Shown in pieces: positions 1 through 64,000 of a stretch of DNA of 64,000 bases. This stretch comes from Candidatus Omnitrophota bacterium. Its GTDB lineage: Bacteria > Omnitrophota > Gorgyraeia > Zapsychrales > Fredricksoniimonadaceae. The DNA lies in NCBI GenBank assembly GCA_903901225.1, contig CAIUQE010000011.1, positions 1,453-65,452 of the forward strand, written 5' to 3'. The translations under genes and the position numbers were made by a program. A model generated the notes under the pieces. It did not search any database and was not told where the DNA came from. It worked only from the letters and a program-made list of their open reading frames with translations. The first letter of the stretch is position 1. Each line of letters begins with the position of its first letter.

Positions 1-2605
1 TTCCGGTGAACCGTTCCAGGAAACCGTGAACATCCCGGCCATCAGAGGGTCCTTCTCGCTCACGGGGACATTCCATGTCGCCGGCAAGCTCCTGTTCCCG
101 GCAACGCAAGGGGCCATCGATATCGACAGCCGGATCTCGCTGCTCCCCCAGGCCTTTAAAGGCATCATAAAAATAAAAAATATCATTCCGGGCCGCTACC
201 TGCGTTTTTCTCCCGTGGCGCTTCCGGTCAATATCCGCTCCCTGGCCATTGCCAGCGCCGACATCACCGCCTCCCTGCAGGGCAAGGACATCAGCCTCAG
301 CGGCGATCTTAATTTGCCAGGCGTGGACATCAGCCTTCCCGACGGCTCCGCGCTGCAGGGCGACATCAGCCTTTCCAAAATTTCCGCCGCGATCAAGGAG
401 AACGATATCACGCTGGCAGGGACCCTGACGGGCAACAAGCTGAAACTGCAGCCCTCTTCCGGCCCGCAGTTGACGTTAAGCTCCCTGCGCGTCGAGGGCG
501 CGCGGCTTACCCAAAAGAACGGGGAACTGAAGGCCTCGGGTGATATCAATGCCAAAGAATTTGCCGTAACGCTTGCGACGGGCGAAGAACTGAAAGGCAC
601 CCTCAGCGTCTCTTCCGCTTTGGTGTCGCAAAAAGATAAGACCATCCGCGCCAGCGCTGAGGTGAAGATCTCCCCGCTGGCCTTCAGCATGAACAAGGAC
701 CAGTCCGTCACGGCGGACATCTCCATCACCCACGCGGCCGCGAACATCGAAGGGGCCGCCATCCAGGCCAAGGCGGACATTGACGTGAACAACGTCGCGT
801 TGTCCATGCCCGACATCACGATAAAAACAAGCATCGCCGCGCCGGATACGCGCGTCAATTTTGACACCGGCCGCCTCAACGCGGGCGTGCAGGCGACATT
901 CAAGGGCTTTTCGTTCAGATCCAAAGATATTTCCGTGTCGGGCAACCCGCACCTGGCCGCGCACGTGGTCTTCAATCCCCAGGCCACGGACCCGCTCGCC
1001 TACACCGGGACGCTGCGCCTGCCCGACTTTACGCTCACCGGCCTCCCGACCGCCGGTGATATCAAAGACCTTCACGGCGAAGTCACGTTCGAGACCGGGC
1101 GCGCCCAGATCAGAGGGCTCGACTTCACCGTCCTCGACACGCCCGTCCATGTCAGCGGACGCGTCACGCGCTTCGAGGCGCCGGTCATCGATATCGCCGC
1201 CGCGTGCGCCAGCGTCAATCTTGCGCTCATCGAAAAGTTCATCCCCGACATCGTCAGGGAACAGGGCCTCGCGATCAAGGGAACCGCCGCCATCGACGTC
1301 GCGCTCAAAGGGCCGGTGGACTCCTTCAGCACGCCGCAGGATGCCGGGATCACCGCCACGGCACACCTGACGGATGTCAGCCTGGAAAGCAAAAAGCTGG
1401 ACCAGCGCGTCACGGCGCTGAACGGCCTCATCGAATACGCCGCGTCGACATTATCCTGGAAAGAAGTCACCGCCGATTACAACGGGAAACAATGGGCCTC
1501 GCACGGCTATGTCCAGAACCCCGCGGAACCTTTCATTGCCGCGTCGATCAGGACCAGCGGCATGAACGCGGACATCCAGGCGAAGAAAAAGGGGGACACG
1601 CTCAACATCGAAACGCTGACGGGGTCTTACGCCGACTCCAGCTTCAGCGTCAAAGGCTCTGCCTTTATCCCCGCCGGCCAGAAACCACGCGTGAACCTCA
1701 ACGCCAATTGCAGGCTGGCCTTAAAGGACCTGCCCACGCTGCTCCCGCCGGAGCAGGCCAAACAGATCGACGCGCTCAAGCTCGCGGGGACCCTGAAGAT
1801 CACGGGGACCGTCAAGGGCGACCCCGTCCAATGGCAGGACCTTGATTCCAGCGTTTCCATCGAAGCTTCAACCGTGAAGATCATGGGCTATCAGATCAAC
1901 GACCTGGCCATTAACGCGAAACAAAAGGATGGCAAGATCGATCCGCTGACCGCCAACGCCACGATCTACGGCGGCAACCTGACGTCGACCACCACGATCA
2001 CGCTCCAGGACAAAGGCATGCCCTTTAATTCCACCGTAAAACTGGAGAACACGGACCTTGCTTTGCTGAAACAGGACACACCCCTGAAACAGCAGCAATT
2101 GTCGGGGAAATTGTCCTCGAGCGCCGAGCTTAAGGGTGAACTGCTCGATATCCTCGACCTCAAGGGCACGGCGACCGTCAAACTCGCCAACGGCTACCTG
2201 TGGGACCTCGCGATCCTTTCGAAAGTCCTCACGATCCTTTCGTCCTCGTTCTCAGGCGGGGACATCATCATCACCGACGCGGACGCGACGCTCAATATCC
2301 ATGACCGTAAAGTGTGGACCACCGACCTGGCCCTGCGCAGTTCCTCCGTAACGCTGCTGGGCAGCGGCTGGATAGGCTTTGACCAGACCATTGACATGAC
2401 CGTCACCCCGCGCCTGGAAGCCGGCACCAGCGGCAGCGGGACCGCCAATGCCCTGGCGCTCATCAACCCGACGGAAGGGCTCGTGAACATCCGCATCTCC
2501 AACACACTCACCGCGCCGAAGATCGACCACGACATCTCCGCCCCGCAGGTCATCAAGAAAACACTCCAGAACACGGTCGGGTCTATTTTAAAATTATTCG
2601 AGTGA
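1..2605 (+). CDS. AsmA/TamB-like outer-membrane biogenesis family protein, 5'-partial; it is open to the window edge and the first in-window start is GTG at 26
   Basis: Frame 2 has no stop from position 2, so the gene probably begins upstream of the window. The 859-aa in-window product is beta-rich and repetitive (DISL/DITL/DISA motifs) with low complexity, as in AsmA-family proteins. The assignment rests on composition and architecture only. Confidence 0.4.
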   Translation, partial: SGEPFQETVNIPAIRGSFSLTGTFHVAGKLLFPATQGAIDIDSRISLLPQAFKGIIKIKNIIPGRYLRFSPVALPVNIRSLAIASADITASLQGKDISLSGDLNLPGVDISLPDGSALQGDISLSKISAAIKENDITLAGTLTGNKLKLQPSSGPQLTLSSLRVEGARLTQKNGELKASGDINAKEFAVTLATGEELKGTLSVSSALVSQKDKTIRASAEVKISPLAFSMNKDQSVTADISITHAAANIEGAAIQAKADIDVNNVALSMPDITIKTSIAAPDTRVNFDTGRLNAGVQATFKGFSFRSKDISVSGNPHLAAHVVFNPQATDPLAYTGTLRLPDFTLTGLPTAGDIKDLHGEVTFETGRAQIRGLDFTVLDTPVHVSGRVTRFEAPVIDIAAACASVNLALIEKFIPDIVREQGLAIKGTAAIDVALKGPVDSFSTPQDAGITATAHLTDVSLESKKLDQRVTALNGLIEYAASTLSWKEVTADYNGKQWASHGYVQNPAEPFIAASIRTSGMNADIQAKKKGDTLNIETLTGSYADSSFSVKGSAFIPAGQKPRVNLNANCRLALKDLPTLLPPEQAKQIDALKLAGTLKITGTVKGDPVQWQDLDSSVSIEASTVKIMGYQINDLAINAKQKDGKIDPLTANATIYGGNLTSTTTITLQDKGMPFNSTVKLENTDLALLKQDTPLKQQQLSGKLSSSAELKGELLDILDLKGTATVKLANGYLWDLAILSKVLTILSSSFSGGDIIITDADATLNIHDRKVWTTDLALRSSSVTLLGSGWIGFDQTIDMTVTPRLEAGTSGSGTANALALINPTEGLVNIRISNTLTAPKIDHDISAPQVIKKTLQNTVGSILKLFE

Positions 2606-2614
2606 TCAGGTCTT

Positions 2615-3235
2615 TCAGGGCTTCTGCGTGCGCACGAGGTAATTCTCGAGCAGCTTGAGGAAAGCGCGCAAGGCCATGGCGCGATGGCTCATGGTCTGCT
2701 TGACGGCAAGGTCAAGCTCGCCGAAGGTGCGCTGATGGGCGGGGATGAGAAAAAGAGGGTCGTAGCCAAAACCGTTGCTGCCGCGCAATTCCGTGGTGAT
2801 GATCCCCTCACAACTGCCCTCGACAACATCCACAAGTGAATCCTTGTCCGCCAGGGCGATGGCCGAACGGTAACGGGCCGTGCGCTTGTCATGCGGCACG
2901 CCGGCAAGTTCTTTCAGGAGCAAAGCATTGTTGGAGGCGTCGGTCGCGTCCTCGCCGGAATAGCGCGCGGAATAAACGCCGGGCCTGCCGCCCAACGCGT
3001 CCACTTCGAGCCCCGAATCCTCGCCCATGACCGCCAGTCCCGTGTGCCGGGCGATCACAACCGCCTTCTTCGCCGCGTTAGCACGGAACGTTGTGCCATC
3101 TTCGATGATGTCAGGCATATTCGCGTGATCCAGGAGCGATGTGACTTTAATGCCACACGATGACAAAAGGTCAGCGATCTCCCTGACCTTGCCTTTATTC
3201 CTGGTAGCGATCAAAAGTTCTTTCATATATTTCAC
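2615..3235 (-). CDS. rdgB: Non-canonical purine NTP pyrophosphatase (RdgB/Ham1 family)
   Basis: The 206-aa product starts MKELLIATRNKGKVREI and contains FGYDPLF. It has the size and layout of dITP/XTP pyrophosphatase. An AGGTGA Shine-Dalgarno sequence lies just upstream of the 3235 ATG. It is adjacent to rph, a commonly conserved pairing. Confidence 0.85.
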   Translation of the reverse strand: MKYMKELLIATRNKGKVREIADLLSSCGIKVTSLLDHANMPDIIEDGTTFRANAAKKAVVIARHTGLAVMGEDSGLEVDALGGRPGVYSARYSGEDATDASNNALLLKELAGVPHDKRTARYRSAIALADKDSLVDVVEGSCEGIITTELRGSNGFGYDPLFLIPAHQRTFGELDLAVKQTMSHRAMALRAFLKLLENYLVRTQKP

Positions 3236-3380
3236 CTACGCAAAGCGGCTGGAGGATATGCGCAGCCGCGAATTTGTGAAGGGCTTTCCTTCCCTATTAG
3301 AAAAAGCCCGAACTCTGAGCGGCGAAGCATATCCGCAAGCCGCTCCTTGAGCCGGCAATACTTGAGTGTCACAAAAACGA

Positions 3381-4091
3381 TCACCTCAATATCTTATTCT
3401 GCATCAAAAACAGTTCCTTGATCCCCTTCTGCGCCAGGAGGAACATGGCATCCATGTCTTTCTTCGAGAACGCCTGCTGCTCGGCGGTGCCCTGGACCTC
3501 AACGAATTTCCCGGACCCGACCATCACGATGTTCATGTCAACATCCGCGCCGGAATCCTCAACGTAATTCAGGTCCAGCAAGGGCTGTCCGTCCTTCATC
3601 CCAACGCTGATGGCCGCGACCTGCTCCGTCACGGGCCAGGCGCTGATCAAGCCCGCCTTCTTTATTTTCTTGAGCGCCATCACCAGCGCGATATACCCAC
3701 CCGAGATCGAGGCCGTGCGCGTACCGCCGTCGCCCTGGATCACGTCGCAATCGATCTTGACCGTGCGCTCGCCGAGCTTCTTCATGTCGACGATGGCGCG
3801 CAGGGAGCGGCCCACCAGGCGCTGGATCTCCTGGGTGCGCCCCGACCCGCCGCCTTTCTCGCGATTGATGCGCTGGGTGCAGGAGCGCGGCAGCATGCCG
3901 TACTCGGCGGTGACCCAACCCTGCCCCTTCCCTTTCAGGAAAGGCGGCACGCCTTCTTCCACCGACGCGGAGCACACGACCTTCGTATCCCCGAAAGCGA
4001 TCAGACATGAACCTTCGGCGTGCTTGAGATAATTCTTGCTGACCGTGACCTTGCGCAACTCATTGGGCTTGCGCCCGTCGTGACGTTTCAT
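3381..4091 (-). CDS. rph: Ribonuclease PH
   Basis: The 236-aa product starts [15 protein letters not shown] and carries [11 protein letters not shown]. It is full length for RNase PH and overlaps the queF stop by 4 nt. Confidence 0.9.
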
Positions 4092-4489
4092 TTGTTTTTC
4101 CCCCGGTATTCGGCCTCGACCGCCGTGTAGATCCCGCCGCGCGGGTTCATCTCAACCACCACCTTCATCCAGCGTGGCCGGCAGGACTTGACCATGTCGT
4201 CGAGGATCTTGTTGACCAGGTGCTCATGGAAAATGCCGACCTCGCGGTAAAAGAGCGTGTACATCTTCAGGGACTTGAGCTCCAGGCAGTCTTTCGCCGG
4301 GCGGTAGTCGACCTTGATCAGCGCGAAATCGGGCAACCCGGTCTTGGGGCAGATGCAGGTGAATTCCGGGATCTCCAGGTGGATCGTGTAATCACGGTCC
4401 GCGTACTGGTTGGCCCACGTTTCGATCGCCGGGGTTTTTAATCCGCGGATCTTGTGCTGGAGGCCCTCATAGGAACTGGCAGGTGTCAT
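4088..4489 (-). CDS. queF: NADPH-dependent 7-cyano-7-deazaguanine (preQ0) reductase
   Basis: The 133-aa product has [15 protein letters not shown] with a catalytic Cys and the QueF motif [14 protein letters not shown]. Confidence 0.9.
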
Positions 4490-4500
4490 TGTTTTTTCCT

Positions 4501-5193
4501 TTATTGGATCTTCATGAATTTATGCAGCTGCGGCAGGACCCGGACATCCTTAAGATACTTGAGGCAATGGTCCTGGAATTCAATGCACTTGTCCACCACC
4601 CCGCTGTCGATCTCAAAGTGGTTCGGCTGCAGGAACAGCGGCATCGTGGGATCACCTTTGGAGATCATTTCCACCGTCCTGACAATATCGCCCATGGTCG
4701 TCGTTTTGGAAATAACAACCTTAATATAGAGATCCTTCCCCCAGGCCACGCGCATGAATTTGACGTGCTCATCCCAGAACGGGGACAGTTCCGTCGAGCT
4801 GGGAAGCTTCACATCCATGGAAACGATATCGATATCATCAATGACCTTCTTGAGTTCCTCCGGCAACGTGCCGTTGGTCTCAAGGAACACCAGGGCCTTG
4901 TGCGCGCGGACGATGGGCAGGAATTCTTTCAGGAAATCGGCCTGCATCAGCGGCTCCCCGCCGGTGAGCGCTATCGAATGCGTGCCCGGCTGGATATCCT
5001 CGATCGCGTGCCAGAGGTCTTCAGGCGTATACTCCAGCACCCCTGACGCGTTGCAGTCCCTGGCCTCGGGCGCGTCACACCACGCGCACGCGAGGTTGCA
5101 TCCGGCAAAACGGATGAAAACCTGCGGAACGCCGGCATATTTGCCCTCGCCCTGAACCGACCTGAAAATAGCGACGACCCTGGCTTTTTTCAT
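4501..5193 (-). CDS. queE: 7-carboxy-7-deazaguanine synthase (radical SAM)
   Basis: The 230-aa product has a Cx3Cx2C radical-SAM cluster motif (CNLACAWC). It overlaps the queC stop in an ATGA-type junction. Confidence 0.85.
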   Translation of the reverse strand: MKKARVVAIFRSVQGEGKYAGVPQVFIRFAGCNLACAWCDAPEARDCNASGVLEYTPEDLWHAIEDIQPGTHSIALTGGEPLMQADFLKEFLPIVRAHKALVFLETNGTLPEELKKVIDDIDIVSMDVKLPSSTELSPFWDEHVKFMRVAWGKDLYIKVVISKTTTMGDIVRTVEMISKGDPTMPLFLQPNHFEIDSGVVDKCIEFQDHCLKYLKDVRVLPQLHKFMKIQ

Positions 5194-5882
5194 GCCCGCG
5201 TTTTTCCGGATCTTTTAACGACAGGATCTTCAACACCGGCGTCCGCGAAACCTTTGGCCCTCAGCCGGCAACTGTCACAGGTGCCGCACGGACGCCGTTC
5301 TCCGTTGTAACACGACCAGGTGGCCGCGAAAGGCACGCCCAGCCGCTGACCCAGGCGGACAATATCGGCCTTGGTCAGGTCAACCAAAGGCGTCATGATC
5401 CTGACGCGGCGCCGGCCCGCGCCCGCCTTGAGGCCCAGGTCCAATGCCTTCTGGAACGCTTTGAAAAAATTGGGCCGGCAATCCGGATACCCGGAATAAT
5501 CAATGGCATTGGCGCCGATAAAAATAACGGTCGCGCCGACGGCCTCGGCAAAGGACGCCGCGAAACTCAAAAAGATGATATTGCGCGCCGGGACATATGT
5601 CGGGGGGATCGTGCCCGCCCGCACGCCGGCGGAGGGTACTTTGATGGCATGGTCCAGAAGGGCGGAACCCTTCCAGGGCAGCCCGATGTTAACGACCTCA
5701 AAAGGGACGTTCGCCGCGCGCGCCACAGCCCGTGCCGCCGCGACTTCCCGGCGATGACGCTGGCCGTAATCGAACACAAGGGCCCGGACATCATGCCCCG
5801 CGGCTTTCGCGTGGTAAAGCGTGGTGGCGGAATCAAGCCCGCCGGACAAAAGGACGATGGCCCTAGCCATAATAGACCACAT
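5190..5882 (-). CDS. queC: 7-cyano-7-deazaguanine synthase
   Basis: The 230-aa product has an SGGLDS PP-loop and a C-terminal zinc-binding CGTCDSC motif. Confidence 0.9.
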   Translation of the reverse strand: MWSIMARAIVLLSGGLDSATTLYHAKAAGHDVRALVFDYGQRHRREVAAARAVARAANVPFEVVNIGLPWKGSALLDHAIKVPSAGVRAGTIPPTYVPARNIIFLSFAASFAEAVGATVIFIGANAIDYSGYPDCRPNFFKAFQKALDLGLKAGAGRRRVRIMTPLVDLTKADIVRLGQRLGVPFAATWSCYNGERRPCGTCDSCRLRAKGFADAGVEDPVVKRSGKTRA

Positions 5883-6225
5883 CCGCGTTATCGGATTCCC
5901 ACACCTGCACCTTGACCATTTTCAAAGGCTTCACGTGCCCCGCGTATTGCTCATAAATGAACCGGGCGATATTTTCCGTCGTTGTATTATATTTTTTAAA
6001 ATATTCCAGGTCGTTGATGCACGTATGGTCCAGCTTTTCCAGCAAGGCCCGCAGATGCGCCTTCAACTCCACGAAGTCAGCCATGACGCCGATCTTGTTG
6101 AGCTTGCTCCCCTTGACCGTGACCGCGACCTTCCAGGTATGCCCGTGCAGGTTGCGGCACTTGCCCTTGTAATCGCGCAAAAAATGGGCAGACGAGAATT
6201 CGCCCCTGACCGTAAGTTCAAACAT
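5863..6225 (-). CDS. queD: 6-carboxy-5,6,7,8-tetrahydropterin synthase
   Basis: The product has the CxxHGH zinc motif (CRNLHGHTWKV). The start is trimmed from the ORF track's 6309 to the ATG at 6225 (MFELTVRG), which is preceded by a GGAGGG Shine-Dalgarno sequence. The gene is about 120 aa. Confidence 0.85.
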   Translation of the reverse strand: MFELTVRGEFSSAHFLRDYKGKCRNLHGHTWKVAVTVKGSKLNKIGVMADFVELKAHLRALLEKLDHTCINDLEYFKKYNTTTENIARFIYEQYAGHVKPLKMVKVQVWESDNADVVYYG

Positions 6226-7051
6226 GATCAACCCTCCTGACATGGGGCAGATCCTGCCCCAGAAAACGCTTGGCGACACCCCGGAAATGTTCCGGCTCGT
6301 CAGAAACAAGGAACGCGTGATGCGGCGGACGGCGGCTCAGGCGCCCCAGCCCTTTCGCCTCGAGCAGCTTCTTCACCTCGCGCGCCGTCTCGGCGGCGGA
6401 ATCGATGAGCGCGACCCCCCGCCCCATCACCTTCTGCAGGACCGGCTTCAGCAAAGGATAATGGGTGCAACCCAGGATGAGCGTATCAATGTGCTGGGCC
6501 TTGAGCGGCGCCAGGTATTCTTCCGCCACATTCTCGGTGACGCGCGTGTCGAGCCAGCCCTCCTCGACGAGCGGCACGAACAGCGGGCAGGCTTTTGAAA
6601 AAACTTTCGCGGACGGTAAAAGCTTCTGGATCGTCTGCGCGTATTTGCCGCTGTTGACCGTCGAGGGGGTGGCGATGACGCCGATGCGCCCTTTGGCGGA
6701 AACTTCAATGGCCCGGCGCGACCCCGGTTCAATGACGCCGATGATGGGAAGGTCGAATTCCTTGCGCAGGATGGCCAGCGCCCAGCTGGTGGAAGTATTG
6801 CACGCGACCACGATCATTTTCACGCGCTCCTTGAGCAGCACCCGGACATTGTCCCTGGAAAAACGGATGACCGCTTCCCTGGATTTGGTGCCGTAAGGGA
6901 CGCGCGCGGTATCGCCGAAATAAACGATCTGCTCGTTGGGCAAGGCCCGCGTGAGCTCCTGGACGACCGTCAGGCCGCCGATACCCGAATCAAAAACACC
7001 GATGGCGCGCGCGTCGCCCGCCGCTGACCGTACCTCAGAACCCCTGCGCAT
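6218..7051 (-). CDS. murI: Glutamate racemase
   Basis: The 277-aa product has GVFDSGIGGLTV, VVACNTS and GCTHYP, which are the two catalytic-Cys regions of MurI. Confidence 0.85.
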   Translation of the reverse strand: MRRGSEVRSAAGDARAIGVFDSGIGGLTVVQELTRALPNEQIVYFGDTARVPYGTKSREAVIRFSRDNVRVLLKERVKMIVVACNTSTSWALAILRKEFDLPIIGVIEPGSRRAIEVSAKGRIGVIATPSTVNSGKYAQTIQKLLPSAKVFSKACPLFVPLVEEGWLDTRVTENVAEEYLAPLKAQHIDTLILGCTHYPLLKPVLQKVMGRGVALIDSAAETAREVKKLLEAKGLGRLSRRPPHHAFLVSDEPEHFRGVAKRFLGQDLPHVRRVDHV

Positions 7052-8054
7052 GCATGCACCTCGTCAAACCTTTCGTGACCGCGTCCGCTATCTTTTGCCG
7101 GTAAGCCCCATCCTTCAGCTGCGCCGCTTCATGCGGATTGGTGATAAACCCCACTTCGATCAGGATCGCGGGGACCAGCGTGTTGCGCAGGACAAAATAC
7201 CGCGCCATTTTGCTGGCGTGTTCCCCCTGGCGCAATTCCTGCGCCAGCCCGCGCGCCACGGCCTCGGCCAGATACGGGGTGGTCTTCAATTTCTGCGTGT
7301 AGGCCATGCCAATGACGATCTCTTTCAATTCCGCCAGGTCCTGGCGCATCTTGAGCTGGCCGCACAATTTTTTCCCGTTCTGCACGCGCTGGGGCTCGAC
7401 TTTGTCCTCGGTGTTCAACGGGCCGCTGGCGTACACGTCAAACCCCTGCACCCGGCGGCTCTTGGTGGCATTCGAATGAACGCTGACAAAAAGGTCCACG
7501 CCCGGCTGGCTGGCCGCGATGGTCCTGTCGGGCAGCGTGATGAACTCGTCCTTGTCGCGCGTCATCACCACGTCGATGCCCGCGTCCCTCAAATTCCTGG
7601 CAATGCGCACGGCAATGTCCAGATTGATATCCTTTTCCTTCAGCCCGCCGAACCCGATGGCGCCGGGATCTTTGCCGCCATGCCCGGCATCCACGACGAT
7701 CTTGCCCAGCCCGTGGAACGCCCGGCCGCCCGCGAACGGGACGGCTTCAGTCGGGAATACCAGCCTTTCAAAATCCGGCGGGACAATGACAACACCCTGG
7801 CGCCGTTTCAGCGGAGCGCTGACGGCAAGTTTGGTGCTGCCCACCATGACAATATTGCTTCCGACGAGCGCCTGGATCCTGCGGCCGTTGTGTTCCATCG
7901 TGATGGTCTGCGTCACGCCGTCCCACGCGCAGGCCATGGCATACTTGCCGCACAAAGATTCCAGGGTCGTTTCCTGGCCCGCGCCCGGCCCCCGCGGCAC
8001 GGTCGCGCAGCCTGAAACTAAAAGTAAAAGCCCGATCCACAAGAATCTCAACAT
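7035..8054 (-). CDS. N-acetylmuramoyl-L-alanine amidase (Amidase_3 family) lipoprotein
   Basis: The 339-aa product has a lipoprotein signal (LLLLVSGC) and an Amidase_3 core (VVDAGHGGKDPGA ... SVHSNA). A GGAGG Shine-Dalgarno sequence lies upstream. Confidence 0.8.
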   Translation of the reverse strand: MLRFLWIGLLLLVSGCATVPRGPGAGQETTLESLCGKYAMACAWDGVTQTITMEHNGRRIQALVGSNIVMVGSTKLAVSAPLKRRQGVVIVPPDFERLVFPTEAVPFAGGRAFHGLGKIVVDAGHGGKDPGAIGFGGLKEKDINLDIAVRIARNLRDAGIDVVMTRDKDEFITLPDRTIAASQPGVDLFVSVHSNATKSRRVQGFDVYASGPLNTEDKVEPQRVQNGKKLCGQLKMRQDLAELKEIVIGMAYTQKLKTTPYLAEAVARGLAQELRQGEHASKMARYFVLRNTLVPAILIEVGFITNPHEAAQLKDGAYRQKIADAVTKGLTRCMHAQGF

Positions 8055-8060
8055 AAGGCC

Positions 8061-9527
8061 TTATTCCTCCCCCGTAAGGGCGGCGTCGCCCGTCGGGCTG
8101 TCGTCCGCGAGAGCCTGGGACAACGAAACACTTTTAGGCGTAAAGAAAACGATGGTCTCCTCCTTGCGCACGCTGCCCTCAAGGCGGAACGCGACACCAA
8201 GGATCGGAAGGTCTCCCAAAAGCGGGATCTTGTGGGTCTTCGATACCCTGGCGGCAATGATCATCCCCCCGACAACAGCGGTGTACCCTTCCCGCGCGCT
8301 GAGGACGCTCGCGCGCTCGGCCTTCCCGGGCGCCACGGACGTCACCACATCGCCCGTCACGTCGAACCCGGACTTGACCGTGAAGGTCATCACGGTCCCC
8401 GAAGATCGCGGGGCCGCCGCGGCACTTTTATCATCCGCCGGAATAACAGACATCTCGATCGCCGGATCATCCAGCCGCACATTCACAAGCGCCGCCTCAT
8501 CTCCCTGCAGACGGATGGATGACAAAGGATATTCCTGGACGATCCCGACCGTGTCCAGGGCTTCAATGAGTGTCGGAAAATCATCGTTGGCAACCATGCC
8601 GTAACTCAACGCCTGCCCGTTGGCGCCGCCCGCGAGCAGGGGCGAACGGCCCTGGAGCCGCATGCGCTGGTGATCCTCCAGGATGCCCCCCCAGTCAACC
8701 CCATTGGGATGCTCATCGTTGAGGGTCACGTGGACCAGCTTGGCCTCGAGCATGATCACGCGGCCGCGCGCGTCCATCGCCTCGAGGGCCTTGCGGACCT
8801 TCGCGACCCGGGTGAACGTATCGATCACCCGCAGGGCATTGGCCTGCGCGTCCGCCTCGACGCGGCCCAGGCCCGGCGACAGGAGCCGCTGCACTTCCCC
8901 GACAAGCTCCTCGGCGCGCAAATTCTTCAGCGGCAGCGTCACGGCGGTGGTCTGCACATCGATCCCGGCCAGGAACCTGGCCATGTCCCTCACCTTTTCA
9001 TCGCTGTCCACCACAAGGACGGTCTTCGCCGTCTCATCAATAACGATCTTGCCCTGGGAGCTTTTCATCTGTTCAAGGAATTTTTGCGCGTCAGCGGGAG
9101 GCAGGAAATTCAACCGGATCAATCTCGATGTCTTGCTCTGGCCGAAGGGATAACCGTACTTGTTCAGGAACTCGTCGGCCGTCATCACGCGGATGATGCC
9201 GGATTCTTCCGTGTACGCCAGATTGTTCGACTCAAGGACGATCCGCAACGCCTCCCGGGCATCGACGCGCTTGAGGAAAACCGTCACCTTGCCCTTGACG
9301 CGCTCCCCCGTGATGATGTTCAGGCCGCTCTTCTGGGCGATGATCTCGATCGCCTGGGCGACGTCCATATCTTTAAGGGCGAGTTCATTGATGAGAGGGC
9401 TGCCCACGGTCACGGTCATGGCACCCGGAACCTGCGGCACATACGCTTCCTGCCCCGCCCATGATGAACAGGCCAGGGCAAAAAATCCCACAAATAGAAT
9501 AATAGGGCGGATATTAAAAAGAGTCAT
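8061..9527 (-). CDS. Secretin-family outer-membrane channel (GspD/PilQ-like), short form
   Basis: The 488-aa product has a signal peptide, N-terminal secretin_N-like repeats and a C-terminal secretin core ending ...IPLLGDLPILGVAFR. No partner pilus or T2SS genes are in the window. Confidence 0.65.
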   Translation of the reverse strand: MTLFNIRPIILFVGFFALACSSWAGQEAYVPQVPGAMTVTVGSPLINELALKDMDVAQAIEIIAQKSGLNIITGERVKGKVTVFLKRVDAREALRIVLESNNLAYTEESGIIRVMTADEFLNKYGYPFGQSKTSRLIRLNFLPPADAQKFLEQMKSSQGKIVIDETAKTVLVVDSDEKVRDMARFLAGIDVQTTAVTLPLKNLRAEELVGEVQRLLSPGLGRVEADAQANALRVIDTFTRVAKVRKALEAMDARGRVIMLEAKLVHVTLNDEHPNGVDWGGILEDHQRMRLQGRSPLLAGGANGQALSYGMVANDDFPTLIEALDTVGIVQEYPLSSIRLQGDEAALVNVRLDDPAIEMSVIPADDKSAAAAPRSSGTVMTFTVKSGFDVTGDVVTSVAPGKAERASVLSAREGYTAVVGGMIIAARVSKTHKIPLLGDLPILGVAFRLEGSVRKEETIVFFTPKSVSLSQALADDSPTGDAALTGEE

Positions 9528-9579
9528 AAAGTTCGTATATTGTTATTGAAATCGAAACGACTGTCAACTCTTTTACCGA

Positions 9580-11337
9580 TCAAGTCCGGAGGAAGTGGCG
9601 GTCAAAAAAGGCTGTTTTCAGCTCGACGAATACTGGCCGGCCGTGGGGGCAGGTGAACGGGTCCGCGCAGGCCATAAGCTCCTGAAGCTGGTGCACGGCC
9701 TCTTCACCCTTCATGCGGTCGCCGGCCATAACGGACGCGCGACAGGCCCGGCGGGCCAGCCTGTCAATGTCAGGCTTGACGCCTTCATCATCCCCCAGAA
9801 GCGCCTGCGCCGCGCGCGCCATGGGGCCGGAACCGGCAATAAGCGCCGGCGATGTGTGCAGGGCAATGGCGCCCTCATCCAGCAAGGTCGCCTCAAAACC
9901 AAACAAGCCAAGTTTTTCCTGGGAATGGTCGAACGCCAGGCGTTCCTGCGCCGTAAGCCGGACAACAACGGGGGTCAGAAGATGCTGCACCTCGAGCTTG
10001 CCGGCATTGATCTGGGCGCGGAACTTTTCGAACAGGATCCTTTCCTGGGCCGCGTGCTGGTCAATGACAAACAGCGCCTCCCCTTCCTCAAAAAGGTGAT
10101 ACGTGTTGACGAACGTACCGATCCACCTCGATCGCAGTAAACGTTCCTTCAAAGGATCCTGCGACGGGCGCGCGGCGGCAGGAACAGGTGCCGTAAAAAG
10201 CTCCTCCATAGGCGGCAAGGGCACGCTCACGGCCGGGCGCGCGGGTGCCGCGGCCGGGACACTTTCAGGAAGGCTGGAGCGCTGACCTGGCGCGAAAATG
10301 ATCTTTTCAGGCGCTAGGCCGCTGCCCACCTCTTTCGCGCCACCGCGGGTCATCAAAAGCTGTTCCAGCTGGGCACGCAGGATGCTGCCGGCGCGCGCTT
10401 CCTGCCGGATACGGACCTCGCGCTTGGAAGGATGGATGTTCACGTCCACTTCCGCGTGGGCCACATCAAGAAAAAGGATGAACGCCGGATGGACCCCGTC
10501 GGGCATGATCAGGCGGTAGACATCGTTGGCGTGAAACAGCAGGCCGCGGCTCTGGACGGGCCGGCCGTTGACGAACAAGAACTGCAGGTCGCGGCGCGGG
10601 CGCTGGATATTGATATCACCGGCGACGATCCGCAGGGAGATATTGTCCTGGGGCTTGACAACCTCGCCCTGGATCAGATGCCGCGCGTCAAGGTTAAGGG
10701 CCCTGGCGGCGCGCTCAAGGGCGCTGGCGGCCGGGGGAAGATCGATCAACGCGCGGCCGTTGTGGGTCAGGATAAAATGCCGGTCGAAAAAATACAGGAC
10801 GTACGGTAAAAAAACATTGAGGACCTGCTCCGCCTCGGCCGCGTCGCTCTTGAGGAATTTACGACGGGCGGGCGTATTGAAAAATATCTCCTTCACCCGG
10901 ATCTCCGTGCCCTGCGCGGCCATGGCCGCGGGGCGCGATTCTTCCCGGACCCCGCCTCGGACATCGCACTCCCAGGCCTCGGCGCTGCCCTCCGCGCGAC
11001 TTTTAATATTCACCTCGGCCACCGCGCCGATGGAATAAAGCGCCTCACCCCGGAACCCGAGGGACAAAATTTTCTCAAGATCGGCGGCGGAAGATATCTT
11101 GCTGGTGGCATGGCGCTGGAACAGCACGGCCAGGTCATCGCGGGCAATGCCGCGGCCGTCATCCTTGACATGGATCAGGCTGGTTCCGCCCGCCTTGAGA
11201 TGGACCTCGACGCGCGTGGCGCCGGCATCGAGCGCGTTCTCCACAAGCTCCTTGACGACCGACGCGGGGCGTTCCACGACCTCGCCCGCCGCGATGCGGG
11301 CAATGGTCTCGGGGGAAAGTATCTGCACTATCGCCAT
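9580..11337 (-). CDS. mutL: DNA mismatch repair protein MutL
   Basis: The 585-aa product has a GHKL ATPase N-terminus (ELVENALDAGAT ... DDGRGI) and a MutL dimerisation C-terminus. Confidence 0.9.
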   Translation of the reverse strand: MAIVQILSPETIARIAAGEVVERPASVVKELVENALDAGATRVEVHLKAGGTSLIHVKDDGRGIARDDLAVLFQRHATSKISSAADLEKILSLGFRGEALYSIGAVAEVNIKSRAEGSAEAWECDVRGGVREESRPAAMAAQGTEIRVKEIFFNTPARRKFLKSDAAEAEQVLNVFLPYVLYFFDRHFILTHNGRALIDLPPAASALERAARALNLDARHLIQGEVVKPQDNISLRIVAGDINIQRPRRDLQFLFVNGRPVQSRGLLFHANDVYRLIMPDGVHPAFILFLDVAHAEVDVNIHPSKREVRIRQEARAGSILRAQLEQLLMTRGGAKEVGSGLAPEKIIFAPGQRSSLPESVPAAAPARPAVSVPLPPMEELFTAPVPAAARPSQDPLKERLLRSRWIGTFVNTYHLFEEGEALFVIDQHAAQERILFEKFRAQINAGKLEVQHLLTPVVVRLTAQERLAFDHSQEKLGLFGFEATLLDEGAIALHTSPALIAGSGPMARAAQALLGDDEGVKPDIDRLARRACRASVMAGDRMKGEEAVHQLQELMACADPFTCPHGRPVFVELKTAFFDRHFLRT

Positions 11338-11341
11338 AGGG

Positions 11342-13888
11342 TCACTCCAGCGCTTTCTTCATGTCGCCGAGCCGGGCCAAAGCCTGCAGCGGCGTGAGGG
11401 TATTGATATCCAGCGCTTCAAGCCCGGCGGCCAGCGCCTGGAGTTTCGGGTCAGTTCCTGAAAAAAGGTCCGCCTGCCCTGGACGAGCCTCGGGCCCTTT
11501 GAGCCGTTCGCGCAGATTCCCGTCGCGCTCCAGCTCAGCCAGTACCTTCTTCGCCCGCTTGACGACTGACGCGGGCATGCCCGCGAGCTTGGCCACGTAG
11601 ATCCCGTAACTGTCATCCGTCCCGCCGGGAATGATCTTGTGGAGAAAAATGACCTTATCTTCCCATTCGCGCACGGCCACATTGAAATTCTTCACACCGC
11701 GGTACTGATCCGCCAGGAGCGTCAGTTCATGGAAATGCGTGGCGAACAAGGTGCGTGCCCGGCGTTCCGCCAGGAACTCGGCCAGCGCCCAGGCCAGCGC
11801 GAGCCCGTCATAGGTCGATGTGCCGCGGCCGATCTCATCCAAAATGACCAGGCTGCGGTCGGTCAGATTGTTGAGGATATCCGCGGCTTCGGTCATCTCC
11901 ACCATGAAGGTGCTCTGCCCCTTCAGGATCTCGTCGTGCGCGCCGATGCGCGTGAAGATCTTGTCGACCACACCAATGCTGGCCGATGACGCGGGAATGA
12001 AGCTTCCCATCTGCGCCATGATGACCAGGACGGCGTTCTGGCGGATGTAGGTGGACTTGCCCGCCATGTTCGGCCCGGTCAGGACCATGAGATGCGCCGC
12101 GCCACGGTCCATGCGCGTGTCATTGGGGATGAAATCATCCGCCCGCACGGCCTCGACCACGGGATGCCGCCCGTCGATGATGAGGAGTTCTTCCCCGTCG
12201 GTAACTACGGGGCGGACATAACCTTTCATGTGCCGGGCCATGTGCGCGAGGCTGTAAAGGACGTCGATGACCGCCAGTTCCCGGCAGTAACCGTGCAGGG
12301 CCGCCGACTGGGCGAGGATATCCGCCTCCAGGCGGCGCATGATATCAGCTTCAATGCGCAGGACCTTCTCCTCGGCGCTGAGGACGCGCACTTCAAATTC
12401 TTTCAGTTCCGGCGTGATGAAACGCTCGCCGTTGGCCAGGGTCTGTTTGCGCTGGTAATCAGCCGGTACGGACTTCAAATTCACATTGGTCACTTCGATG
12501 TAATACCCGAAGACCCGGTTAAACCCGACCTTCAGGGAATTGATCCCGCTGCGGCGGATCTCCTGGGCCTGGTAAGCGACGAGCCATTCACGCCCGCCTT
12601 CCTGCAGGCCCTTGAGCTCGTCGAGCGCGGCGTCATAGCCCGCCCGGATGACCTTGCCCTCGTTCTTGGCAAAGGGCATGTCAGGATCAATGGCGCGTTC
12701 CAGGGTATCCCGCAACGCGGGGATATCGCTTAGCGCGAAAAATCCACTTTTCCCGGCGAGCGGCACCAAAGCGTCACGGATGACCGGCCCCCGCGCCAAT
12801 GCCTGGCGGATGACCAGCAGGTCCTTCGGCGCGCTGCAGCCGCAACTGATGCGGGAAATGCTTTTTTCGACATCGGGAATGTTTTTCAGCAGCGCCGTGC
12901 CCAGGTGCTCCAGCAATTTTTCCTCATGCCGCAACAACTCAACGGCATCCTGACGCTGGCGGATCTTGCCAATGTCTTTCAAAGGATGGTACAGCCAGAA
13001 ACGCAGCGCCCTTTTGCCCATCGGCGTCACGGTCCTGTCGATCACCTGCAGGAGCGTTTCCATCTCCAGGCCGTAATGGGCGGCGGGCGCGATGAACACG
13101 TATTCCCCGTCGTCGTACAGCGTGATCCGGTCGATGTGCGCCAGGCGGGTCTTGTTCATCTCCCGCAAATACTCGACGAGCGCGCCACAGGCGGCCTGCG
13201 CCAGCGGCAATTCTTCAATACCGAACCCGCGCAGGGAATGCGTGGCGAAATGCGCGCACAAGGTCTCATGCGCCCGGGCGGGCGCGAACGACCAGGGCCG
13301 GAAAGGCGTCATGGCCGTATTCTTCAGCCGCAAGAGCGGGTGCGTAAAAATATCGATCTTGCTCTCTTCGGGAAAAATGCATTCGTTGAGCGCAAGCTTG
13401 GCCAGGACCTCCAGCGCGCGGGACAACGGCAACTGGTTCGTGTGAATGACACCCGTGGCCGTATCCGTGAACGCGAGGCCATATTGTTTGCCGTCGCTGC
13501 AAACAGAGGCGATATAGCGCGCCTCGGCTGCGTCATCAAGATAAGTCCCGGCCGTAATGATGCGGATCACGTCGCGCTTGACGAGGCCCTTGGCCAGGGC
13601 CGGGTCTTCAACCTGCTCGCAGATGGCAACTTTTTTGCCGGCCTTGACAAGCCGGGCGATGTAATTGTCCGCGGAATGATAGGGTAGGCCGCACATGGGC
13701 ACGCGCCCCTCGCCCCCCGCGCCACGGCTCCCTCTGGACGTGAGCACCAGGTCCAGGATGCGCGACGCTTCCTGGGCGTCCTCATAGAACATCTCGTAGA
13801 AATCTCCCAGACGGAAAAAAAGGATACAGTCCCTGTGACGGGCCTTGATGTTGTTGTACTGCTTCTGCATGGGAGTGAGGGGGTCCAT
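11342..13888 (-). CDS. mutS: DNA mismatch repair protein MutS
   Basis: The 848-aa product has the mismatch-binding N-terminus (TPMQKQY ... GDFYEMF) and a Walker A motif (GPNMAGKST). Confidence 0.92.
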   Translation of the reverse strand: MDPLTPMQKQYNNIKARHRDCILFFRLGDFYEMFYEDAQEASRILDLVLTSRGSRGAGGEGRVPMCGLPYHSADNYIARLVKAGKKVAICEQVEDPALAKGLVKRDVIRIITAGTYLDDAAEARYIASVCSDGKQYGLAFTDTATGVIHTNQLPLSRALEVLAKLALNECIFPEESKIDIFTHPLLRLKNTAMTPFRPWSFAPARAHETLCAHFATHSLRGFGIEELPLAQAACGALVEYLREMNKTRLAHIDRITLYDDGEYVFIAPAAHYGLEMETLLQVIDRTVTPMGKRALRFWLYHPLKDIGKIRQRQDAVELLRHEEKLLEHLGTALLKNIPDVEKSISRISCGCSAPKDLLVIRQALARGPVIRDALVPLAGKSGFFALSDIPALRDTLERAIDPDMPFAKNEGKVIRAGYDAALDELKGLQEGGREWLVAYQAQEIRRSGINSLKVGFNRVFGYYIEVTNVNLKSVPADYQRKQTLANGERFITPELKEFEVRVLSAEEKVLRIEADIMRRLEADILAQSAALHGYCRELAVIDVLYSLAHMARHMKGYVRPVVTDGEELLIIDGRHPVVEAVRADDFIPNDTRMDRGAAHLMVLTGPNMAGKSTYIRQNAVLVIMAQMGSFIPASSASIGVVDKIFTRIGAHDEILKGQSTFMVEMTEAADILNNLTDRSLVILDEIGRGTSTYDGLALAWALAEFLAERRARTLFATHFHELTLLADQYRGVKNFNVAVREWEDKVIFLHKIIPGGTDDSYGIYVAKLAGMPASVVKRAKKVLAELERDGNLRERLKGPEARPGQADLFSGTDPKLQALAAGLEALDINTLTPLQALARLGDMKKALE

Positions 13889-14055
13889 AGGGGTATTGTT
13901 ATATCATAAACCCGCATCAGGCATAAAATAATTGACGCTGTTCAGCGCCCCATTGTTTTCGCCGCGCCAAGCGACGGGTACCCTTCCGCCTGGAGCGAAG
14001 CGAAGCCGGAAGGGTGGCGCGTTAAGGCAGGCGAAATGATTTCAACTCAAAACAT

Positions 14056-14448
14056 TCATAAGAATTTAAGCGGCACGTACTTCCCGAACATCCTGAAATC
14101 ACTGTCGACCGTCAACAATGCACAGCCGTAATGAACGACAACAGCGCCTATCAGAAAATCCACATGCCCCCCGTTGACGCCGTGCGCCTTGCATAAATTA
14201 TAATATTCAGCCGCTTTGACGTAAATTTCTTCGGTGATCGGCAGGGTGTCAAATGCAGCGAAATGCTCGCGAAGGCTGATGAATTCCCGTCGGATTTTGA
14301 CGCCGGAAAGTATTTCCTGAAGGATGGGCCCGATCACAACAACCCGGTTGCCCAGGATCAGTTCCCGCAATCTGTCGGACAAGACCGTGTCAGGCTTGTC
14401 CGCGCGCAACACCCTGGACCAGACGCAGGTATCCACCAGCACCTTCAC
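14056..14448 (-). CDS. vapC: PIN-domain ribonuclease toxin VapC
   Basis: The 130-aa product starts MKVLVDTCVW and has acidic residues in PIN-like positions. It overlaps the upstream antitoxin ORF by 4 nt. Confidence 0.8.
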   Translation of the reverse strand: MKVLVDTCVWSRVLRADKPDTVLSDRLRELILGNRVVVIGPILQEILSGVKIRREFISLREHFAAFDTLPITEEIYVKAAEYYNLCKAHGVNGGHVDFLIGAVVVHYGCALLTVDSDFRMFGKYVPLKFL

Positions 14449-14642
14449 CGCGTCCGCCCTTTTTTATAGTCATAGTGCTCATCAAACGTGATCTTCCCAA
14501 AGGCTGACAGCATATCGCGCTGTTTCAAGGATCGTATATACGCGTGCAACGCCTCGGTAACAGCCGCGCGTTTCGATCTGTGCCGCCCGATCTTCAGCGC
14601 TTCATTGATCAACGCATCATCCAAAGCCAGATTTGTCGCCAT
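14445..14642 (-). CDS. vapB: VapB-family antitoxin (small DNA-binding partner of VapC)
   Basis: The 66-aa product runs from the internal ATG (MATNLALDDALINEAL ...). The ORF track's upstream extension is rejected because it is generated by the inverted repeat. The size, genetic arrangement and palindromic operator upstream support the call. Confidence 0.6.
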   Translation of the reverse strand: MATNLALDDALINEALKIGRHRSKRAAVTEALHAYIRSLKQRDMLSAFGKITFDEHYDYKKGRTR

Positions 14643-14670
14643 GAACCCCCCCGTCTTTCTACACAAAGCA

Positions 14671-14690
14671 TTACACATGACAATGTGTAA
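14671..14690. promoter_or_regulatory. Perfect 8-4-8 inverted repeat TTACACAT-GACA-ATGTGTAA about 30 bp upstream of vapB; putative VapB operator overlapping the promoter
   Basis: The repeat is seen directly. TTGCAT and TGTAAT hexamers on the minus strand lie nearby. Confidence 0.4.
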
Positions 14691-14729
14691 TGCAAGGAAA
14701 TTCGTAACAGGTAAATCTTTGAAGCGCAG

Positions 14730-14797
14730 GGGCGGGTCTGTGACCCGCCCACGTGAACGCTTGGGCCGAGTCAAGTGGGCGGGTCACAGACCCGCCC
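14730..14797. repeat. Long perfect inverted repeat: 23-bp arms GGGCGGGTCTGTGACCCGCCCAC / GTGGGCGGGTCACAGACCCGCCC around a 22-nt loop, with each arm itself a 9-bp palindrome
   Basis: The repeat is seen directly. It lies 43 nt downstream of the LamG gene stop on the minus strand and upstream of vapB. It creates spurious ORFs with a repeated GRVTDPPLR peptide on both strands. Confidence 0.55.
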
Positions 14798-14839
14798 CTA
14801 CGCTCCAATGTTTTCACCGGACACGTGTGTAAATTATTA

Positions 14840-15619
14840 TCAGTACGTCTTGAAATTCTTCCAGGTCGAATTCCTGAGAGTTACGGTGCCGTACAGATAG
14901 AGCATCGACACATCGGCGGCGGACAAGGCGCGGTTGTAGACGCGGACGTCATCGATGGAGCCATTGACAAAACTTGCATTGCCAGAACCATGTCCAATTG
15001 TAAACGTATTCGTTGCATTATAAGTCACGGACACACCGTTTTGCGTTGAAACAAGTGCGCCATTTATGTATAAATAAGCATTGTTACCGTCAAATACACC
15101 TACAAGATGGACCCAGGATCCAGCACTAACTGTTGAAGACGCACTACGGAAATATGTTGTACCATTTCCAAGACCAAAATAAACCGATCCACCGTATAAA
15201 TAAAGAGCGTATCCCTGCATCCAATGCCTGCTATCAGAATATTCAGCAATAGAAGCACCGTCTGCATATCCAGTTACAGCTACTGGCTTGACCCAGGCCG
15301 ATACCGATATCAAAGCAGGGGCTAAAACAGCTTGTTGCCCAATAGTCACATATTGCGTTACCCCATCTAAACTCATCGCCCCCTGCCCGATCTTCCCCGT
15401 CCCATACGTCGGACTACCTGTACACGTCCCCGTGTTACCGTGATTACTCGCATCCACGACCGTTGCGCCGGCGCAGGTACCCGAAGAGGCTTCGTCAAAT
15501 TTCCACCACCCCACCAGCCCCGACCATATGTCGGCATGGCAAGGAGTGGCTTGAAAGGAACAAAACGATATGATCGAAAATATTAAAAGAATTCGTAGAG
15601 GAGCGTGTTGGCTGGCCAT
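14840..15619 (-). CDS. Secreted LamG / concanavalin-A-like lectin domain protein
   Basis: The 259-aa product has a signal peptide and a Gly/Ser/Thr/Asn/Tyr-rich beta-jellyroll composition (YLYINGALV, VDDVRVYNRALS). The gene is about 42-45% GC against about 60% in the flanks. Confidence 0.55.
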   Translation of the reverse strand: MASQHAPLRILLIFSIISFCSFQATPCHADIWSGLVGWWKFDEASSGTCAGATVVDASNHGNTGTCTGSPTYGTGKIGQGAMSLDGVTQYVTIGQQAVLAPALISVSAWVKPVAVTGYADGASIAEYSDSRHWMQGYALYLYGGSVYFGLGNGTTYFRSASSTVSAGSWVHLVGVFDGNNAYLYINGALVSTQNGVSVTYNATNTFTIGHGSGNASFVNGSIDDVRVYNRALSAADVSMLYLYGTVTLRNSTWKNFKTY

Positions 15620-15774
15620 AACTTTTTAAATCTTACGTCAATGTTAATTGCGATACAACAATAATTCGGCAAATACCACCAAACCCGGTCCCGCAAGATA
15701 TTCGTTTTTTTTTAATATAGAACGCTTTTTTATGTAAAAATATATGAAGCTTAATTGAATATTAAAGAGGTCCC
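15620..15774. promoter_or_regulatory. AT-rich divergent intergenic region carrying promoters for the LamG gene (minus) and the coiled-coil pair (plus)
   Basis: This is the most AT-rich spacer in the left half. A Shine-Dalgarno sequence AAAGAGG lies 5 nt before the 15775 ATG. Confidence 0.35.
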
Positions 15775-16743
15775 ATGAAACGATCCGCGTTCGCCATTAT
15801 TACCGCATCCTGCATGCTGCTCATCAGCGGCCCTCTGTGTTTCGCGCAAACCCGGCCGGATCCGAAACTTCCCGTCCAAGCACCGGAAAGTATCGCACCC
15901 TCAAAATACGAGATGAACATCCAGGACCTGGCCAATTCCCAGATCTACCGTTATGGCCGGGAAATGTTCCTCGCCGGCAACTATCCCGAAGCGGCCAAAG
16001 TTTTCCTGGAAATGCTCCGCCTCGATTGCCACAGCAAGATCGCCCGTTACCACCTGGAAAAGATCGCGGACATCGCGCCCAGGCTCGGCTTCCTGCGTGA
16101 AAAACTCAAAAATTCAACCTGCGGCGCGAAAAATCTAAAACAGGAAGATTATCTGCCGGCCAAAGCCTATTACCAGGACGACCCTTCACTCTTGCTCGAC
16201 CTTCTGCTTGCCTCCCATAAAAAGAACCGCCTCAACGAGCAGGACATGAAAGAACAGCTGGCGCATTACGCCACCCTGACCGGCGACCTTGAAACAACGA
16301 TCAAGGTCCTGAAACAGGCTCAATCCGACGGGACTTCCACGGCCCCCGGCCGCGCGCTCGTCGAACGGCTTGAAAAAAGCCGCGCGCTCGCGACGCAGAT
16401 CGAAAAAGAGGTCGTCTTGTTGAAAAACCAGCTCGCTTCAGAGCGGCTGCAGCGGCAAAAAGAGGTCCAGGACCTGCGCACCCGCGTGTCCGAAGCTGAA
16501 GCCCAATCCGGCCGCGATATCCCGCTGGCAACGGATGCCGCGAACACGGCGCCCCGCGCCTATTCTCCCGCGGCCCTGGAACTTATCAATGCCACGGAAC
16601 AAGCCAAAACGCAATTGCGGGAGAAAGAAACGGACCTTGCCAACAAGGAAAAAGACGGCGCTGTCCTTCAATCCGGCCTCAACAACATCCAGGATCGCCT
16701 CAAAGCCGTCCAGTCCAACCTTAACAATACCCCGCAACCATGA
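15775..16743 (+). CDS. Secreted coiled-coil protein of unknown function
   Basis: The 322-aa product has a signal peptide (AIITASCMLLISGPLCFA) followed by heptad-rich, Q/E/K/L-rich sequence. Confidence 0.5.
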   Translation: MKRSAFAIITASCMLLISGPLCFAQTRPDPKLPVQAPESIAPSKYEMNIQDLANSQIYRYGREMFLAGNYPEAAKVFLEMLRLDCHSKIARYHLEKIADIAPRLGFLREKLKNSTCGAKNLKQEDYLPAKAYYQDDPSLLLDLLLASHKKNRLNEQDMKEQLAHYATLTGDLETTIKVLKQAQSDGTSTAPGRALVERLEKSRALATQIEKEVVLLKNQLASERLQRQKEVQDLRTRVSEAEAQSGRDIPLATDAANTAPRAYSPAALELINATEQAKTQLREKETDLANKEKDGAVLQSGLNNIQDRLKAVQSNLNNTPQP

Positions 16744-18506
16744 CACCTATAAAAAAATATATCCTGATTTTGCTGGCACTGCTGCTCGTCATGCCGTCAG
16801 TCGCCCTGGCCACGACCGGCTCCGGCTCCATCAACGAGATCATCACGGACATCGCTTCAGTCCAAAACTATCTTGCCGAATATGAAAAAAATGCCCATGA
16901 ACTCATGGGCCTTATCCGCAGCCTTATGACCGACAATGACGCGATGTACCAGATCCTTTATATCCGCTCGCGCGAAGTAGCGGAGCTCAGGCACAAACTC
17001 TACGGCACGCCTTATGAAAAAGCTTATACCGACGCCATGAAAAACCTTCCCATTGACCGGGTCCCCCAGCACCTGCACCGGGCCGGCGACATCCTCCCGG
17101 AGGGACCCAAAGCCCCGCCCCGCGCGAACCAGGACGCCGTCGATGCCTTGATCGCGGAACTCTACCCGAACATCGCCAAAAAAAGACTCGTCGGGCAAGT
17201 ATATTACGCCCCGCGCACAATGAAGCCCGAAGCGTTCGGCAAAGCCCTGGCCAGCCGGCGTGACGCGCTCATCGCGGAAGCCATCGCCACGTCCGAACAA
17301 CAGAACAACATGTCCCGGCTCAAGGACCAGTTGACCGATATCAACGCCTCGCTCAAACAGGCCAACAACCGTTATACGCTTGCCCTCAAAAAGATCGAGG
17401 ATTACTGCAAACGTCTCGAGAACGATGTTTCACACAAAGATATCGTTGACCTGGCAACGTTCAACAAACTCGTCGCGAACTATGCCGAAAAGGTCAAGGA
17501 GGTAGAGCTGCTGAAAAATACCGTTCGCCAGCAGGATGCCGCTCTCGCGAACCAGAAACCTGCCATCACCGCGACCCATGAACGCATCCAGGCCATTGAA
17601 CGCGCCCGGCCCAACGACGCCGAGCTGGCGCAATTAAAGGCCGAACTGACGGCCTATAAAGATTTTCTCGACCGGCAGGAGGTCCGCCACGCGGCCACTG
17701 AAGACGCGGTGACAAAGACCGCGGTGCATGTCACGGACCTTTCACAGCAGCTCGCGGGCATCGCCAAAGATATCGGTAAACCGGAAGTTCCCGTCGTCGA
17801 CCTGGAAAAGAAAGCCCTTAAGACCCAAACAGCCGCCCTTGAAATAAAATTGAACGCCACGGCCAAAGACCTTGACGCCACCAACAGCAGCCTCAACAAC
17901 CTCACCATCCAGGAACAAGGCATGGTCAAGGAGCTTGAGGCCTTGCGCAAAACGGCGGCCGTGGTCAATGAACTGAAAGATGAAAATACCCGCCTGAACC
18001 AGGGCGTGGCTGATGCCAAAGCCCGGATCTCGGTCATCGCCAAAGACCTCGAAGAAAAGACCGCGCTCGTCAAGGACCTGCGCGCCAAAGCCGCCCCCTA
18101 TGAACAGAGGATCGCGGAGCTCTCCCAGGAAGTCGCCACCCTTTCGAGCAACGAACGCTGCCTCCATCCGGTCCACGATGTCAACCGGGCCCAGGATGAT
18201 CTTGCGGCCAGCGACCTGGAAAAACGCCTGCGCCGCACCGAAGACGCGCTGACCGCCACCGAAACCCGGCTGGCCCAGGCGCAAACCGGAATGACCGCCC
18301 TCAAGGAAGAACTCGCCCGGCGTGACGCGCTCATCGCCGAACTCAAGGCGACCCCGCAGTCCGAACTTTGTTCCCTTTCGCTCGATGTGAAGGAAAAAGA
18401 CACGCGGATCAATGAACTGCAGAACCAATTGCTCGCCGTGCAGCAGACCATAAAAGACCTGAACGCCACCCTCAAGACCTGCGCCCCGGCGGTCAAAACG
18501 CCCTGA
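16740..18506 (+). CDS. Secreted or membrane-anchored long coiled-coil protein of unknown function
   Basis: The 588-aa product has an N-terminal hydrophobic helix. The rest is predicted coiled coil. An ATGA overlap with the upstream gene implies translational coupling. Confidence 0.5.
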   Translation: MTPIKKYILILLALLLVMPSVALATTGSGSINEIITDIASVQNYLAEYEKNAHELMGLIRSLMTDNDAMYQILYIRSREVAELRHKLYGTPYEKAYTDAMKNLPIDRVPQHLHRAGDILPEGPKAPPRANQDAVDALIAELYPNIAKKRLVGQVYYAPRTMKPEAFGKALASRRDALIAEAIATSEQQNNMSRLKDQLTDINASLKQANNRYTLALKKIEDYCKRLENDVSHKDIVDLATFNKLVANYAEKVKEVELLKNTVRQQDAALANQKPAITATHERIQAIERARPNDAELAQLKAELTAYKDFLDRQEVRHAATEDAVTKTAVHVTDLSQQLAGIAKDIGKPEVPVVDLEKKALKTQTAALEIKLNATAKDLDATNSSLNNLTIQEQGMVKELEALRKTAAVVNELKDENTRLNQGVADAKARISVIAKDLEEKTALVKDLRAKAAPYEQRIAELSQEVATLSSNERCLHPVHDVNRAQDDLAASDLEKRLRRTEDALTATETRLAQAQTGMTALKEELARRDALIAELKATPQSELCSLSLDVKEKDTRINELQNQLLAVQQTIKDLNATLKTCAPAVKTP

Positions 18507-19602
18507 CCGCCTCGCGCAGGAACCGTGACTTCCACAACCCTTCGGCCCACTCCCCCTCCGCCGTCGAATCCCAGACAATGCCGCCGCCGACACCCATTTC
18601 GCCCTGGCCTGCGCGGAGCAAAATGGTCCTGATGGGAACATTAAAGAACATGTCCCGCTGTGGCGTGATCCACCCGATGGCCCCGGTGTAGATGCGCCGC
18701 GGTTCCCCCTCAAGCCCGTGGATGATCCCCATGGCCCGCACCTTCGGCGCCCCGGTCACTGATCCCGACGGAAAAATAGCCCTGAAAAGGTCGATGAACG
18801 CAAGATCAGCGGGCATCCTCGCCTCTACCGTCGACGTCATCTGGAAGATCGTCCTGTAACCCGCGACCTCGAAAAGCCGGGGTGTCCTGACCGCGGCACC
18901 GACGCGCCCGAGGTCATTGCGCAAAAGGTCGGCGATCATCACGTTCTCCGCGCGGTTCTTCCCGTCAAAATGCAAACGTATCCCGCCGAGAAATCTATCG
19001 CCCAACCCTCCGGCGCCGCCCGGGCGCGGCCATGAACCCTTCATGGGTTTCACCCGCACGCGCTCACCGGCCTTGCGGATGAACATTTCAGGGGACAACG
19101 AAAGTATTTTATAGGGTCCGGTCTCAATATAGGCGGGATATGGCACATTCTGCCGGGACAGCAGATGACGGTAAAGATCGTACGCGGACCCGCGAAAGTT
19201 GAACAGGTTCTTGAGGCAATAGGTGATCTGGTAAACATCGCCGTCACGGATATGGTCGTGGATGCGGGCGATCGCGCGGGTGTAATCTTCCTGCGATATA
19301 TTCGCCGTTAAATCAGAAACCTCGAACGGCTCTTGGGCCGCGCGCGGCCTGCGGCGCGCGGGAGCGCCAAAAACCCCCAGGCACATCAAAGGAAAATCGT
19401 CACCCCGCAAATGCCCCAGCGCCGGTTCCAGGGCGTAACCGGCCTCATACGACAGGAACCCGGCCACATGATGGCCATCGGCGAGGGCCTGTTCCACCTG
19501 GTCGAAACACACCCGCAAGTCCTTTGCGCGATCACAGCGGATGAGACAAAGAGGATGTTCAAACAGTAAAGGCTTGTTATGGAATTCGAAGAGCGCGCGC
19601 AT
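18493..19602 (-). CDS. pabB: Chorismate-utilising enzyme, aminodeoxychorismate synthase component I-like (short form)
   Basis: The 369-aa product has the chorismate-binding core (PGGAGG ... SVTGAPKVRAMGII ... GGGIVWDS). The start codon abuts the mnmE stop. The gene is close to folC. Confidence 0.7.
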   Translation of the reverse strand: MRALFEFHNKPLLFEHPLCLIRCDRAKDLRVCFDQVEQALADGHHVAGFLSYEAGYALEPALGHLRGDDFPLMCLGVFGAPARRRPRAAQEPFEVSDLTANISQEDYTRAIARIHDHIRDGDVYQITYCLKNLFNFRGSAYDLYRHLLSRQNVPYPAYIETGPYKILSLSPEMFIRKAGERVRVKPMKGSWPRPGGAGGLGDRFLGGIRLHFDGKNRAENVMIADLLRNDLGRVGAAVRTPRLFEVAGYRTIFQMTSTVEARMPADLAFIDLFRAIFPSGSVTGAPKVRAMGIIHGLEGEPRRIYTGAIGWITPQRDMFFNVPIRTILLRAGQGEMGVGGGIVWDSTAEGEWAEGLWKSRFLREAVRAF

Positions 19603-20979
19603 TCATTTACCGATGCAAAAGCCGGAAAAGATCCGCTCCAGCACGTCCTCGTCGACATTACGGCCCGTGATCGCGTCAAGCTCATTGACGGCCAGCTTGA
19701 GGTCCTCGGCCGCGAATTCAGGAGGAACCTTATCCCGCAGCGCGTCCACCGCGCGGACCAGGGCTTCACCGGCGCGCCGCAACGCGTCAACATGGCGGAT
19801 ATCATTGAGGATGACCCCGCGCGTGTCGCAGGCCGCCCCGTCGCATGCGAGGGTGATCATGGCGGCCTTGAGCTCTTCCAGGCCCAGGCGGGTCAGCGCG
19901 GAAATATTAACGGTGCGCGCGTGGGCGCCGTGGCCTTCGGCCGCGGGCAGGTCCGCCTTGTTGCGCACATGGATCGTGTGCGGATTTCTTATTTCGGCCG
20001 CGAGGACGCGGTCCACCGCTTCGGGCGGGCGGCTCCCGTCGAGAACAAGCAGGACAATGTCCGCGCTCTCTACCGCGGCGCGTGAACGGCGCACCGCCTC
20101 TTCTTCGATCTTGTCGCGCGGCGCCAGGATGCCGGCCGTATCCACAAGGTTCACGGGAATGCCGTTGATATTGGCGGCTTCCTCAAGGACATCACGGGTC
20201 GTGCCCGCCACGTCAGTGACAATGGCGCGCGGCGCGCGCAAAAGGGCGTTGAGCAAAGAAGATTTCCCGACATTGGGCTTGCCGCAAATGACGACCTTGA
20301 TCCCTTCCTTGAGGATCCGCCCGCTTTTAGCCGTGGCCAGCAGCGCCTCGATCCGGCCCCGCGCGGCCGCAAGGTCATCGCGCAGTGCCGCCGCCTGCCC
20401 CTGGTCCGTGTCATCCTCGGGAAAATTCAGCACCGCCTCGATCCCGGCCAGCGCGTTCAACAGCGCCTGGCGCACGGCATCAAGTTCCGTCGACAATTCC
20501 CCCTTGAGCTGGCGCTCGCCGGCGCGCAACGCCGCGTCGGTGCGGGCATTGATGACATCCATCACCGCTTCGGCCTGCGCGAGGTCGATACGCCCGTTGA
20601 GGAACGCCCGCTTGGTGTACTCGCCCGGCTGGGCCAGGCGCGCGCCATTCTCCAGGCACAATTCAAGGACCGCGCGCACCGCCGCGGGCCCGCCGTGGCA
20701 GCTGATCTCCGCCACATCCTCGCGCGTGTAACTTTTCGGCGCGCGCATCACGGCCGCCAGTGCCTCGTCAACAACATCCCCCGCGCCCGTGGTGACGCGC
20801 CCATAGTGCACGCTGAACCCCGGCCAGGCCGAAGGCTGTGTCCCGTCGCGCGCGGTAAAAACACGCGCCAGCACCGCGAACGCGTCCGCGCCGCTGAGGC
20901 GCACGATCCCGACCCCGCCCGTACCGGCCGGCGTGATGATCGCCGCGATCGTGTCTTCAAACCCTTTATACTGGTACAC
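19603..20979 (-). CDS. mnmE: tRNA modification GTPase MnmE
   Basis: The product has the G-domain (GKPNVGKSSLLN), the N-terminal THF-binding domain (DTIAAIITPAGTGGVGIVRLSG) and a C-terminal CIGK. The start is trimmed to the in-frame GTG at 20979, which is preceded by GGGAGA. The ORF track extension to 21141 overlaps folC heavily. Confidence 0.8.
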   Translation of the reverse strand: MYQYKGFEDTIAAIITPAGTGGVGIVRLSGADAFAVLARVFTARDGTQPSAWPGFSVHYGRVTTGAGDVVDEALAAVMRAPKSYTREDVAEISCHGGPAAVRAVLELCLENGARLAQPGEYTKRAFLNGRIDLAQAEAVMDVINARTDAALRAGERQLKGELSTELDAVRQALLNALAGIEAVLNFPEDDTDQGQAAALRDDLAAARGRIEALLATAKSGRILKEGIKVVICGKPNVGKSSLLNALLRAPRAIVTDVAGTTRDVLEEAANINGIPVNLVDTAGILAPRDKIEEEAVRRSRAAVESADIVLLVLDGSRPPEAVDRVLAAEIRNPHTIHVRNKADLPAAEGHGAHARTVNISALTRLGLEELKAAMITLACDGAACDTRGVILNDIRHVDALRRAGEALVRAVDALRDKVPPEFAAEDLKLAVNELDAITGRNVDEDVLERIFSGFCIGK

Positions 20980-22318
20980 GCATTTTCTCCCTGGCTTCAG
21001 CGCAGACGAACACGGATCCCGTGACAAGGATAATACCATCTTTCCCGGCCATTTGCCTGGCCCGGACCAATGCTCCGGTGACATCGGACGCGGACACAAG
21101 TTCAGCCCCGGGCACGATAGCGCACACGTCGTCGACAGCAATATCCATGGCGCGCGGATTATCCGCTTTGGTCAATACCAGCGCTCCGGTGATCTGACTT
21201 AAAGCTTTCACGAACGCCCTTGCATCCTTGTCCGCGCTCATCCCCAGCACCACGACCGCCTTGCGGCCGGGATAAACCCGGCTGAACGTCCTTTCGAGGG
21301 CCTCTGCCGACTCGGGCGTGTGCGCGCAATCGAGGATGACCACCGGGACCGTGCCCGCGGGCTCGAAACGCGCGGGCCAATGGACCGAGCGGATCCCCTC
21401 ACGGACACTTTCCGCCGTAATGACATAACCGTACGTCTCAAGGTCCTCGGCCATGCCGATGGCCAGCGCCGCGTTCTCGGCCTGATGCGCCCCTGTCAAA
21501 GGAGAAAAAAGATCATCATAGCGCCGCCGGCCCTCCACCGTAAAACGGACTCCCCGCGCCGTCATTTCATGGACCGCGCACGGCAGGTCTTCCCCGACGA
21601 CCGTTGGGCGGATCCCCAGCGCGCGGCAATGCTCCCGCAGCACCGCCATGACTTCAGGTACCTGGGGCGCGAGGGTCACGCGCTGGGACGATGAACGGAT
21701 GATCCCCGCCTTCTCCGCGGCGATCAAAGCAGGCGTAACACCCAGGATATTCATATGGTCAAGCCCGACGGGCGTGATGCCGCACACGGAGGTCTCCACG
21801 GCATTGGTCGCGTCCAGCCTTCCGCCCAGCCCCGTTTCCAGGACAACCAGGCGCGTCTGGCGGCTCGCGAACAATGAGATGGCCAATACGGTCATGAGCT
21901 CGTAGAAGGTGATCTCGACACCCGACGCGCGCAACTGGTCAATATCACGCCGGTAATATAAAAGCCTCTCGCCGATCTCCCTCAACGTGATCGCGCCGTC
22001 AAAGCCGGGCGCGGGAACGCCGGGCTCAAGCACGCGGATGCGTTCACTCAAAGAATGCAAATGGGGCGAGGTATAAAGGCCCGTGCGGTAACCCGACGCG
22101 CGCAGGATGGCAGCGAGGAACGCGCAGGCGGAACCCTTGCCTTTCGTGCCCGCCACATGCGCGAAACGCAGGTCACTGTCGGGGCGCCCGAAAACAGCCA
22201 GGAGCTTCTCCACGCGGTCAAGCGCGAATGACGCCGCACCCGCGGATTGAAGCTTTGTTTCCCAATTGTTGAATGTTTGAAGGTAGGCGATGGCCCCGTC
22301 GGCCGGGAGATCTGCCAT
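20966..22318 (-). CDS. folC: Folylpolyglutamate synthase / dihydrofolate synthase (Mur ligase family)
   Basis: The 450-aa product has a P-loop (HVAGTKGKGS) and a Mur ligase middle and C-terminal domain pattern. Confidence 0.8.
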   Translation of the reverse strand: MADLPADGAIAYLQTFNNWETKLQSAGAASFALDRVEKLLAVFGRPDSDLRFAHVAGTKGKGSACAFLAAILRASGYRTGLYTSPHLHSLSERIRVLEPGVPAPGFDGAITLREIGERLLYYRRDIDQLRASGVEITFYELMTVLAISLFASRQTRLVVLETGLGGRLDATNAVETSVCGITPVGLDHMNILGVTPALIAAEKAGIIRSSSQRVTLAPQVPEVMAVLREHCRALGIRPTVVGEDLPCAVHEMTARGVRFTVEGRRRYDDLFSPLTGAHQAENAALAIGMAEDLETYGYVITAESVREGIRSVHWPARFEPAGTVPVVILDCAHTPESAEALERTFSRVYPGRKAVVVLGMSADKDARAFVKALSQITGALVLTKADNPRAMDIAVDDVCAIVPGAELVSASDVTGALVRARQMAGKDGIILVTGSVFVCAEAREKMRVPV

Positions 22319-22324
22319 GGAGGC

Positions 22325-23881
22325 TCAGTGGCGGAAATGCCTTACGCCGGTGAAGACCATGGCGAGTTTGCGCTTGTCGGCTTCCTTGATGACTTCAGCA
22401 TCGGCAATGGACCCGCCGGTCTGGATGATGGCGGTGATGCCGGCCTTGGCCGCGATGGTGACCGTGTCGGCCTTGGGAAGGAAAGCATCAGAAGCCAGGA
22501 CACTGCCTTTGGCCGCCTTGCCCGCTTTCCTGATCGCGTGCCCGGCGCTGTCAACGCGCGAAGGCAGGCCAACGCCCAAGCCCACGGTCGTCATGCCCTT
22601 GGTAAGGACGATGCCGTTGGACTTGACCGCCTTGACCACCTTCCACCCGAATAGCATGGACGCGATCTGGGCTTTTGTCGGCTTCTTTTTGCTCACGACT
22701 TTGAGGTCTTCAGCGCACAACTCCCGGACATCGGTATCCTGGAGCAAAAGCCCGCCCGGGACTTTTTTCAGGTCATAGGCGTCTTTTTTAAAATTTTCAC
22801 AGGGCAATACGATCAGGCGGACGTTCTTTTTCTGCGTCAGCAGCGCCAGAGCTTCCTGATTGAACCCGGGCGCGATCACGCATTCCATGAAACCGCTCGC
22901 GGCAATGGCCTCGGCGGTCTTCAGGTCGACCACGCGGTTAAGCCCGATAATGCCGCCGAACGCGGACAAGGCGTCGCAATTGTAGGCGCTTTTATACGCC
23001 GTAACAAGGTCTTTGCCCGTCGCCACGCCGGAGGGGTTGTTGTGCTTCACGAGCACCGCCGCGGGTTCGCTGAAATTGTAGGCAATATCCGCGGCCGCGT
23101 AGAGATCAAGGATGTTGTTGAAGGAAAGTTCTTTGCCGTGCAGCTGCTTGATGGCGGCAAGGCCTGTCGGCTCACCGGCGTCACGGTAGAAAGCGCCGGC
23201 CTGGTGCGGGTTTTCCCCGTAGCGCAGGTCCTGCACTTTGGTGAAGCCCAAAGCAAGCGCCTGCGGCAGCGTCGTGAACGCCTCCGACGAGAACCGCCGC
23301 CCCAGAAAACCCGCGATGGCGTGATCGTAACTCGCGGTCCGTTCAAAGACCTCATGGGCCAGGCCGATGAGGATGCGGTCCGGCAGGATGCCGCTGTTCG
23401 CCTGCATTTCCGCGAGGATATCCTTGTAACGGGAGGGATTGCAAATGACCGCGACGCTTTTGTAATTCTTCGCCGCGGAACGCAGCATCGAGGGGCCACC
23501 GATATCGATGTTCTCGATGGCCTCCTCGAGTGAAACGTTCTTCTTGGCCGTCACCTTCTCGAACGGATAAAGGTTGACCACGACCATATCGATAAGGCCG
23601 ATCCCGTGCGCGGCGATCTGCTTCATGTGATCCGGATTCTCCCGCAACGCGAGCAGGCCCCCGTGGATCTTCGGGTGGAGCGTTTTCACGCGCCCGTCGA
23701 GCATTTCCGGGAACCCCGTGTAATCAGACACGTCCCGGACCGCGACGCCCGCGTCCCGCAGGGCTTTCGCGGTGCCGCCCGTGGAAAGGATCTCAACGCC
23801 AAAGGCCGACAACCCCCGGGCGAATTCCAATATCCCCGTTTTATCCGACACGCTGATGAGCGCGCGCTTGACCTTGATCAT
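22325..23881 (-). CDS. purH: Bifunctional AICAR transformylase / IMP cyclohydrolase
   Basis: The 518-aa product has an MGS-like N-terminus (ALISVSDKTGI ... STGGTA) and an AICARFT C-terminus. Confidence 0.92.
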   Translation of the reverse strand: MIKVKRALISVSDKTGILEFARGLSAFGVEILSTGGTAKALRDAGVAVRDVSDYTGFPEMLDGRVKTLHPKIHGGLLALRENPDHMKQIAAHGIGLIDMVVVNLYPFEKVTAKKNVSLEEAIENIDIGGPSMLRSAAKNYKSVAVICNPSRYKDILAEMQANSGILPDRILIGLAHEVFERTASYDHAIAGFLGRRFSSEAFTTLPQALALGFTKVQDLRYGENPHQAGAFYRDAGEPTGLAAIKQLHGKELSFNNILDLYAAADIAYNFSEPAAVLVKHNNPSGVATGKDLVTAYKSAYNCDALSAFGGIIGLNRVVDLKTAEAIAASGFMECVIAPGFNQEALALLTQKKNVRLIVLPCENFKKDAYDLKKVPGGLLLQDTDVRELCAEDLKVVSKKKPTKAQIASMLFGWKVVKAVKSNGIVLTKGMTTVGLGVGLPSRVDSAGHAIRKAGKAAKGSVLASDAFLPKADTVTIAAKAGITAIIQTGGSIADAEVIKEADKRKLAMVFTGVRHFRH

Positions 23882-23889
23882 GACCTGTC

Positions 23890-24051
23890 CTAGAAGCTCC
23901 TTTTGCCCTTTTTACGCTTGCGCTCGGAAGGCTTGGCATAAAAACGCCGCTCCTTGAGCTCCACGAGAAAACCGTCGCGCTGGCACTGCTTCTTGAACTG
24001 ACGCAACGCTTTCTCGAAACTGTTCTTGTCGCTGACCTTGACTTCGACCAT
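23890..24051 (-). CDS. rpsU: 30S ribosomal protein bS21
   Basis: Hand translation gives MVEVKVSDKNSFEKALRQFKKQCQRDGFLVELKERRFYAKPSERKRKKGKRSF (53 aa). It matches the S21 pattern (xVxVxxNExxExALRRFKR ... REFYEKPS ... RKRK). It is absent from the ORF track because it is under 60 aa. An AT-rich promoter-like stretch with GATAAT lies upstream. Confidence 0.8.
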   Translation of the reverse strand: MVEVKVSDKNSFEKALRQFKKQCQRDGFLVELKERRFYAKPSERKRKKGKRSF

Positions 24052-24156
24052 TTAAAAATTCACCCGCCTCTCACATCTTAGGATTAAGATGCTTATGTTA
24101 GAAAATTACCCGCGAACCGAGGGCATGAAAAATAGTGCGGTATATTATCACAAACC

Positions 24157-25416
24157 TCACATACCGTAAACAAGATTAAACCCTACCATCATCAGGGTCA
24201 AAAGGATCACCACCGCCACCGTCACCCAGGCAATGATATTGAACGTCCTGGAATTGGTAAATTCCCCCATGATGCGCTTATCATTGATCAGCTTGAGCAT
24301 AAAGATCAGGATGACCGGCAAAAGAACGCCGTTGCCGACCTGCGAGAAATACATCACATCCAAGAGCGGAAAACGGGGATAAAGCACCGCCCCCGCGCCG
24401 ATGACGATCATCGCCGTGTAAAGCCCGAAGAACTGCGGGGCTTCCTCAAAACGCCGGTCAATGCCGGCATCCCAGCCCATCCCCTCGCAGATGGAATACG
24501 CGGTGGACAAAGGCAGGATCGCCGCCGCGAAGATCGACGCCACAAAAAGCCCCAGCGCGAAAAGCCAGGTCGCGTGGACCCCCGCGAAAGGCTGCAGGGC
24601 AAGGGCCGCGTCCTTGGCCGTCGCGATCGTTGTCCCGGAATGGTGGATCGTGGCCGCGCACGCCACCACGATGAAGAACGCCACCACCGGCGCGATGATG
24701 CAGCCCGTGACCACGTCCAGGCGCACCATCTTGTAATCCTCGGGCGCCACGCCTTTTTCGACCACCGATGACTGCAGGTAGAACTGCATCCAGGGCGCGA
24801 TCGTCGTTCCGACGAGGCCGACCAGCATGATAATGTAGTCCAGTTTGAACTCGAAACTGGGGATGAGGGTCTGCCGGGCCACGTCATGCCAGTCAGGCTT
24901 GGCCATGACCCCGGAAATAAGGTATGCCACGTAAAAAAGGCAGGCGCCCAAAAAAACGCGCTCCACGAGCTTGTACGTCCCCCGCACGACGAGGAGCCAC
25001 ACGAACAACCCGGCCAGCGGGACGGAAATATATTTGCTGACGCCGAAGATCTCCATGCTCGCGGCCACACCCGCGAACTCGGCCATGACGTTGGAAAGGT
25101 TGACCAACAGCAGTGCCAGCATGAGGTAAAAGGTCATCTTGACGCCGAAGCTCTCGCGGATAAGGTCCGCAAGCCCCTTGCCGGTGGCGACCGCCATGCG
25201 CGCGCACATCTCCTGCACCACGATCAGCGCGAAGGTGATGGGAATGAGGGACCACAGCAGCGAGTACCCGAAATGCGCGCCCGCCAGCGAATACGTGGTG
25301 ATCCCGCCCGCGTCATTGTCCACGTTCGCCGTGATGATCCCCGGGCCCATGATGGCCAGGAATAACAGTGTGTTAGCCACGAACCTGTTCTGTCTGAACT
25401 TCGCCCACAATGACAT
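24157..25416 (-). CDS. mntH: Nramp-family divalent metal (Mn2+/Fe2+) transporter
   Basis: The 419-aa product has about 11 transmembrane helices and the Nramp signature region (GPGIITANVDNDAGGITTYS). Confidence 0.85.
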   Translation of the reverse strand: MSLWAKFRQNRFVANTLLFLAIMGPGIITANVDNDAGGITTYSLAGAHFGYSLLWSLIPITFALIVVQEMCARMAVATGKGLADLIRESFGVKMTFYLMLALLLVNLSNVMAEFAGVAASMEIFGVSKYISVPLAGLFVWLLVVRGTYKLVERVFLGACLFYVAYLISGVMAKPDWHDVARQTLIPSFEFKLDYIIMLVGLVGTTIAPWMQFYLQSSVVEKGVAPEDYKMVRLDVVTGCIIAPVVAFFIVVACAATIHHSGTTIATAKDAALALQPFAGVHATWLFALGLFVASIFAAAILPLSTAYSICEGMGWDAGIDRRFEEAPQFFGLYTAMIVIGAGAVLYPRFPLLDVMYFSQVGNGVLLPVILIFMLKLINDKRIMGEFTNSRTFNIIAWVTVAVVILLTLMMVGFNLVYGM

Positions 25417-25425
25417 ATGTGATCC

Positions 25426-26724
25426 TTAGATCTGGTCCTTATATTTACCCCACGCGAGGGCAATGAGTTCTTCCATGACATCGTCAACCGTGATCGACCC
25501 GATCAGCACATCATCATCATCAACGACCGGGATGGCCGAATACTTGTACTGCTCGATCAGGACCGCCACTTTTTCCATGCCGTCATCCGCGTGAACAAAA
25601 ACCTTCTGCGGATGGCAGACCGCCAGGATCGGCTTGGCGGGGTCCTCGTTGAGGAAGCGATGGATCGTCGTGGTCCCGACATAACGCCCCTTATCGTCAA
25701 CGACATAAACGGTCATGATGCTGACCGCGTGGTCCAGGCTGGCCTTGACCTTGGCGAGGGCATCACCCGCCGTGGCCGTGGAATTGAGCGACAGGAACTC
25801 CGTCGTCATCAGTCCGCCCGCCGAATCCTTGCGAAAGCCCAAGAGCGAACGCAGGCGTTTCGAGGCTTCCGATTCCATGAGGCGCATCAGCTGCTGCACG
25901 CGCACCTTGGGGATCGCCATCAGGAAGTCCGCCGCCTCATCCGACGGGATCCGGGTGATGATCTGGGCGACCTCGTGGTCTTCAAGGAGCTCGACCAGCC
26001 CCGCCTTGTCGTCCGGCGCCATATCCGTGAACACTTTCAGCTGCACATCAAAAGCCAGGGAACGGAACAGCGACAACTGCTCGAACACGTCAAGGTCGCC
26101 CATGAGCTCCGCGAGCGCCACCGCCGGGATCTTGGCGATCTTGGCCCGCGCCACATCGAGCTTGAGGACGTTCTTTTTGCTGCCGAGGGTCAGGACCTGG
26201 GAATTCTTCCAGCTGACAAGTTCTTCATGCGCCAAATAGGGCGCGTCTTTTTTAAGCAGGCGGACCAGGCCGTCAACCCCCGCTTCCCAGCCCAGACGGC
26301 GCACAAGGCCCCGCAAACCCACATCCACGTGCGCGATATGGAACTGGTTATCGACGCGCAACAAGTGCACGTCATTGACCCGCACGACCTTCTTGTTCTC
26401 GACATCCACGACCTGCTGGTCAAGAAGGTCGCGCCGCAGGGCGAATTCGCTGTCGATGATCCCTTTCTGGAACACAATAGCCGTCAACGCGACCTTAAGG
26501 TGGATCTTCTCCTGCACGCGGGCGAGGTCCGTGGTAAGTATCTCGGTGTACTCACCGGCGAGGGCGTTCCGGCGGACAATGAGGCCCTTCACGCGCGGAT
26601 AAATGTCGTTGTTGAGCGCGATCGAAAGATCAAAAAGCCTCCCCACGGGGCGGCCGTTGACATCGACAACAGCCTTTCCCAGAAGTTCAGAAAAATAAAT
26701 GAAGAATTGGTCTGCCATAATCAT
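25426..26724 (-). CDS. Soluble MgtE-N plus CBS-pair protein with N-terminal PRC-barrel-like repeats; no transmembrane pore
   Basis: The product is about 433 aa from the ATG that overlaps the nth stop in a TAATG junction. An MgtE N-domain and CBS pair are present, but the protein ends ...DDVMEELIALAWGKYKDQI with no hydrophobic C-terminal domain. The ORF track's N-terminal extension is rejected. Confidence 0.6.
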   Translation of the reverse strand: MIMADQFFIYFSELLGKAVVDVNGRPVGRLFDLSIALNNDIYPRVKGLIVRRNALAGEYTEILTTDLARVQEKIHLKVALTAIVFQKGIIDSEFALRRDLLDQQVVDVENKKVVRVNDVHLLRVDNQFHIAHVDVGLRGLVRRLGWEAGVDGLVRLLKKDAPYLAHEELVSWKNSQVLTLGSKKNVLKLDVARAKIAKIPAVALAELMGDLDVFEQLSLFRSLAFDVQLKVFTDMAPDDKAGLVELLEDHEVAQIITRIPSDEAADFLMAIPKVRVQQLMRLMESEASKRLRSLLGFRKDSAGGLMTTEFLSLNSTATAGDALAKVKASLDHAVSIMTVYVVDDKGRYVGTTTIHRFLNEDPAKPILAVCHPQKVFVHADDGMEKVAVLIEQYKYSAIPVVDDDDVLIGSITVDDVMEELIALAWGKYKDQI

Positions 26725-27380
26725 TAACGTTGCGTCCCGACGCCGGTCCTGGCGCACATCCCGCGGACCGCGCACGCCGAACATTTCGGCGAAACGGGCC
26801 GGCAGATATTCTGCCCCCACAGCACAAGGATCCAGTTGATATCTTTCCAGTACTTCCCGGGCAGCTTCGCGCGCAGGGCCATTTCCGTGGCCTCGGGCGT
26901 GCGGGTCCGCAGGTACCCGAGGCGGTTGGTGATACGGTGCACGTGCGTGTCAACGCAGATACCGGGTTTGCCGAACCCCTCGACCAGGACAAGATTCGCC
27001 GTCTTGCGCCCCACGCCCTTGAATTCCAGAAGGGCTTCGAGCGTGTCCGGAACTTTCCCCTGATGGTCCTCGATGATGGAACGGCTGATGTCCATGATGC
27101 GCCGCGCCTTGGTCCGGTAAAAACCGACGGGATAAATGGCGCGCTCGATATCACGGATGGATAACTCTAGCATACGCTCGGGCGCGGGGGCAAGCGCAAA
27201 TAAACGTTCCGCGGCCGGCAGTGTGGTCTCATCCTTGGTGCGCAGACTCAGCAGGCACGCCACCAGGACCAGGTAAGGGCTCTGCCACCGTTTCCCGACG
27301 AGCGTGACCGAGGGGGCCGACAGGGACCGCAGCGCTTTCCTGAGTTGGGCAAGGACCTCTCCCATCTGTCCGGCTGTCAT
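26724..27380 (-). CDS. nth: Endonuclease III (HhH-GPD DNA glycosylase, 4Fe-4S)
   Basis: The 218-aa product has an HhH-GPD motif (LLEFKGVGRKTANLVL), a catalytic D in VDTHVHRI and a C-terminal Cx6Cx2Cx5C cluster. Confidence 0.85.
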   Translation of the reverse strand: MTAGQMGEVLAQLRKALRSLSAPSVTLVGKRWQSPYLVLVACLLSLRTKDETTLPAAERLFALAPAPERMLELSIRDIERAIYPVGFYRTKARRIMDISRSIIEDHQGKVPDTLEALLEFKGVGRKTANLVLVEGFGKPGICVDTHVHRITNRLGYLRTRTPEATEMALRAKLPGKYWKDINWILVLWGQNICRPVSPKCSACAVRGMCARTGVGTQR

Positions 27381-29251
27381 GGCGCCGGCTCCGCGCCATG
27401 CTTGCGCAGGTGGATCATCAGGACCGTTATCGCCGCCGGCGTCATGCCCGAAATGCGGTTGGCCTGACCCAGCGTCAACGGGCGAAAACGCCTGAGCTTT
27501 TCCCTCACTTCGTGGGATATCCCGTGCACCCTCGCCAGGTCGAGTCCCGGCGGGATACGGATATTTTCCAGATGCCGGAATTTGGCCACTTCTTTTTTCT
27601 GCTGCGCGATGAACCCCGCGTATTTCACGTCATACGCGACGCGCGCCGCCACCGCGGGCCGCGCCCCGGCCACCTCAGTGTCAAAACGCGCCACGTGCGC
27701 GAATTCCACCTGCGGGCGCTTGAGCAGATCATGCAGGGCCGCGCGCTGCGGCGCCGGCGCGCAATCAAGTTCCCGCAGCAGGCCATTGGTCTCCGCCAGC
27801 GGCGGGACCACCTCTTTCAACCGTTGTTCAAGGCGGCGCGCCTCGTCATATTTCCTGACAACAGCCGCGTGTTCCTCTTCCGTGACGAGCCCGAACTTGC
27901 GGCCATAACGCGCCAGCCGCTCGTCGGTATTATCCTCCCGGACCAGAAGCCGGTATTCCACGCGGGAGGTGAACATCCGGTAAGGCTCATTGGTGCCTCG
28001 CGTGACAAGATCGTCGATCAGGACACCCGTGTAGGCTTCCTCACGGCCGAGGATGAACGGCGCCTCTCCTTTGACGGCCAGCGCGGCATTGATCCCGGCG
28101 ACGATGCCCTGTGCCGCCGCCTCCTCGTAGCCTGTCGTGCCGTTGAGCTGGCCGGCGAAGAACAGCCCGCCGACGCGTTTGGCCTCCAGCGTATGGCCCA
28201 ATTCCTCGGCGTAAATGACGCCGTGCTCGATGGAATAACCGTAACGGACGAACGCGGCCTTCTCCAGGCCCGGAATAGTCCTCACGAAAGCTTCCTGGAC
28301 CTCCGCCGGAAGGCCCGTGGAAAGGCCGTTGGGATAAACGATATCCGTATCCAACCCGTCGGGCTCAAGGAAAACGGGGTGGCTCTTTTTGTCCGCGAAC
28401 TTTTTGAGCTTGTCCTCGATCGACGGGCAGTAACGCACGCCGGTCGCGTCGATCTGCCCCGAATACATGGGCGAAAGGTGGAAATTGTCCCGGATGACCT
28501 GGTGGGTGGCCTCATTCGTCTGGGTCAACCAGCACGGCAAGCGTTCCTCCGGGCCAGGCAGCGCGCGCGTGCGGAAAGAGAAAGGGATGCTGTTCTCGTC
28601 GGAATGCTGGGCCCTCAGGCACGCGCGGTCAATGGTCCTGCCGTCAAGCCGCGGCGGCGTCCCTGTCTTGAAATTACGCAACACGAACCCGAGCCCCTCG
28701 AGGCTTTTGGCCAGCGCGTGCGCGGCTTTTTCATCGATACGGCCGCCAGGCGTGATCACCGGGCCCAGATGCATGCGGCCGTTCAAGAATGTTCCCGCCG
28801 TCACCACCACGGCCGCGGCGCCGAATTCCGTGCCGTCGGCCATCCTGACACCGCTCACGCGCCCGCCCGCCGTCAGGATATCCGCCGCCTCACCCTCGTA
28901 AAAATCAAGGTGCTCCTGCCGCCGGACAACCGCCTGCATATGCAAACGGTAACGTGCCCGGTCCGACTGCACGCGCGAGGAGCGGACCGCGGCGCCCTTG
29001 GAGCCATTCAATTGGCGGAACTGGATGCCCGTGCGGTCCGCGGCGAAGCCCATTTCGCCACCGAGGATATCCACCTCACGCACAAGCTGCCCCTTGCCCA
29101 CGCCGCCGATGGCCGGATTACAGCTCATCTGGCCGATGGTCGTAAAGGCATAATTGACCATGAGCGTGGACACGCCCATGCGGGCCGAAGCGAGGGCCGC
29201 TTCCACGCCGGCATGGCCGGCACCGATGACAATACAACCGAATGACCGCAT
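27377..29251 (-). CDS. mnmG: tRNA uridine 5-carboxymethylaminomethyl modification enzyme MnmG (GidA)
   Basis: The 624-aa product has the FAD-binding motif GAGHAGVEAA and MSCNPAIGG. It is full length. Confidence 0.92.
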   Translation of the reverse strand: MRSFGCIVIGAGHAGVEAALASARMGVSTLMVNYAFTTIGQMSCNPAIGGVGKGQLVREVDILGGEMGFAADRTGIQFRQLNGSKGAAVRSSRVQSDRARYRLHMQAVVRRQEHLDFYEGEAADILTAGGRVSGVRMADGTEFGAAAVVVTAGTFLNGRMHLGPVITPGGRIDEKAAHALAKSLEGLGFVLRNFKTGTPPRLDGRTIDRACLRAQHSDENSIPFSFRTRALPGPEERLPCWLTQTNEATHQVIRDNFHLSPMYSGQIDATGVRYCPSIEDKLKKFADKKSHPVFLEPDGLDTDIVYPNGLSTGLPAEVQEAFVRTIPGLEKAAFVRYGYSIEHGVIYAEELGHTLEAKRVGGLFFAGQLNGTTGYEEAAAQGIVAGINAALAVKGEAPFILGREEAYTGVLIDDLVTRGTNEPYRMFTSRVEYRLLVREDNTDERLARYGRKFGLVTEEEHAAVVRKYDEARRLEQRLKEVVPPLAETNGLLRELDCAPAPQRAALHDLLKRPQVEFAHVARFDTEVAGARPAVAARVAYDVKYAGFIAQQKKEVAKFRHLENIRIPPGLDLARVHGISHEVREKLRRFRPLTLGQANRISGMTPAAITVLMIHLRKHGAEPAP

Positions 29252-29267
29252 AAAGAATTAAAGGATG

Positions 29268-30281
29268 TTAAGACGCCCCGACGGGCAGACAGGAATCGCG
29301 CACCACAAGTTCCGGGTCGAGCGCGACCCTGTATTTCTGGTCGCGCTTGCCGGTGACCATCTCGTGCAGCACGCGCACGCTTTTTTCGGCCATCTCAAAG
29401 ACCGGCTGGCGGATGGTCGTCAACGCCACGGGCCCGTAAATGGCCTGCGGGTTATCGTCAAAACCCATGACCGAAATATCCTCGGGGACGCGAATTCCCA
29501 TTTCATAGGCCACGGCGATGACCTCCAGCGCCATGTCATCGCTGTGCGCGAAGACAGCGGTCGGCCGGCGGGCATCGTCCATGGAAAAGAAATATTCCGC
29601 CGCCTGCCGGGCGCTGCGCCTGGAATAATCGCCATTGAACACAAGTTCCTTGGAGATCGCCACCTTCAGCTCGTCGATCCCCTTCATGAAACCGTCAAAC
29701 CGGTCAAAGCCCGCCTGCGTCCTGAGGTTCCCCGTGATGACCGCGATCCTGCGATGGCCAAGGCTGACGAGGTATTCCGCCGCAAGCTTGCCTCCCTTGA
29801 AATTATTGATGGCGATATAACTGACATCAATGTCCTCGACAACATTATTGATGACCAGGCAGGGGACATTCTCGTCGTGCGCCTGCTGGACCTGTTTGGC
29901 ATTCTCAATGATATCCGCGAAAATGACCCCGCCGAGGTAACTCGTATTCAGCGGGTTGTTCCCGTCACTGATATGGAAGACCATGTCCAGCCGCAGCGAT
30001 TCGCAGGCATGCCCGACGCCGCGGATGATCTCGATGGCAAAAAAAGAATGAAAAATGCCCGGGTACCCCGGCATGACAAGCCCAATGGTATTGTTGGTGC
30101 CGCTGGCCAGGCGCTGCGCGCTGATATTCGGGCGGTATTTCAACTCCGCGATGGCCTGGTCGACCTTCTTGATATTTCTGGGATTAACCGAGGGGAACTT
30201 GTTGATGACGCGCGAGACAGTCGTTATGGAGACCTTCGCGCGGCGGGCCACGTCTTTAATGCTGATGCGATTGGATGCCAC
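29268..30281 (-). CDS. LacI-family transcriptional regulator
   Basis: The 337-aa product has an N-terminal helix-turn-helix (IKDVARRAKVSITTVSRVIN) and a periplasmic-binding-protein-like sugar-binding core. Confidence 0.85.
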   Translation of the reverse strand: MASNRISIKDVARRAKVSITTVSRVINKFPSVNPRNIKKVDQAIAELKYRPNISAQRLASGTNNTIGLVMPGYPGIFHSFFAIEIIRGVGHACESLRLDMVFHISDGNNPLNTSYLGGVIFADIIENAKQVQQAHDENVPCLVINNVVEDIDVSYIAINNFKGGKLAAEYLVSLGHRRIAVITGNLRTQAGFDRFDGFMKGIDELKVAISKELVFNGDYSRRSARQAAEYFFSMDDARRPTAVFAHSDDMALEVIAVAYEMGIRVPEDISVMGFDDNPQAIYGPVALTTIRQPVFEMAEKSVRVLHEMVTGKRDQKYRVALDPELVVRDSCLPVGAS

Positions 30282-30287
30282 GGCTCG

Positions 30288-31685
30288 TCACCTTACGGTA
30301 TCGCCGACGGAGAAAGGAGCAAGTTTTTGCTTGATGTCAGCGGCAGAGATGTCCTGGCGGACCTGGATGACCTCGACGGAACCGATCTGCGCGCCGTTAT
30401 GGTAAACGCCGAGCGCGTCACCGACGCGGATGCCGGTCTTATCGCCAAGGCTGACAATGATGAAATTGTTCTCGTCATTGACGCTCACGACACTGCCCTG
30501 AAAATTCCTGGGGGCGGCGGCCGCGGCCTGGGACGCCGCCTTCCGGGCGCCGCCTTTTTTGCTGCTGACGACAATGGGCGCCAGTTCGACTTCACCTGAA
30601 GGTGTCCGCGTGTTCTTCGCGCCATCCGCGCCAAAACGGGTGTCAATGTCCTTCTTGATCTGCCACATCTCATCAACGCGGGACTGGATAACGCTCTCCG
30701 TCTCGGATAGTTTCTTTTCGATCGACGCTTTTTCTTCCGACAGCGTGGAAACGCTCTTCTCAAGCGCCACTTTCGTCGTCGTCAACTGCTTGATGTTGAA
30801 CCGCAGTTGCTGGTTCTCGGCAAGCAGTTGGTCGGAGCGGTCCTGGGAAAGTTTTTGCTCATTACGGGCGCGCGCCAGTTCGACGGAAATATTGTCAGCC
30901 AGGTCTTCGCCATACTTGATCTTGCGGATGATCGCCTCTTTCTCGTTCTTGATGCGTCCTAACTCGATCTCAAGGTCGGAGTTGCTCTTTTTGAGGTCGG
31001 TGACAAAAAGTGTCGAATCATTGAGCTGCGTCTTGATTTTCTGCAACTCCAGTTCAAGCCCCGCCTTTTCACGGACAATGGCGGCCCAGTATTTCTCATT
31101 CTCGCGTCCCGCCGTTTCGGACGACGCGCCGAACATATCCTTTACCGCCTGCCCCGGCGTAACCCCGTCGGGATTTCCGGCAGCGGAGGCCGTCGCGCCT
31201 GGCAGAACCCCTGCCCCGCTCGCGTCAACGCCAACTCCCGTGGCACTGTCACGGTAAACGATCTTTTCGACGACTTTTTCCGGGCGGTTCTTGAGGTCCG
31301 TGACCTGCTTGATCAGGTCGTCCCGCTCCCGGCGAAGATTCTCGATCTTGCCGTCAAGGACTTCGCCATTCCTGCGCGCCTTGTCAACATCCCGCGACAA
31401 CTGCTCCGCGTCGCTCTTGGCCGCGTCAACTTTTCTCAACAGGTCGGCATTATCCGCGTTGCGCTGATCAAGGTCCCACTTGAACCTGGCGGAATCATCC
31501 TGCAGGGTCTTTATTTTTTTCTGGTATTCGGTGGATTTTGCTTCGTAGTCGGCAACTTCGGAGGTCAGGGAAGCGACGCGCGTTTCGGCATTCTGTTTCT
31601 GAAGATAAAATACGATCGCGAAAGCAACGCTGAGAACAATAAGAACGCCCAGGATCAGGATGCTCTGCTTGATTTGTTTGTCCAT
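30288..31685 (-). CDS. Membrane-anchored coiled-coil protein of unknown function
   Basis: The product is about 465 aa from the ATG (MDKQIKQ ...) preceded by GGAG. The ORF track starts at a GTG 15 nt upstream. One N-terminal transmembrane helix is followed by about 300 aa of coiled coil and a small C-terminal beta domain. Confidence 0.45.
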   Translation of the reverse strand: MDKQIKQSILILGVLIVLSVAFAIVFYLQKQNAETRVASLTSEVADYEAKSTEYQKKIKTLQDDSARFKWDLDQRNADNADLLRKVDAAKSDAEQLSRDVDKARRNGEVLDGKIENLRRERDDLIKQVTDLKNRPEKVVEKIVYRDSATGVGVDASGAGVLPGATASAAGNPDGVTPGQAVKDMFGASSETAGRENEKYWAAIVREKAGLELELQKIKTQLNDSTLFVTDLKKSNSDLEIELGRIKNEKEAIIRKIKYGEDLADNISVELARARNEQKLSQDRSDQLLAENQQLRFNIKQLTTTKVALEKSVSTLSEEKASIEKKLSETESVIQSRVDEMWQIKKDIDTRFGADGAKNTRTPSGEVELAPIVVSSKKGGARKAASQAAAAAPRNFQGSVVSVNDENNFIIVSLGDKTGIRVGDALGVYHNGAQIGSVEVIQVRQDISAADIKQKLAPFSVGDTVR

Positions 31686-31780
31686 GAATGCTCCGGCCAC
31701 CAGGATACGGATAATAGGATTAGAACACTTGGAATATTAACAAAGGAAAGGGGGAGACTCAAGGGAAAAAAAGATTATTT

Positions 31781-32437
31781 TTACTCGAAACGGATATCGT
31801 CAAGATATAACGTGCAGTGATGCGGATTGGCGTCCACGTTCGCGACCCATTCAAAGCCGCCGCTGATATACGACAGATCCTTGCCGCGCAGGTCAATGGT
31901 GTATTCTTTCCATTGTTTCGTAAGGATAACAGGCCCTATGCTGACCGTATCGCTGTCCGGATAATTCTGGTTGGCCCCAAGCCCGCCGACGCGGAATTCT
32001 TCGAGGCGCTCCCCGCCCATCTCACCCTTGGCCCAGAAAACAAGGCGGGTAGCCCCCGTCAGGTTATAACCGCCCTTCCTGGCGCCCCAGTTGTCCGCCG
32101 GGTTCTGCCAGTAAACACCGACCCATTTTCGCCCTTCGGCGGAACAGACCACATCATAAACAATGCGCAGGCAGGTTTTGCCTTCCTTGACATCATTCTG
32201 CCAGCCATCATCCACGGTCACGCATTGCCCGTCAGGCATGTAGCCCGATGGCGTGAAACGATTCCTGGAACTCTTGTCCTGATAGACATAAAACGGCGGG
32301 AACGCTTTGACCGCTGTTGTGACAACAGCCGCCTGCGCTGTCCTTGCGCCGGCGGTGCCCGGCGTGTCTTTGGAACACGCCGAGGCGCCCGCGGCAAGGA
32401 TCAAAATACCTGCGAAATATGCAGTTACCTTCCTCAT
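31781..32437 (-). CDS. Lipoprotein of unknown function, possibly glycan-binding
   Basis: The 218-aa product has the lipobox LAAGASAC. It is beta-rich with W/Y/G-rich segments. It sits at the edge of the carbohydrate locus. Confidence 0.4.
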   Translation of the reverse strand: MRKVTAYFAGILILAAGASACSKDTPGTAGARTAQAAVVTTAVKAFPPFYVYQDKSSRNRFTPSGYMPDGQCVTVDDGWQNDVKEGKTCLRIVYDVVCSAEGRKWVGVYWQNPADNWGARKGGYNLTGATRLVFWAKGEMGGERLEEFRVGGLGANQNYPDSDTVSIGPVILTKQWKEYTIDLRGKDLSYISGGFEWVANVDANPHHCTLYLDDIRFE

Positions 32438-32439
32438 TA

Positions 32440-33363
32440 TTACTTCTTCGCCACAGGAACAGCCGCTTCCAGCTCAACGATCTTCTGCTGCGCCGCTTCC
32501 GCGGGCTTCCAGAACCAGCCGTTCGGGTCCCAGCACTGCGCGTAAAGATAATCGCTCACGACACGCTTGAACGCGGCAATAGCCTCGTCTTTCTTGTCAG
32601 CGATGCGATACGCCTCGCCTAAAATGAACATGCCCGTGCCGACATCGTTGAGCGCCCAGAAAGAATGTATCTTTTCAGGGGACTCCCACGCGTATTCGGT
32701 CATCGACGCCTGCATTTTCTTCGCGGTATCGCCGTAAACCGATACCAGCTTCGCGTTGTACGCGATCACCAGGTTAAGGTCCTTCTTGGCCAGCGCGTCC
32801 CAGAGCCTGCTCACGATCGTCGCCGAGGACATGTTCCCGAAATCAAGGTCCAGCCCTTTTTCGATCATGGAGATCCTGTCATTCGCCGCGTCCACGGGCT
32901 TCCAGAACGACTTGTTGCCCGGGTCATAGCACTGCCCGAAAGAAAATTCCTTGATAACGCGCTGGAACACGGCCTTGGCCTGATCCGTCTGCTTGGCCTG
33001 ACGGTATGCCTCACCCTGGATATAAAGGCACGTGGCCACGTCATTAAGGGCCCAGAAAGAAAACACCTTCTGGTCATCCCCGGCAGGAAATTCCTTCAGG
33101 TCCGCCTGCATTTTCGCGGCGGCCGCCCCGTAAAGCTCAACGCATTTATTGGTGTAGACCAGGACAGCCTCGAGATTCTTGTCCGTGAGGGCCTGCCAGG
33201 CTTTCGTGGCCAGCGTCGAAGACCTGAAATCGCCGAATTTATACGACGGCGCCGCTGCCGCTCCCGCGCCCGCGCCCGGGATCGGGGTCGCCTGGGCATG
33301 CGCGAACTGGATCCCCGCGGGAGCCATGAACAACGCACAAATGATAACTGCCAACTTCTTCAT
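32440..33363 (-). CDS. Secreted protein with two tandem helical modules of about 140 aa each; the module recurs at the N-terminus of the adjacent glycoside hydrolase
   Basis: The start is trimmed to MKKLAVII ..., which has a signal peptide and is preceded by CAGGAGG. There is an internal duplication (FWALNDVATCLYIQGEAYRQAKQTDQAKAVFQRVIKEFSFGQCYDPGNKSFWKP versus FWALNDVGTGMFILGEAYRIADKKDEAIAAFKRVVSDYLYAQCWDPNGWFWKP). Confidence 0.5.
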   Translation of the reverse strand: MKKLAVIICALFMAPAGIQFAHAQATPIPGAGAGAAAAPSYKFGDFRSSTLATKAWQALTDKNLEAVLVYTNKCVELYGAAAAKMQADLKEFPAGDDQKVFSFWALNDVATCLYIQGEAYRQAKQTDQAKAVFQRVIKEFSFGQCYDPGNKSFWKPVDAANDRISMIEKGLDLDFGNMSSATIVSRLWDALAKKDLNLVIAYNAKLVSVYGDTAKKMQASMTEYAWESPEKIHSFWALNDVGTGMFILGEAYRIADKKDEAIAAFKRVVSDYLYAQCWDPNGWFWKPAEAAQQKIVELEAAVPVAKK

Positions 33364-33449
33364 GTCACTACCTCCTGTTAGGTTTGAGTTTTTTTGATAC
33401 CCTTTTTTGTTTCCAAAAAAATGTAAACGTAAGTATGACACATTTTCGG

Positions 33450-35768
33450 CTATTTTGCCACTTTACCGGTCCACATCAGCTGGTACGTGAAATACGCCTT
33501 GTGCAGCTGCCGCAGGAGAGGGCTTTGCGCCCCGTCCCCCTGTCCTGTCAGGCCGAACCATTCTTCAAAATAATACCCCCCCGCGAACGGCCCGAAAACA
33601 TCGGCTTTGGTATCATGCCGGGACGGCTCATAATTTTTCCACCATTCATCAAGCCATTCAAAAGCCACCCCGCCGACAGCGTTGCCTTCGCCTTCGGCGT
33701 GCCCCGCGGAATTGGCCAGGATGTCCATCCAGCTGCCGCGGTGATAATCCGCCTGGGCCGCCTGGGCATCCTCATCGCTTGAGAACTTGGAATAACCTGG
33801 CGCGCCATACTCCGTGATGAATGCCGGACGATCAACCGCTTCCCGTACTTCATCCCAGAAAGACCCAAAGCCGTAATCCCCGCGATACACATTTCCGCCA
33901 TAAACATCCACATCCGGCGCGTATTGCGCCATCTTGTCGACAAAAAGCGTGTCGCCGTTGCAAACCGCCACCGGATGGTCGGGATCGATCTCCTTGATGC
34001 GTTTGGCCACCTGGTTAACGAACTTGAAGTACGCGTCCGGCTTCTTGTCCGCGTTCGAAGCGACACCGTAATTGTTCTCGTTGCCCAGAAGCCATAACAG
34101 GACAAACGGCTCGTCCTTAAGCTCCTTCACCGTGGCTTCGACCGCCTTCATCATGTTCGCCTGATGCTGCGGATTCTCATAATCGGTACCGGGATTCCAG
34201 TCCGCGCCTGAGCCGATGGCATACTTGCCCAGAAAGTTTTCGATGATCGCCATGATGCCGTACTTATTATAAAGCTCCCGCAGGAGTTCTTTGTTGATCT
34301 TGTTGTTATCATACACGCGGAGCGTGTTGACCCCCATGTCTTTCATCAGCTGAAAATCACCGACAGCCTTTTCACCGGGATCCTGCACATTATTAAGATT
34401 CTTGTCAACCCAGGCCAGGTGTGCGCTGTCCGCCTGCTGGTACATCCAGTTCTCCAGCGTGCCCTTGTCAGGCGACTGGCCGATCTTCGTCGGCGCGTAG
34501 GTCACGCCCCTGATCATGAAGGGCTTGCCGTTGACCAGCATCTGCCAGTGCCCGTTGGCATACTGCACGAACTTCACCTTCTTCCCGCCGATGGTACGTT
34601 TGACGGCGCCGCATTTGACAATATCCCCCTTGAGCGGGTCTTCAGGCTTCCGCAAGGCCGTGATCACCCCCGGATCAACGATAAAAATATCATTCGCCGT
34701 GTCCTTGTCCGCGCCGTTGATCACGCGCACTTTCCCGCCTTTGTACTTCAGCTTCAACTCGGGATGGAAACGGATGATGTTCTTGATCTTGGCCGCGGCC
34801 GCCTGGGCGGGATACCAGGGCGTTTGCCAGTAGGTCATGCCGAACGTCCTTGGAAAATGAACAACAAGGGCATGGTACGCCTTGATCGCCTCGACGTACA
34901 ATTTTGACCGCTCCAGGGTCTGCGCGGTATAAAAAAGCTTGACCCCCGGATTCTCCTGCGCCGTGCCCCATTTATAGAAAGAAGCCTCCAGGTCACGCGT
35001 GTTGACATGGTCCCAGTGGCTGCCGTTCAAACGCCCCTGCTTATAAACCTCCCTGTACCGCGGGTCTTTAAGGATATCCGCGGTGTTGGGATAAACACCC
35101 TCTCCCGTGGCGACGGCAAGGATGGCGGGATTACCCATATGATACGCGTAATCCTTCGTCCCGATCCCGGAAAACTTCCCGTATTTGGTATAGTCGATCA
35201 CCGCGTCTTTACCGGGCTTCGCGAGGACCGGCAGCAACAACGGCGCCTGACGCGCCGCCGCTTCCTTTGCCTCGCTGACGCCCGTCAGCTGGTCCGTGAT
35301 GATCCTGGATTTTTCCGCGATCGACCAGTACCCGCCACGGCTGGCATCCCAGGCCTGGCTGTAAGGATACTCCTTGACGATCTCCTGCGCGAGCGCCACG
35401 GCTTCTTCCGTCTTGCCCTGCCCCCTCAAGCCTTCCAGGCGGACAAAATGGATGACCGCCACGTCGTTCATCACTTTATACGCGTCGATCTTCTCGCGCG
35501 TTGGGAAATCGGTCAATCCCGCGTGCAGCGCCATGGCCTGCGGCTCGTAAGCCTTGAGAGCATCCGTAAAGATCTGCTCGAGCCCGATATAATCCCCCCT
35601 GTGCAGCGCGTCCCAGGCCAGACCCGCCATTTCTCCCGATGATCTGATCGGCGCTTCCACGGCCACGGGGACTTGCGGAACAGGGGCCGTCTCAGCCTTC
35701 ACGCCAGCCGCAACCGACGTCAAAAGAACGCAAAAGATGACAAATGACGAACACACTTTTCTATCCAT
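33450..35768 (-). CDS. Secreted GH-A clan (TIM-barrel) glycoside hydrolase with an N-terminal helical module
   Basis: The 772-aa product has a signal peptide. It has the GH-A acid/base motif (LLGNENNYG) and the nucleophile motif (AFITEYGAP). Its N-terminal roughly 150 aa are homologous to the repeats of the 32440-33363 product. Confidence 0.6.
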   Translation of the reverse strand: MDRKVCSSFVIFCVLLTSVAAGVKAETAPVPQVPVAVEAPIRSSGEMAGLAWDALHRGDYIGLEQIFTDALKAYEPQAMALHAGLTDFPTREKIDAYKVMNDVAVIHFVRLEGLRGQGKTEEAVALAQEIVKEYPYSQAWDASRGGYWSIAEKSRIITDQLTGVSEAKEAAARQAPLLLPVLAKPGKDAVIDYTKYGKFSGIGTKDYAYHMGNPAILAVATGEGVYPNTADILKDPRYREVYKQGRLNGSHWDHVNTRDLEASFYKWGTAQENPGVKLFYTAQTLERSKLYVEAIKAYHALVVHFPRTFGMTYWQTPWYPAQAAAAKIKNIIRFHPELKLKYKGGKVRVINGADKDTANDIFIVDPGVITALRKPEDPLKGDIVKCGAVKRTIGGKKVKFVQYANGHWQMLVNGKPFMIRGVTYAPTKIGQSPDKGTLENWMYQQADSAHLAWVDKNLNNVQDPGEKAVGDFQLMKDMGVNTLRVYDNNKINKELLRELYNKYGIMAIIENFLGKYAIGSGADWNPGTDYENPQHQANMMKAVEATVKELKDEPFVLLWLLGNENNYGVASNADKKPDAYFKFVNQVAKRIKEIDPDHPVAVCNGDTLFVDKMAQYAPDVDVYGGNVYRGDYGFGSFWDEVREAVDRPAFITEYGAPGYSKFSSDEDAQAAQADYHRGSWMDILANSAGHAEGEGNAVGGVAFEWLDEWWKNYEPSRHDTKADVFGPFAGGYYFEEWFGLTGQGDGAQSPLLRQLHKAYFTYQLMWTGKVAK

Positions 35769-35807
35769 AATAAAACTTGTCTCACGTGAACGATGGTTTG
35801 TATTTAT

Positions 35808-36653
35808 TTAGCCAACAAGCGCGCCGGAAGAAAGTCCTTTAACAATGTGTTTTTGCATCAGAAGGTAAATCCCGATAATGGGGACCGCCGTTATGGTGAG
35901 CCCGGCCATCAACACAGGATAGTCCACCTGATAAGCACCATTGAAGACCATGAGCCCCCTCTGCAACGGCATCAGGTCATTCTCATTCAAAAGCAGCGCC
36001 GCCAGGATATATTCGTTCCAGACGTTCAGCGCATTGTAAATAACAACGACCGCCAGCGCCGGCGCCGCCAGCGGCATGGCCACGTGCCACCATATCTGCA
36101 GGCTGTTGCACCCGTCAATGCGCGCGGCATCCTCAAGGTCAGAAGGCATCTTGTCGAAGAACGTCTTGAGCAGGAAAATACTCAGGGGAAGCCCGACGTT
36201 GATCATGCACAGGATATAACCGAAACGGGTATTGGTCAAATGAAGTTTGTTCATCATCACGAACAGAGGCACAAAGCTCCCCGGCAACGGGATCATCATC
36301 GCCGCGATGAAAATATAGAACAGCACGTTGCGTCCCGGAAAAGACAGGCGGGAAAAAGCGAACGCCGCCAGCGACGCGACCAGGACAATGCCCGTGACAA
36401 CGCAGACAGTATAAACCATGCTGTTAAAAAAATAAACACCGAAATTACCGCGGGTCCAGGCCAGCGCGTAATTGTGCCAGTTGAGCTCGCGGGGGATCAG
36501 CGATTGGTCAACAAAGATCGTGGTATTCGACATAAAGGAGGAGCGCAACATCCAGAAGACCGGAAATAGACAGGCCACCGTCATGGCCATCAGGAACAGA
36601 TGGAGCGCGGTGCTCTTGCAAAAACTCTCTATGGCGTAACGGTTCCTGAACAT
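35808..36653 (-). CDS. Carbohydrate ABC transporter permease (MalG-like)
   Basis: The 281-aa product has 6 transmembrane helices and an EAA-like loop (LEDAARIDGCNSLQIWWHVAMP). Confidence 0.8.
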   Translation of the reverse strand: MFRNRYAIESFCKSTALHLFLMAMTVACLFPVFWMLRSSFMSNTTIFVDQSLIPRELNWHNYALAWTRGNFGVYFFNSMVYTVCVVTGIVLVASLAAFAFSRLSFPGRNVLFYIFIAAMMIPLPGSFVPLFVMMNKLHLTNTRFGYILCMINVGLPLSIFLLKTFFDKMPSDLEDAARIDGCNSLQIWWHVAMPLAAPALAVVVIYNALNVWNEYILAALLLNENDLMPLQRGLMVFNGAYQVDYPVLMAGLTITAVPIIGIYLLMQKHIVKGLSSGALVG

Positions 36654-36654
36654 C

Positions 36655-37602
36655 TTATGCCTGCCTTAAACGGTTGAAGATCGCTTTCAACGTGAATGAT
36701 GCCGCCACAAGGATAACGCCGAAAATAACCGCCTGCGCGCAGGCATAACCGAACTGGTTCATGCCCGACATCGACGCCAGGATGCGCGTGACAGGAACCT
36801 CCGTGTGATATACCAGCCCCTGGTTGACCAGCGACAGAATCAGGACGAACACCTGCATCGACCCCAGGATGGTCAGGATCACCACGAGCAGGATCACGGG
36901 GATCATCATGGGGATCGTAATATTACAAAACATGCTCCAGCCGCCCGCGCCGTCAACTTTGGCCGCGTCATACAACTGGCGGTCAATGGTCTGCAATCCC
37001 GCGAGCAGCATGATGAAACCCCAGCCAAACCCTTTCCAGGCGTGCACCACGGCGATGCAGGTCAACGCGGTCGCGGGATCGGAAAGCCAGTTATGCACAA
37101 GGTTTGGAAAGCCGGTCTGGACGATGAAATTATTCAAAAGCCCTATCTGCTGGCCGCCCTGGGTGCCGGAGTTGAGGATCCAGTTCCACAGGATGCCCAC
37201 GACGATCTCGGAAAGCACGGGGGGGATGAAAAAAACCAGGCGGTAAAACCTTTTCAGGCGGATCTCGCGGTCGCAGGCCAGCGCCAGCGCGAACGCCAGC
37301 GCGTTCTGGAACGTGAGCGCGATGAGCGTGATATAACCCGCGTGGCCCATCGCGGACCACCAGACCTTATCGCCCAAAAGCTCCTGAAAATTCCGGAGCC
37401 CCACGAACGTTTTCGGGCCGATCCCCGGCCACTGGTGGAGGGAAAGATTGAACAGCTCGCAGAACGGATAAATATAGAAAACAGCAAAGATGGCCACCGC
37501 GGGAAGGACAAAAAGAAAATTCCTGAACGCGTCGCGCGCGGGGGGCCGATAACCGGAAAAATTTTGTCCCATAATCACATTCCCTGTATCCGGGCGGATC
37601 AT
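36655..37602 (-). CDS. Carbohydrate ABC transporter permease (MalF-like)
   Basis: The start is trimmed to the ATG at 37602, which overlaps the binding-protein stop in an ATGA junction. The ORF track's 37821 start would overlap the upstream gene by 220 nt. The product has 6 transmembrane helices and an EAA loop (YDAAKVDGAGGWSMF). Confidence 0.75.
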   Translation of the reverse strand: MIRPDTGNVIMGQNFSGYRPPARDAFRNFLFVLPAVAIFAVFYIYPFCELFNLSLHQWPGIGPKTFVGLRNFQELLGDKVWWSAMGHAGYITLIALTFQNALAFALALACDREIRLKRFYRLVFFIPPVLSEIVVGILWNWILNSGTQGGQQIGLLNNFIVQTGFPNLVHNWLSDPATALTCIAVVHAWKGFGWGFIMLLAGLQTIDRQLYDAAKVDGAGGWSMFCNITIPMMIPVILLVVILTILGSMQVFVLILSLVNQGLVYHTEVPVTRILASMSGMNQFGYACAQAVIFGVILVAASFTLKAIFNRLRQA

Positions 37603-38888
37603 TTCTTTTGCCGCGCCATCTGGCGGGCCTTGACGGCCTGCACGTCCCGCGCGACCTGTTCCGGTTCTTTCTCGCCGATAATAATCGCCTGGATACCCTT
37701 GTCGAACGTTTCGATAACGAGCGGGTCCTCGTTCAATTCCCAGACAGCGGGATGCGTCGCGTTCTCCATGGCTTTCAGAAAATCCCCGAGGATACGGGAT
37801 ACGCCGGCATTGACTTCGCAATTTGAAGGCAGATTATTGGTTTGCGCCGAGAGATATACTTGCTGAGGGGCTGCGGTCAACCAGCGCAGGAAGGCCACGG
37901 CCTTATCCCTGTTGGCCGATCTGTTATTGACAACAAAAGAAGACCCGGCCCCTCCCCAAACGCGCATCGGCGTCGCGGGCTTTATCGCGGGCAGCGGCAT
38001 GACGCCGAAATCAAGGTTCGGGTTCATGCTCTTGTAAATATTGACAGCCCACGAACCGTCAAAAGAAAAAGCGGCGCGTTCCAGCGCGAAATCCTGCTCC
38101 GCGTACTTGTTGCCTTTGGTCACGATGCCTTCGATGAACGCCTTGCGGCCGGCAAGGGTCTTGAACACGTTGAATACGGCGACCCACTCCGGGTCCGTGT
38201 AGGGGACCTCACCTCTGAACGTCGCCATGATCTTGGGCTCGCCCAGGATATTAAAGGCGTAATTGGACGCGAAACAATCGACGATCCACATTTCACCGAA
38301 GCCCGTCACCAGCGGCGAGATCCCCACGCGCCGGAGCGCGTCAACGTCTTTCAGGAGATCCTCGAAGGTGGCCGGAGGCCGGACAATGCCGGCTTTCTTC
38401 AGAAGGGCGCGGTTATAGATCAACTGGACATTGGAAACATCGATCGGCACCCCGTAAATGCCGGCAGGGACCTGGTAAACATTGCTCGCGGTGAAACGGT
38501 TGTTGTCGACCGCCTTAACGGAAAGGCTTTTTTCCCAGGCGCCGCCATCAGCCCGGAACGCCGGGGCCAGGTCCATCACATAGCCCTCTTTTATAAAAGA
38601 AGCGACAATAGCCCTTTTGTCAAGGATGCCGAAAATGTCCGGCAGGACACCGGCCTGGGCCGCGGCAAGGACTTTCTGAGTATAGGCGTCGGAAGGGGCG
38701 AAAAGGACAAGCTTGACCTTGATCCCGGTCTGCTGTTCATATTTTCCGGCAAGGGCCTCGAGCGCGTCCTGACGGTCCGTCATCCAGTGCCAGACCTCGA
38801 TCTCGTTGGCCGGCGCCTTCGCCGGCCCGCATCCAAAGGAGGCGAAAGCCAGGAACGCGCAACAGGCCAGGAAACCGATTTTTTTCAT
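37599..38888 (-). CDS. Extracellular solute-binding protein (sugar ABC transporter, family 1)
   Basis: The 429-aa product has a lipoprotein-type signal (LAFASFGCG) and a family-1 sugar-binding-protein-like fold pattern. Confidence 0.8.
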   Translation of the reverse strand: MKKIGFLACCAFLAFASFGCGPAKAPANEIEVWHWMTDRQDALEALAGKYEQQTGIKVKLVLFAPSDAYTQKVLAAAQAGVLPDIFGILDKRAIVASFIKEGYVMDLAPAFRADGGAWEKSLSVKAVDNNRFTASNVYQVPAGIYGVPIDVSNVQLIYNRALLKKAGIVRPPATFEDLLKDVDALRRVGISPLVTGFGEMWIVDCFASNYAFNILGEPKIMATFRGEVPYTDPEWVAVFNVFKTLAGRKAFIEGIVTKGNKYAEQDFALERAAFSFDGSWAVNIYKSMNPNLDFGVMPLPAIKPATPMRVWGGAGSSFVVNNRSANRDKAVAFLRWLTAAPQQVYLSAQTNNLPSNCEVNAGVSRILGDFLKAMENATHPAVWELNEDPLVIETFDKGIQAIIIGEKEPEQVARDVQAVKARQMARQKK

Positions 38889-38904
38889 GCATTTTCCTTA
38901 TTGA

Positions 38905-41607
38905 TCACGCGCCCAAAGTGACCTTGAACTCCACCTTCGACGTCGCATCGCCGAAAAATGAAAGCGGTATCCTAGCTTCTTTGCCGGGACCGGATATAAA
39001 GTTCCTGCCCTGCGCTTCCACGGACATGACCCTGTAGGCACCGGCATCAAGCCTGTCGGGATTGGCGTAAACCACATCAACCCCGCGCCCGGCGAACTGC
39101 AGGCACACCTTCGCCCGCCCGGCGGCGTCAAATTCCTCGCGCACAAGCTGTGGCGCGAGCACAAGGTCGCCCGCCTGCCCGCGCACGCCATAAGCCTGGG
39201 TCAAAAGGGTCAGGACATACCAGCTGGCCGATCCCGTTAGGAAATGGTACATGCCCCGGCCCGCGGGATCAAAATATTCCGGGACGCCCGGATAGATCTC
39301 GGCGCGCTGGGGATGGACGCTCATCGCGTAAAGGGAGCGCAGGACCTCGTGCCCTTCACGCGCCAGACCCTGGACATAAAGCGCGTACGCGTACATGACG
39401 CACATATGGCTAAACACGGCGCCGTTCTCCTTGGTGCCGAACGCGAAGCCGAACGCGCGCCCCATGGCCAGATTATGCCGTAACCCGAGGTCCGTATTCA
39501 GACGATAACCTCCCAGCGCTTCATCTTTGAGGAATTTCCCCACCGCCCTGGCCACCGCGCGCGCCTCATCGACGGAAGCGACCCTGTTCATCAGAGGGAA
39601 CACCTGCCCGGTCAGCGTCATCCATATCCGGCCGTCCTTGAGCCCCTCGAAACGCTCGCCATTGTTGTCGTAATACCCGTTGAACCAGGTGTACGACTCA
39701 CCGTCGCGCGCCACCGTGACCTTTTCACGCGTCCGGATATGCGCCAGCACCCACGCGCCTTTTTTGCGAAGATCGGCGATGACGGCGGCCACGTCAAATG
39801 CCACAATCTCGCCGGAAAGTTCAGGCTGGACCGCCTTGAAATATTCATCGAAAAGCCTGCGGCGTTTGGCCCCGGCGTCGTCATAATCAACGGGTTTTCC
39901 CAGGGTATCCAGCAACAAGCCCAGTTCCCTGGCCAACGTGAGCGTGCCAAGGCCCTTCGCGGCCGCCAGGCGCTCCAGGAGCGCGGCAATGGCCAGCATG
40001 TTCCCGCCGTAGAACGACATGAACGCGACGCTTTCGCCGCGCTTGAACGCCATGTCCAGCCCGTCATTCCAGTCGGCACTCTCCAGCCGCGTGATATTGT
40101 GCTCACCCACATTATAGAACTGAACGAGATGCTGGATCAGGATATGTTCGAGGACGCTGCCGCGATAAATGTTGCCTTTTTTATCCTTGAGCTGATTGCC
40201 GCTGGCCGGCGTCCAGCCCGTGTCGCGCGCCGTGCCGCGGGCCATCTGCGGGTCGCTGAAATACGGCACCGGCTCGAACAGGAACGCGTCATCGCCCGTC
40301 TGGTCGACGTAAAGCATTGTTGTCAAAAAGGGCCACACGCCATGGTCCATCCACACGCGCGTGATGGCGTTACGGTCCGCGATGAATTCCCCGGGCTTCT
40401 GCCCGATGATGGTGGCATTCGCCCCGTCGACGCGGACTCCCGCGAAATTGTTGAGCAAGTCACCCCTGACGCGCCCCGGCTCAATGAGGATGAGCGACAA
40501 GAGGTCCTGCCAGATATCGCGCCAACCCTTGCCCCCCTTGCCGTAATCATGGTCCGGCAGGAAAGAACACCCGAAGATCCGGCGCAGGACGGGCTGGAGG
40601 GTCACCCAGCGCATCCACGCGTCGAAATCCGCGTCGGCCGTATGGAAAGTTATGGCGGACGTCTTCCCGGCCCAGAAAGCGCTGTTGGCCTTGAGCGCCG
40701 CGTCGAACTTTTCCGGCGTGTCAAATTGCCCAAAAGCCGCCGCGCACCCCTGCGCGTGCGCGCCCATGCCGATCGCGACAATAAATTCCTTTACCGCGCC
40801 GGGTGCCAGGGTCGTGTCGGCAAACCGCAACGCTCCGACCGCCTCCTGCCCCTGGCGTTCAACTTCGGACAAAAGCCGCGGCGCGCGGCCATCAACAACG
40901 GCCTGGGGCCGTAGCCAGCCGCCATGACTGCCGAAGAATGCCTCACACGTCGGAAATGTCCCGACGGGAGCTTTGCCGCCGTCATCGATCCCGAGCACAA
41001 AATACACATCCGCGCACACCTTGTGCCCTTCTTCATTGAAGCGCATCGTAGGTTCAAGCAAGACACCTTGCGGCACCTGCGTCACGCGGTTCAACAGGGC
41101 CGTCACATGCTCATGGTCATGCTTGTTGGCCAGGGCGCGCCCGAAGATCGGAATGGCCGCCACCGGCGTAACCGTAACTTTCTCGTTCGAAATATTGCGC
41201 ACGGAAAAACGCGTCAGCTCCAGCGTGCCGTTGTCAACGGGAATAAAACTCAAGGCGGATAATTCAAGGCCGATACGGCTGAAGCGGCGCGTCACCTTGT
41301 GCCATAGCTGGCCCACTTCCACGGAAGGCGCCGGAACATCCTGGTCGGCCATGGACACGACCCCCCGGCCTTCGACGCGCGCGAAAAAGTTACGCGCCGC
41401 GCCGCGCAGGTCTTCGCGCGAAACAGGCTTCGTCAGGTAATGGTCCTTATCGGTCTTGATATCGCCGGAAAGATAAGGCGTGATGGAAGACTTGACGGTC
41501 GTCCCGTCAACCCCGCACAAAGGCGCGTAAAGAAAACAGCTTGCGGCGCCGGGCACGCGGAACGAGCTTCCGTCAGGAAGGAATTCATAAAACTTAGCTG
41601 CTGGCAT
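38905..41607 (-). CDS. Intracellular GH94-like glycoside phosphorylase, (alpha/alpha)6-barrel (cellobiose/chitobiose-phosphorylase-like)
   Basis: The 900-aa product has no signal peptide. It has an ADWNDGLD motif, consistent with the catalytic-Asp motif of GH94-type phosphorylases, and a length typical of the family. I cannot separate GH94 from GH65-like by eye. Confidence 0.5.
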   Translation of the reverse strand: MPAAKFYEFLPDGSSFRVPGAASCFLYAPLCGVDGTTVKSSITPYLSGDIKTDKDHYLTKPVSREDLRGAARNFFARVEGRGVVSMADQDVPAPSVEVGQLWHKVTRRFSRIGLELSALSFIPVDNGTLELTRFSVRNISNEKVTVTPVAAIPIFGRALANKHDHEHVTALLNRVTQVPQGVLLEPTMRFNEEGHKVCADVYFVLGIDDGGKAPVGTFPTCEAFFGSHGGWLRPQAVVDGRAPRLLSEVERQGQEAVGALRFADTTLAPGAVKEFIVAIGMGAHAQGCAAAFGQFDTPEKFDAALKANSAFWAGKTSAITFHTADADFDAWMRWVTLQPVLRRIFGCSFLPDHDYGKGGKGWRDIWQDLLSLILIEPGRVRGDLLNNFAGVRVDGANATIIGQKPGEFIADRNAITRVWMDHGVWPFLTTMLYVDQTGDDAFLFEPVPYFSDPQMARGTARDTGWTPASGNQLKDKKGNIYRGSVLEHILIQHLVQFYNVGEHNITRLESADWNDGLDMAFKRGESVAFMSFYGGNMLAIAALLERLAAAKGLGTLTLARELGLLLDTLGKPVDYDDAGAKRRRLFDEYFKAVQPELSGEIVAFDVAAVIADLRKKGAWVLAHIRTREKVTVARDGESYTWFNGYYDNNGERFEGLKDGRIWMTLTGQVFPLMNRVASVDEARAVARAVGKFLKDEALGGYRLNTDLGLRHNLAMGRAFGFAFGTKENGAVFSHMCVMYAYALYVQGLAREGHEVLRSLYAMSVHPQRAEIYPGVPEYFDPAGRGMYHFLTGSASWYVLTLLTQAYGVRGQAGDLVLAPQLVREEFDAAGRAKVCLQFAGRGVDVVYANPDRLDAGAYRVMSVEAQGRNFISGPGKEARIPLSFFGDATSKVEFKVTLGA

Positions 41608-41657
41608 ACGCGCTCCGAGATCCAGGTCTTTCCAGGGGGATCAATACGGAAGAAAGC

Positions 41658-42032
41658 TCACGTGAAGGGGGCTTCAACCTCATGGGCGAACTTGACCAAA
41701 CGGTGCATTTTCATCAACTCGACCTTGTGGAACTCCATCCCGACATCCCACAGTGAACCCGCGCGGCTTCTCGACCAGCGCACCCGTCCGCTGAACTGCA
41801 GCGGCGCGCACCCGTCGGGAGCCTTGACATTGATCGAAATATTATCATCCACAAGAAAACGCTCATTGGTGAACAAGCGGGCACCCGACGCTGAACAATC
41901 TTTCATTTCAACTTCGGTACCGTAATCCGCGGGAGAGTTTTTGAATTTTGTGGGCCACTGGGCTGAAAAACGCTGAAACGTGCGAAGGTCGCTGATTCGA
42001 TTTTTGCCGGTGGGATTGTCACGCGCTTCCAT
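41658..42032 (-). CDS. PilZ-domain (c-di-GMP-binding) protein
   Basis: The 124-aa product has an RxxxR-like segment (NRISDLRTFQRF) and a DxSxSG motif (DCSASGARLF). An AAGGAA Shine-Dalgarno sequence lies upstream. Confidence 0.55.
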   Translation of the reverse strand: MEARDNPTGKNRISDLRTFQRFSAQWPTKFKNSPADYGTEVEMKDCSASGARLFTNERFLVDDNISINVKAPDGCAPLQFSGRVRWSRSRAGSLWDVGMEFHKVELMKMHRLVKFAHEVEAPFT

Positions 42033-42047
42033 AACAGTTCCTTTTGA

Positions 42048-42401
42048 TCAACCCTTCATTTCCTGATGCAAAAAACGCGTATTCAGCGCTGAATCAAGAT
42101 CCTCAAGCGAACCGTCGATAACATCCGCGAACGTGAGCCCGACGCGATACTGATCGGATTTCGGGATACGGCTCACCCATTTCACCTCACCCACCACAAG
42201 CACAGGTTCCGTATCCGGCTTCAACACCAGCTCAATGGCTACCTTCTCGTTCAACTTCGCGGGATGCTGCGAAACAAATCCAATGCCGTCACGGCTGAGA
42301 TCCACCGTTTTCGTATATGTGAAACCGGCGCCTTCTTTCCCATCAACAGGAACATAACAATCGAACCGTCTGGATTTTCTTTTGTTAGCTGGATTTTCCA
42401 T
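42048..42401 (-). CDS. PilZ-domain (c-di-GMP-binding) protein
   Basis: The 117-aa product has RR (KSRRFD) and DxSxxG (DLSRDGIGF) motifs. It is the first gene downstream of the AT-rich 42.4-42.9 kb region. Confidence 0.7.
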   Translation of the reverse strand: MENPANKRKSRRFDCYVPVDGKEGAGFTYTKTVDLSRDGIGFVSQHPAKLNEKVAIELVLKPDTEPVLVVGEVKWVSRIPKSDQYRVGLTFADVIDGSLEDLDSALNTRFLHQEMKG

Positions 42402-42941
42402 AAACTTATCTTATTCCTGTTTTAAAAGTTTGCAAGGGTTTTTTCTATTTTTCAAAAACTTAAATCCATGCGACATAATGAGTTATGAAAATAAGCTGGA
42501 CTGTTTAGCAAAATCTTTATAAATATTTTCTTATCTTACTTTGATTAAACTTCTATTGAATATATATCTTATTGGCCAGAACTTCAATCATGCGTTAGCT
42601 TTACATCCCAGCTATTTTGCTTTCAATGCAAGTATAACACGAAAACGTTTTCCTTCAAGCGCCGGCAAAAAAAATGACGATTTTTTTCTGTACTCGCATC
42701 CCAGGTTGTATAATTATCCGAAAGCTCAAAGACGCCCATGGCTAACAAAAAAAAGACCGCGAAAATATCGTTTAAAGAATACCTGGCCCTGAAAAAGAAA
42801 GCGGCTGGCAAGAAATTCAGGCTGCACCTCTACCCGCTGCCCGTTCTTACGGCCCTGCTCCTCCCGCTCGCCGTATTCATCATCATGCTTTGCTATTACT
42901 ATCTTTCCGTAAAAAATTTTTCCGATTAAAAAATCTTTTTG
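42402..42941. promoter_or_regulatory. AT-rich 540-bp intergenic region, about 30-35% GC: the promoter region for the PilZ/carbohydrate operon and the 3' flank of the giant gene
   Basis: This is the most AT-rich stretch in the window and contains a TATAAT hexamer near 42702. Confidence 0.4.
42738..42929 (+). CDS. Possible small single-pass membrane protein
   Basis: The 63-aa product has a Lys-rich N-terminus (MANKKKTAKISFKEYLALKKKAAGKK) followed by one hydrophobic helix. A TATAAT lies about 30 nt upstream and there is no clear Shine-Dalgarno sequence. It is convergent with the giant gene. Confidence 0.2.
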   Translation: MANKKKTAKISFKEYLALKKKAAGKKFRLHLYPLPVLTALLLPLAVFIIMLCYYYLSVKNFSD

Positions 42942-45900
42942 TCACTGTTCCCCGCGCCCATGGCGTGCGTGAAGATCATTCCACAATAGATCACGCCACG
43001 CGCGATCAAAGACCACGCATGACTGCCCCGGTTTCTTATCCGTGCTCCGCCGCACATATTCAAAATGGCGCCTGTACATTTGCTCCTGCTGGGATATCAG
43101 TCCAAAAGCGCCGGCAGAGATCGACGCCCCATCCTTGCGAGGATAAATGAAATACTGGAATAAATGCACCATGACGATCGCAAGCTCTTCGGGCGGCGCG
43201 TTCAAAACAAACCAGTCGTCGACCCTGATGCTGCGCCCGGCCACATTGATTTCAGCCACCTGCCTGATACTGTCCGCGAGAGATCCGGCTTCGGCCAATT
43301 CTTCACCCGGCCCCACCTGAACCACAAAGTCAGGAAGGTCCTTTGCCGCTTCACCCAGCAACTCCTTGGCTTTACTGAGCGCCGCCTTTACCCGGTTCAA
43401 AGAGGAATTCCTTCCCCCGTTAGTGCTCTTCGCCGGCGCATTCCAGATCTTCGCGGGAAAGAACCGATCCCGGCCGGGATCAGGCAATTCCCGTGGATAC
43501 ACCATCATGACATTCGACCCGCAGCTGGCCAGATCCCCCGGCCGCGAACCTGGGATCACATAATGAAAAGAAGCACCAAAATTCTGGTGGATGTTCATCT
43601 GGAACCTGTCACCGACCACATTAAAATGGAACCAGGCATAATCTTCGAGTGAATCGAATTCACTCAATGCAAAATACCGCTTCACCTGTTCAGTGGCCAA
43701 TACCTCCCCCTCATTAAGGCGAAGGCCGAATTCCCGCACGAGCTTCAGCCTGTCGCGCGCGAATTTTTCACAAAACTCATTATCCTTATCCGAAAGGGAA
43801 AGGGCGAAAAATTTCTTGTAGTCCCCGAACGTTGGCAAGCCTTCATGCTCCCGGCTCGCCCAGATGCCAAAAGTGTCAATAACTTTACGGACATCCACTT
43901 TTCCATCAGGTTTCAGATAAGGCTCAACCCTGAATCCCGGATTGTTGAGAATATGCTCCATAAAAAATTCGGCGCGGCTGTAAGCAACGGGAGGCCGCCG
44001 GCCAGAGTCCATCGCCAGCTCATGGCTCGCGACGATCAGCCGCTTGGTCAACTCAAGGGTCCTGACGCAGTCATCGTTCCTGACGGCAATGATGGAATAA
44101 TCAAGGAGGAACTTCCGGCTCGCGGGGTCATGGCGCAGCGGAACATCATCGTAATGGTCAGGGATCTCCTCCACAAAACTCACGAACACGCCGGCCTTGA
44201 TGACACCGTCGACCCGCGCCACAAAAACATGATTGGGGACGCTGCCACGAACGGGGTCACCGAATATCCGCGCCCGGACGCTCTCGGGTAAAACATCAAT
44301 GCCGCACATGGCTTTCCAGGCGAAGACCTCCAGATCAACGATCTGCTGGACCTCCGGGTCATCCGGGCCAAAGGGCACAAATCTTGATATCGTCACAACA
44401 GGCCCTGGTTGAGATGTTCGCGGCCCGGGCGCATGTTCCAGGGGTTCTTTCATAACATCGCCGGCAAAAGCTTCGCTTTCCTCATGCGTCATGCCGAAAA
44501 TGGCCGCGGCTTCATGGATCAGCGTATAGCGCAGTTCGAAAGATGTTCGTTCATGTTCAGGATTGATAATGATGTAATGCAGGCCGTTAAAAGTGGCGTT
44601 AACGGCAAATATCTTTGTTTGAAAAGCGCGTTCAATTACGCGAAAGATCTTTTTGAGCCCCGGCGGCGCGTTGATGATGATGGCATGCTCGAGGATGTTT
44701 GCTTTTTCATGGCTGCGACGTTCTCTCAATGTCCGCGCCGACGCGTCCCGATCCTCGTCATATTCAAAAACTGCTTTGGCCGCCGCGATCTCCTGTTCAT
44801 GGGCAACGATCCCGGCGCGCAGTTCCGCTTCCCCACGGCGGGACAGTGGGGGGAAAGCATGGGCGGGATCACGTGCCGTGACAAGAGATCTCTGTGTATT
44901 CGCTGAAACATGATAACCAACGTAATACCCGTTAGCGCTTCCCAAAGCTTTATACGCGCCGGCCCTGTAACTGTGGCGGGGCACCAGGGTCAAAAGAGTC
45001 TCCCGCGTCTTCCCGTCATCCCCGCGGAACGTGACCCGGTAAACTTGATCACCATCAGCCCTGTGATCCCGGATGATCCTGTGAATGAATTCCCGCCGTG
45101 CCTGACCCCACGTGATGGCCATGACCTTAGGGCGAAAAGCTTCGGGTTTCCTTTTCCCGACATTGACACCGAACATCTTTGAAACACGCTTCAGCTCATT
45201 GCCCCGATAGGCCCTGACATCCAGGCGCTCCATATACATTTGCATCAACCGGCCCACAGCTCCCTGCGCGGTCTTGCTATCCACGCTCGCGCGCAACAGC
45301 GCATCTTCAAAAATACGCCTCTGATACCAGGAAATATTGGTTTCATCGGGCGCCAATGTCCTCCCGGCATAGCGGACCTCAACCTTCCCTGCTTCACCCG
45401 CGAAAGGGAAAGCCCGGTAACGGACCAACTGGCGGATATATTCACGGGTTTCATACGGCACATTCGCGCGCCAATACATCTTCAGGGGCGTTACCATCTC
45501 TTCCCCGGGAATGTAACGGCGCGCTTTATCGTCCGACAGGATATTGCGTTCTACCAGCTTGAACACCCGGTCCTTCTGAACCACAAGCTGGCCGTATCTT
45601 CTGTAAAGATCGTTGTCAGCTTCCATCAGGGAGCAGCGGGCCGTTTCAAGATCCCCCTGGGAAAAACTTTCCCGCGCAGCCTTCAGGGTTTCGCGCGACG
45701 CACCCTTCGTTGACTCCGTTTTCTCCGTGCCATTTTTCAGATACGCGATCATGTGATCCAGAATTTCCATCACACTGGCCAGCGACAAAACCGGCTTTTT
45801 ATCCGACGCGATAGATAAAAGAACGCGGATATCGTTCCGCAAGCCGGCAACAATGGCCTCTTCCTTCTGGACACTCTCAAGCTTATGGACCCATTGCCTC

Positions 45901-48900
45901 TGTTTCGGGTTCAATCCGAAAAGGTCCATGGCCGAAATATCCACGCGACCGGTCTTGGGGCTCATGACCGCCACATGCTGCGGCATTTTCTCCAGGAAAT
46001 TTGTGACAGCATCAGGCCGACGGTCCATGGCCTCGATCAATGTGGCCGCCGGATCCGGGTTCTGCCAGGTATTGATCAGAAACATTTTCCCGTCATTGGC
46101 CCCGTCAAAGACTTTCTTTGGATCTTGCGTCACGCGCAGATGCCCCGCCCGGATCAGGTCCATCAATTTCCAAAAACGGGCCTTGTCATTGCCGTGATAA
46201 TAGAGCACGACAACCTTGACCCAAGCCGGGAGGCTATCCATGGCCACCGGCGTGAACCCGCTGTACCTGATAAGGCCCATGTCCCGGACGTAATCGGCCT
46301 CCATTGCGTTGGCGGTCTCAACGGCAAAAACTTCACTCTGCTCATGCGTCATGCCGGAAATGGCCGCGGCTTCGTGGATCAGCGTGATAAGCCGCTGACG
46401 GCGTGTCAATGCATGATCAGGGTTAAAGATGATGTAATGCCGGCCGTTGAAGGTGGCGTTGACGGCGAAGATCTTGATCCGGAGGATGCGTTCAAACTCG
46501 CGCAAGACACTTTGCAATTCCGGCGGCGCGTTGATGATGATCACATGCCTGAGGATGTTCTTTTGTTCACAGTTGCGGCGTTCCGGCCACAAACGCATGG
46601 CCACATCCCTGTCAACGTCATACGCGTGAACCTCTTTGACCTTCAGGATCGGCTGCCGCTGCGCCACGATCTCGCCTTGCAAACGGCGCTCTTCGTCGGA
46701 AGATAACGGCCCCGTGGTGCGGGCGGGGTCTCTGTCAAACGTGACGGGTTTTGTATTTCTAAGAATATAATTAACCGTATCGCATTCTAAACGCAACGCA
46801 ATAAGCCCGCTCCTTATTCCTTCAGAAACGAAAGTCCGGCCTGTGGCTTGAACGACCTTTTTCAACCCGCACAACAGAACTTGTTTTTCTTCATCTGTCC
46901 CGGCTTTAGTGTAAACATCCATCAGGGCTTTGATATTTCCATCCGTGGCCATGGCCAAAGAACGGCGCGACATCACCGAACCCAGAGCCCAGGCGAAACA
47001 ACGGCGAGACAAAGGCCCTTCGGCATCAAACATCCGCGCCAAATACTGAGGGAACTCGCGGTCCAGCGGATATCCGGACAAAACGGCCGATCGCAGCAAT
47101 TCAAAGAAAAGATCTTCCCAGCGCGCGGCCTCAACTTCGGATAAATTCGACCTTTCCTTGAACGCTTCCAGGAAATAATAGAAAGTTTCAGGGAACTGCT
47201 CAACACAAGCGGCCAAATTGCTAACTGCCTTGTCAACTTCTTCTGTCGTCACGGAATTTGCCCATGCCGCCATCACCTCACTCCAGCGCCTTCGCGCCGA
47301 GCGGGCCCTTCCCGACAGATAGGACCTGGCCGTATTTGCCGCCTGCGTCGCCTGCCGGACGGCGTCTTCATAACCAACACCGCCAGCCGCCAGGATCCGG
47401 GATTCGTAAGCCAGCGAGGCGAATTGCTCCTCCCTGTTCCAGTTATGCGTCGGCGAAAGAATGATGAATTTCTTCCCGCTCCTGGTCGTGTGGTTCCATG
47501 AAAAAATAATGATATCTTCGGGGCGTACCCATGCCTGAGCATCTTCCTCAAACGCCGCCGTCGCCCAACGGACATCCGCCCGCACCAGCGCCAGCGCGTC
47601 AGCTTTGGATCCGCGCCGGTCCAGGAATTTCCGCAGCTGGCCTTTTTCCTTAGCCGGGAATTTCGGGAATTTGTCCATGACCTTTTCCCGGTCACCCAGA
47701 AAATCCTGCATGTCATCGCGCTCATTTGAACTTAACAATTTGCTGGCGCGAACCGGATCAGCGGATGACGCATTAAAGTCCCTCAACGACGTTGTCCTGC
47801 GGCTGTCCGCGGGATAAGGTTCCTGCGCTAACTTTCCCGCCACGACGCCAGCCACCAGCAGCAGTCCCATCCCCGCCAGGATGGCCGCGACGTGGGCCGG
47901 CGATGTCAGGGCCAGCAGCGCCGCCAGCGGCAATAGGCTGCACTGGATATTCCCGAATGACATTTCTGCCTCGTCGTCAAATTGACAACGTTCAAAACTG
48001 GCACCCGAAAAATTCGCCCCTTCCAGACAGGCTCCCCGGAAATCAACATCCTCGAATGTTGTTCCTCTGAAATCAGCATAACGGCAATCCGCACTGAAAA
48101 GATCGACCCCGGTCAAATATGCCCGGTTCATGCGCGCACGCACAAATGAGGCACGGGCAGCCTTCACATCTTTCATGCGAATGAACATCAATGAAGAATA
48201 GCTGAGGTTGGTTTTCACCAGTCTCACATCAACAAAATGAGCATCCTCAAGTTTGACACGCGACAAATCAGCTTCTTCCAATGTGATCTTTTCCAAAAAA
48301 GATCCGCTCAGGTCAACCCCGGACATGTTCCTCCCTCTGAATATCCCGGGGCACTTGTTACCGATCCATTGAAGCATATGCGCATTAAGTTCAGGCCTGT
48401 CGGCCTCAACGATGCGCCACGCATTCTTCTCAAAACCATTTCCTAGGAAACCAGCTTCATCGAAATGTGTAAAGATATAATTCCGGATAAAAGAAAAAGC
48501 TGTCTCATCCAGGTATGGCCTGTACAAATAAACACTGGCCCTTCCTGAAGCCAGCTTCCTGTATGTGACAATCAACCCCTCCAACATATTTTTATGCCCG
48601 GAATTAACACTTACACAAGGCGCATCAAGTACCAGGGCTGTTTTGCTACCGGAGAAACTATGAACAGATTTTACAAGGATAAGAACACAACCTTCGGGCT
48701 TATCCCAAACAACAGGCAGCCCGGCCCCATGGCATTGCCCTGAAGCCGGATAAAGATCAATGCTGGCTACCGGCACTTTGACCAGCGCAATATCCTTCTG
48801 ATAGCACGCTTTAAGGAACTGGTCCTCCGCATCAGAACAAACGGGACTTACGATCCGGCCCGGGGTCGCAAGGATCGAGAGCTGCGGCACATTTATTCCA

Positions 48901-51900
48901 AACTTCCCGGAATCCAACCTGGCCTGGACCGCCTGCGGGACGGGAAGATCTTCCGTGAACGCCAAAACTTTCGCGTCATCGACAGATGTCTTTATGCCAG
49001 CCCGCCAGTTCCCGGTCGTCCTCCATCCGGGGATCTCCGCAAAAGAAAACCTTTCTCCAACAGACGCAGACCATTGATAAATGGCCGAGGCGACCGGCGA
49101 AACTTCTGTTATCACAAGATCGCCATCCTGCATGTCTTCCCGCATACGACGGTAAAAAGGCTGTTCTTTTCTCATCTGTGAATCCCGGCCCGGACGCTTG
49201 TCGATCATGACCACACTGCCCGGCTCTTGCGTCCTTTGATAACGCCAGAAATAATAATTTTCCTTGATAAGAAGAATCTTGAACGTGCGTCGAGGGTCAA
49301 TGCCATCGAGCCGATCATAACATTGCTGTTGAAGGCGGGCGAGATCCGGCACATCATTGTAGGATGTCGAAATAAAATATAGCTCCTTCAGATTCGGGAA
49401 ATAACGCGCCAGCCTGACGGCATTCAACGGATCCGCGTTCCCCGACGCGGGATAGATCAACGTCGTATAGGCATGGGGATCAACACCCTGCTCTTCCAAT
49501 ACTGTAGAAAAATCATTCAATGACCTTGTCCTGCGGGTGACCGCAGGAACAGGTTCCTGCGCGAGCTGTTCCGCTAATTCGATATTGTTCTGCCGCGCCG
49601 CCTGGATCTCGTTGCGATCTCCCTGGTTCTTCTTAATTTGTCCCACCACAACCCCCGCCACCAGCAGCAGTCCCATCCCCGCCAGGATGGCCGCGGCGTG
49701 AGCCGGCGATGTCAGGACCAGCGCTGCCAGCGGCAAAAGGGCACACTGGATATTCTCTTGTGAACGGTTGCGACCTAACAATTTTTTAATCGCGCCAAAA
49801 ACAATACCGGTCAGCTTCAAAGGTAAAGAAAGTCCCACAATAAGGCTCACCAATAAAAGCTTGAAAGGGTTTGTCTGAATAATTTTTTCCCATTTGCTAG
49901 GCGCCTTACTCCGGACTATTCCATAGGTCAGCGCAACCGCCCCCAGGATCGTGAAAGCAACAACTCCAACCGCAATAAAAACACCGGCCCAGGTCAACGC
50001 ACTCCAACCGGCTGTTGCTGTTGCCGGTGCCATCAATAACAAAAGCGGCCAAGCAAAAGATCGGACTGTCCCGGCATCAGGCCGGGGCTGGACTGTTACA
50101 GGCGACTGCTTCATGTCGCTCAAATTCCTGTCCGCAACAATCCGCTGAACCCTGGCCGCATTATCACCAAAAGCCCTGCCGGGAACCTTGTCTTTAAACG
50201 GTGCTGCAAAATCCATAAATGGTGCCGATAATTGGATCTCGATTTCAAGTTGTGATCCGTTATACAGCACGGTTACAGGCAATTCTTTTCGATTTGCCAG
50301 ATCCTCTGCCAATGGCTGAAGATACGCAAGCCTTTCTTGCAGATCCCGCATTGCCATAAAATCGTGCGACGTCGTTACAACAACATCTTTAATAAACTGC
50401 CCATTCACCTCTTGCATTTGCACGGTCCGATGCAACTGTTGCAGTAATTCTGCAAACGCAACAACATTGACTTCCGCAAGATTTGCCAAAAAGCCCGGAC
50501 AATAAACACGAATGCGTTCAAGATAATCATGTTCGAAAGCTTCTGTCCAATATCTTTTTTTCTGAAGTGCTTTTACTACTTGCCTGGTCTTACGCGCAAT
50601 CTCTCTAACTAACAAACGATTTTTTGTAATAAGAACAGATATTCGCTGCTCCAAAGTTAACCCGTCGACCATATACTTGTAACGCGTTGCCCAAGCTCTT
50701 TTCATCTGCTCCAAGCCATAAAAATTTCCCCCATTGCGGTCACTCCCATCAACAAAAGCCATTAAGAAAAATATATCCAACCACTCGCCCTTGAATTGGA
50801 ACATGTCGTTATATAAATAATCTCTCCCGAAATTATCGACAACTCCATGATGCCGCACAAAAAATGTCATGGCCGTCACAACACTCTCGTGATACCCCCG
50901 CTTACGCAGTTCGCCTGCGATAATGTTTGCGCCTTCACCATAATGATCCCATTCGCGAATACCATAACGGACACCTGCATCATGCGCCGCTGCACCCGCT
51001 ATCAGAATGTCCCGGGCGCGCGGACTCAAATTCTGATACACATAAAAGAATTTCTCACATTCAACACCATATTCTTCCAGGGACACCTTACCCTTAATTA
51101 CAGAAGAAAGGCCATCGTATAATCTTTGCCAGTCACGCGACGCAAGCATCTTTATTCTTTCATTCACCAACATAACATGCGTCTGCTTTCGTTCTTTAAT
51201 ATCAGGCAAAAGGAACGTCTCAATTTCGCGCGCCAAATTGTTCGCATCAGTAAGACCCGTCAATTCAGGCAATACGTTAACTCCAACATTCAAACCGGAA
51301 ACCCTCTGTGCCTCTGACGATGCCAGCGCTTTCAATAAATATGAAAAATATTTCTGACTAATTTCCTCCACCGCCTGTTGCCGAACGCGCTCCTTGAAGC
51401 CACCGTTCTTTTCCCAAACGAAAGGATATACCACCAGCGCGCCGCGCCCTTCACGCACATATTCATTCATCAACATGATCTGAACAACACCTTCAATAAC
51501 CCGATTCAACATGTCCTCGGGTTTGTTAAAATCACCTGTTTGCTCTTTTTTACGGGATGCGACCTGAAGTTCAAACGAGATATCACCGCGATCTTCATTG
51601 CGCACAAGCCTCATTTGCATCTCATAAGCCATAGCCCTCACACTGTCCACAACGTCCCCATTAACTCGAAAAGATGGCCTTTTAAAATAATCTACGACAA
51701 GATGATCCACTTGTTCAATAAAAAGATCACTCTCAATGAGTGCCGCATTCGCCGCAAGAGCCTTGATCTTGTCAGCCGAATTGCGCCCCAAAGCCATTAC
51801 TGCTTCTTTTTCAATTTTTGTCCCACGCGCACCAGCATATTTCCGCTCCCACTCCCATACTCGCCTCTGAAGTTCACCCCTAAGCCGCAAGTCACGCAGA

Positions 51901-54900
51901 TCGATCTCTTCTTTATGCATTTCCCTTCGCATCATGTTCGTCAGGGAATAACCCAAAAACCGCTCGAAAGGACTTATGAAGATTTCCGCTATCACGCGCT
52001 GATTCACAGCCCGCAGAGAAATCTGATGTGACGTGAAAGGCGTAATAAAGATCGTATACATCTTCCCATAGGCATCGCTAAGTGTTCGAAACCAACTATA
52101 CCCTCCCTCGAGCACCGTTAATTTTTTACTGCCGAAGGCTGACGCCAAACCCTTAATAGGGCGCACAACTTTAATATTTTCATCGGAAAGATCAACATCC
52201 TTGTCGCCTTCCAAAACAGTTTCGATCGGCGCATCCTTCATGTGCAAAGTAACAGTTTCCTCAAAATCTTCTTTAGCCATACCCTGCAACTGCTTGTTCA
52301 CACGCACAAGGTCGATCTTACCTTGTGTCGCAAGCGTTAAAAGGCGATTCTTGTCCGCGACACCCAGATTATGAAATCCAAAGTGATATTGCTCACCATC
52401 AACCTCACCCGCCCTTGGATGACGTGTATGATAAAGCGCCAACCTTTCAACAAAGTCTCGATAAAGCGCTTTATCACCTTTAAAAGCACTCGCCATAATT
52501 GCCCCCTTGCCTACTCCCGGCGGCCCGGAATAAACAAGCATTTTTTCCTGTAAAAAAAACTTATCCAGCGGGATCAACCGCAGAACATCTGCCAATACAT
52601 CGACACTTAAAGTATCAATCTCTTCATCCTGAAGTTCACCGCGCATCAAGCGTTCAGCCAACACTCTGCCCTTAGGTATCGTCAAAACATCAGTACGCTG
52701 TTCCGGAACAATCCCCCTAAGCCCTGCCGTCGTCACCTTGATCCACGCGGGAGAGCCCAGGTTACTTTCCTGCGGATCCAGCGCCGCGATGCTTTCGGCC
52801 GAAACCTGCGCCAGCTCAACCCCCATCAACGCCTCATCCGGAATGATCTTCTTGACCGTCGTACTCACATTGACGCGGCTGGCCGTGACGAATACCGGCG
52901 ACCCCGCCAGCTCTTGACGCATAACGGCAAAAGCCGCATTCAATTCCCGTAACTGTTCAACGTCCCCCTCTTTGAGATAGGCCACTGAAATATGATTGAT
53001 GTCCGGAACAAAACGCCTGTAACCTTCAGGAAGATCGCCGGTAAAGCGGGCCGCCATCCGCCCGCGCAACAGCGTCGGGTTATCCGACGCCGACTTCAAC
53101 TCCAGCACAACGGAAAGATCCGGCATCAGCCGCGGGCCAACAACCTGATACGCGAACGGCGTCACACCCCTCGCATCCTCTTCAAGCCCGGACATAAATT
53201 CCTGACGTTCCATGATCGGCCGCGGGCCGATCATAAAATTAGCCACGGTCGTATGGATCTTCGCAAGCGCCTGATAGATCGCCTTCCCTCTGTCCGTATC
53301 CGCCAGCTTGTCAGCAATGACCTGCTGAACGCGGTCAACGACATCACGGGCAGCTTCCTGGCCTCCGAGCGGAATATTATGAAAGATCGACCATTGCGGC
53401 CTTGCGAGGTTCAGGTGATTACGTGCCAATTGATCCCCAACCTGAGCCCCATCTTCCAGCAATTTATCCGTCAATATCTGTTTGTACCCAAAATTCACTG
53501 CGGAAGGATCACTCCCTGCCAGCATCCGATCAAACCCGTCCACCGCCTGCACCCCGAAAACTTCCGGCCGCGCCAGGACTTTCCGCGTGGCTTCTTCAAT
53601 AGCCGGATGCGCCCGCAGATAAAGCAGCTGCCGCGCCATGGCGACGGGCTCATCCGCGCCTTCAACATGAAATTTCTCATGGCCTTCCACGACCCCCTGC
53701 AGGAACAGTAAGTACGCGGCCTTATCCTCACCGGTCAATTCAACAAGCCTGTCTAAATTGGATAAATGTACGTAGAGCGTTTTTTCAGCGGGATTGTAGG
53801 CGGCAATGCTGTCGGCGGTGCGGGCAAAGTCAGAGGTGACAACCACGGCGCACGGAGGCGCCTGGGACAAATAGGGAACTGCCGCGTAAAGATCCCGCAA
53901 CACTTCATCACGCGCCTTATTGAGCGTCTGGCCCTGGGCGTCGATGGCGCGGACACGGTTGTCAACGCCTGCTGTCGCTGTGTAATTGAGCGGCGGAACC
54001 TGATCATTGTAAAGTTCGCGCGTAGCCGTTGACGGAACAAAGGGGGCGGGAGCCGCTGCCCGGCCCTGAATATTTTTTAACGCCTTTTCGATCACATCCA
54101 TGCTCTTATGCGCGTAACCATCCGATCCCTGTTCGACATAGATAAACGTGTCCGCCAATAAAGCCCTCACATGCGACACAAAACGCATTTTCTGTCCAAC
54201 CGCTTCCGGCGCAGCAAAAATGCCGGGGTCTTTCTCGATCAATTCATAATATTTATGCAGTTCCACCAAACGTTCTTTAGCATAACGGCTGCTTATCGCT
54301 GAACTTACTTTGAACGCGACCCTCGCCAGCACAAATGTCACAACAGTCCCTCCCACGATCCAGAGCAGGTTCCCGAGCGGGATGGAAATGCGCGCGGCCA
54401 GCGTATCAAATGCCAGGAAACCGGGAATGGGCACTATAAAGAACCAGATCATCCCGAAAAGAGCGACGACAAAACTTCTGAGGAATTCGGAATAAAGCCG
54501 CGCCTCCTGCATCTTTTTATCTTTTTTAAGTTTTGTCATGTGCGCATCGAACATGTTCGCCAGCATGGCCGGAGGAAAGTACTTGATCAACCCGGCGTGA
54601 AAGTTATTCAACTTGCCGGCCTTTTTATTCAGGCCCTCAATTTGCTTCTCCGCGCCAGAATGCCCTTGAACCCTATTGTTCTCCGCTCTTCTCATGGCCC
54701 CGGTCTTAGGATGATGGATCTGTTCCACAATGGCCTTTGGATAATACATGAGAACCCACGTTAACAATGTCAACCCAACACCGAAGACCAGCACGGTATA
54801 CGCTGCCATAGCACCCCAGGTGCCACCCAAAAGGACAAGGGACGACAATCCGGAATACAGGACCCCGGCCACGCCCCATCCTGCCAGCCTTGACCCCCAC

Positions 54901-57900
54901 TGCTTTGCGTTCCCCGCGAAGTGCCCTTCAGGCGTTTTCATGACGAACATGCCAATGACAAGCCCGAGATTAAAAAGAAGCGACGGCAGCAACAAGATAA
55001 CATTGAGCATATCAAGGCCGGACAAAGCCCAGAGATTCAAGCCGAACAAAAGCAATCCGAAACCCCAGATCACTTTCATGTTGATAAAATTCTCGTATTT
55101 GCGCGTGACATGCTTTCTCATTTCAACGGAGATCGAATCTTCAGCATCCGCGCCGGATAACGTGAACTTCAAGCTCTGGCGCGCGGCCTGACCCAGGAGG
55201 TGGATCATCTGCTGTGTCGCAAACAGCAGGAAGTCGCGCGGCCGATTGGATAGCCAGCGAGAGAGGCCAATGATAAAGCCACCCGCCAGGAAAGCCAGAT
55301 AAACCGAAACCGGATCACCTCCAAAAATCCCAACAATGGCCGCGGCGACAAGCGCGAACACAACAGCGGTCTTGGTATAAAACTCGTGCGCCTCAAGGTA
55401 GGCAATAAGACCATTGAATGTCAGGACCTGGTTGAACATGCCGCCGAGGATCGCGAATACCAGATTAACCCCGATGAAAGGCAGGAAACCGAACTTGATC
55501 GCGATCGGGATCAAAAGGATAAACAGGATCCCGTGAGGTGCTGTAAGGAAGAAGCGTCCGCCGTTATCGCGGATCTCCTTGGCGAAAATGGACTGCGGGC
55601 CATAATCCTGGATCTTCTGCATCATCTTGTCCATCATCAACTGCGGAAACCCGCCTGACCACCGGGGAAACGCGGCCATCCACTCATGCTGGGCGTACGT
55701 CTCACGGATCTTGTGCCAGAACGCCTTGGACTGCGCAAACCGGGGGGTACCGCCCAAACCAATGACCGTGTGTGCCTGCTGCTGCACAGCCCAAATATCC
55801 TCGGAAATACCCACCGCGCTCGGAATGAACCCTACAAGCCCGAACAAGCCCGAAAAATAATTATCCCAAAAGCCCCGGCGCAACGTCCTGGAGCGGATGC
55901 TCAGCGGCATTGTCGGGTACTGCGGGTTCATCAAGGCCGTCTGCGCCCTCCAGTAAGTATTCTTGAGGATATTGCCCCAGCCCGTGCCCACCGACTCACC
56001 CGCCGCGCCGCCGATAGCCATGACACCCTTGACATACGCGCGATGCCCTTCTTCAATGCTCTGTGAAGACTCTCCATGCGGCGACTTGATATTCGTTGTC
56101 CCGCGGCTGGGAACCACAATGACCAGCGAATCATCCGCCAGGGATGTTTTCACATCCAGCACAAAATCATCCATGTTATGAACCGTCGCGTTGCGGTCCA
56201 TAATAAGGAAGGTGTCTTGGCGACTGACCCATTCATGGACCATATCTGTGCCTGTCATGGCCGCGGCTTTATTGGCAAAAGCAGTCCAGTCATGCACAAC
56301 GTTTCCTTCAATGCCTGTCAAAGTTTTCACAAGCCGCAACAACTTCACCCGCTGGCCTTTATCGTCATTCCATTGATAATTTTCTGCGGATGGATTTTTG
56401 TTTCCATCTTCATACTTGTTGCTCAAAAGGATCATGCCGATATCAACACCCGCAAGTTTTTCCTTCAATGCCAGCGCGATATCCATGATCGTGATGCCCG
56501 TATCCTGAGAATGCCCCCCTGATGACTGCATGGAAACCAGGAAACGACGCAGTTTCCAGGTACGGATCAGGCGATCCTTCTGCGCTTCGTCCCGCGCGTA
56601 GAGCCAGATATTGTCGTTCGCCACATCCGCCTGCTGCGTCCCGGCTTTTTGTGCGTCAATAAGGATCTGTACCGGGTGCCACAAGGTCACTTTAAATGTA
56701 GTTTCAACCTGATGCAGTTCCGTGATCCATTCTTTGACTTTTTCATCACCCGCCGTCCCCACAAGATCGTCCACCTCGGCCATGACATCGATCCCGTGCG
56801 AACTGCGGTCCTTGAACCAGTTCCAGCGGTCAATGACGATCTGGCCCCCGAGCCTACCCAGAGTTCCGACCGCATCGCCACCGGCAAAGACCAGCGTGAA
56901 CAATTTTTTGACACCGTGAGCCTTTTCATGCGCGGCGACATTATCGATGTACGCCTTCTCGATACGGGCGTCGTTGCGGGCCATTAGCAACGTGATGATC
57001 TTCTTGTCCAGCAAGCTGGCGGCGATAAGAATGGCGACGACCATCCCATTGACCGGCAGCACAAAAGGCATATGCAGGATCCCGGTAACAGCCGCGGCGA
57101 CAACATACGCCAATCCAAGTGTTTTCATCGGCCATGTGACAAAAGCCGACGCCACAGAATTGATAACATTGGATATGGCGTAACGCGTCATATAAAGCGC
57201 GAGCGCCAGGACAAAACTGCCCGCCCCCAACTGCCACACCACACCGCTGGTCAGATAAACATCCGAGATCCAGTTCACCATGGCCGCCTGTCCCATGACA
57301 AACCCGCCGAGCCACATGAACAGGCCGCTCAATACCGCGTAATTAACAATGGCCTTGAACAGATCCATGGCCCGGCCCGTGGGAACAGATGGCTGTAAAT
57401 GACGGATCAACGAATCCCCCACGATCGACATGGGCCGGCTTTCCGGAATATTCAAAAGGTTCAGGAATTTCGCCAATCCCGAAAATCTGTTGTTGCCCGT
57501 CCGCTCCTGGTAATTGATCCAGGTCTGGGTAACACGGCTATACAATGTGAAAAGATATGGCAAAAAAACGCCGGCGGCTTCCGTCCCGGCGACCAGCCAC
57601 ATCAACCCGTGCGTCATGAACCACTGGCCCAGGCCATGTACCGGCACCATGCTTAAGCCGGCACCGATCAGGACAAACCCGATACCGCGCAGGATATGGC
57701 TTGCGTGATGAAAACCCTTCAATATCCTTGCGGCCGTTTCATCAACGTTCAGGTATCCTTTATATTGCGTCTTTGCCAGAGCGGAAACGGCCACACGCAG
57801 GACCACGCCCACGCCGACGAACGCGAGCGCGAGCTGAATGACCGGCATCGCAACAAGAACAGCCGGCAAAGCGCCAAGGAATGTAAAGATCGACACGCCG

Positions 57901-60900
57901 CCAACGAACTGCTGATACCCCGCCACCATGGCGATCAATACCCCGACCAACTGCGGCAGGACCTTGGCGATATCAATAAAGATGTACCATTTCGGGATGA
58001 TCTCGAAATATTCCCTCTTGAAAAAATCCTTCAGCCCATTCTGTATTTTCCCAATATGATCCTTTTTGACATCAGCCGCGCCATTGACCGCCATCACATT
58101 GGCAAGGACGGCGATCACATTTTCCGTCGTATTCCCGACGATCTCGTGATGGCCGCCATTCAGGGGAGCCTGTACATTCACAGCCCCCACGATCGTCTCA
58201 AGCCGCTGGAGATGCGCGCCAGGCGTGACATAATTCTGAAGGATCTCCTGAATAAAGACCAGGTCGTCCGGCGTGGTGATCGCCGGTGAGCCTCTCGGCT
58301 GAAGGCCAAACTGTCCAAAAAGCTGCGCGATAATTCTGTCTTTCTCCGCCACCCCGGAAGCATTGCCCCCGGCAACGACGATCTTTTGCTTCTCATCCAT
58401 CAGCCTGGTTATGGCGGAACGGTAATATTCGGCATACTGCTCCATGCGGCTCCAGCCGTGGTTACTGTCCATGCTGCCGGCCGAGTTTTTCTTCGACTCA
58501 AAACTGCCGACAGAATCTTTCTTCGATTCAAACACCACGCGGCGCGCCAGGAACGCGTGAATGAGCATGAGCTCATCAAGCCCGTTCAGAAAAGCGTCAC
58601 CGGACATCAATTTGTCATGCAACTCCGCCTCGCTCCAGCCCGCCTTCGCGGCGCGCCAGGCCAGGCCAAGCTTGTAGATCGCGCGCAAATTCCCGCTGAA
58701 ATTCTCATCCACAGGGCCATCCGACGAGCGGATCACGCCGTCGCAGGTCTGCTGTGCCGTAGCCATAAAATTCGTGAAAAGGATGTTCTTCGCCCAACGC
58801 TCTTCCGCGGCCTCCATGATCGCGAGGCTCACCACGACTTTGCCTTCTTTTCTGGCGTTATCCAGACGACGTTTCCATATCGGCCAGATCAGGCTCCAGC
58901 TGATAAGATTCAACCCGATAAGTCCTGCCAGAACGTACGCAAAGCCCCACCAGAATTTTTTGACATCATTGGCCGCGTCATGCTCCACCTGCGCGTTGAT
59001 CGGCATGACCTGCTGCGCGCGGGCCACAGGCGCGGCATCCATCAAGACCTGCGCTGCCGCGGCAGGAGAATAAGCCCATCCGCTCTTGTCATGCGGAACA
59101 AGGACATAACTGCCATCAGCCGTCCTTAATCCGTTAACATCGACGTCTTTAACAGAGAACAGCGAATCCTGCGGCGTCGCTACCTCAATATAGCCGCCAT
59201 GGTTTTGCATGCGGTTAAGCCCATTAACGGCCGCAGCCTCACCCGCGTGGTACCCGATGGAACGGGCGACATCCCGATATTCCGCGGTCATCCTCGACGA
59301 AGCCATGTCCACTTCACCGCGCGGCAAGGTCCAGTCCATGCCCCACACGCCGTTGGCCCTGACGCCAAACATGGCCGTGGCGCGGTCCATCCCCTTGAAC
59401 AACAGCCCCTGGTCAGCGCCCATGGCCGCCTGGGCACGGATAAACGCCAGTGTCGCGCTGGTTGTTGTATGCAGATTCTCGGCGTAAACATTCCCTTTCT
59501 TCACCAGGCTGTTGGCATCGTCCTTGTCCTTGGTGACGATCTGGATCTCATGCGTGCCCGTGATCACCACGCCCTCACGCTGGAATCTCGGCAGGATATT
59601 GCTGTTCAACCAGGCGCCAACGGAAGCCCTCAATTCCAGTGATACGGCACGCAGCTTGTCGTCACCACGGGCGGTGCGCGCGATACGGTCACAAAGGACA
59701 TACGCGTTGGCATTGTCGGTTGTATAGAGTTTTTTGGCCTCAGCCCAGAACGTGATCCCGTTATGATCCTCGGTTTCGGGCGCCACGCGCTCGATCAATC
59801 CGCCTTGAACAAGATATTTATTCCTCAAAGGCTCCAGAAGATTGCCGGTCATGTCATGCGCATGACGATCACCCGTCGCCAGGAAATATTCATACGCCGC
59901 GCGGGCCAGCGCGATCTGCGCGGCCGCGGTCCTCGACGATGGCCGCGCGCTTTTAAACCCGGGAATAAGTTCCTGGGGCATACCCGAATCCACGTGATAC
60001 CACGCGTAAACCGGGTCCTGTCCGCCATTGGTCAAAATATAATAATATCTCAAGGCCCTGGCCGCATCCGCATATTGCCCCTGGCATGTTAACGCGCGGA
60101 TAATAAGCGCTTCGTCTTCCGTGGACGCGTAATCATGGCGCGCCGTCCGCGGATGGGTCAAAAACAGCCCGGAGCCATGGTTGCCTGAATACGGTACAAA
60201 ATTCATTCTGATACCTTCAAGCAAAGTTTCCGGAAGAGCTTCCAATGTGGCCGCGCCAACGGTCAAGCCCGGCTCCCTTTGCGCCATCACCGGCGCCGCG
60301 ACGGGAAGCTCCTGGCTGCGACGACGCTGCCCTTCGCCGGTATAAAGCGCCTTTAATACGGGATCATTATTGCTCCGGGCGACCGATCCACCGAAATATG
60401 GATCCCTGCCCTGGAAGAATGCGTAACGATTTACAAGATTGAAAATGTTAGTATAAACACGGCTATCCAGGTCAGCGGTCGGGCTGTCGCTGTACGGGAA
60501 GATCGTCGCGGCTTCATGGCCATAGATCATCGCCTCACTCTTGCCGCCGTGAGAATTGAAAACCTCGATCGTCGCTGTCTCAAATCCGCTCGTCACGCCA
60601 AAGACCAGCGTATGGCCGTTACGGCGCAATTCATTGAACTCGGCAAAATCACCGTTAACGCCGTAATTCTTGTAGATCGGGATACTGGTCAAAGAATCCG
60701 TGCTGTAATACTGGATCAACGGCAGTGACTGTCTCCCCTGCCCCAGATCTTTCCTGAATGACGTCGCCTGCAAATGTCCGTCATACATCACCTGAGCCAC
60801 GCGCGTGTCCCCTTTGCCCGTCACATAAGTGAAATCACCCCGATACCCCTGGCGGCCGGTCCCCACAAGCCTGGTCCTGTCGGGATTGCCGTTCACATCC

Positions 60901-63900
60901 GCCGCGTACACCTTCTGAATATCAAGGCCGTCCTGGCCGCGCCGGATCTCGGCGAAAGTTTGCCATACCACGCCCTTATTGATATTGTTCCAGTCCAGAC
61001 GGAACGCCTGCAGGGCCGCGCGATCCCTGTGCGTGATATACCCCGTCTTGACCGAGCGAGACGCCGTCGTGTTATCCGTGACAACAACGCGGATCTGGCT
61101 GTCTTCCATCGGCGTGTATTCAATACGGCTTTTCTGATCTTCCGAGAGCATCCATATCCCCGCGAATTCCCTGGTGTTGGGATAGTTGTACCCTTCCGCC
61201 GCCTCATAAACACGTCCGTTGATCAGGCCCCTGCCCCTGCCATAAACAACACCGACCTGCTTGATCAGCTTATAATCCCTGCCGAAAGAATATACAGGCC
61301 GGGCCTCATCTTTTTTCCCAAAGACAACTGTGGCCACGCCGTCCCTGGGCTGGCCCTTGTCAAAATGGAACGGCGTGAAATTGATATATTCATGTCCAAC
61401 ATCCAATGCCGCTACACCGCCTGTCGTGTCCGCGATGATCCCGAAAGCCCTCTTGAAAGATCCACCCACCGAACGCTCAAGGATGTTGATCTTTTTTCCA
61501 TTGATAATTACCGTGCCGCGATCAACAACAGCCCCAACCGGCGTACGGTCCCCGGCCGCATACTTTTCAAACGCGTAAATTTTATGATCCTCCACGACCT
61601 CGGCCTCCCGCGGGTCCGCGGATAAATACAGGCGCTTTGTGATCGTCTTAATGACTTCCCCTGCGGGAGTGATCTTGACAGCCGTCACTTCACCCGTCCG
61701 GCCGCCGGCATTATAGATATTGAAATAATTCTTCCGGATATCCTCAAGCCCCATCAGGCCAAACTTCTTATCATTGAAATTGATCAGGATCCGGTCTTCC
61801 GCGCCTCTCGCTCCACCATGAAATTCCCACCGGATCACCGCCTGCCCCTTCGCGTCAAACCCGCTCACGACCGGCGCCAGGCTCATGTGCTCGATGGCAT
61901 TGCCACCGAGCGGGTCAATATGGTCGATCGACAGGACTTCATTGTTATACGCCGGTACCTGGGCGAGGATCTGCTCACGGGTCATGACTTTGGTATTCTT
62001 ATTCTTCAACACAACGACAAAGCTGTTGGCATCGTACGGACGGTTCTTCGCTTTTGCGAGCGCCGCTTCGAGGGCCTTTTTCATGGGCTCCAGGATCATC
62101 GGATGGACGCTGGTCAGCGTCTGCCCGCCAACCTCATAGGTTCCCGCCGGAAGGACCATGGCCTTGCCTGTCCCGAGATCAACAGCCTGGCCGTCCAGCG
62201 CCCCTTCATAACGGCGCGTATCCTTGTTATACCGCAGGCCCATCGCGGCCAGCGCCTTGTCGCCGGTGTATTCAAGGACTTTCACATTCTGGACGATCCG
62301 CTCATAGTCCGCCATGGTCGTGATCGGCACCGGCATCAACTTGCCCTGAAGGATGAGGCGGCCGGCATCGTCGTGCATGGTCGCGATCTTGCGCAGCATT
62401 TCCGGCGCCAGGAATACCCTGGCACCGTCCGACGCTGTCAGCACGTCGGAAGCAACCGCCTCGCCTTCCAGGATGAATTTCCGCCCGGTCGGCGTGAACT
62501 CCGCGGTATTGAACTGGAAGAATTTGCCCAGGTTCTGCACGGCATTACCGTCGATCCGCGCCTCTTTGACCTGCGGCTTTTGCTTCTTTTCCGAGAATGA
62601 AATGTTCGACAACGGGTTGTACCAGCGGTTGGCTGTCAGGGACGGTGCCCAGGTCATATCCCCCACCGAAGTATTAATGGTCGTGTTAAGGCCCCAGGTC
62701 GGACGGTCACCTTTCAACCCAAACTGCAGTGATGCCTGAACGCCGGACTCCTTATCGCCGATAGCCGGGAGCGGCACACCCGTCACAAAATTCCTGGAAT
62801 CCTGAACGGTAAAGGCAACGCCGCCCACTTTACCGCCAACCTGTGTTGTCTGCTGGCTGAGATTGTATTCAGGGCTGACCTTAACAGGCACACCCAGCAC
62901 CTTGCTTTCCACGCGCGCGCCCACAACAGGACTGGTGCCGGACATCGTGTCATGCCCGACACCGCCATAGAGTTTTACGTTCTTGCTGAGATCAAATTCA
63001 TAGATCGCCCGCGCGAACTTCGCGGCCTCGGCCTCCGTCAAATGAACCTTGAGATCCGGGACATCGTTGCCGTTGGCATCACGCAGGCGCATGCCGGTGA
63101 ACGTGTCCCACCACGACAATGTCAGATCCCTGCCGGCCTGGCCATTAACAACTCCCGCCTCCAGAACAAGCTTGTCCTTGAACCCGATGATACCGTTCAC
63201 CTTCGCCTGGACGCTGGCGCCGGAAATATTTGAATCTTCAGAACCCTGCCCTTTGACCATGAACCCGCTGATCCCCAGGAATATTGATTTTTCTTCCTTA
63301 CCATTGCTCGCCGTGCGGATCTGCGTGCCGATCTGGTCAGCCACAAGATAATAATCCGACGTCACACCCTTGCCCGTAAGATCATCGGGATTTACCTGCC
63401 ACTGATAATTACCGAGATGCCCGGCCGTCAAACGGTTCATCAAAGCCACATTGCCCTTGCCGCCGGTCATCGCATCAAGATGGATCAGCCGCACCGTATT
63501 TTCCGGCGCCGCGCTGTAACCGGCATTCACAACACCCTGGGAAGCGCTGACAAGAACATTTTTAGTATCCACCCAATTCCCATGCGTGCCCATCTGGAAA
63601 GACGTCGCTCCGACCTGGCTGCTCCCGACGAGCTCATTGACCGGCGCCATCCGGATGACCTGGCCTTCTTTCAGGATGAACGGCAGGCGGACCGATCTCG
63701 CGTTGAATTGATCGGCAAGCTGCGCCGCCATGATCTCACGGCCATCAGGCGTAAGGCTCACGTTATCCAGGATCTCCTGGCGCGCCTTGCGGTAGGCAGC
63801 GCCCAGCTCCTGGTTATGCGCGTTCACCGCTTTCGTATACTGTTCAAAGAACGCCGCGATCTCTTTACTCTTGCCCGCGGCCTGGTCCTTGCTGGAAAGC

Positions 63901-64000
63901 ATCTGCCGCTGGGCGGTCAGGACGGCATCCACCGCGTCAAGATTGGCATTCTGGTTCTTGCTCAGATCGCGCGCCGCGTAGCGGCCTTCGTTGATCGCGT
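42942..64000 (-). CDS. Giant multi-domain membrane protein, 5'-partial, with at least 7,018 codons in the window
   Basis: A single uninterrupted minus-strand frame runs from the stop at 42942 to the window end, and the in-frame sequence beyond the ORF track's GTG at 63932 is still open. The domain order from N to C as read from the translation is as follows. (1) A soluble or extracytoplasmic region of about 1,680 aa that includes an (alpha/alpha)-barrel-like stretch. (2) The first transmembrane helix (KKFWWGFAYVLAGLIGLNLISW) near 58.9 kb, then about 1,400 aa of multi-pass membrane region, with a soluble insert at about 55.7-56.9 kb carrying DD/DxD, SED and FPRW motifs reminiscent of processive GT2/GT84 glycosyltransferases. 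(3) A P-loop, guanylate-kinase-like module (VYSGPPGVGKG ... YHTRHPRAGEVDGEQYHF) at about 52.0-52.5 kb. (4) A possible HD-like segment (AAAHDAG ... VRHHG). (5) Duplicated transmembrane modules. (6) Pentapeptide repeats. (7) Duplicated roughly 90-aa modules with an IIINAPP ... HEAAAI motif. Confidence 0.85.
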   Translation of the reverse strand, partial: AINEGRYAARDLSKNQNANLDAVDAVLTAQRQMLSSKDQAAGKSKEIAAFFEQYTKAVNAHNQELGAAYRKARQEILDNVSLTPDGREIMAAQLADQFNARSVRLPFILKEGQVIRMAPVNELVGSSQVGATSFQMGTHGNWVDTKNVLVSASQGVVNAGYSAAPENTVRLIHLDAMTGGKGNVALMNRLTAGHLGNYQWQVNPDDLTGKGVTSDYYLVADQIGTQIRTASNGKEEKSIFLGISGFMVKGQGSEDSNISGASVQAKVNGIIGFKDKLVLEAGVVNGQAGRDLTLSWWDTFTGMRLRDANGNDVPDLKVHLTEAEAAKFARAIYEFDLSKNVKLYGGVGHDTMSGTSPVVGARVESKVLGVPVKVSPEYNLSQQTTQVGGKVGGVAFTVQDSRNFVTGVPLPAIGDKESGVQASLQFGLKGDRPTWGLNTTINTSVGDMTWAPSLTANRWYNPLSNISFSEKKQKPQVKEARIDGNAVQNLGKFFQFNTAEFTPTGRKFILEGEAVASDVLTASDGARVFLAPEMLRKIATMHDDAGRLILQGKLMPVPITTMADYERIVQNVKVLEYTGDKALAAMGLRYNKDTRRYEGALDGQAVDLGTGKAMVLPAGTYEVGGQTLTSVHPMILEPMKKALEAALAKAKNRPYDANSFVVVLKNKNTKVMTREQILAQVPAYNNEVLSIDHIDPLGGNAIEHMSLAPVVSGFDAKGQAVIRWEFHGGARGAEDRILINFNDKKFGLMGLEDIRKNYFNIYNAGGRTGEVTAVKITPAGEVIKTITKRLYLSADPREAEVVEDHKIYAFEKYAAGDRTPVGAVVDRGTVIINGKKINILERSVGGSFKRAFGIIADTTGGVAALDVGHEYINFTPFHFDKGQPRDGVATVVFGKKDEARPVYSFGRDYKLIKQVGVVYGRGRGLINGRVYEAAEGYNYPNTREFAGIWMLSEDQKSRIEYTPMEDSQIRVVVTDNTTASRSVKTGYITHRDRAALQAFRLDWNNINKGVVWQTFAEIRRGQDGLDIQKVYAADVNGNPDRTRLVGTGRQGYRGDFTYVTGKGDTRVAQVMYDGHLQATSFRKDLGQGRQSLPLIQYYSTDSLTSIPIYKNYGVNGDFAEFNELRRNGHTLVFGVTSGFETATIEVFNSHGGKSEAMIYGHEAATIFPYSDSPTADLDSRVYTNIFNLVNRYAFFQGRDPYFGGSVARSNNDPVLKALYTGEGQRRRSQELPVAAPVMAQREPGLTVGAATLEALPETLLEGIRMNFVPYSGNHGSGLFLTHPRTARHDYASTEDEALIIRALTCQGQYADAARALRYYYILTNGGQDPVYAWYHVDSGMPQELIPGFKSARPSSRTAAAQIALARAAYEYFLATGDRHAHDMTGNLLEPLRNKYLVQGGLIERVAPETEDHNGITFWAEAKKLYTTDNANAYVLCDRIARTARGDDKLRAVSLELRASVGAWLNSNILPRFQREGVVITGTHEIQIVTKDKDDANSLVKKGNVYAENLHTTTSATLAFIRAQAAMGADQGLLFKGMDRATAMFGVRANGVWGMDWTLPRGEVDMASSRMTAEYRDVARSIGYHAGEAAAVNGLNRMQNHGGYIEVATPQDSLFSVKDVDVNGLRTADGSYVLVPHDKSGWAYSPAAAAQVLMDAAPVARAQQVMPINAQVEHDAANDVKKFWWGFAYVLAGLIGLNLISWSLIWPIWKRRLDNARKEGKVVVSLAIMEAAEERWAKNILFTNFMATAQQTCDGVIRSSDGPVDENFSGNLRAIYKLGLAWRAAKAGWSEAELHDKLMSGDAFLNGLDELMLIHAFLARRVVFESKKDSVGSFESKKNSAGSMDSNHGWSRMEQYAEYYRSAITRLMDEKQKIVVAGGNASGVAEKDRIIAQLFGQFGLQPRGSPAITTPDDLVFIQEILQNYVTPGAHLQRLETIVGAVNVQAPLNGGHHEIVGNTTENVIAVLANVMAVNGAADVKKDHIGKIQNGLKDFFKREYFEIIPKWYIFIDIAKVLPQLVGVLIAMVAGYQQFVGGVSIFTFLGALPAVLVAMPVIQLALAFVGVGVVLRVAVSALAKTQYKGYLNVDETAARILKGFHHASHILRGIGFVLIGAGLSMVPVHGLGQWFMTHGLMWLVAGTEAAGVFLPYLFTLYSRVTQTWINYQERTGNNRFSGLAKFLNLLNIPESRPMSIVGDSLIRHLQPSVPTGRAMDLFKAIVNYAVLSGLFMWLGGFVMGQAAMVNWISDVYLTSGVVWQLGAGSFVLALALYMTRYAISNVINSVASAFVTWPMKTLGLAYVVAAAVTGILHMPFVLPVNGMVVAILIAASLLDKKIITLLMARNDARIEKAYIDNVAAHEKAHGVKKLFTLVFAGGDAVGTLGRLGGQIVIDRWNWFKDRSSHGIDVMAEVDDLVGTAGDEKVKEWITELHQVETTFKVTLWHPVQILIDAQKAGTQQADVANDNIWLYARDEAQKDRLIRTWKLRRFLVSMQSSGGHSQDTGITIMDIALALKEKLAGVDIGMILLSNKYEDGNKNPSAENYQWNDDKGQRVKLLRLVKTLTGIEGNVVHDWTAFANKAAAMTGTDMVHEWVSRQDTFLIMDRNATVHNMDDFVLDVKTSLADDSLVIVVPSRGTTNIKSPHGESSQSIEEGHRAYVKGVMAIGGAAGESVGTGWGNILKNTYWRAQTALMNPQYPTMPLSIRSRTLRRGFWDNYFSGLFGLVGFIPSAVGISEDIWAVQQQAHTVIGLGGTPRFAQSKAFWHKIRETYAQHEWMAAFPRWSGGFPQLMMDKMMQKIQDYGPQSIFAKEIRDNGGRFFLTAPHGILFILLIPIAIKFGFLPFIGVNLVFAILGGMFNQVLTFNGLIAYLEAHEFYTKTAVVFALVAAAIVGIFGGDPVSVYLAFLAGGFIIGLSRWLSNRPRDFLLFATQQMIHLLGQAARQSLKFTLSGADAEDSISVEMRKHVTRKYENFINMKVIWGFGLLLFGLNLWALSGLDMLNVILLLPSLLFNLGLVIGMFVMKTPEGHFAGNAKQWGSRLAGWGVAGVLYSGLSSLVLLGGTWGAMAAYTVLVFGVGLTLLTWVLMYYPKAIVEQIHHPKTGAMRRAENNRVQGHSGAEKQIEGLNKKAGKLNNFHAGLIKYFPPAMLANMFDAHMTKLKKDKKMQEARLYSEFLRSFVVALFGMIWFFIVPIPGFLAFDTLAARISIPLGNLLWIVGGTVVTFVLARVAFKVSSAISSRYAKERLVELHKYYELIEKDPGIFAAPEAVGQKMRFVSHVRALLADTFIYVEQGSDGYAHKSMDVIEKALKNIQGRAAAPAPFVPSTATRELYNDQVPPLNYTATAGVDNRVRAIDAQGQTLNKARDEVLRDLYAAVPYLSQAPPCAVVVTSDFARTADSIAAYNPAEKTLYVHLSNLDRLVELTGEDKAAYLLFLQGVVEGHEKFHVEGADEPVAMARQLLYLRAHPAIEEATRKVLARPEVFGVQAVDGFDRMLAGSDPSAVNFGYKQILTDKLLEDGAQVGDQLARNHLNLARPQWSIFHNIPLGGQEAARDVVDRVQQVIADKLADTDRGKAIYQALAKIHTTVANFMIGPRPIMERQEFMSGLEEDARGVTPFAYQVVGPRLMPDLSVVLELKSASDNPTLLRGRMAARFTGDLPEGYRRFVPDINHISVAYLKEGDVEQLRELNAAFAVMRQELAGSPVFVTASRVNVSTTVKKIIPDEALMGVELAQVSAESIAALDPQESNLGSPAWIKVTTAGLRGIVPEQRTDVLTIPKGRVLAERLMRGELQDEEIDTLSVDVLADVLRLIPLDKFFLQEKMLVYSGPPGVGKGAIMASAFKGDKALYRDFVERLALYHTRHPRAGEVDGEQYHFGFHNLGVADKNRLLTLATQGKIDLVRVNKQLQGMAKEDFEETVTLHMKDAPIETVLEGDKDVDLSDENIKVVRPIKGLASAFGSKKLTVLEGGYSWFRTLSDAYGKMYTIFITPFTSHQISLRAVNQRVIAEIFISPFERFLGYSLTNMMRREMHKEEIDLRDLRLRGELQRRVWEWERKYAGARGTKIEKEAVMALGRNSADKIKALAANAALIESDLFIEQVDHLVVDYFKRPSFRVNGDVVDSVRAMAYEMQMRLVRNEDRGDISFELQVASRKKEQTGDFNKPEDMLNRVIEGVVQIMLMNEYVREGRGALVVYPFVWEKNGGFKERVRQQAVEEISQKYFSYLLKALASSEAQRVSGLNVGVNVLPELTGLTDANNLAREIETFLLPDIKERKQTHVMLVNERIKMLASRDWQRLYDGLSSVIKGKVSLEEYGVECEKFFYVYQNLSPRARDILIAGAAAHDAGVRYGIREWDHYGEGANIIAGELRKRGYHESVVTAMTFFVRHHGVVDNFGRDYLYNDMFQFKGEWLDIFFLMAFVDGSDRNGGNFYGLEQMKRAWATRYKYMVDGLTLEQRISVLITKNRLLVREIARKTRQVVKALQKKRYWTEAFEHDYLERIRVYCPGFLANLAEVNVVAFAELLQQLHRTVQMQEVNGQFIKDVVVTTSHDFMAMRDLQERLAYLQPLAEDLANRKELPVTVLYNGSQLEIEIQLSAPFMDFAAPFKDKVPGRAFGDNAARVQRIVADRNLSDMKQSPVTVQPRPDAGTVRSFAWPLLLLMAPATATAGWSALTWAGVFIAVGVVAFTILGAVALTYGIVRSKAPSKWEKIIQTNPFKLLLVSLIVGLSLPLKLTGIVFGAIKKLLGRNRSQENIQCALLPLAALVLTSPAHAAAILAGMGLLLVAGVVVGQIKKNQGDRNEIQAARQNNIELAEQLAQEPVPAVTRRTRSLNDFSTVLEEQGVDPHAYTTLIYPASGNADPLNAVRLARYFPNLKELYFISTSYNDVPDLARLQQQCYDRLDGIDPRRTFKILLIKENYYFWRYQRTQEPGSVVMIDKRPGRDSQMRKEQPFYRRMREDMQDGDLVITEVSPVASAIYQWSASVGERFSFAEIPGWRTTGNWRAGIKTSVDDAKVLAFTEDLPVPQAVQARLDSGKFGINVPQLSILATPGRIVSPVCSDAEDQFLKACYQKDIALVKVPVASIDLYPASGQCHGAGLPVVWDKPEGCVLILVKSVHSFSGSKTALVLDAPCVSVNSGHKNMLEGLIVTYRKLASGRASVYLYRPYLDETAFSFIRNYIFTHFDEAGFLGNGFEKNAWRIVEADRPELNAHMLQWIGNKCPGIFRGRNMSGVDLSGSFLEKITLEEADLSRVKLEDAHFVDVRLVKTNLSYSSLMFIRMKDVKAARASFVRARMNRAYLTGVDLFSADCRYADFRGTTFEDVDFRGACLEGANFSGASFERCQFDDEAEMSFGNIQCSLLPLAALLALTSPAHVAAILAGMGLLLVAGVVAGKLAQEPYPADSRRTTSLRDFNASSADPVRASKLLSSNERDDMQDFLGDREKVMDKFPKFPAKEKGQLRKFLDRRGSKADALALVRADVRWATAAFEEDAQAWVRPEDIIIFSWNHTTRSGKKFIILSPTHNWNREEQFASLAYESRILAAGGVGYEDAVRQATQAANTARSYLSGRARSARRRWSEVMAAWANSVTTEEVDKAVSNLAACVEQFPETFYYFLEAFKERSNLSEVEAARWEDLFFELLRSAVLSGYPLDREFPQYLARMFDAEGPLSRRCFAWALGSVMSRRSLAMATDGNIKALMDVYTKAGTDEEKQVLLCGLKKVVQATGRTFVSEGIRSGLIALRLECDTVNYILRNTKPVTFDRDPARTTGPLSSDEERRLQGEIVAQRQPILKVKEVHAYDVDRDVAMRLWPERRNCEQKNILRHVIIINAPPELQSVLREFERILRIKIFAVNATFNGRHYIIFNPDHALTRRQRLITLIHEAAAISGMTHEQSEVFAVETANAMEADYVRDMGLIRYSGFTPVAMDSLPAWVKVVVLYYHGNDKARFWKLMDLIRAGHLRVTQDPKKVFDGANDGKMFLINTWQNPDPAATLIEAMDRRPDAVTNFLEKMPQHVAVMSPKTGRVDISAMDLFGLNPKQRQWVHKLESVQKEEAIVAGLRNDIRVLLSIASDKKPVLSLASVMEILDHMIAYLKNGTEKTESTKGASRETLKAARESFSQGDLETARCSLMEADNDLYRRYGQLVVQKDRVFKLVERNILSDDKARRYIPGEEMVTPLKMYWRANVPYETREYIRQLVRYRAFPFAGEAGKVEVRYAGRTLAPDETNISWYQRRIFEDALLRASVDSKTAQGAVGRLMQMYMERLDVRAYRGNELKRVSKMFGVNVGKRKPEAFRPKVMAITWGQARREFIHRIIRDHRADGDQVYRVTFRGDDGKTRETLLTLVPRHSYRAGAYKALGSANGYYVGYHVSANTQRSLVTARDPAHAFPPLSRRGEAELRAGIVAHEQEIAAAKAVFEYDEDRDASARTLRERRSHEKANILEHAIIINAPPGLKKIFRVIERAFQTKIFAVNATFNGLHYIIINPEHERTSFELRYTLIHEAAAIFGMTHEESEAFAGDVMKEPLEHAPGPRTSQPGPVVTISRFVPFGPDDPEVQQIVDLEVFAWKAMCGIDVLPESVRARIFGDPVRGSVPNHVFVARVDGVIKAGVFVSFVEEIPDHYDDVPLRHDPASRKFLLDYSIIAVRNDDCVRTLELTKRLIVASHELAMDSGRRPPVAYSRAEFFMEHILNNPGFRVEPYLKPDGKVDVRKVIDTFGIWASREHEGLPTFGDYKKFFALSLSDKDNEFCEKFARDRLKLVREFGLRLNEGEVLATEQVKRYFALSEFDSLEDYAWFHFNVVGDRFQMNIHQNFGASFHYVIPGSRPGDLASCGSNVMMVYPRELPDPGRDRFFPAKIWNAPAKSTNGGRNSSLNRVKAALSKAKELLGEAAKDLPDFVVQVGPGEELAEAGSLADSIRQVAEINVAGRSIRVDDWFVLNAPPEELAIVMVHLFQYFIYPRKDGASISAGAFGLISQQEQMYRRHFEYVRRSTDKKPGQSCVVFDRAWRDLLWNDLHARHGRGEQ
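44463..44725. repeat. Intragenic direct repeat B1, paired with 46323-46585; about 260 bp at roughly 80% identity; encodes a duplicated protein module
   Basis: Shared strings include catgcgtcatgccg(a/g)aaatggccgcggcttc(a/g)tggatcagcgt and cggcggcgcgttgatgatga. The encoded peptides are ANILEHAIIINAPPGLKKIFRVIERAFQTKIFAVNATFNGLHYIIINPEHERT ... LIHEAAAIFGMTHEESEAFA versus KNILRHVIIINAPPELQSVLREFERILRIKIFAVNATFNGRHYIIFNPDHALT ... LIHEAAAISGMTHEQSEVFA. Confidence 0.8.
46323..46585. repeat. Intragenic direct repeat B2, paired with 44463-44725
   Basis: See B1. The offset is 1,860 bp. Confidence 0.8.
47780..47952. repeat. Intragenic direct repeat A1, paired with 49515-49756; about 100 bp of core at roughly 90% identity; encodes a transmembrane module
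   Basis: GCCACCAGCAGCAGTCCCATCCCCGCCAGGATGGCCGC ... CACTGGATATTC is present at both loci. The encoded peptides are NIQCSLLPLAALLALTSPAHVAAILAGMGLLLVAGVVAG versus NIQCALLPLAALVLTSPAHAAAILAGMGLLLVAGVVVG. Each is followed by LAQEPxPAxxRRTxSLxDF. Confidence 0.8.
47955..48325 (-). other. Pentapeptide-repeat tract inside the giant ORF
   Basis: About 120 aa of A(D/N)LxG-type pentads (GVDLSGSFLEKITLEEADLSRVKLEDAHFVDVRLVKTNLSYS ... ADFRGTTFEDVDFRGACLEGANFSGASFERCQF). They lie immediately N-terminal to transmembrane repeat A1. Confidence 0.7.
49515..49756. repeat. Intragenic direct repeat A2, paired with 47780-47952; it contains an extra insert of about 85 bp
   Basis: See A1. The offset is about 1.8 kb. 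Confidence 0.8.

What the first reader, a model, noticed from the sequence alone, without database searches (positions are those of the whole stretch)
42942..64000. Giant ORF over 21 kb and over 7,000 codons, still open at the window edge, encoding a mosaic membrane protein
One minus-strand frame is uninterrupted from 42942 to position 64000, and the in-frame sequence upstream of the ORF track's start has no stop, so the true start lies outside the window. The product combines a roughly 1,680-aa soluble N-terminal region, an extensive multi-pass membrane region, an embedded glycosyltransferase-like loop, a kinase-like P-loop module, pentapeptide repeats and internally duplicated modules. Proteins of this size are rare in bacteria. 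Giant genes have been reported as typical of some uncultivated lineages, for example Omnitrophota. A high-GC compact genome with PilZ and secretin genes fits such a lineage, but that placement is inference. Function is unknown. The protein could be a cell-surface or host-attachment machine, or an envelope polysaccharide synthase.
Basis: partly seen in the sequence, partly recalled or inferred. Interest (0 to 1): 0.9.

Follow-up and report, generated by a model that had tools for sequence, protein, structure and literature searches.

The report
Omnitrophota giant gene hiding a polysaccharide synthase
The 21-kb open frame is real and is the last 42% of a ~50-kb single gene of an uncultivated Omnitrophota bacterium, a kind of giant gene already described, but inside it sits a previously unannotated cellulose-synthase-like membrane machine that suggests what part of the protein does.

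Summary
The minus-strand frame 42942-63998 has 7,018 codons without a stop (chance about 1e-140) and a coding signature in every 500-codon segment. An identical public contig calls the whole gene at 16,809 aa, so the window holds the C-terminal 42%, not the N-terminus.

The organism is Omnitrophota: its MnmG is 74% identical to an Omnitrophota MAG, and the named relatives of the protein are Omnitrophota. The layout (giant multi-pass gene, two small PilZ genes, sugar ABC importer, glycosidases) matches the one West-Roberts et al. 2023 described for Omnitrophota giant genes. The class is therefore known.

One caveat: another public assembly has a 1-nt indel at a T6 run that splits the frame.

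Verdict: new variant of a known kind, moderate interest.

The parts
42942..63998 (-). C-terminal 7,018 codons plus stop of a giant gene. The full product is called at 16,809 aa on an identical public contig. Window residue i corresponds to full-length residue 9,791+i.
60732..63998 (-). Window residues 1-1089: soluble, beta-rich, no family match. Shared only with the closest Omnitrophota relative, P0002 (24-39% identity).
54039..60731 (-). Conserved ~2,230-aa 'synthase block' (residues ~1090-3320). It is shared with 173 proteins, and in the Verrucomicrobiota ~4,300-aa proteins it forms the C-terminal half.
59079..60131 (-). (alpha/alpha)6-barrel, six-hairpin glycosidase/epimerase-like domain (residues ~1290-1640). 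Probably extracytoplasmic by the positive-inside rule at the following TM helix.
58887..58943 (-). Single TM helix (residues 1686-1704), followed by the basic stretch KRRLDNARKEGK.
57999..58886 (-). Conserved helical region (residues 1705-2000), probably cytoplasmic.
54279..57998 (-). BcsA / hyaluronan-synthase-like processive glycosyltransferase module (residues 2001-3240): TM bundle, GT-A domain, TM bundle.
55704..56903 (-). GT-A alpha/beta domain (residues ~2366-2765) with near-invariant D2375, D2601-R-N, D2615, R2632, E2649, GTGWGN and R2765.
55797..55805 (-). S2732-E-D2734, the candidate equivalent of the 'TED' catalytic motif (E 48/49, D 48/48 conserved).
55659..55667 (-). P2778-R-W2780 within PRWSGG, the candidate equivalent of 'QxxRW' (R 52/52, W 51/53 conserved).
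42945..54038 (-). Lineage-specific C-terminal extension (residues 3321-7018). It has no relatives among the 150 protein hits or the 43 metagenome loci, apart from one 210-aa stretch (residues 3513-3723) shared at 30% with Omnitrophota protein P0026. GC3 drops to 0.45-0.55 over residues ~3500-5500.
53667..53681 (-). HEKFH (HExxH) motif, residues 3440-3444. Seen in the sequence only; no family match.
52380..52547 (-). P-loop (GPPGVGKG at residue 3825) with a weak, sub-threshold guanylate-kinase-like match (residues 3818-3873).
50859..50866 (-). T6 homopolymer at residues 4379-4380. Another public assembly (protein P0001) is frameshifted by 1 nt here.
49506..49754 (-). TM-hairpin repeat, copy 1 (residues 4749-4831).
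47964..48353 (-). Pentapeptide-repeat beta-helix (residues ~5216-5345).
47772..47951 (-). TM-hairpin repeat, copy 2 (residues 5350-5409).
46323..46733 (-). Duplicated ~140-aa module, copy 1 (residues 5756-5892; 'IIINAPPE...LIHEAAAI').
44463..44873 (-). Duplicated ~140-aa module, copy 2 (residues 6376-6512).
42048..42401 (-). Stand-alone PilZ protein A (117 aa) with RKSRR and DLSRDG c-di-GMP-binding motifs.
41658..42032 (-). Stand-alone PilZ protein B (124 aa) with RTFQR and DCSASG motifs.
38905..41607 (-). GH94 laminaribiose phosphorylase homolog (E 2.5e-262 to PDB 6GGY, full length).
35808..38888 (-). Carbohydrate ABC importer: solute-binding protein (37599-38888) and two permeases (36655-37602, 35808-36653).
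33450..35768 (-). TPR plus GH2-type TIM-barrel glycosidase-like protein (also a borderline GH72 hit).

Best explanation
Shown: The frame is the 3' 21 kb of one ~50.4-kb gene (16,809 codons) of an uncultivated Omnitrophota bacterium. It belongs to the already described class of Omnitrophota giant membrane proteins that are followed by small pilZ genes and a sugar-import/glycosidase operon. The window part is a mosaic of two pieces.

Piece 1 (window residues ~1090-3320) is an ancient, conserved polysaccharide-machine block:
- an (alpha/alpha)6 glycosidase-like domain;
- one TM helix;
- a helical region;
- a processive, membrane-embedded GT-A glycosyltransferase built like cellulose synthase BcsA or hyaluronan synthase.

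Piece 2 (residues 3321-7018) is a lineage-specific add-on with lower GC3. It holds an HExxH motif, a weak P-loop, two homologous TM hairpins bracketing a pentapeptide beta-helix, and duplicated modules of unknown function.

Inferred mechanism:
1. The GT-A domain on the cytoplasmic face polymerises a sugar from a nucleotide-sugar donor, most likely UDP-glucose.
2. The growing chain is threaded through the module's own TM channel, as in BcsA or HAS.
3. The (alpha/alpha)6 domain on the outer face trims or remodels the emerging glycan, as BcsZ does for cellulose.

More speculative steps: the two stand-alone PilZ proteins could gate the synthase in trans in response to c-di-GMP (Alg44/Alg8-like). 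The neighbouring ABC importer plus laminaribiose phosphorylase would salvage beta-1,3-gluco-oligosaccharides into glucose-1-phosphate.
For: Reality of the gene: (stop-free, coding periodicity throughout, P about 1e-140). One search gives the 16,809-aa call on a contig that is 100% identical over 20.4 kb. The locus proteins are seen on 27-44 contigs, the longest 144.9 kb.

Lineage: MnmG is 74% identical to a Ca. Omnitrophota MAG, and the next-best hits are also Omnitrophota. Named relatives of the protein are Omnitrophota.

[quoted passage not shown] Nielsen & Lui 2026 (10.64898/2026.06.07.730766) report GH2 flanks and that 94% of such proteins carry TM helices or a signal peptide.

Synthase module:
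- The AF2 model of residues 2001-3200 with an 81-sequence alignment has mean pLDDT 85.6 and pTM 0.88.
- Foldseek top hits are BcsA 4P00 (E 2.7e-6), CesA8 and CvHAS.
- Polar residues are near-invariant across up to 53 homologs at 25-50% identity: E2733 48/49, D2734 48/48, R2779 52/52, W2780 51/53, R2765 53/53, E2649 42/42, D2601 42/45.

(alpha/alpha)6 domain: model; Foldseek E 1.6e-5 to 1e-3 to dextran dextrinase, cellobiose 2-epimerase, GH76, GH63 and BcsZ/CMCax.

Context:
- A UDP-glucose pyrophosphorylase gene (E 1e-117) lies two genes downstream of the module gene in L082 and L094. Large GH42-like proteins sit next to it in L082, L094 and L127, and a similar-sized ~1,540-aa ORF (not family-scanned) sits next to it in L091.
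- Laminaribiose phosphorylase (E 2.5e-262) and a sugar ABC importer are present here.
- Both PilZ proteins carry RxxxR and DxSxxG.

Mosaic structure.
Against: - No sequence-level membership in any glycosyltransferase family. There were no GT hits from Pfam (down to E 5), and none from NCBIfam (E<=0.01), PDB phmmer (E<=1), the family profile against PDB (E<=10) or hhalign against E. coli BcsA (probability 0.14).
- The canonical DxD is replaced by D-R-N, and the Q of QxxRW is absent. Activity and donor are therefore unproven.
- Motif equivalence was inferred from order along the fold, not from a coordinate superposition.
- Foldseek TM-scores are modest (0.22-0.45).
- PilZ genes are not next to the module gene in any of the relatives whose downstream flank was checked (L126, L127 and L129, plus the downstream ORFs scanned in L082, L085, L094, L098 and L101). 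The PilZ-synthase link therefore rests only on adjacency in Omnitrophota giants.
- The laminaribiose operon could serve nutrient uptake unrelated to the giant protein.
- The extension (53% of the window part) remains functionally unassigned.
- One other assembly carries a frameshift at residue ~4380.
- The 9,791 upstream residues were not seen.
Confidence: 0.6

Rival explanations
1. Predation or attachment weapon (the published hypothesis for Omnitrophota giants). The protein is mainly an extracellular adhesion and prey-cell-wall-degrading machine. Its carbohydrate-active domains and the downstream importer harvest prey glycans, and the synthase-like module serves as a membrane anchor or conduit rather than building a polymer.
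For: West-Roberts 2023 and Nielsen & Lui 2026 infer this from the same neighbourhood type. An (alpha/alpha)6 glycosidase-like domain is present. Laminaribiose phosphorylase, an ABC importer and a GH2-like enzyme lie downstream. An amidase and a secretin occur elsewhere in the window.
Against: None of the published hallmark domains (dockerin, TSP3, HEAT, SLT, C39, SecA-DEAD) was found in the 7,018 window residues. The best-conserved part is a biosynthetic fold with a near-invariant putative active site. The same block occurs as a stand-alone gene in free-living-type Verrucomicrobiota, next to a UDP-glucose pyrophosphorylase gene. This reading is not mutually exclusive with the best explanation.
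Confidence: 0.25
2. Polyprotein. The 16,809-aa product is translated as one chain but cleaved into separate working units (synthase block, extension modules). The size would then reflect gene fusion for co-expression, not a single giant machine.
For: The structure is mosaic, with sharp homology boundaries at residues ~1090 and ~3320. The block functions as the C-terminal half of independent ~4,300-aa proteins elsewhere. An HExxH motif occurs at residue 3440, just after the block. West-Roberts note C39 and S8 peptidase domains in other giants.
Against: No peptidase family match was found in the window. No cleavage-site evidence exists, and this cannot be tested here.
Confidence: 0.2
3. Assembly or annotation artefact. 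The frame is really several ordinary genes joined by collapsed indels or a chimeric join.
For: P0001, from another public contig, is identical over residues 643-4379 but ends in the +1 frame after a T6 run, and has an unrelated 15-aa start. GC3 drops in residues 3500-5500.
Against: The window and ENA scaffold_43 agree base for base and read through the T6 site. Coding periodicity in this one frame is continuous, with 17-45 stops per 500 codons in the other sense frames. The homologous block is uninterrupted in dozens of independent relatives. Giant ORFs are validated in complete long-read Omnitrophota genomes. A single frameshift would still leave genes of more than 2,600 and more than 14,000 codons.
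Confidence: 0.07
4. Pseudo-enzyme scaffold. The BcsA-like module has lost catalysis (DxD has become DRN, and the Q of QxxRW is missing) and acts only as a multi-pass anchor or channel.
For: The motifs deviate from canon, and there is no sequence similarity to active GT2 enzymes.
Against: Many polar residues are almost fully invariant across Omnitrophota and Verrucomicrobiota at 25-50% overall identity, which is typical of a maintained active site. A UDP-glucose pyrophosphorylase gene is adjacent in relatives.
Confidence: 0.1

Closest known systems
Omnitrophota giant genes (West-Roberts et al. 2023, bioRxiv 10.1101/2023.11.21.568195; catalogue of Nielsen & Lui 2026, 10.64898/2026.06.07.730766)
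   Same: Same phylum, with one ORF of tens of kb and many TM helices. Large stretches have no Pfam match. The gene is immediately followed by small pilZ genes, then a solute-binding-protein-dependent sugar importer and glycosidases (GH2-type).
   Different: At 16.8 kaa it is small for the class, which goes up to 85.8 and 147 kaa. None of the class-defining Archaeovorin or Dockerin domains, nor SecA-DEAD or C39, occurs in the window part. The cellulose-synthase-like block found here is not mentioned in either paper. Genome GC (0.57) is high compared with the low-GC giant loci recovered here (0.37-0.44).
Bacterial cellulose synthase BcsA (GT2; PDB 4P00/4HG6) with BcsZ
   Different: There is no detectable sequence similarity (hhalign probability 0.14; no Pfam GT2 or Cellulose_synt hit). 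DxD is replaced by DRN, and there is no Q in QxxRW. PilZ is not fused but encoded as two separate small genes. More TM helices are present. The (alpha/alpha)6 domain is fused upstream in the same polypeptide. No BcsB-like partner was seen. The whole unit is embedded in a 16.8-kaa protein.
Hyaluronan synthases (Chlorella virus and Xenopus HAS; PDB 7SP7, 8SMM), plant CesA/CslF6, chitin synthase
   Different: As for BcsA. These are 500-1,000-aa stand-alone enzymes of CAZy family GT2, recognisable by sequence.
Alg8/Alg44 (alginate) type regulation: a separate PilZ protein activating a GT2 synthase (from general knowledge, not tested here)
   Same: The PilZ receptor is encoded separately from the synthase.
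   Different: Alg44 is a membrane-anchored PilZ with a periplasmic domain. Here the PilZ proteins are 117-124-aa single-domain proteins. The interaction is purely hypothetical and is absent from the relatives' loci.
Verrucomicrobiota ~4,300-aa hypothetical proteins (e.g. MBL9174736.1, MFM1944295.1)
   Same: They share the whole ~2,230-aa block (28-30% identity, collinear), including the (alpha/alpha)6 domain, the TM helix, the helical region and the synthase module. They are also entirely Pfam-dark.
   Different: In them the block ends the protein, whereas here 3,700 more residues follow and about 10,900 precede it. They have no pilZ neighbours. Their recurrent neighbour is a 1,350-1,580-aa GH42-like protein.

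Membership tests
Omnitrophota giant proteins (West-Roberts 2023 / Nielsen & Lui 2026) | Encoded in an Omnitrophota genome | tested here: met
   MnmG is 74% identical to a Ca. Omnitrophota MAG, and the next-best hits at 60-62% are Omnitrophota MAGs or bins labelled 'uncultured Planctomycetales'. Named protein relatives are Ca. Omnitrophota.
Omnitrophota giant proteins (West-Roberts 2023 / Nielsen & Lui 2026) | Single ORF of at least 10,000 aa (Nielsen & Lui) or more than 30,000 aa (West-Roberts 'giant') | tested here: inconclusive
   The 16,809-aa call on the identical contig meets the 10-kaa criterion but not the 30-kaa one. The gene start at contig position ~214 is my inference from coordinates.
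Omnitrophota giant proteins (West-Roberts 2023 / Nielsen & Lui 2026) | Numerous transmembrane helices | tested here: met
   About 20 hydrophobic segments in five clusters; helical bundles in the AF2 models.
Omnitrophota giant proteins (West-Roberts 2023 / Nielsen & Lui 2026) | Small pilZ gene(s) immediately downstream, then an SBP-dependent sugar transporter and glycosidases | tested here: met
   Two PilZ genes (42048-42401, 41658-42032), GH94, an SBP, two permeases and a GH2-like gene.
Omnitrophota giant proteins (West-Roberts 2023 / Nielsen & Lui 2026) | SecA-DEAD / C39 domains; T2SS-like locus upstream | not testable with these tools
   None was found in the 7,018 window residues. The upstream 9,791 residues and the upstream flank lie outside the window and could not be fetched.
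Archaeovorin-type or Dockerin-type subclasses | HEAT, GT5/GT1, methyltransferase, NUDIX (Archaeovorin) or dockerin and TSP3 repeats (Dockerin type) | tested here: not met
   No such Pfam hits in the window part. The upstream part is untested.
Processive membrane-integrated GT2 glycan synthases (BcsA/CesA/HAS/Chs) | GT-A fold domain inserted between TM bundles, with the fold match extending into TM/interface helices | tested here: met
Processive membrane-integrated GT2 glycan synthases (BcsA/CesA/HAS/Chs) | Sequence membership (CAZy GT2; Pfam Glycos_transf_2, Glyco_tranf_2_3, Cellulose_synt, Chitin_synth_2) | tested here: not met
   No hit at E<=5 on the loop. None in any of 71 family members. 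The family profile against PDB sequences found nothing. hhalign against E. coli BcsA gave probability 0.14.
Processive membrane-integrated GT2 glycan synthases (BcsA/CesA/HAS/Chs) | Catalytic motifs D, DxD, (T)ED, QxxRW | tested here: inconclusive
   SED (48/48 D) and RW (52/52 R, 51/53 W) are near-invariant and in the right order. A GD(D) follows the first strand (D2375, 20/22). The DxD position reads D-R-N, and the Q is absent. No coordinate superposition was possible.
Processive membrane-integrated GT2 glycan synthases (BcsA/CesA/HAS/Chs) | Polymerising and translocating activity | not testable with these tools
   Needs biochemistry.
BcsA specifically | C-terminal fused PilZ domain gating the active site | tested here: not met
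   There is no PilZ in the giant protein. Two separate PilZ genes lie downstream.
GT48 FKS1 / callose synthase (considered because of 'SEDIW...RFFLTAPHG' resemblance) | Pfam Glucan_synthase PF02364 match, or FKS1 as the best structural match | tested here: not met
Six-hairpin (alpha/alpha)6 glycosidase/epimerase superfamily | (alpha/alpha)6 barrel fold | tested here: met
   Foldseek E 1.6e-5 to 1e-3, with TM-scores normalised to target of 0.5-0.68, to CE, GH76, GH63, GH100 and GH8 BcsZ. The domain pLDDT is 80-95. No sequence family was assigned.
Pentapeptide repeat proteins | Pfam PF00805 above threshold | tested here: met
   E 9.2e-18, 63.9 bits against a cutoff of 20.2; PDB pentapeptide proteins at E 2e-10.
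Guanylate kinase-like P-loop kinases | Pfam PF00625 or TIGR03263 above threshold over the full domain | tested here: not met
   22.9 bits against a cutoff of 25.2, covering profile positions 2-53 of 182 only. Only the Walker-A region matches.
GH94 laminaribiose phosphorylase (neighbour gene) | Full-length high-scoring similarity to a characterised enzyme | tested here: met
   6GGY_A at E 2.5e-262, residues 7-869 against 8-876. Substrate specificity itself was not tested.

The most novel reading that the evidence does not exclude
The ~2,230-aa block defines a new, sequence-orphan family of processive glycan synthases. In effect this would be a new glycosyltransferase family with a BcsA/HAS fold, fused to its own extracytoplasmic (alpha/alpha)6 processing domain. 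It is restricted to PVC-type bacteria, occurring as stand-alone ~4,300-aa proteins in Verrucomicrobiota and as a core module of Omnitrophota giant proteins. In Omnitrophota it is switched by c-di-GMP through the trans-encoded PilZ proteins that are the conserved downstream neighbours of giant genes. At least some Omnitrophota giant proteins would then be envelope or extracellular-polysaccharide (possibly beta-glucan) biosynthetic machines, rather than, or in addition to, prey-degrading weapons.
Probability: 0.35. Interest if true: 0.7.

Novelty: new variant of a known kind. Interest (0 to 1): 0.55.

Why it matters
Omnitrophota giant proteins are among the largest proteins known and remain almost entirely without a mechanism. 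[quoted passage not shown] This locus shows that a large Pfam-dark stretch of such a protein is a well-folded, deeply conserved cellulose-synthase-like machine with a maintained putative active site.

That gives three things:
- a concrete, testable biochemical activity for part of a giant protein;
- a rationale for the so far unexplained, conserved pilZ genes downstream of giant genes (c-di-GMP control of a synthase is the textbook PilZ role);
- a tractable surrogate for experiments, namely the ~4,300-aa Verrucomicrobiota homologs or the excised block.

It also illustrates that 'dark' giant-protein sequence can be resolved by building family alignments from metagenomic fragments before structure prediction.

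If the synthase reading is wrong, the finding is simply one more, rather small, member of a known class.

Tried and rejected
- The search for homologous proteins on residues 1981-3330 and 3330-4660 returned nothing. It missed even the identical fragment P0001 and the 35-55%-identical relatives later found by exhaustive HMMER. I treat these nulls as tool misses, not biology, and left the third search unused.
- The search for related loci in GTDB genomes with the single module sequence found nothing. The second genome scan went to MnmG for taxonomy.
- The FKS1/GT48 idea, from a by-eye motif resemblance, is rejected: there is no PF02364 hit and no FKS1 among the fold hits.
- Sequence and profile routes to a GT assignment all came back negative. 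These were Pfam, NCBIfam, PDB phmmer, the family profile against PDB, and hhalign against E. coli BcsA. Only structure prediction with a custom alignment worked.
- Alignment A1 was too large for prediction. A3 was too gappy for pattern design. A5 had a scattered query tail, so it was rebuilt as A6.
- tblastn of this window's neighbours against the 43 related loci found only weak GH2-like hits. Pfam and gene tables of the relatives' flanks show no PilZ, so conserved PilZ synteny for the module family as a whole is rejected.
- A literature search for the sample identifiers found nothing relevant.


Full report
1. THE OBSERVATION

The minus-strand frame from 42942 to 63998 contains 7,018 sense codons and ends in a stop at 42942-42944. 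It is still open at the window edge. With the local base composition a stop is expected every ~22 codons, so a 7,018-codon stop-free run has a probability of about 1e-140. The other five frames of the same stretch contain 84-412 stops. Each of the fourteen full 500-codon segments shows the coding signature GC1 > GC2 < GC3. The frame is therefore real coding sequence and not a chance ORF.

An exact look-up of the neighbouring PilZ protein led to ENA contig BUCK21-1_SAMEA6872989_METAG-scaffold_43 (78.7 kb). Its 20,375 fetched bases are 100% identical to window 31658-52032. On that contig the gene product is called at 16,809 residues. From the coordinates the gene starts near contig position 214, so it is probably complete; that step is my inference. 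The window therefore holds the C-terminal 42% of a ~50.4-kb gene. The neighbouring proteins occur on 27-44 contigs in public assemblies, the longest 144.9 kb.

2. A CAVEAT ON INTEGRITY

The top hit of the exhaustive protein search, P0001 (3,784 aa, on a 21-kb NCBI/ENA contig), is identical to the window protein over residues 643-4379. Its last 32 residues are exactly the +1-frame translation of the window DNA downstream of 'TAMTF'. The site is a T6 run, ACATTTTTTGTG, at window ~50859-50866. So one public assembly of the same sequence carries a 1-nt indel that truncates the ORF, while the window and scaffold_43 read through. This may be a homopolymer error in either direction, or real variation. 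Only reads can decide. Even if the frameshift were real, the pieces would still be giant.

3. WHOSE GENE AND WHAT CLASS

The window's MnmG is 74% identical to that of a Candidatus Omnitrophota MAG. The next hits, at 60-62%, are Omnitrophota MAGs or bins labelled 'uncultured Planctomycetales'. The named relatives of the giant protein itself are Candidatus Omnitrophota.

Downstream on the same strand lie:
- two small PilZ genes (42048-42401 and 41658-42032);
- a GH94 enzyme;
- a sugar-binding protein and two ABC permeases;
- a TPR/GH2-type TIM-barrel protein.

West-Roberts et al. 2023 describe exactly this arrangement. Omnitrophota giant genes have many TM helices. [quoted passage not shown] Nielsen & Lui 2026 catalogue 916 Omnitrophota proteins of at least 10 kaa (up to 147 kaa). 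Of these, 94% have TM helices or signal peptides, 137 are entirely Pfam-dark, and GH2 flanks are common. The class is thus known, and this gene is a modest-sized member. None of the published hallmark domains (SecA-DEAD, C39, HEAT, GT5/GT1, dockerin, TSP3) occurs in the window part.

4. ANATOMY OF THE WINDOW PART

Sequence libraries recognise only two things. One is a pentapeptide-repeat region (residues ~5216-5345; PF00805, E 9e-18). The other is a sub-threshold guanylate-kinase-like P-loop (residues 3818-3873; 22.9 bits against a cutoff of 25.2, covering 52 of 182 profile positions). Hydrophobic segments cluster at residues 1686-1704, 2006-2338, 2824-3232, 4672-4786 and 5355-5388. Two internal duplications are real: a TM hairpin (4749-4831 / 5350-5409) and a ~140-aa module (5756-5892 / 6376-6512).

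An exhaustive HMMER search of 1.84 billion representative proteins with residues 2001-3200 found 173 relatives, 103 of them at E <= 1e-30. Mapping them back shows a sharply bounded conserved block at residues ~1090-3320.
- The closest Omnitrophota relative (P0002) is collinear from residue 21 to residue 3311.
- A family of complete, stand-alone ~4,200-4,600-aa proteins carries the block as its C-terminal half and ends where the block ends. Where these proteins are named they are Verrucomicrobiota.
- Low-GC metagenome loci (0.37-0.44) carry the core of the block inside ORFs that run open through 21 kb, so they are other giants.

Almost nothing matches residues 3321-7018 in the relatives or in 43 metagenome loci; the one exception is a 210-aa stretch (residues 3513-3723) shared at 30% with Omnitrophota protein P0026. 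GC3 falls from 0.66-0.70 to 0.45-0.55 over residues ~3500-5500. The protein is a mosaic: an old conserved block plus a lineage-specific, compositionally distinct extension.

5. WHAT THE CONSERVED BLOCK IS

Using the metagenomic fragments as an alignment (81 sequences), AlphaFold2 models residues 2001-3200 with mean pLDDT 85.6 and pTM 0.88. The model is a helical membrane bundle, an alpha/beta domain (residues ~2366-2765) and a second helical bundle.

Fold searches agree on what this resembles:
- Foldseek against the PDB puts bacterial cellulose synthase BcsA first (4P00, E 2.7e-6). Plant CesA8, E. coli BcsA and Chlorella-virus hyaluronan synthase follow.
- Soluble GT-A enzymes align over only 160-250 residues with lower scores.

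The match thus covers the GT-A core plus the membrane/interface helices that make these enzymes processive synthase-translocases.

Within the family, polar residues are almost invariant at 25-50% overall identity:
- D2375 (20/22), after the first strand;
- D2601-R-N (42/45), after a central strand;
- D2615, R2632 and E2649 (42/42);
- GTGWGN;
- S-E2733-D2734 (48/49 and 48/48), at the start of a helix;
- R2765 (53/53);
- P-R2779-W2780 (52/52 and 51/53).

In order and secondary-structure context these resemble the D / DxD / TED / QxxRW series of GT2 synthases. However, the DxD reads DRN and the Q is missing. I could not superpose coordinates, so the equivalence is inferred.

At sequence level there is no relationship to any GT family. 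The following all came back empty:
- Pfam down to E 5 on the loop;
- Pfam on all 71 family members;
- phmmer of the region against PDB sequences;
- a family profile against PDB sequences;
- hhalign against E. coli BcsA (probability 0.14).

My initial by-eye idea of an FKS1/GT48 relationship is rejected.

The second model (residues 1090-2289; pLDDT 73, with the domain at residues ~1290-1600 at 80-95) shows an (alpha/alpha)6 barrel. It matches dextran dextrinase, cellobiose 2-epimerase, GH76, GH63 and GH100. It also matches the cellulose-synthase-associated GH8 glucanases BcsZ and CMCax (Foldseek E 1.6e-5 to 2e-3). The TM helix at residues 1686-1704 is followed by a strongly basic stretch (KRRLDNARKEGK). 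By the positive-inside rule this places the (alpha/alpha)6 domain outside and the following helical region inside, consistent with a cytoplasmic GT-A domain. This topology is inference.

6. CONTEXT THAT BEARS ON FUNCTION

The 'GH94-like' neighbour is a full-length, very strong match to the characterised laminaribiose phosphorylase (6GGY; E 2.5e-262). Together with the SBP and permeases it looks like a beta-1,3-gluco-oligosaccharide uptake and phosphorolysis unit yielding glucose-1-phosphate. Both PilZ proteins carry canonical RxxxR and DxSxxG motifs.

In the relatives the picture is as follows:
- The module gene is followed in L082 and L094 by a large GH42-like protein and then a UTP-glucose-1-phosphate uridylyltransferase (E 1e-117).
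- L091 has a similar-sized ORF in the same position, which I did not scan.
- L085 has a GH2 TIM barrel.
- L127 has a divergent 1,484-aa GH42-like gene and a GT1-like gene.
- No PilZ lies next to the module gene in any relative whose downstream flank I inspected: L082, L085, L094, L098, L101, L126, L127 and L129.

The glycan theme is therefore conserved with the block, whereas the PilZ link is specific to the Omnitrophota giant-gene context.

7. HOW IT MOST LIKELY WORKS

Shown:
- It is a single giant ORF of a known Omnitrophota class.
- It contains a conserved block with a BcsA/HAS-type synthase fold and an (alpha/alpha)6 domain.
- Its candidate active-site residues are near-invariant.
- Its neighbourhood is sugar-related.

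Inferred (about 0.55): the module is an active processive synthase. It polymerises a nucleotide-sugar, with UDP-glucose the best guess, and extrudes the chain through its own channel. The fused outer (alpha/alpha)6 domain trims or remodels the product.

More speculative:
- c-di-GMP control through the two PilZ proteins acting in trans (about 0.35).
- A beta-1,3-glucan-type product or salvage loop through laminaribiose phosphorylase (about 0.25).

The 3,700-aa extension is unassigned. It holds an HExxH motif, a P-loop, an HD-like motif seen by eye, TM hairpins bracketing a pentapeptide beta-helix, and duplicated modules.

Rivals:
- The published prey-adhesion/degradation role, which is compatible with the above rather than exclusive.
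- A polyprotein that is cleaved.
- A pseudo-enzyme anchor.
- An assembly artefact, which is unlikely but touched by the T6 frameshift.

8. NOVELTY AND SCORE

The giant gene as such is a new member of a known kind, and far from record size. Neither giant-gene paper mentions cellulose synthase or BcsA. A search for papers containing both 'Omnitrophota' and 'cellulose synthase' found only an unrelated c-di-NMP receptor study.

What is not in that literature:
- part of the 'dark' sequence is a sequence-orphan, structurally clear cellulose-synthase-like machine;
- this machine is shared with stand-alone Verrucomicrobiota proteins;
- it offers a rationale for the conserved pilZ neighbours.

I rate the whole as a new variant of a known kind, with interest 0.55. 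A specialist would not be surprised by the giant ORF. The specialist would find the synthase core and the biosynthetic, rather than purely predatory, reading useful and testable.

Noticed in passing
window 38905-41607 (-), with 35808-38888 (-): A full-length homolog of characterised laminaribiose phosphorylase (6GGY, E 2.5e-262) sits beside a sugar ABC importer. This implies beta-1,3-gluco-oligosaccharide (laminarin-type) utilisation in an Omnitrophota bacterium. Pfam alone labels the enzyme only weakly as GH94.
   Followed up: partly
window ~50859-50866 (T6 run; residues 4379-4380 of the window protein): Another public assembly (protein P0001, 21-kb contig) is identical over 3,737 residues but shifts to the +1 frame here and stops 32 codons later. 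Its first 15 residues are also unrelated to the window sequence. This could be homopolymer error, strain variation or slipped-strand switching.
   Followed up: partly
window ~47500-53500 (residues ~3500-5500): GC3 drops to 0.45-0.55 inside the giant ORF, against 0.66-0.70 in the conserved block and 0.75-0.78 in housekeeping genes (MutS, MnmG). This suggests the C-terminal extension has a different origin or is under different constraint.
   Followed up: partly
loci L082, L094, L127, L128, L129; proteins P0006-P0022: Verrucomicrobiota encode complete stand-alone ~4,200-4,600-aa proteins with no Pfam hit at all, at least in the two scanned, P0006 and P0010. Their C-terminal half is the same (alpha/alpha)6 plus synthase block. 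They often lie next to a 1,350-1,580-aa GH42-like protein and, in two loci, a UDP-glucose pyrophosphorylase gene. Their N-terminal ~2,000 aa are unexplored.
   Followed up: partly
proteins P0030, P0032, P0042: In a few relatives the BLAST segments are in permuted order: the second TM bundle comes before the GT loop. This hints at tandem or partial copies of the module within one protein.
   Followed up: no
window 14001-18506: A low-GC patch (0.49 in 14-16 kb) with strong AT skew (0.27 in 16-18 kb). It holds a ConA-like lectin/glucanase protein (14840-15619, -) and two plus-strand ORFs (15775-16743, 16740-18506) without any Pfam match. It may be an inserted island.
   Followed up: no
window 26-2605 (+), 7035-8054 (-), 8061-9527 (-): An AsmA/T2SS-N-like protein, an N-acetylmuramoyl-L-alanine amidase and a secretin (GspD-type N0, Secretin_N and Secretin domains). 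These lie ~33-43 kb downstream of the giant gene. This is not the upstream T2SS-like locus described for giant genes.
   Followed up: partly
window 42402-42941: A 540-nt AT-rich spacer separates the giant gene's stop from the first PilZ gene. It contains a 63-aa opposite-strand ORF (42738-42929, +) with a hydrophobic tail. That ORF is also called as a gene on the ENA contig.
   Followed up: no
window 27398-29245 (+) versus 27377-29251 (-): A 615-aa antisense ORF mirrors the whole MnmG gene. This is almost certainly a shadow ORF of the kind common in GC-rich coding sequence.
   Followed up: no
tool behaviour: The word-indexed protein search returned no hit for two regions. The exhaustive search finds an identical fragment covering most of both regions, and for the first region also 35-55%-identical relatives. 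'No homologs' from the word-indexed tool should not be trusted for such proteins.
   Followed up: yes

Follow-up and report, generated by a model that had tools for sequence, protein, structure and literature searches.

The closest described relatives of the domain analysed here are the guanylate kinases (Gmk/GMPK) and, among large multi-domain proteins, the GK domains of the MAGUK family. In human GMPK, R41, R44, Y53, and Y81 bind the phosphate of GMP, D101 is the Mg-water ligand, a Lys is catalytic, S37, E72, T83, and D103 hydrogen-bond the guanine, and S13 and S18 contact the γ-phosphate and Mg2+ (PMC12297293). MAGUK GK domains bind phosphoproteins through the former GMP site (PMC3335814, PMC10171801). 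Giant ORFs are a hallmark of the Omnitrophota, and their function has been argued from few Pfam hits as predation, cell-wall degradation, or cytoplasmic multi-enzyme assembly; they show little conservation and almost no recognisable domains (PMC10066038). The 'Archaeovorin'-type domain set comprises glycosyl transferases (GT5/GT1), methyltransferases, glycosyl hydrolases, peptidases, and NUDIX (bioRxiv 10.1101/2023.11.21.568195).

The giant protein and its guanylate-kinase-like module

The window, a stretch of 64,000 nucleotides, carries on its minus strand a giant ORF with an embedded module of GK fold. The principal features are as follows.

42942..64000, minus strand: giant ORF, at least 6,996 aa when counted from the first possible start in frame; it remains open where the window ends
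aa 1664, 1984-2316, 2802-3062, 3155-3210, 4650-4764, and 5333-5366 of the giant protein: candidate transmembrane (TM) clusters from hydropathy
51303..52685, minus strand: whole GK-fold module, aa 3750-4210, 461 aa, a single compact domain
52548..52685, minus strand: N-terminal three-helix extension, aa 3750-3795, before strand 1 (DSSP on the model: H5-14, H20-24, H28-37)
52503..52529, minus strand: P-loop SGPPGVGKG, aa 3802-3810, of the adenylate-kinase type (xPGxGKG) and not the Gmk type (PSGxGKS/T)
52380..52436, minus strand: predicted NMP-binding motif LYHTRHPRAGEVDGEQYHF, aa 3833-3851, mapped by hhalign
52281..52301, minus strand: hairpin VNKQLQG, aa 3878-3884, replacing Gmk (F)GNYYGT by hhalign mapping
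52155..52265, minus strand: beta-sheet insertion, aa 3890-3926, between the NMP-binding part and the core (DSSP E141-148, E162-166, E170-177)
52089..52112, minus strand: LEGGYSWF, aa 3941-3948, equivalent to Gmk L-D-I-D-x-Q-G by hhalign
51525..52010, minus strand: helical LID expansion, aa 3975-4136, about 160 aa in seven helices (DSSP H219-235 to H378-383; the first part of H219-235 lies before this segment)
51303..51506, minus strand: C-terminal core, with NRVIEGVVQ (aa 4143-4151), last strand ALVVY, and a long C-terminal helix (DSSP on the model: H388-404, E415-419, H428-460)

Counted from its first in-frame start the ORF occupies 42942..63932, and the N-terminus may fall beyond the window. 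The frame is continuous over 21 kb and spans both boundaries of the low-GC tract described below. A hydropathy scan yields approximately 18-20 candidate TM helices in six clusters, marking the product as a membrane protein, and places the GK-like module within a soluble stretch (aa 3211-4625). The host is a member of the Omnitrophota, judging by its MnmG, which shares 72-74% identity with those of named Omnitrophota; sister lineages (P0086, P0087) have an MnmG of 89% identity. The organism occurs in ENA samples such as ERZ18667627. A GH94 gene adjoins the giant gene, and two genes for PilZ (c-di-GMP receptor) lie just downstream. Across the giant protein, Pfam reports only a sub-threshold Guanylate_kin match and pentapeptide repeats. 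A region resembling a GT48/FKS glucan-synthase core by eye (aa 2540-2800, …GISEDIW…) found no support in Pfam or PDB sequence searches, and a link to anti-phage defence or phages was likewise set aside: PADLOC returned nothing, and PHROGs only a weak match to its 'guanylate kinase' family.

The original prediction, of a Walker A motif followed by a guanylate kinase signature inside a giant membrane protein, describes the locus correctly: VYSGPPGVGKG starts at aa 3800 and YHTRHPRAGEVDGEQYHF at aa 3834, both in the minus-strand ORF with its TM clusters. The extent given for the module (51990-52545, about 185 aa) was much too short, as a single match to the family HMM covers aa 3756-4209. A tblastn hit to two related loci (L019/L021) had hinted at a second, degenerate copy after aa 4210, and an HMM search with filters off returned one copy only. 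The AlphaFold2 model of the module, computed with an alignment of 17 full copies (A1) as input, has a pLDDT of 91.2 and a pTM of 0.90. A Foldseek search with this model against the PDB gave only guanylate kinases at E≤0.001, over ~175 aligned columns with a target TM-score of ~0.5.

Searches with single profiles are less emphatic. The Pfam model PF00625, proposed as the check on the GK assignment, scores 24.9 bits against a gathering cut-off of 25.2 (E 1.9e-5), the match being confined to positions 2-53 of the 182 in the profile; for the NCBIfam Gmk equivalog TIGR03263, a score of 24.5 bits compares with a cut-off of 160.45. That check is therefore marginal for this copy, whereas homology at the level of the family is strong: hhalign of the module family against canonical Gmks gives a probability of 98.6% (E 5.8e-16, 129 columns), some members clear the Pfam gathering cut-off (P0004 with 39.1 bits; P0009 with 31.6 bits, profile positions 44-152), and a search of 1.84 billion proteins recovers bona fide 200-aa Gmks at E ~2e-4. 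In phmmer against the PDB, guanylate kinases are the 15 best hits and 19 of the 24 overall (best E 4.5e-4). One further family member, P0063, bears the IMG label 'guanylate kinase'. Sequence comparison and predicted structure thus agree in providing solid grounds for homology between the module and guanylate kinase, a likeness that exceeds chance.

Three elements enlarge the fold. The N-terminal extension is found in all 17 full copies and lacks a canonical Gmk counterpart (A1; hhalign). The region of the beta insertion is left unaligned to Gmk by hhalign; its length varies in A1, and it is much longer in many relatives. The LID expansion is missing from the compact copies of ~300 aa found in some relatives; in those of L023-L026, HMM positions ~22-220 join ~378-444 directly.

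A GK-like domain inside a giant membrane protein had been called unusual; the module is not peculiar to this protein. At least 75 copies were collected, nearly all in giant ORFs of Omnitrophota. A scan of species-representative genomes found 30 loci, nearly all in Omnitrophota MAGs, and the HMMER scan of the 1.84 billion proteins picked up 58 relatives and a protein of 100% identity (P0001). The hosts are always very long ORFs, in which copies often stand in tandem, up to eight or more in one protein (L025). A NUDIX domain lies directly upstream of the module in four cases (L001, L005, L006, P0002), and GT5 lies downstream in three (L006, P0002, P0011). Two hosts (P0003, P0018) begin with a signal-anchor-like helix, so that a cytoplasmic location is not secure. 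When the giant protein is compared with the related loci, only aa 3731-4236 match any of them. The module family is a previously undescribed variant of the GK fold that is largely restricted to Omnitrophota, and it constitutes a recurrent building block of giant proteins that can be modelled with high confidence, adding one more readable station to them. Standard annotation either overlooks it, because its score stays slightly under the threshold, or wrongly calls it 'guanylate kinase'.

Active-site residues and probable function

Conservation was counted over 75 distinct module copies (residues numbered within the module). The P-loop signature GxxGxGK is kept in 73-75 of the 75, with G59 in every copy and K60 in 73. 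Position 56, equivalent to Gmk S13, is Pro in 72 of 75 copies, and position 61, equivalent to Gmk S18, is Gly in 51, Asp in 15, Glu in three, and Ser in two. PhnN has GKD at the corresponding place. The P-loop of E. coli Adk (1AKE) reads GAPGAGKGT, an active enzyme with the same Pro and Gly in place of Gmk S13 and S18.

The NMP-binding motif follows closely, with 25 residues separating the P-loop Lys from the Tyr of YHTR. By hhalign, positions of LYHTRHPRAGEVDGEQYHF map to E. coli Gmk S38, T40, R42, R45, E48, and Y54, and R3837, R3840, and Y3849 form the predicted phosphate clamp. Conservation is high throughout (R88 in 74 of 75 copies, R91 in 69, E94 in 74, and Y100 in all), which answers the question of whether only a generic P-loop had survived: the phosphate-binding Arg/Arg/Tyr set is kept as well. 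The motif also contains L3833 (L84, 65/75) in place of the Ser that binds guanine and K+. In the hairpin, N130 (72/75), Q132 (69/75), and Q134 (73/75) are conserved, with Gln at the position of the phosphate-binding Tyr (human Y81). In LEGGYSWF, hhalign places E3942 at the position of the Mg-water Asp and G3944 at that of the guanine-binding Asp; E193 occurs in 75 of 75 copies, G195 in 74, and W198 in 71. All four guanine-contacting positions of human GMPK are thereby replaced: S37 by Leu (65/75), E72 by a variable residue (Asp here), T83 by a variable hydrophobic residue (Met here), and D103 by Gly (74/75).

The LID arginine R225 is kept in 55 of 65 aligned copies, and R395, E398, G399, and Q402 show no variation among the 17 full copies of A1. 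R395 resembles Gmk LID Arg148/149 by eye only, the C-terminal 90 residues alone giving no significant hhalign match to Gmk; R395 and N420 may nonetheless be the equivalents of residues in the LID and C-terminal part of Gmk. In the copy of this window, Tyr takes the place of the near-invariant Asn in the last strand (A1).

We hold with moderate confidence that these proteins constitute a new Omnitrophota GK-fold family, probably of phosphotransferases acting on substrates other than GMP, and that the present copy was captured in frame from a lineage of lower GC. The module would still bind a nucleoside triphosphate together with a phosphate-bearing acceptor, and would phosphorylate something other than GMP, for example a different nucleoside monophosphate or a sugar phosphate. 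NUDIX hydrolases convert NDP-sugars to NMP and phospho-sugar. Because a NUDIX domain directly precedes the module in its closest relatives, and GT5 often follows it, the most coherent guess is that it takes part in the local turnover of nucleotides or nucleotide-sugars, and this pairing offers a concrete biochemical hypothesis that can be pursued on a soluble fragment of 460 aa.

Some features speak against catalysis. The hydroxyls of Gmk S13 and S18 are gone, roughly one quarter of copies have Asp or Glu at position 61, and arrays like that of L025 are seen more commonly with binding modules than with enzymes. The module may instead be a non-catalytic pseudokinase for binding or scaffolding, in which the former GMP-phosphate clamp recognises a phosphorylated partner or a nucleotide signal and the module organises or regulates the neighbouring enzyme domains of the giant protein without transferring phosphate. 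Consistent with such a role, guanine recognition has been lost along with the P-loop hydroxyls, single proteins contain many tandem copies, the large insertions could act as interaction surfaces, and the PDB matches include the MAGUK chains 3ney and 4wsi; MAGUK GK domains also provide the precedent of phosphoprotein binding cited above. However, GxxGxGK is essentially invariant in the 75 copies and the P-loop matches that of the active kinase Adk. In addition, E193 (75/75), R225 (55/65), and R395 (17/17) are kept, and such residues serve phosphotransfer and not phosphate recognition alone. In MAGUK GK domains, by way of comparison, the P-loop is degenerate and non-functional. We therefore regard a pseudokinase as possible yet rather doubtful; the MAGUK-like role that had been suggested for the module survives in this form, but it is not the best-supported reading because the P-loop is invariant.

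The low-GC tract and the origin of this copy

A lower-GC segment had been noted at about 50.2-52.7 kb and attributed to acquisition from elsewhere. Third-position composition (GC3) and codon usage bear out the segment almost to its limits, as the core of a longer region of lowered GC3.

50193..52712, minus strand: core of the low-GC3 tract, aa 3741-4580, GC3 0.44, comprising the module and ~370 aa of mostly helical sequence
47973..50192, minus strand: extension of lowered GC3, aa 4581-5320, GC3 ~0.53, comprising a TM cluster, a soluble part, and pentapeptide repeats (Pfam, E 7.7e-18)

Over aa 3751-4600, GC3 is 0.44, compared with 0.64 elsewhere in the gene (chi-square 123, p 1.3e-28). The drop is one of synonymous sites and extends to the codons of nearly all amino acids. 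At aa 3750, the N-terminal boundary of the module, GC3 drops from 0.67 to 0.41 in the space of 100 codons, and the best segmentation sets the upstream boundary at aa 3740/3741 (window position 52712), a result that is stable from the three-segment model upward. The three-segment model, which is best by BIC, divides the protein into aa 1-3740, 3741-5320, and 5321-6990. The downstream boundary is diffuse, with the core ending near aa 4580 (window position ~50193). Downstream of the module, the tract gave no match in Pfam, PDB, PADLOC, or PHROGs, and its single-sequence AlphaFold model is unusable (pLDDT 37.7). An HD-like motif seen by eye at aa 4310-4380 (AAHDAG…HHG) gained no support from the same four resources.

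Comparison with other hosts indicates how this dip is to be read. In 33 other module-bearing ORFs, the GC3 of the module is mostly within ~0.05 of that of the rest of the ORF, and in L006, from a genome of 58% GC, it is as high as 0.78. The dip is thus not intrinsic to the domain, since the domain has host-like GC3 in most of the 33 ORFs, including high-GC ones; the shift of -0.20 in the present copy is the largest negative outlier in this comparison. The nearest relatives of the module come from genomes of 31-38% GC. A search for a donor found none closer than 53% identity. An empty site, in a relative without the tract, was sought in two metagenome scans, for which aa 3301-3740 (the upstream flank) and aa 2541-2860 (the membrane core) served as queries. 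They retrieved no relative, and hence no orthologue without the tract; contigs with strain variants of the adjacent GH94 gene stop at the giant gene.

These observations suggest that the present copy entered the giant gene in frame, within a tract ≥2.5 kb long that came from an Omnitrophota lineage of lower GC, and that the upstream breakpoint coincides exactly with the domain boundary of the module. As to acquisition from elsewhere, the composition shift and the low-GC relatives support it, but 'elsewhere' most likely means exchange within the phylum, because the family is a recurrent Omnitrophota one and the host is itself a member of the Omnitrophota. The sharp synonymous-site boundary at the edge of a domain provides sequence-level evidence that giant genes may be assembled domain by domain, with lineages exchanging parts.

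That the tract was not acquired at all, and reflects either a chimeric metagenome assembly or a local compositional effect of the domain, is improbable. The source organism is uncultured, other assemblies break at the giant gene or, like that of ERZ1426682, carry frameshifts inside it, and the downstream boundary lacks sharpness. Against a chimera, the frame runs uninterrupted for 21 kb over both boundaries, and the identical P0001, on an independent contig from sample ERZ1426682, has the same sequence across the aa 3740/3750 junction; a local effect is contradicted by the host-like GC3 of the module in most of the 33 other ORFs.

A more ambitious form of the preferred reading, which we advance only tentatively, is that the module represents a new class of phosphotransferases within the NMP-kinase fold. 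Such a class would combine the Adk P-loop with a Gmk-type acceptor clamp and a re-tooled pocket for base or sugar (H86, N130, Q132, Q134, G195), and would work in an intramolecular NUDIX-module-GT5 line that recycles nucleotides or nucleotide-sugars within Omnitrophota giant proteins. The present copy would then exemplify the growth of giant genes by in-frame lateral capture of single enzyme domains from other lineages.

Comparison with known systems

The module has the same fold and order of elements as Gmk/GMPK (E. coli 2AN9, yeast 1GKY, human GMPK): strand 1, P-loop, NMP motif, a core strand ending in an acid, an F-I-x-P strand, LID, last strand, and C-terminal helix. They also have in common the NMP motif (T/S)R-x-x-R-x-x-E-x-(D)G-x-x-Y-x-F, and the module retains counterparts of the catalytic Lys, R41, R44, Y53, and the Mg-water D101 (Glu in the module). 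Unlike Gmk, which is ~200 aa long, the module spans 461 aa with its N-terminal extension, beta insertion, and LID expansion, it resides in giant multi-domain proteins, sometimes in tandem arrays, and it has an Adk-type P-loop, substitutions at all four guanine ligands (S37, E72, T83, D103), and Gln for Y81. That it is a true GMP kinase, joined to the giant protein for a local supply of GDP, is highly improbable despite the best Pfam, NCBIfam, PHROGs, and PDB matches all being guanylate kinases, the IMG call for P0063, and the two nearby PilZ genes, because every guanine-contacting position is replaced, Gln stands at the Tyr81 position in 73 of 75 copies, two large insertions and an N-terminal extension have been added, and TIGR03263 falls far below its cut-off. 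The GK-like P-loop module that had been predicted is thus borne out by hhalign, the AlphaFold model, and Foldseek, but an identity as GMP kinase is not.

MAGUK GK domains (PSD-95/Dlg, MPP1 3NEY, PALS1 4WSI) resemble the module in that a GK fold is part of a large, membrane-associated, multi-domain protein, and in both the Arg/Arg/Tyr phosphate residues are kept while specificity as a GMP kinase is lost, in the module as judged from its predicted residues. The hinge Ser (human S37) is Pro in MAGUKs and Leu in the module. The module differs from MAGUK GK domains in its conserved P-loop, Mg-water acid, and LID arginines, in the nature of its insertions, and in being bacterial; Pfam found no PDZ or SH3 domain anywhere in the giant protein.

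The host protein is comparable to the Omnitrophota giant ORFs termed 'Archaeovorins' (West-Roberts et al. 2023, bioRxiv 10.1101/2023.11.21.568195), which belong to the same phylum and share an ORF of >20 kb, many TM helices, and few recognisable domains. The 'multi-enzyme metabolic cluster' class (bioRxiv 10.64898/2026.06.07.730766) likewise consists of giant multi-enzyme ORFs of Omnitrophota. Relatives of the module adjoin GT5, GT1, NUDIX, and SecA-DEAD domains, which are typical according to both bioRxiv papers. By contrast, the giant protein shares only the GK-like module with 'Archaeovorin'-type loci: over the part that the window covers (at least 6,996 aa), Pfam detects no GT5/GT1, methyltransferase, glycosyl hydrolase, peptidase, or NUDIX domain. 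The word 'guanylate' occurs 0 times in the main text of these two papers and of Seymour et al. 2023 (PMC10066038).

With Adk (1AKE), the module shares the P-loop x-P-G-x-G-K-G and the CORE, NMP-binding, and LID logic of NMP kinases. No adenylate, UMP, or CMP kinase is among its PDB sequence or structure matches (phmmer, Foldseek), and, unlike that of Adk, its NMP-binding motif is of the Gmk type. The module is a derived member of the NMP-kinase/GK fold and not a categorically new system.

A guanylate kinase fold in a giant membrane protein

The giant gene runs on the minus strand and is followed by two small PilZ-domain genes in a 43%-GC spacer:

42942–63932, minus: giant open reading frame (ORF), ≥6,996 aa, not closed where the window ends
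51303–52685, minus: guanylate kinase (GK)-fold module, giant aa 3750–4210
42048–42401, minus: PilZ-domain gene, just downstream of the giant gene
41658–42032, minus: second PilZ-domain gene, next in line downstream of the giant gene

The chromosomal setting is ordinary, with MutS, MutL, MnmE, MnmG, PurH and a secretin encoded elsewhere in the window. Every named best match of the window MnmG is from Omnitrophota (72–74% identity), which places the host organism (GC ∼58–60%) in this phylum; it is present in some 30–40 public assemblies. PilZ domains are c-di-GMP receptors, and beyond the two PilZ genes a GH94-like gene, a sugar ABC transporter and a GH2-like/TPR gene follow on the giant-gene strand; because these genes adjoin it, the giant protein may be part of a c-di-GMP-regulated glycan locus. 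A hydropathy scan reveals ∼18–20 candidate transmembrane (TM) helices in six clusters, and the giant protein was therefore correctly described as a membrane protein. Re-checked coordinates place the start of VYSGPPGVGKG at giant aa 3800 and that of YHTRHPRAGEVDGEQYHF at aa 3834 (minus strand), both within a soluble stretch of ∼1,400 residues (aa 3211–4625) that is flanked by two TM clusters. Elsewhere in the giant protein, Pfam and NCBIfam searches gave nothing significant besides pentapeptide repeats at aa 5200–5320.

On its own, the module sequence scores just below the gathering score of Pfam PF00625 (24.9 vs 25.2 bits) and far below the cut-off of NCBIfam TIGR03263 (24.5 vs 160 bits). In a phmmer search of the PDB, guanylate kinases (Gmks) constitute the 15 best matches and 19 of 24 overall (best E 4.5e-4). 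These single-sequence matches are marginal and confined to the first ∼55 residues of the GK profile. HMMER, run without filters against 1.84 billion representative proteins, returned 59 matches, including a protein from another assembly (P0001) at 100% identity, further relatives at 51% and 45% identity and, closing the list, ordinary 200-residue guanylate kinases (E ∼2e-4 for the whole library). A profile of 17 full-length copies (A1), compared using hhalign with canonical Gmks, including an E. coli reference identical to PDB 2AN9, aligns over 129 columns from the P-loop to the LID entry (98.6% probability, E 5.8e-16). AlphaFold2 models A1 as a single compact domain of 461 residues (pLDDT 91.2, pTM 0.90), for which Foldseek against the PDB retrieves nearly only guanylate kinases (100% of the matches with E ≤ 0.001, two MAGUK GK domains appearing at lower ranks) in alignments of ∼175 columns, almost the full target length. 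Some relatives also pass the Pfam Guanylate_kin threshold, including on profile positions 44–152. Together these results establish homology to the GK fold and bear out the resemblance noted in the original prediction, even though the Pfam score of the window copy itself falls marginally short.

The 185 residues originally assigned to the module are too few. Reading the secondary structure of the model against the hhalign mapping gives the following order of elements:

1: N-terminal extension of three helices
2: strand 1 and P-loop
3: motif L-Y-H-T-R-x-x-R-x-x-E-x-D-G-x-x-Y-H-F
4: hairpin V-N-x-Q-x-Q-G, replacing Gmk G-N-Y-Y-G-T
5: inserted beta sheet, 37 aa in the window copy, up to ∼90 aa in relatives
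6: L-E-G-G-Y-x-W-F, replacing Gmk L-D-I-D-x-Q-G
7: strand F-I-x-P-F
8: helical expansion of ∼160 aa at the position of the short LID
9: N-R-V-x-E-G-x-x-Q, last strand and long C-terminal helix

In relatives at loci L023–L026, compact copies of ∼300 residues join the first half straight to the C-terminal elements, which identifies the helical block as an insertion within a single domain and not a second domain. The long beta insertion is common to many relatives (A1 columns ∼205–290: P0004, P0006, P0010, P0017, P0023–25), with patterns such as 'L..GDVV…V.R.G' reminiscent of PDZ or small beta-barrel domains; the window copy has the short form only.

A direct DNA repeat of the giant gene at 47775–47916 and 49509–49722 (giant aa ∼4726–4790 and ∼5327–5390; 91% identity over 82 nt and 79% over a further 66 nt, spacing ∼1.8 kb) encodes a duplicated TM hairpin and linker, …NIQC(A/S)LLPLAAL…SPAH(A/V)AAILAGMGLLLVAGVV… AQEP…RRT(R/T)SL(N/R)DF. 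The two copies (GC3 0.78) bracket the pentapeptide-containing segment aa 4781–5320 (GC3 0.52), and the arrangement looks like a scar, left by recombination or duplication, of gene growth by cassettes. A repeated domain of ∼90 residues (44462–44525 and 46322–46385; aa ∼5790–5880 and ∼6410–6500), with similar motifs at aa ∼3340–3420 and ∼6900–6960, has the order …(N)APP… then …HE(A/K)xx…. HExxH is retained (HEKFH) in the copy at aa 3340–3420, and the counterpart in relatives reads NRAPP…LFHELGH, at a position upstream of both NUDIX and GK domains. This domain, for which a Pfam search gave no match, may be metallopeptidase-like. In the assembly of sample ERZ1426682 the giant gene is split into ORFs of 3,784 and 2,606 aa, whose ends around giant aa ∼620 and ∼4389 (window ∼62070 and ∼50765) diverge from the window in a frameshift-like manner, and in other public assemblies contigs stop at the giant gene; either assembly errors or strain-level disruption would account for this.

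Active-site residues and proposed function

In human guanylate kinase (GMPK), S37, E72, T83 and D103 read guanine, while R41, R44, R148, Y53 and Y81 hold the GMP phosphate; Mg2+ is ligated by S18 directly and by D101 via water; and contacts to the transition state come from S13, K17, R44, R137 and R148 (PMC12297293). Their counterparts were counted over 75 distinct module copies.

Human GMPK residues and their counterparts in the module
K17 (catalytic Lys): retained, 73/75
R41 (GMP phosphate): retained, 74/75
R44 (GMP phosphate, transition state): retained, 69/75
Y53 (GMP phosphate): retained, 75/75
Y81 (GMP phosphate): Gln, 73/75
D101 (Mg2+ via water): Glu, 75/75
S13 (gamma-phosphate, transition state): Pro, 72/75
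S18 (Mg2+): Gly/Asp/Glu, 69/75; Ser, 2
S37 (guanine): Leu, 65/75
E72 (guanine): not conserved
T83 (guanine): hydrophobic, variable
D103 (guanine): Gly, 74/75

Thus, the GMP-binding Arg and Tyr residues are kept at the R41, R44 and Y53 positions and replaced at that of Y81. At the R133 position the LID arginine is mostly retained (R225 in module numbering), and R395, invariant in 17/17 full copies, lies at the expected R148 site, an equivalence drawn by eye only. The P-loop, x-P-G-x-G-K-G, exactly matches that of E. coli adenylate kinase (GAPGAGKGT, 1AKE), and loss of the S13 and S18 hydroxyls alone is therefore no argument for inactivity. As judged from the alignment, strong constraint acts across the family on the machinery for phosphate binding and phosphotransfer, and guanine recognition is lost, with other, equally conserved residues in its place.

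The module thus combines a GK fold with a conserved nucleotide-binding P-loop of a type known from an active kinase, the retained Arg-Arg-Tyr part of the acceptor-phosphate clamp and an altered specificity pocket; it is strongly constrained throughout the family and repeatedly neighbours NUDIX and GT5 domains. We give even odds to its being a phosphotransferase, a kinase that would transfer phosphate to a phosphate-bearing acceptor other than GMP. The main rival, which we regard as less likely, is a MAGUK-like non-catalytic module acting as a phospho-ligand or nucleotide sensor and scaffold; tandem arrays and large insertions would suit such a role, and the invariance of the P-loop speaks against it. 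A true Gmk is all but excluded, and the original interpretation is supported in part. The predicted phosphotransferase would plausibly contribute to the local turnover of nucleotides or nucleotide sugars, since NUDIX enzymes release NMP and phospho-sugar and GT5 enzymes consume ADP-glucose.

Composition and origin of the module

The lower-GC segment originally reported around the module is real: GC3 is 0.75–0.81 in window housekeeping genes and 0.64–0.67 in the giant gene outside the tract, vs 0.44 at aa 3741–4580. The drop occurs inside 100 codons (0.67 at aa 3651–3750, 0.41 at aa 3751–3850) and affects synonymous codon choice for almost all amino acids (chi-square 123, p 1e-28). Every segmentation model from three segments (BIC-best) upward starts the tract at aa 3740/3741, where the module begins and where, in the closest relatives, the NUDIX domain ends. 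The downstream end is diffuse, with a core to ∼aa 4580 and GC3 of ∼0.53 onward to aa 5320. In 33 other ORFs that contain the module, its GC3 mostly stays within ∼0.05 of the remainder of the ORF (and 0.78 in the 58%-GC locus L006); the dip is therefore not intrinsic to the GK module, and the window copy, shifted by −0.20, is the largest negative outlier. The nearest relatives (52–53% identity) reside in genomes of 31–38% GC.

A chimeric assembly is an unlikely source of the tract because the frame is continuous and the same junction occurs in an independent contig. The best reading, given a GC3 step at the domain edge, is in-frame acquisition from a lower-GC Omnitrophota lineage, in keeping with the proposal that the module came from elsewhere; neither a donor nor an empty site was found in metagenome scans with the giant-protein flank and membrane core or among strain variants with the GH94 neighbour. 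Module GC3 exceeds that of the remaining giant ORF by 0.18 and 0.14 in loci L008 (module at ORF aa 2568–3009) and L026; being opposite in sign to the window copy, these outliers suggest exchange between lineages of different GC more than once. A Laminin_G_3/concanavalin-A-like lectin gene (14840–15619, minus) in the window's other low-GC patch, 14–16 kb, has GC3 0.46 against ∼0.75 in its neighbourhood and looks like a second compositionally foreign gene.

Distribution and relation to known systems

A scan with A1 of 185,579 species, each represented by a single genome, yielded 30 loci, nearly all in Candidatus Omnitrophota MAGs, a few being labelled Planctomycetia or 'uncultured bacterium'; the most distant are from Elusimicrobiota/Endomicrobia and one Nitrospirae MAG. 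At every locus the module resides in a very long ORF, many of which overrun both ends of the 20-kb loci, implying >5,000–7,000 aa, and tandem copies are frequent (two to eight or more per ORF). Only aa 3731–4236 of the giant protein match these loci. The window copy belongs to a nine-member subclade in which a NUDIX domain directly precedes the module in L001, L005, L006 and P0002; a GT5 starch/glycogen-synthase domain follows it in L006 and P0002, and also in P0011. Further neighbours are DUF218, an ARMT1-like phosphatase, HEAT repeats and SecA-DEAD. In two shorter family members (P0003 and P0018), a signal-anchor-like hydrophobic N-terminus immediately precedes the module, so that some copies may lie outside the cytoplasm, an odd location for an ATP-dependent kinase.

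The same neighbour domains have been reported for Omnitrophota giant proteins (bioRxiv 10.1101/2023.11.21.568195; bioRxiv 10.64898/2026.06.07.730766). The main texts of these studies and of Seymour et al. 2023 (PMC10066038) do not mention a guanylate-kinase-like domain, and a literature search returned no paper connecting Velamenicoccus with guanylate kinase. IMG annotates one family member as 'guanylate kinase'; others are named after neighbouring domains ('glycogen/starch synthase', 'DUF1868'). The module helps to decode the Omnitrophota giant proteins, is amenable to direct testing and, in its base composition, bears a clean mark of exchange at the level of domains. Rather than a system of a categorically new kind, it is a known fold in a new, unannotated form that typifies the giant proteins of Omnitrophota.
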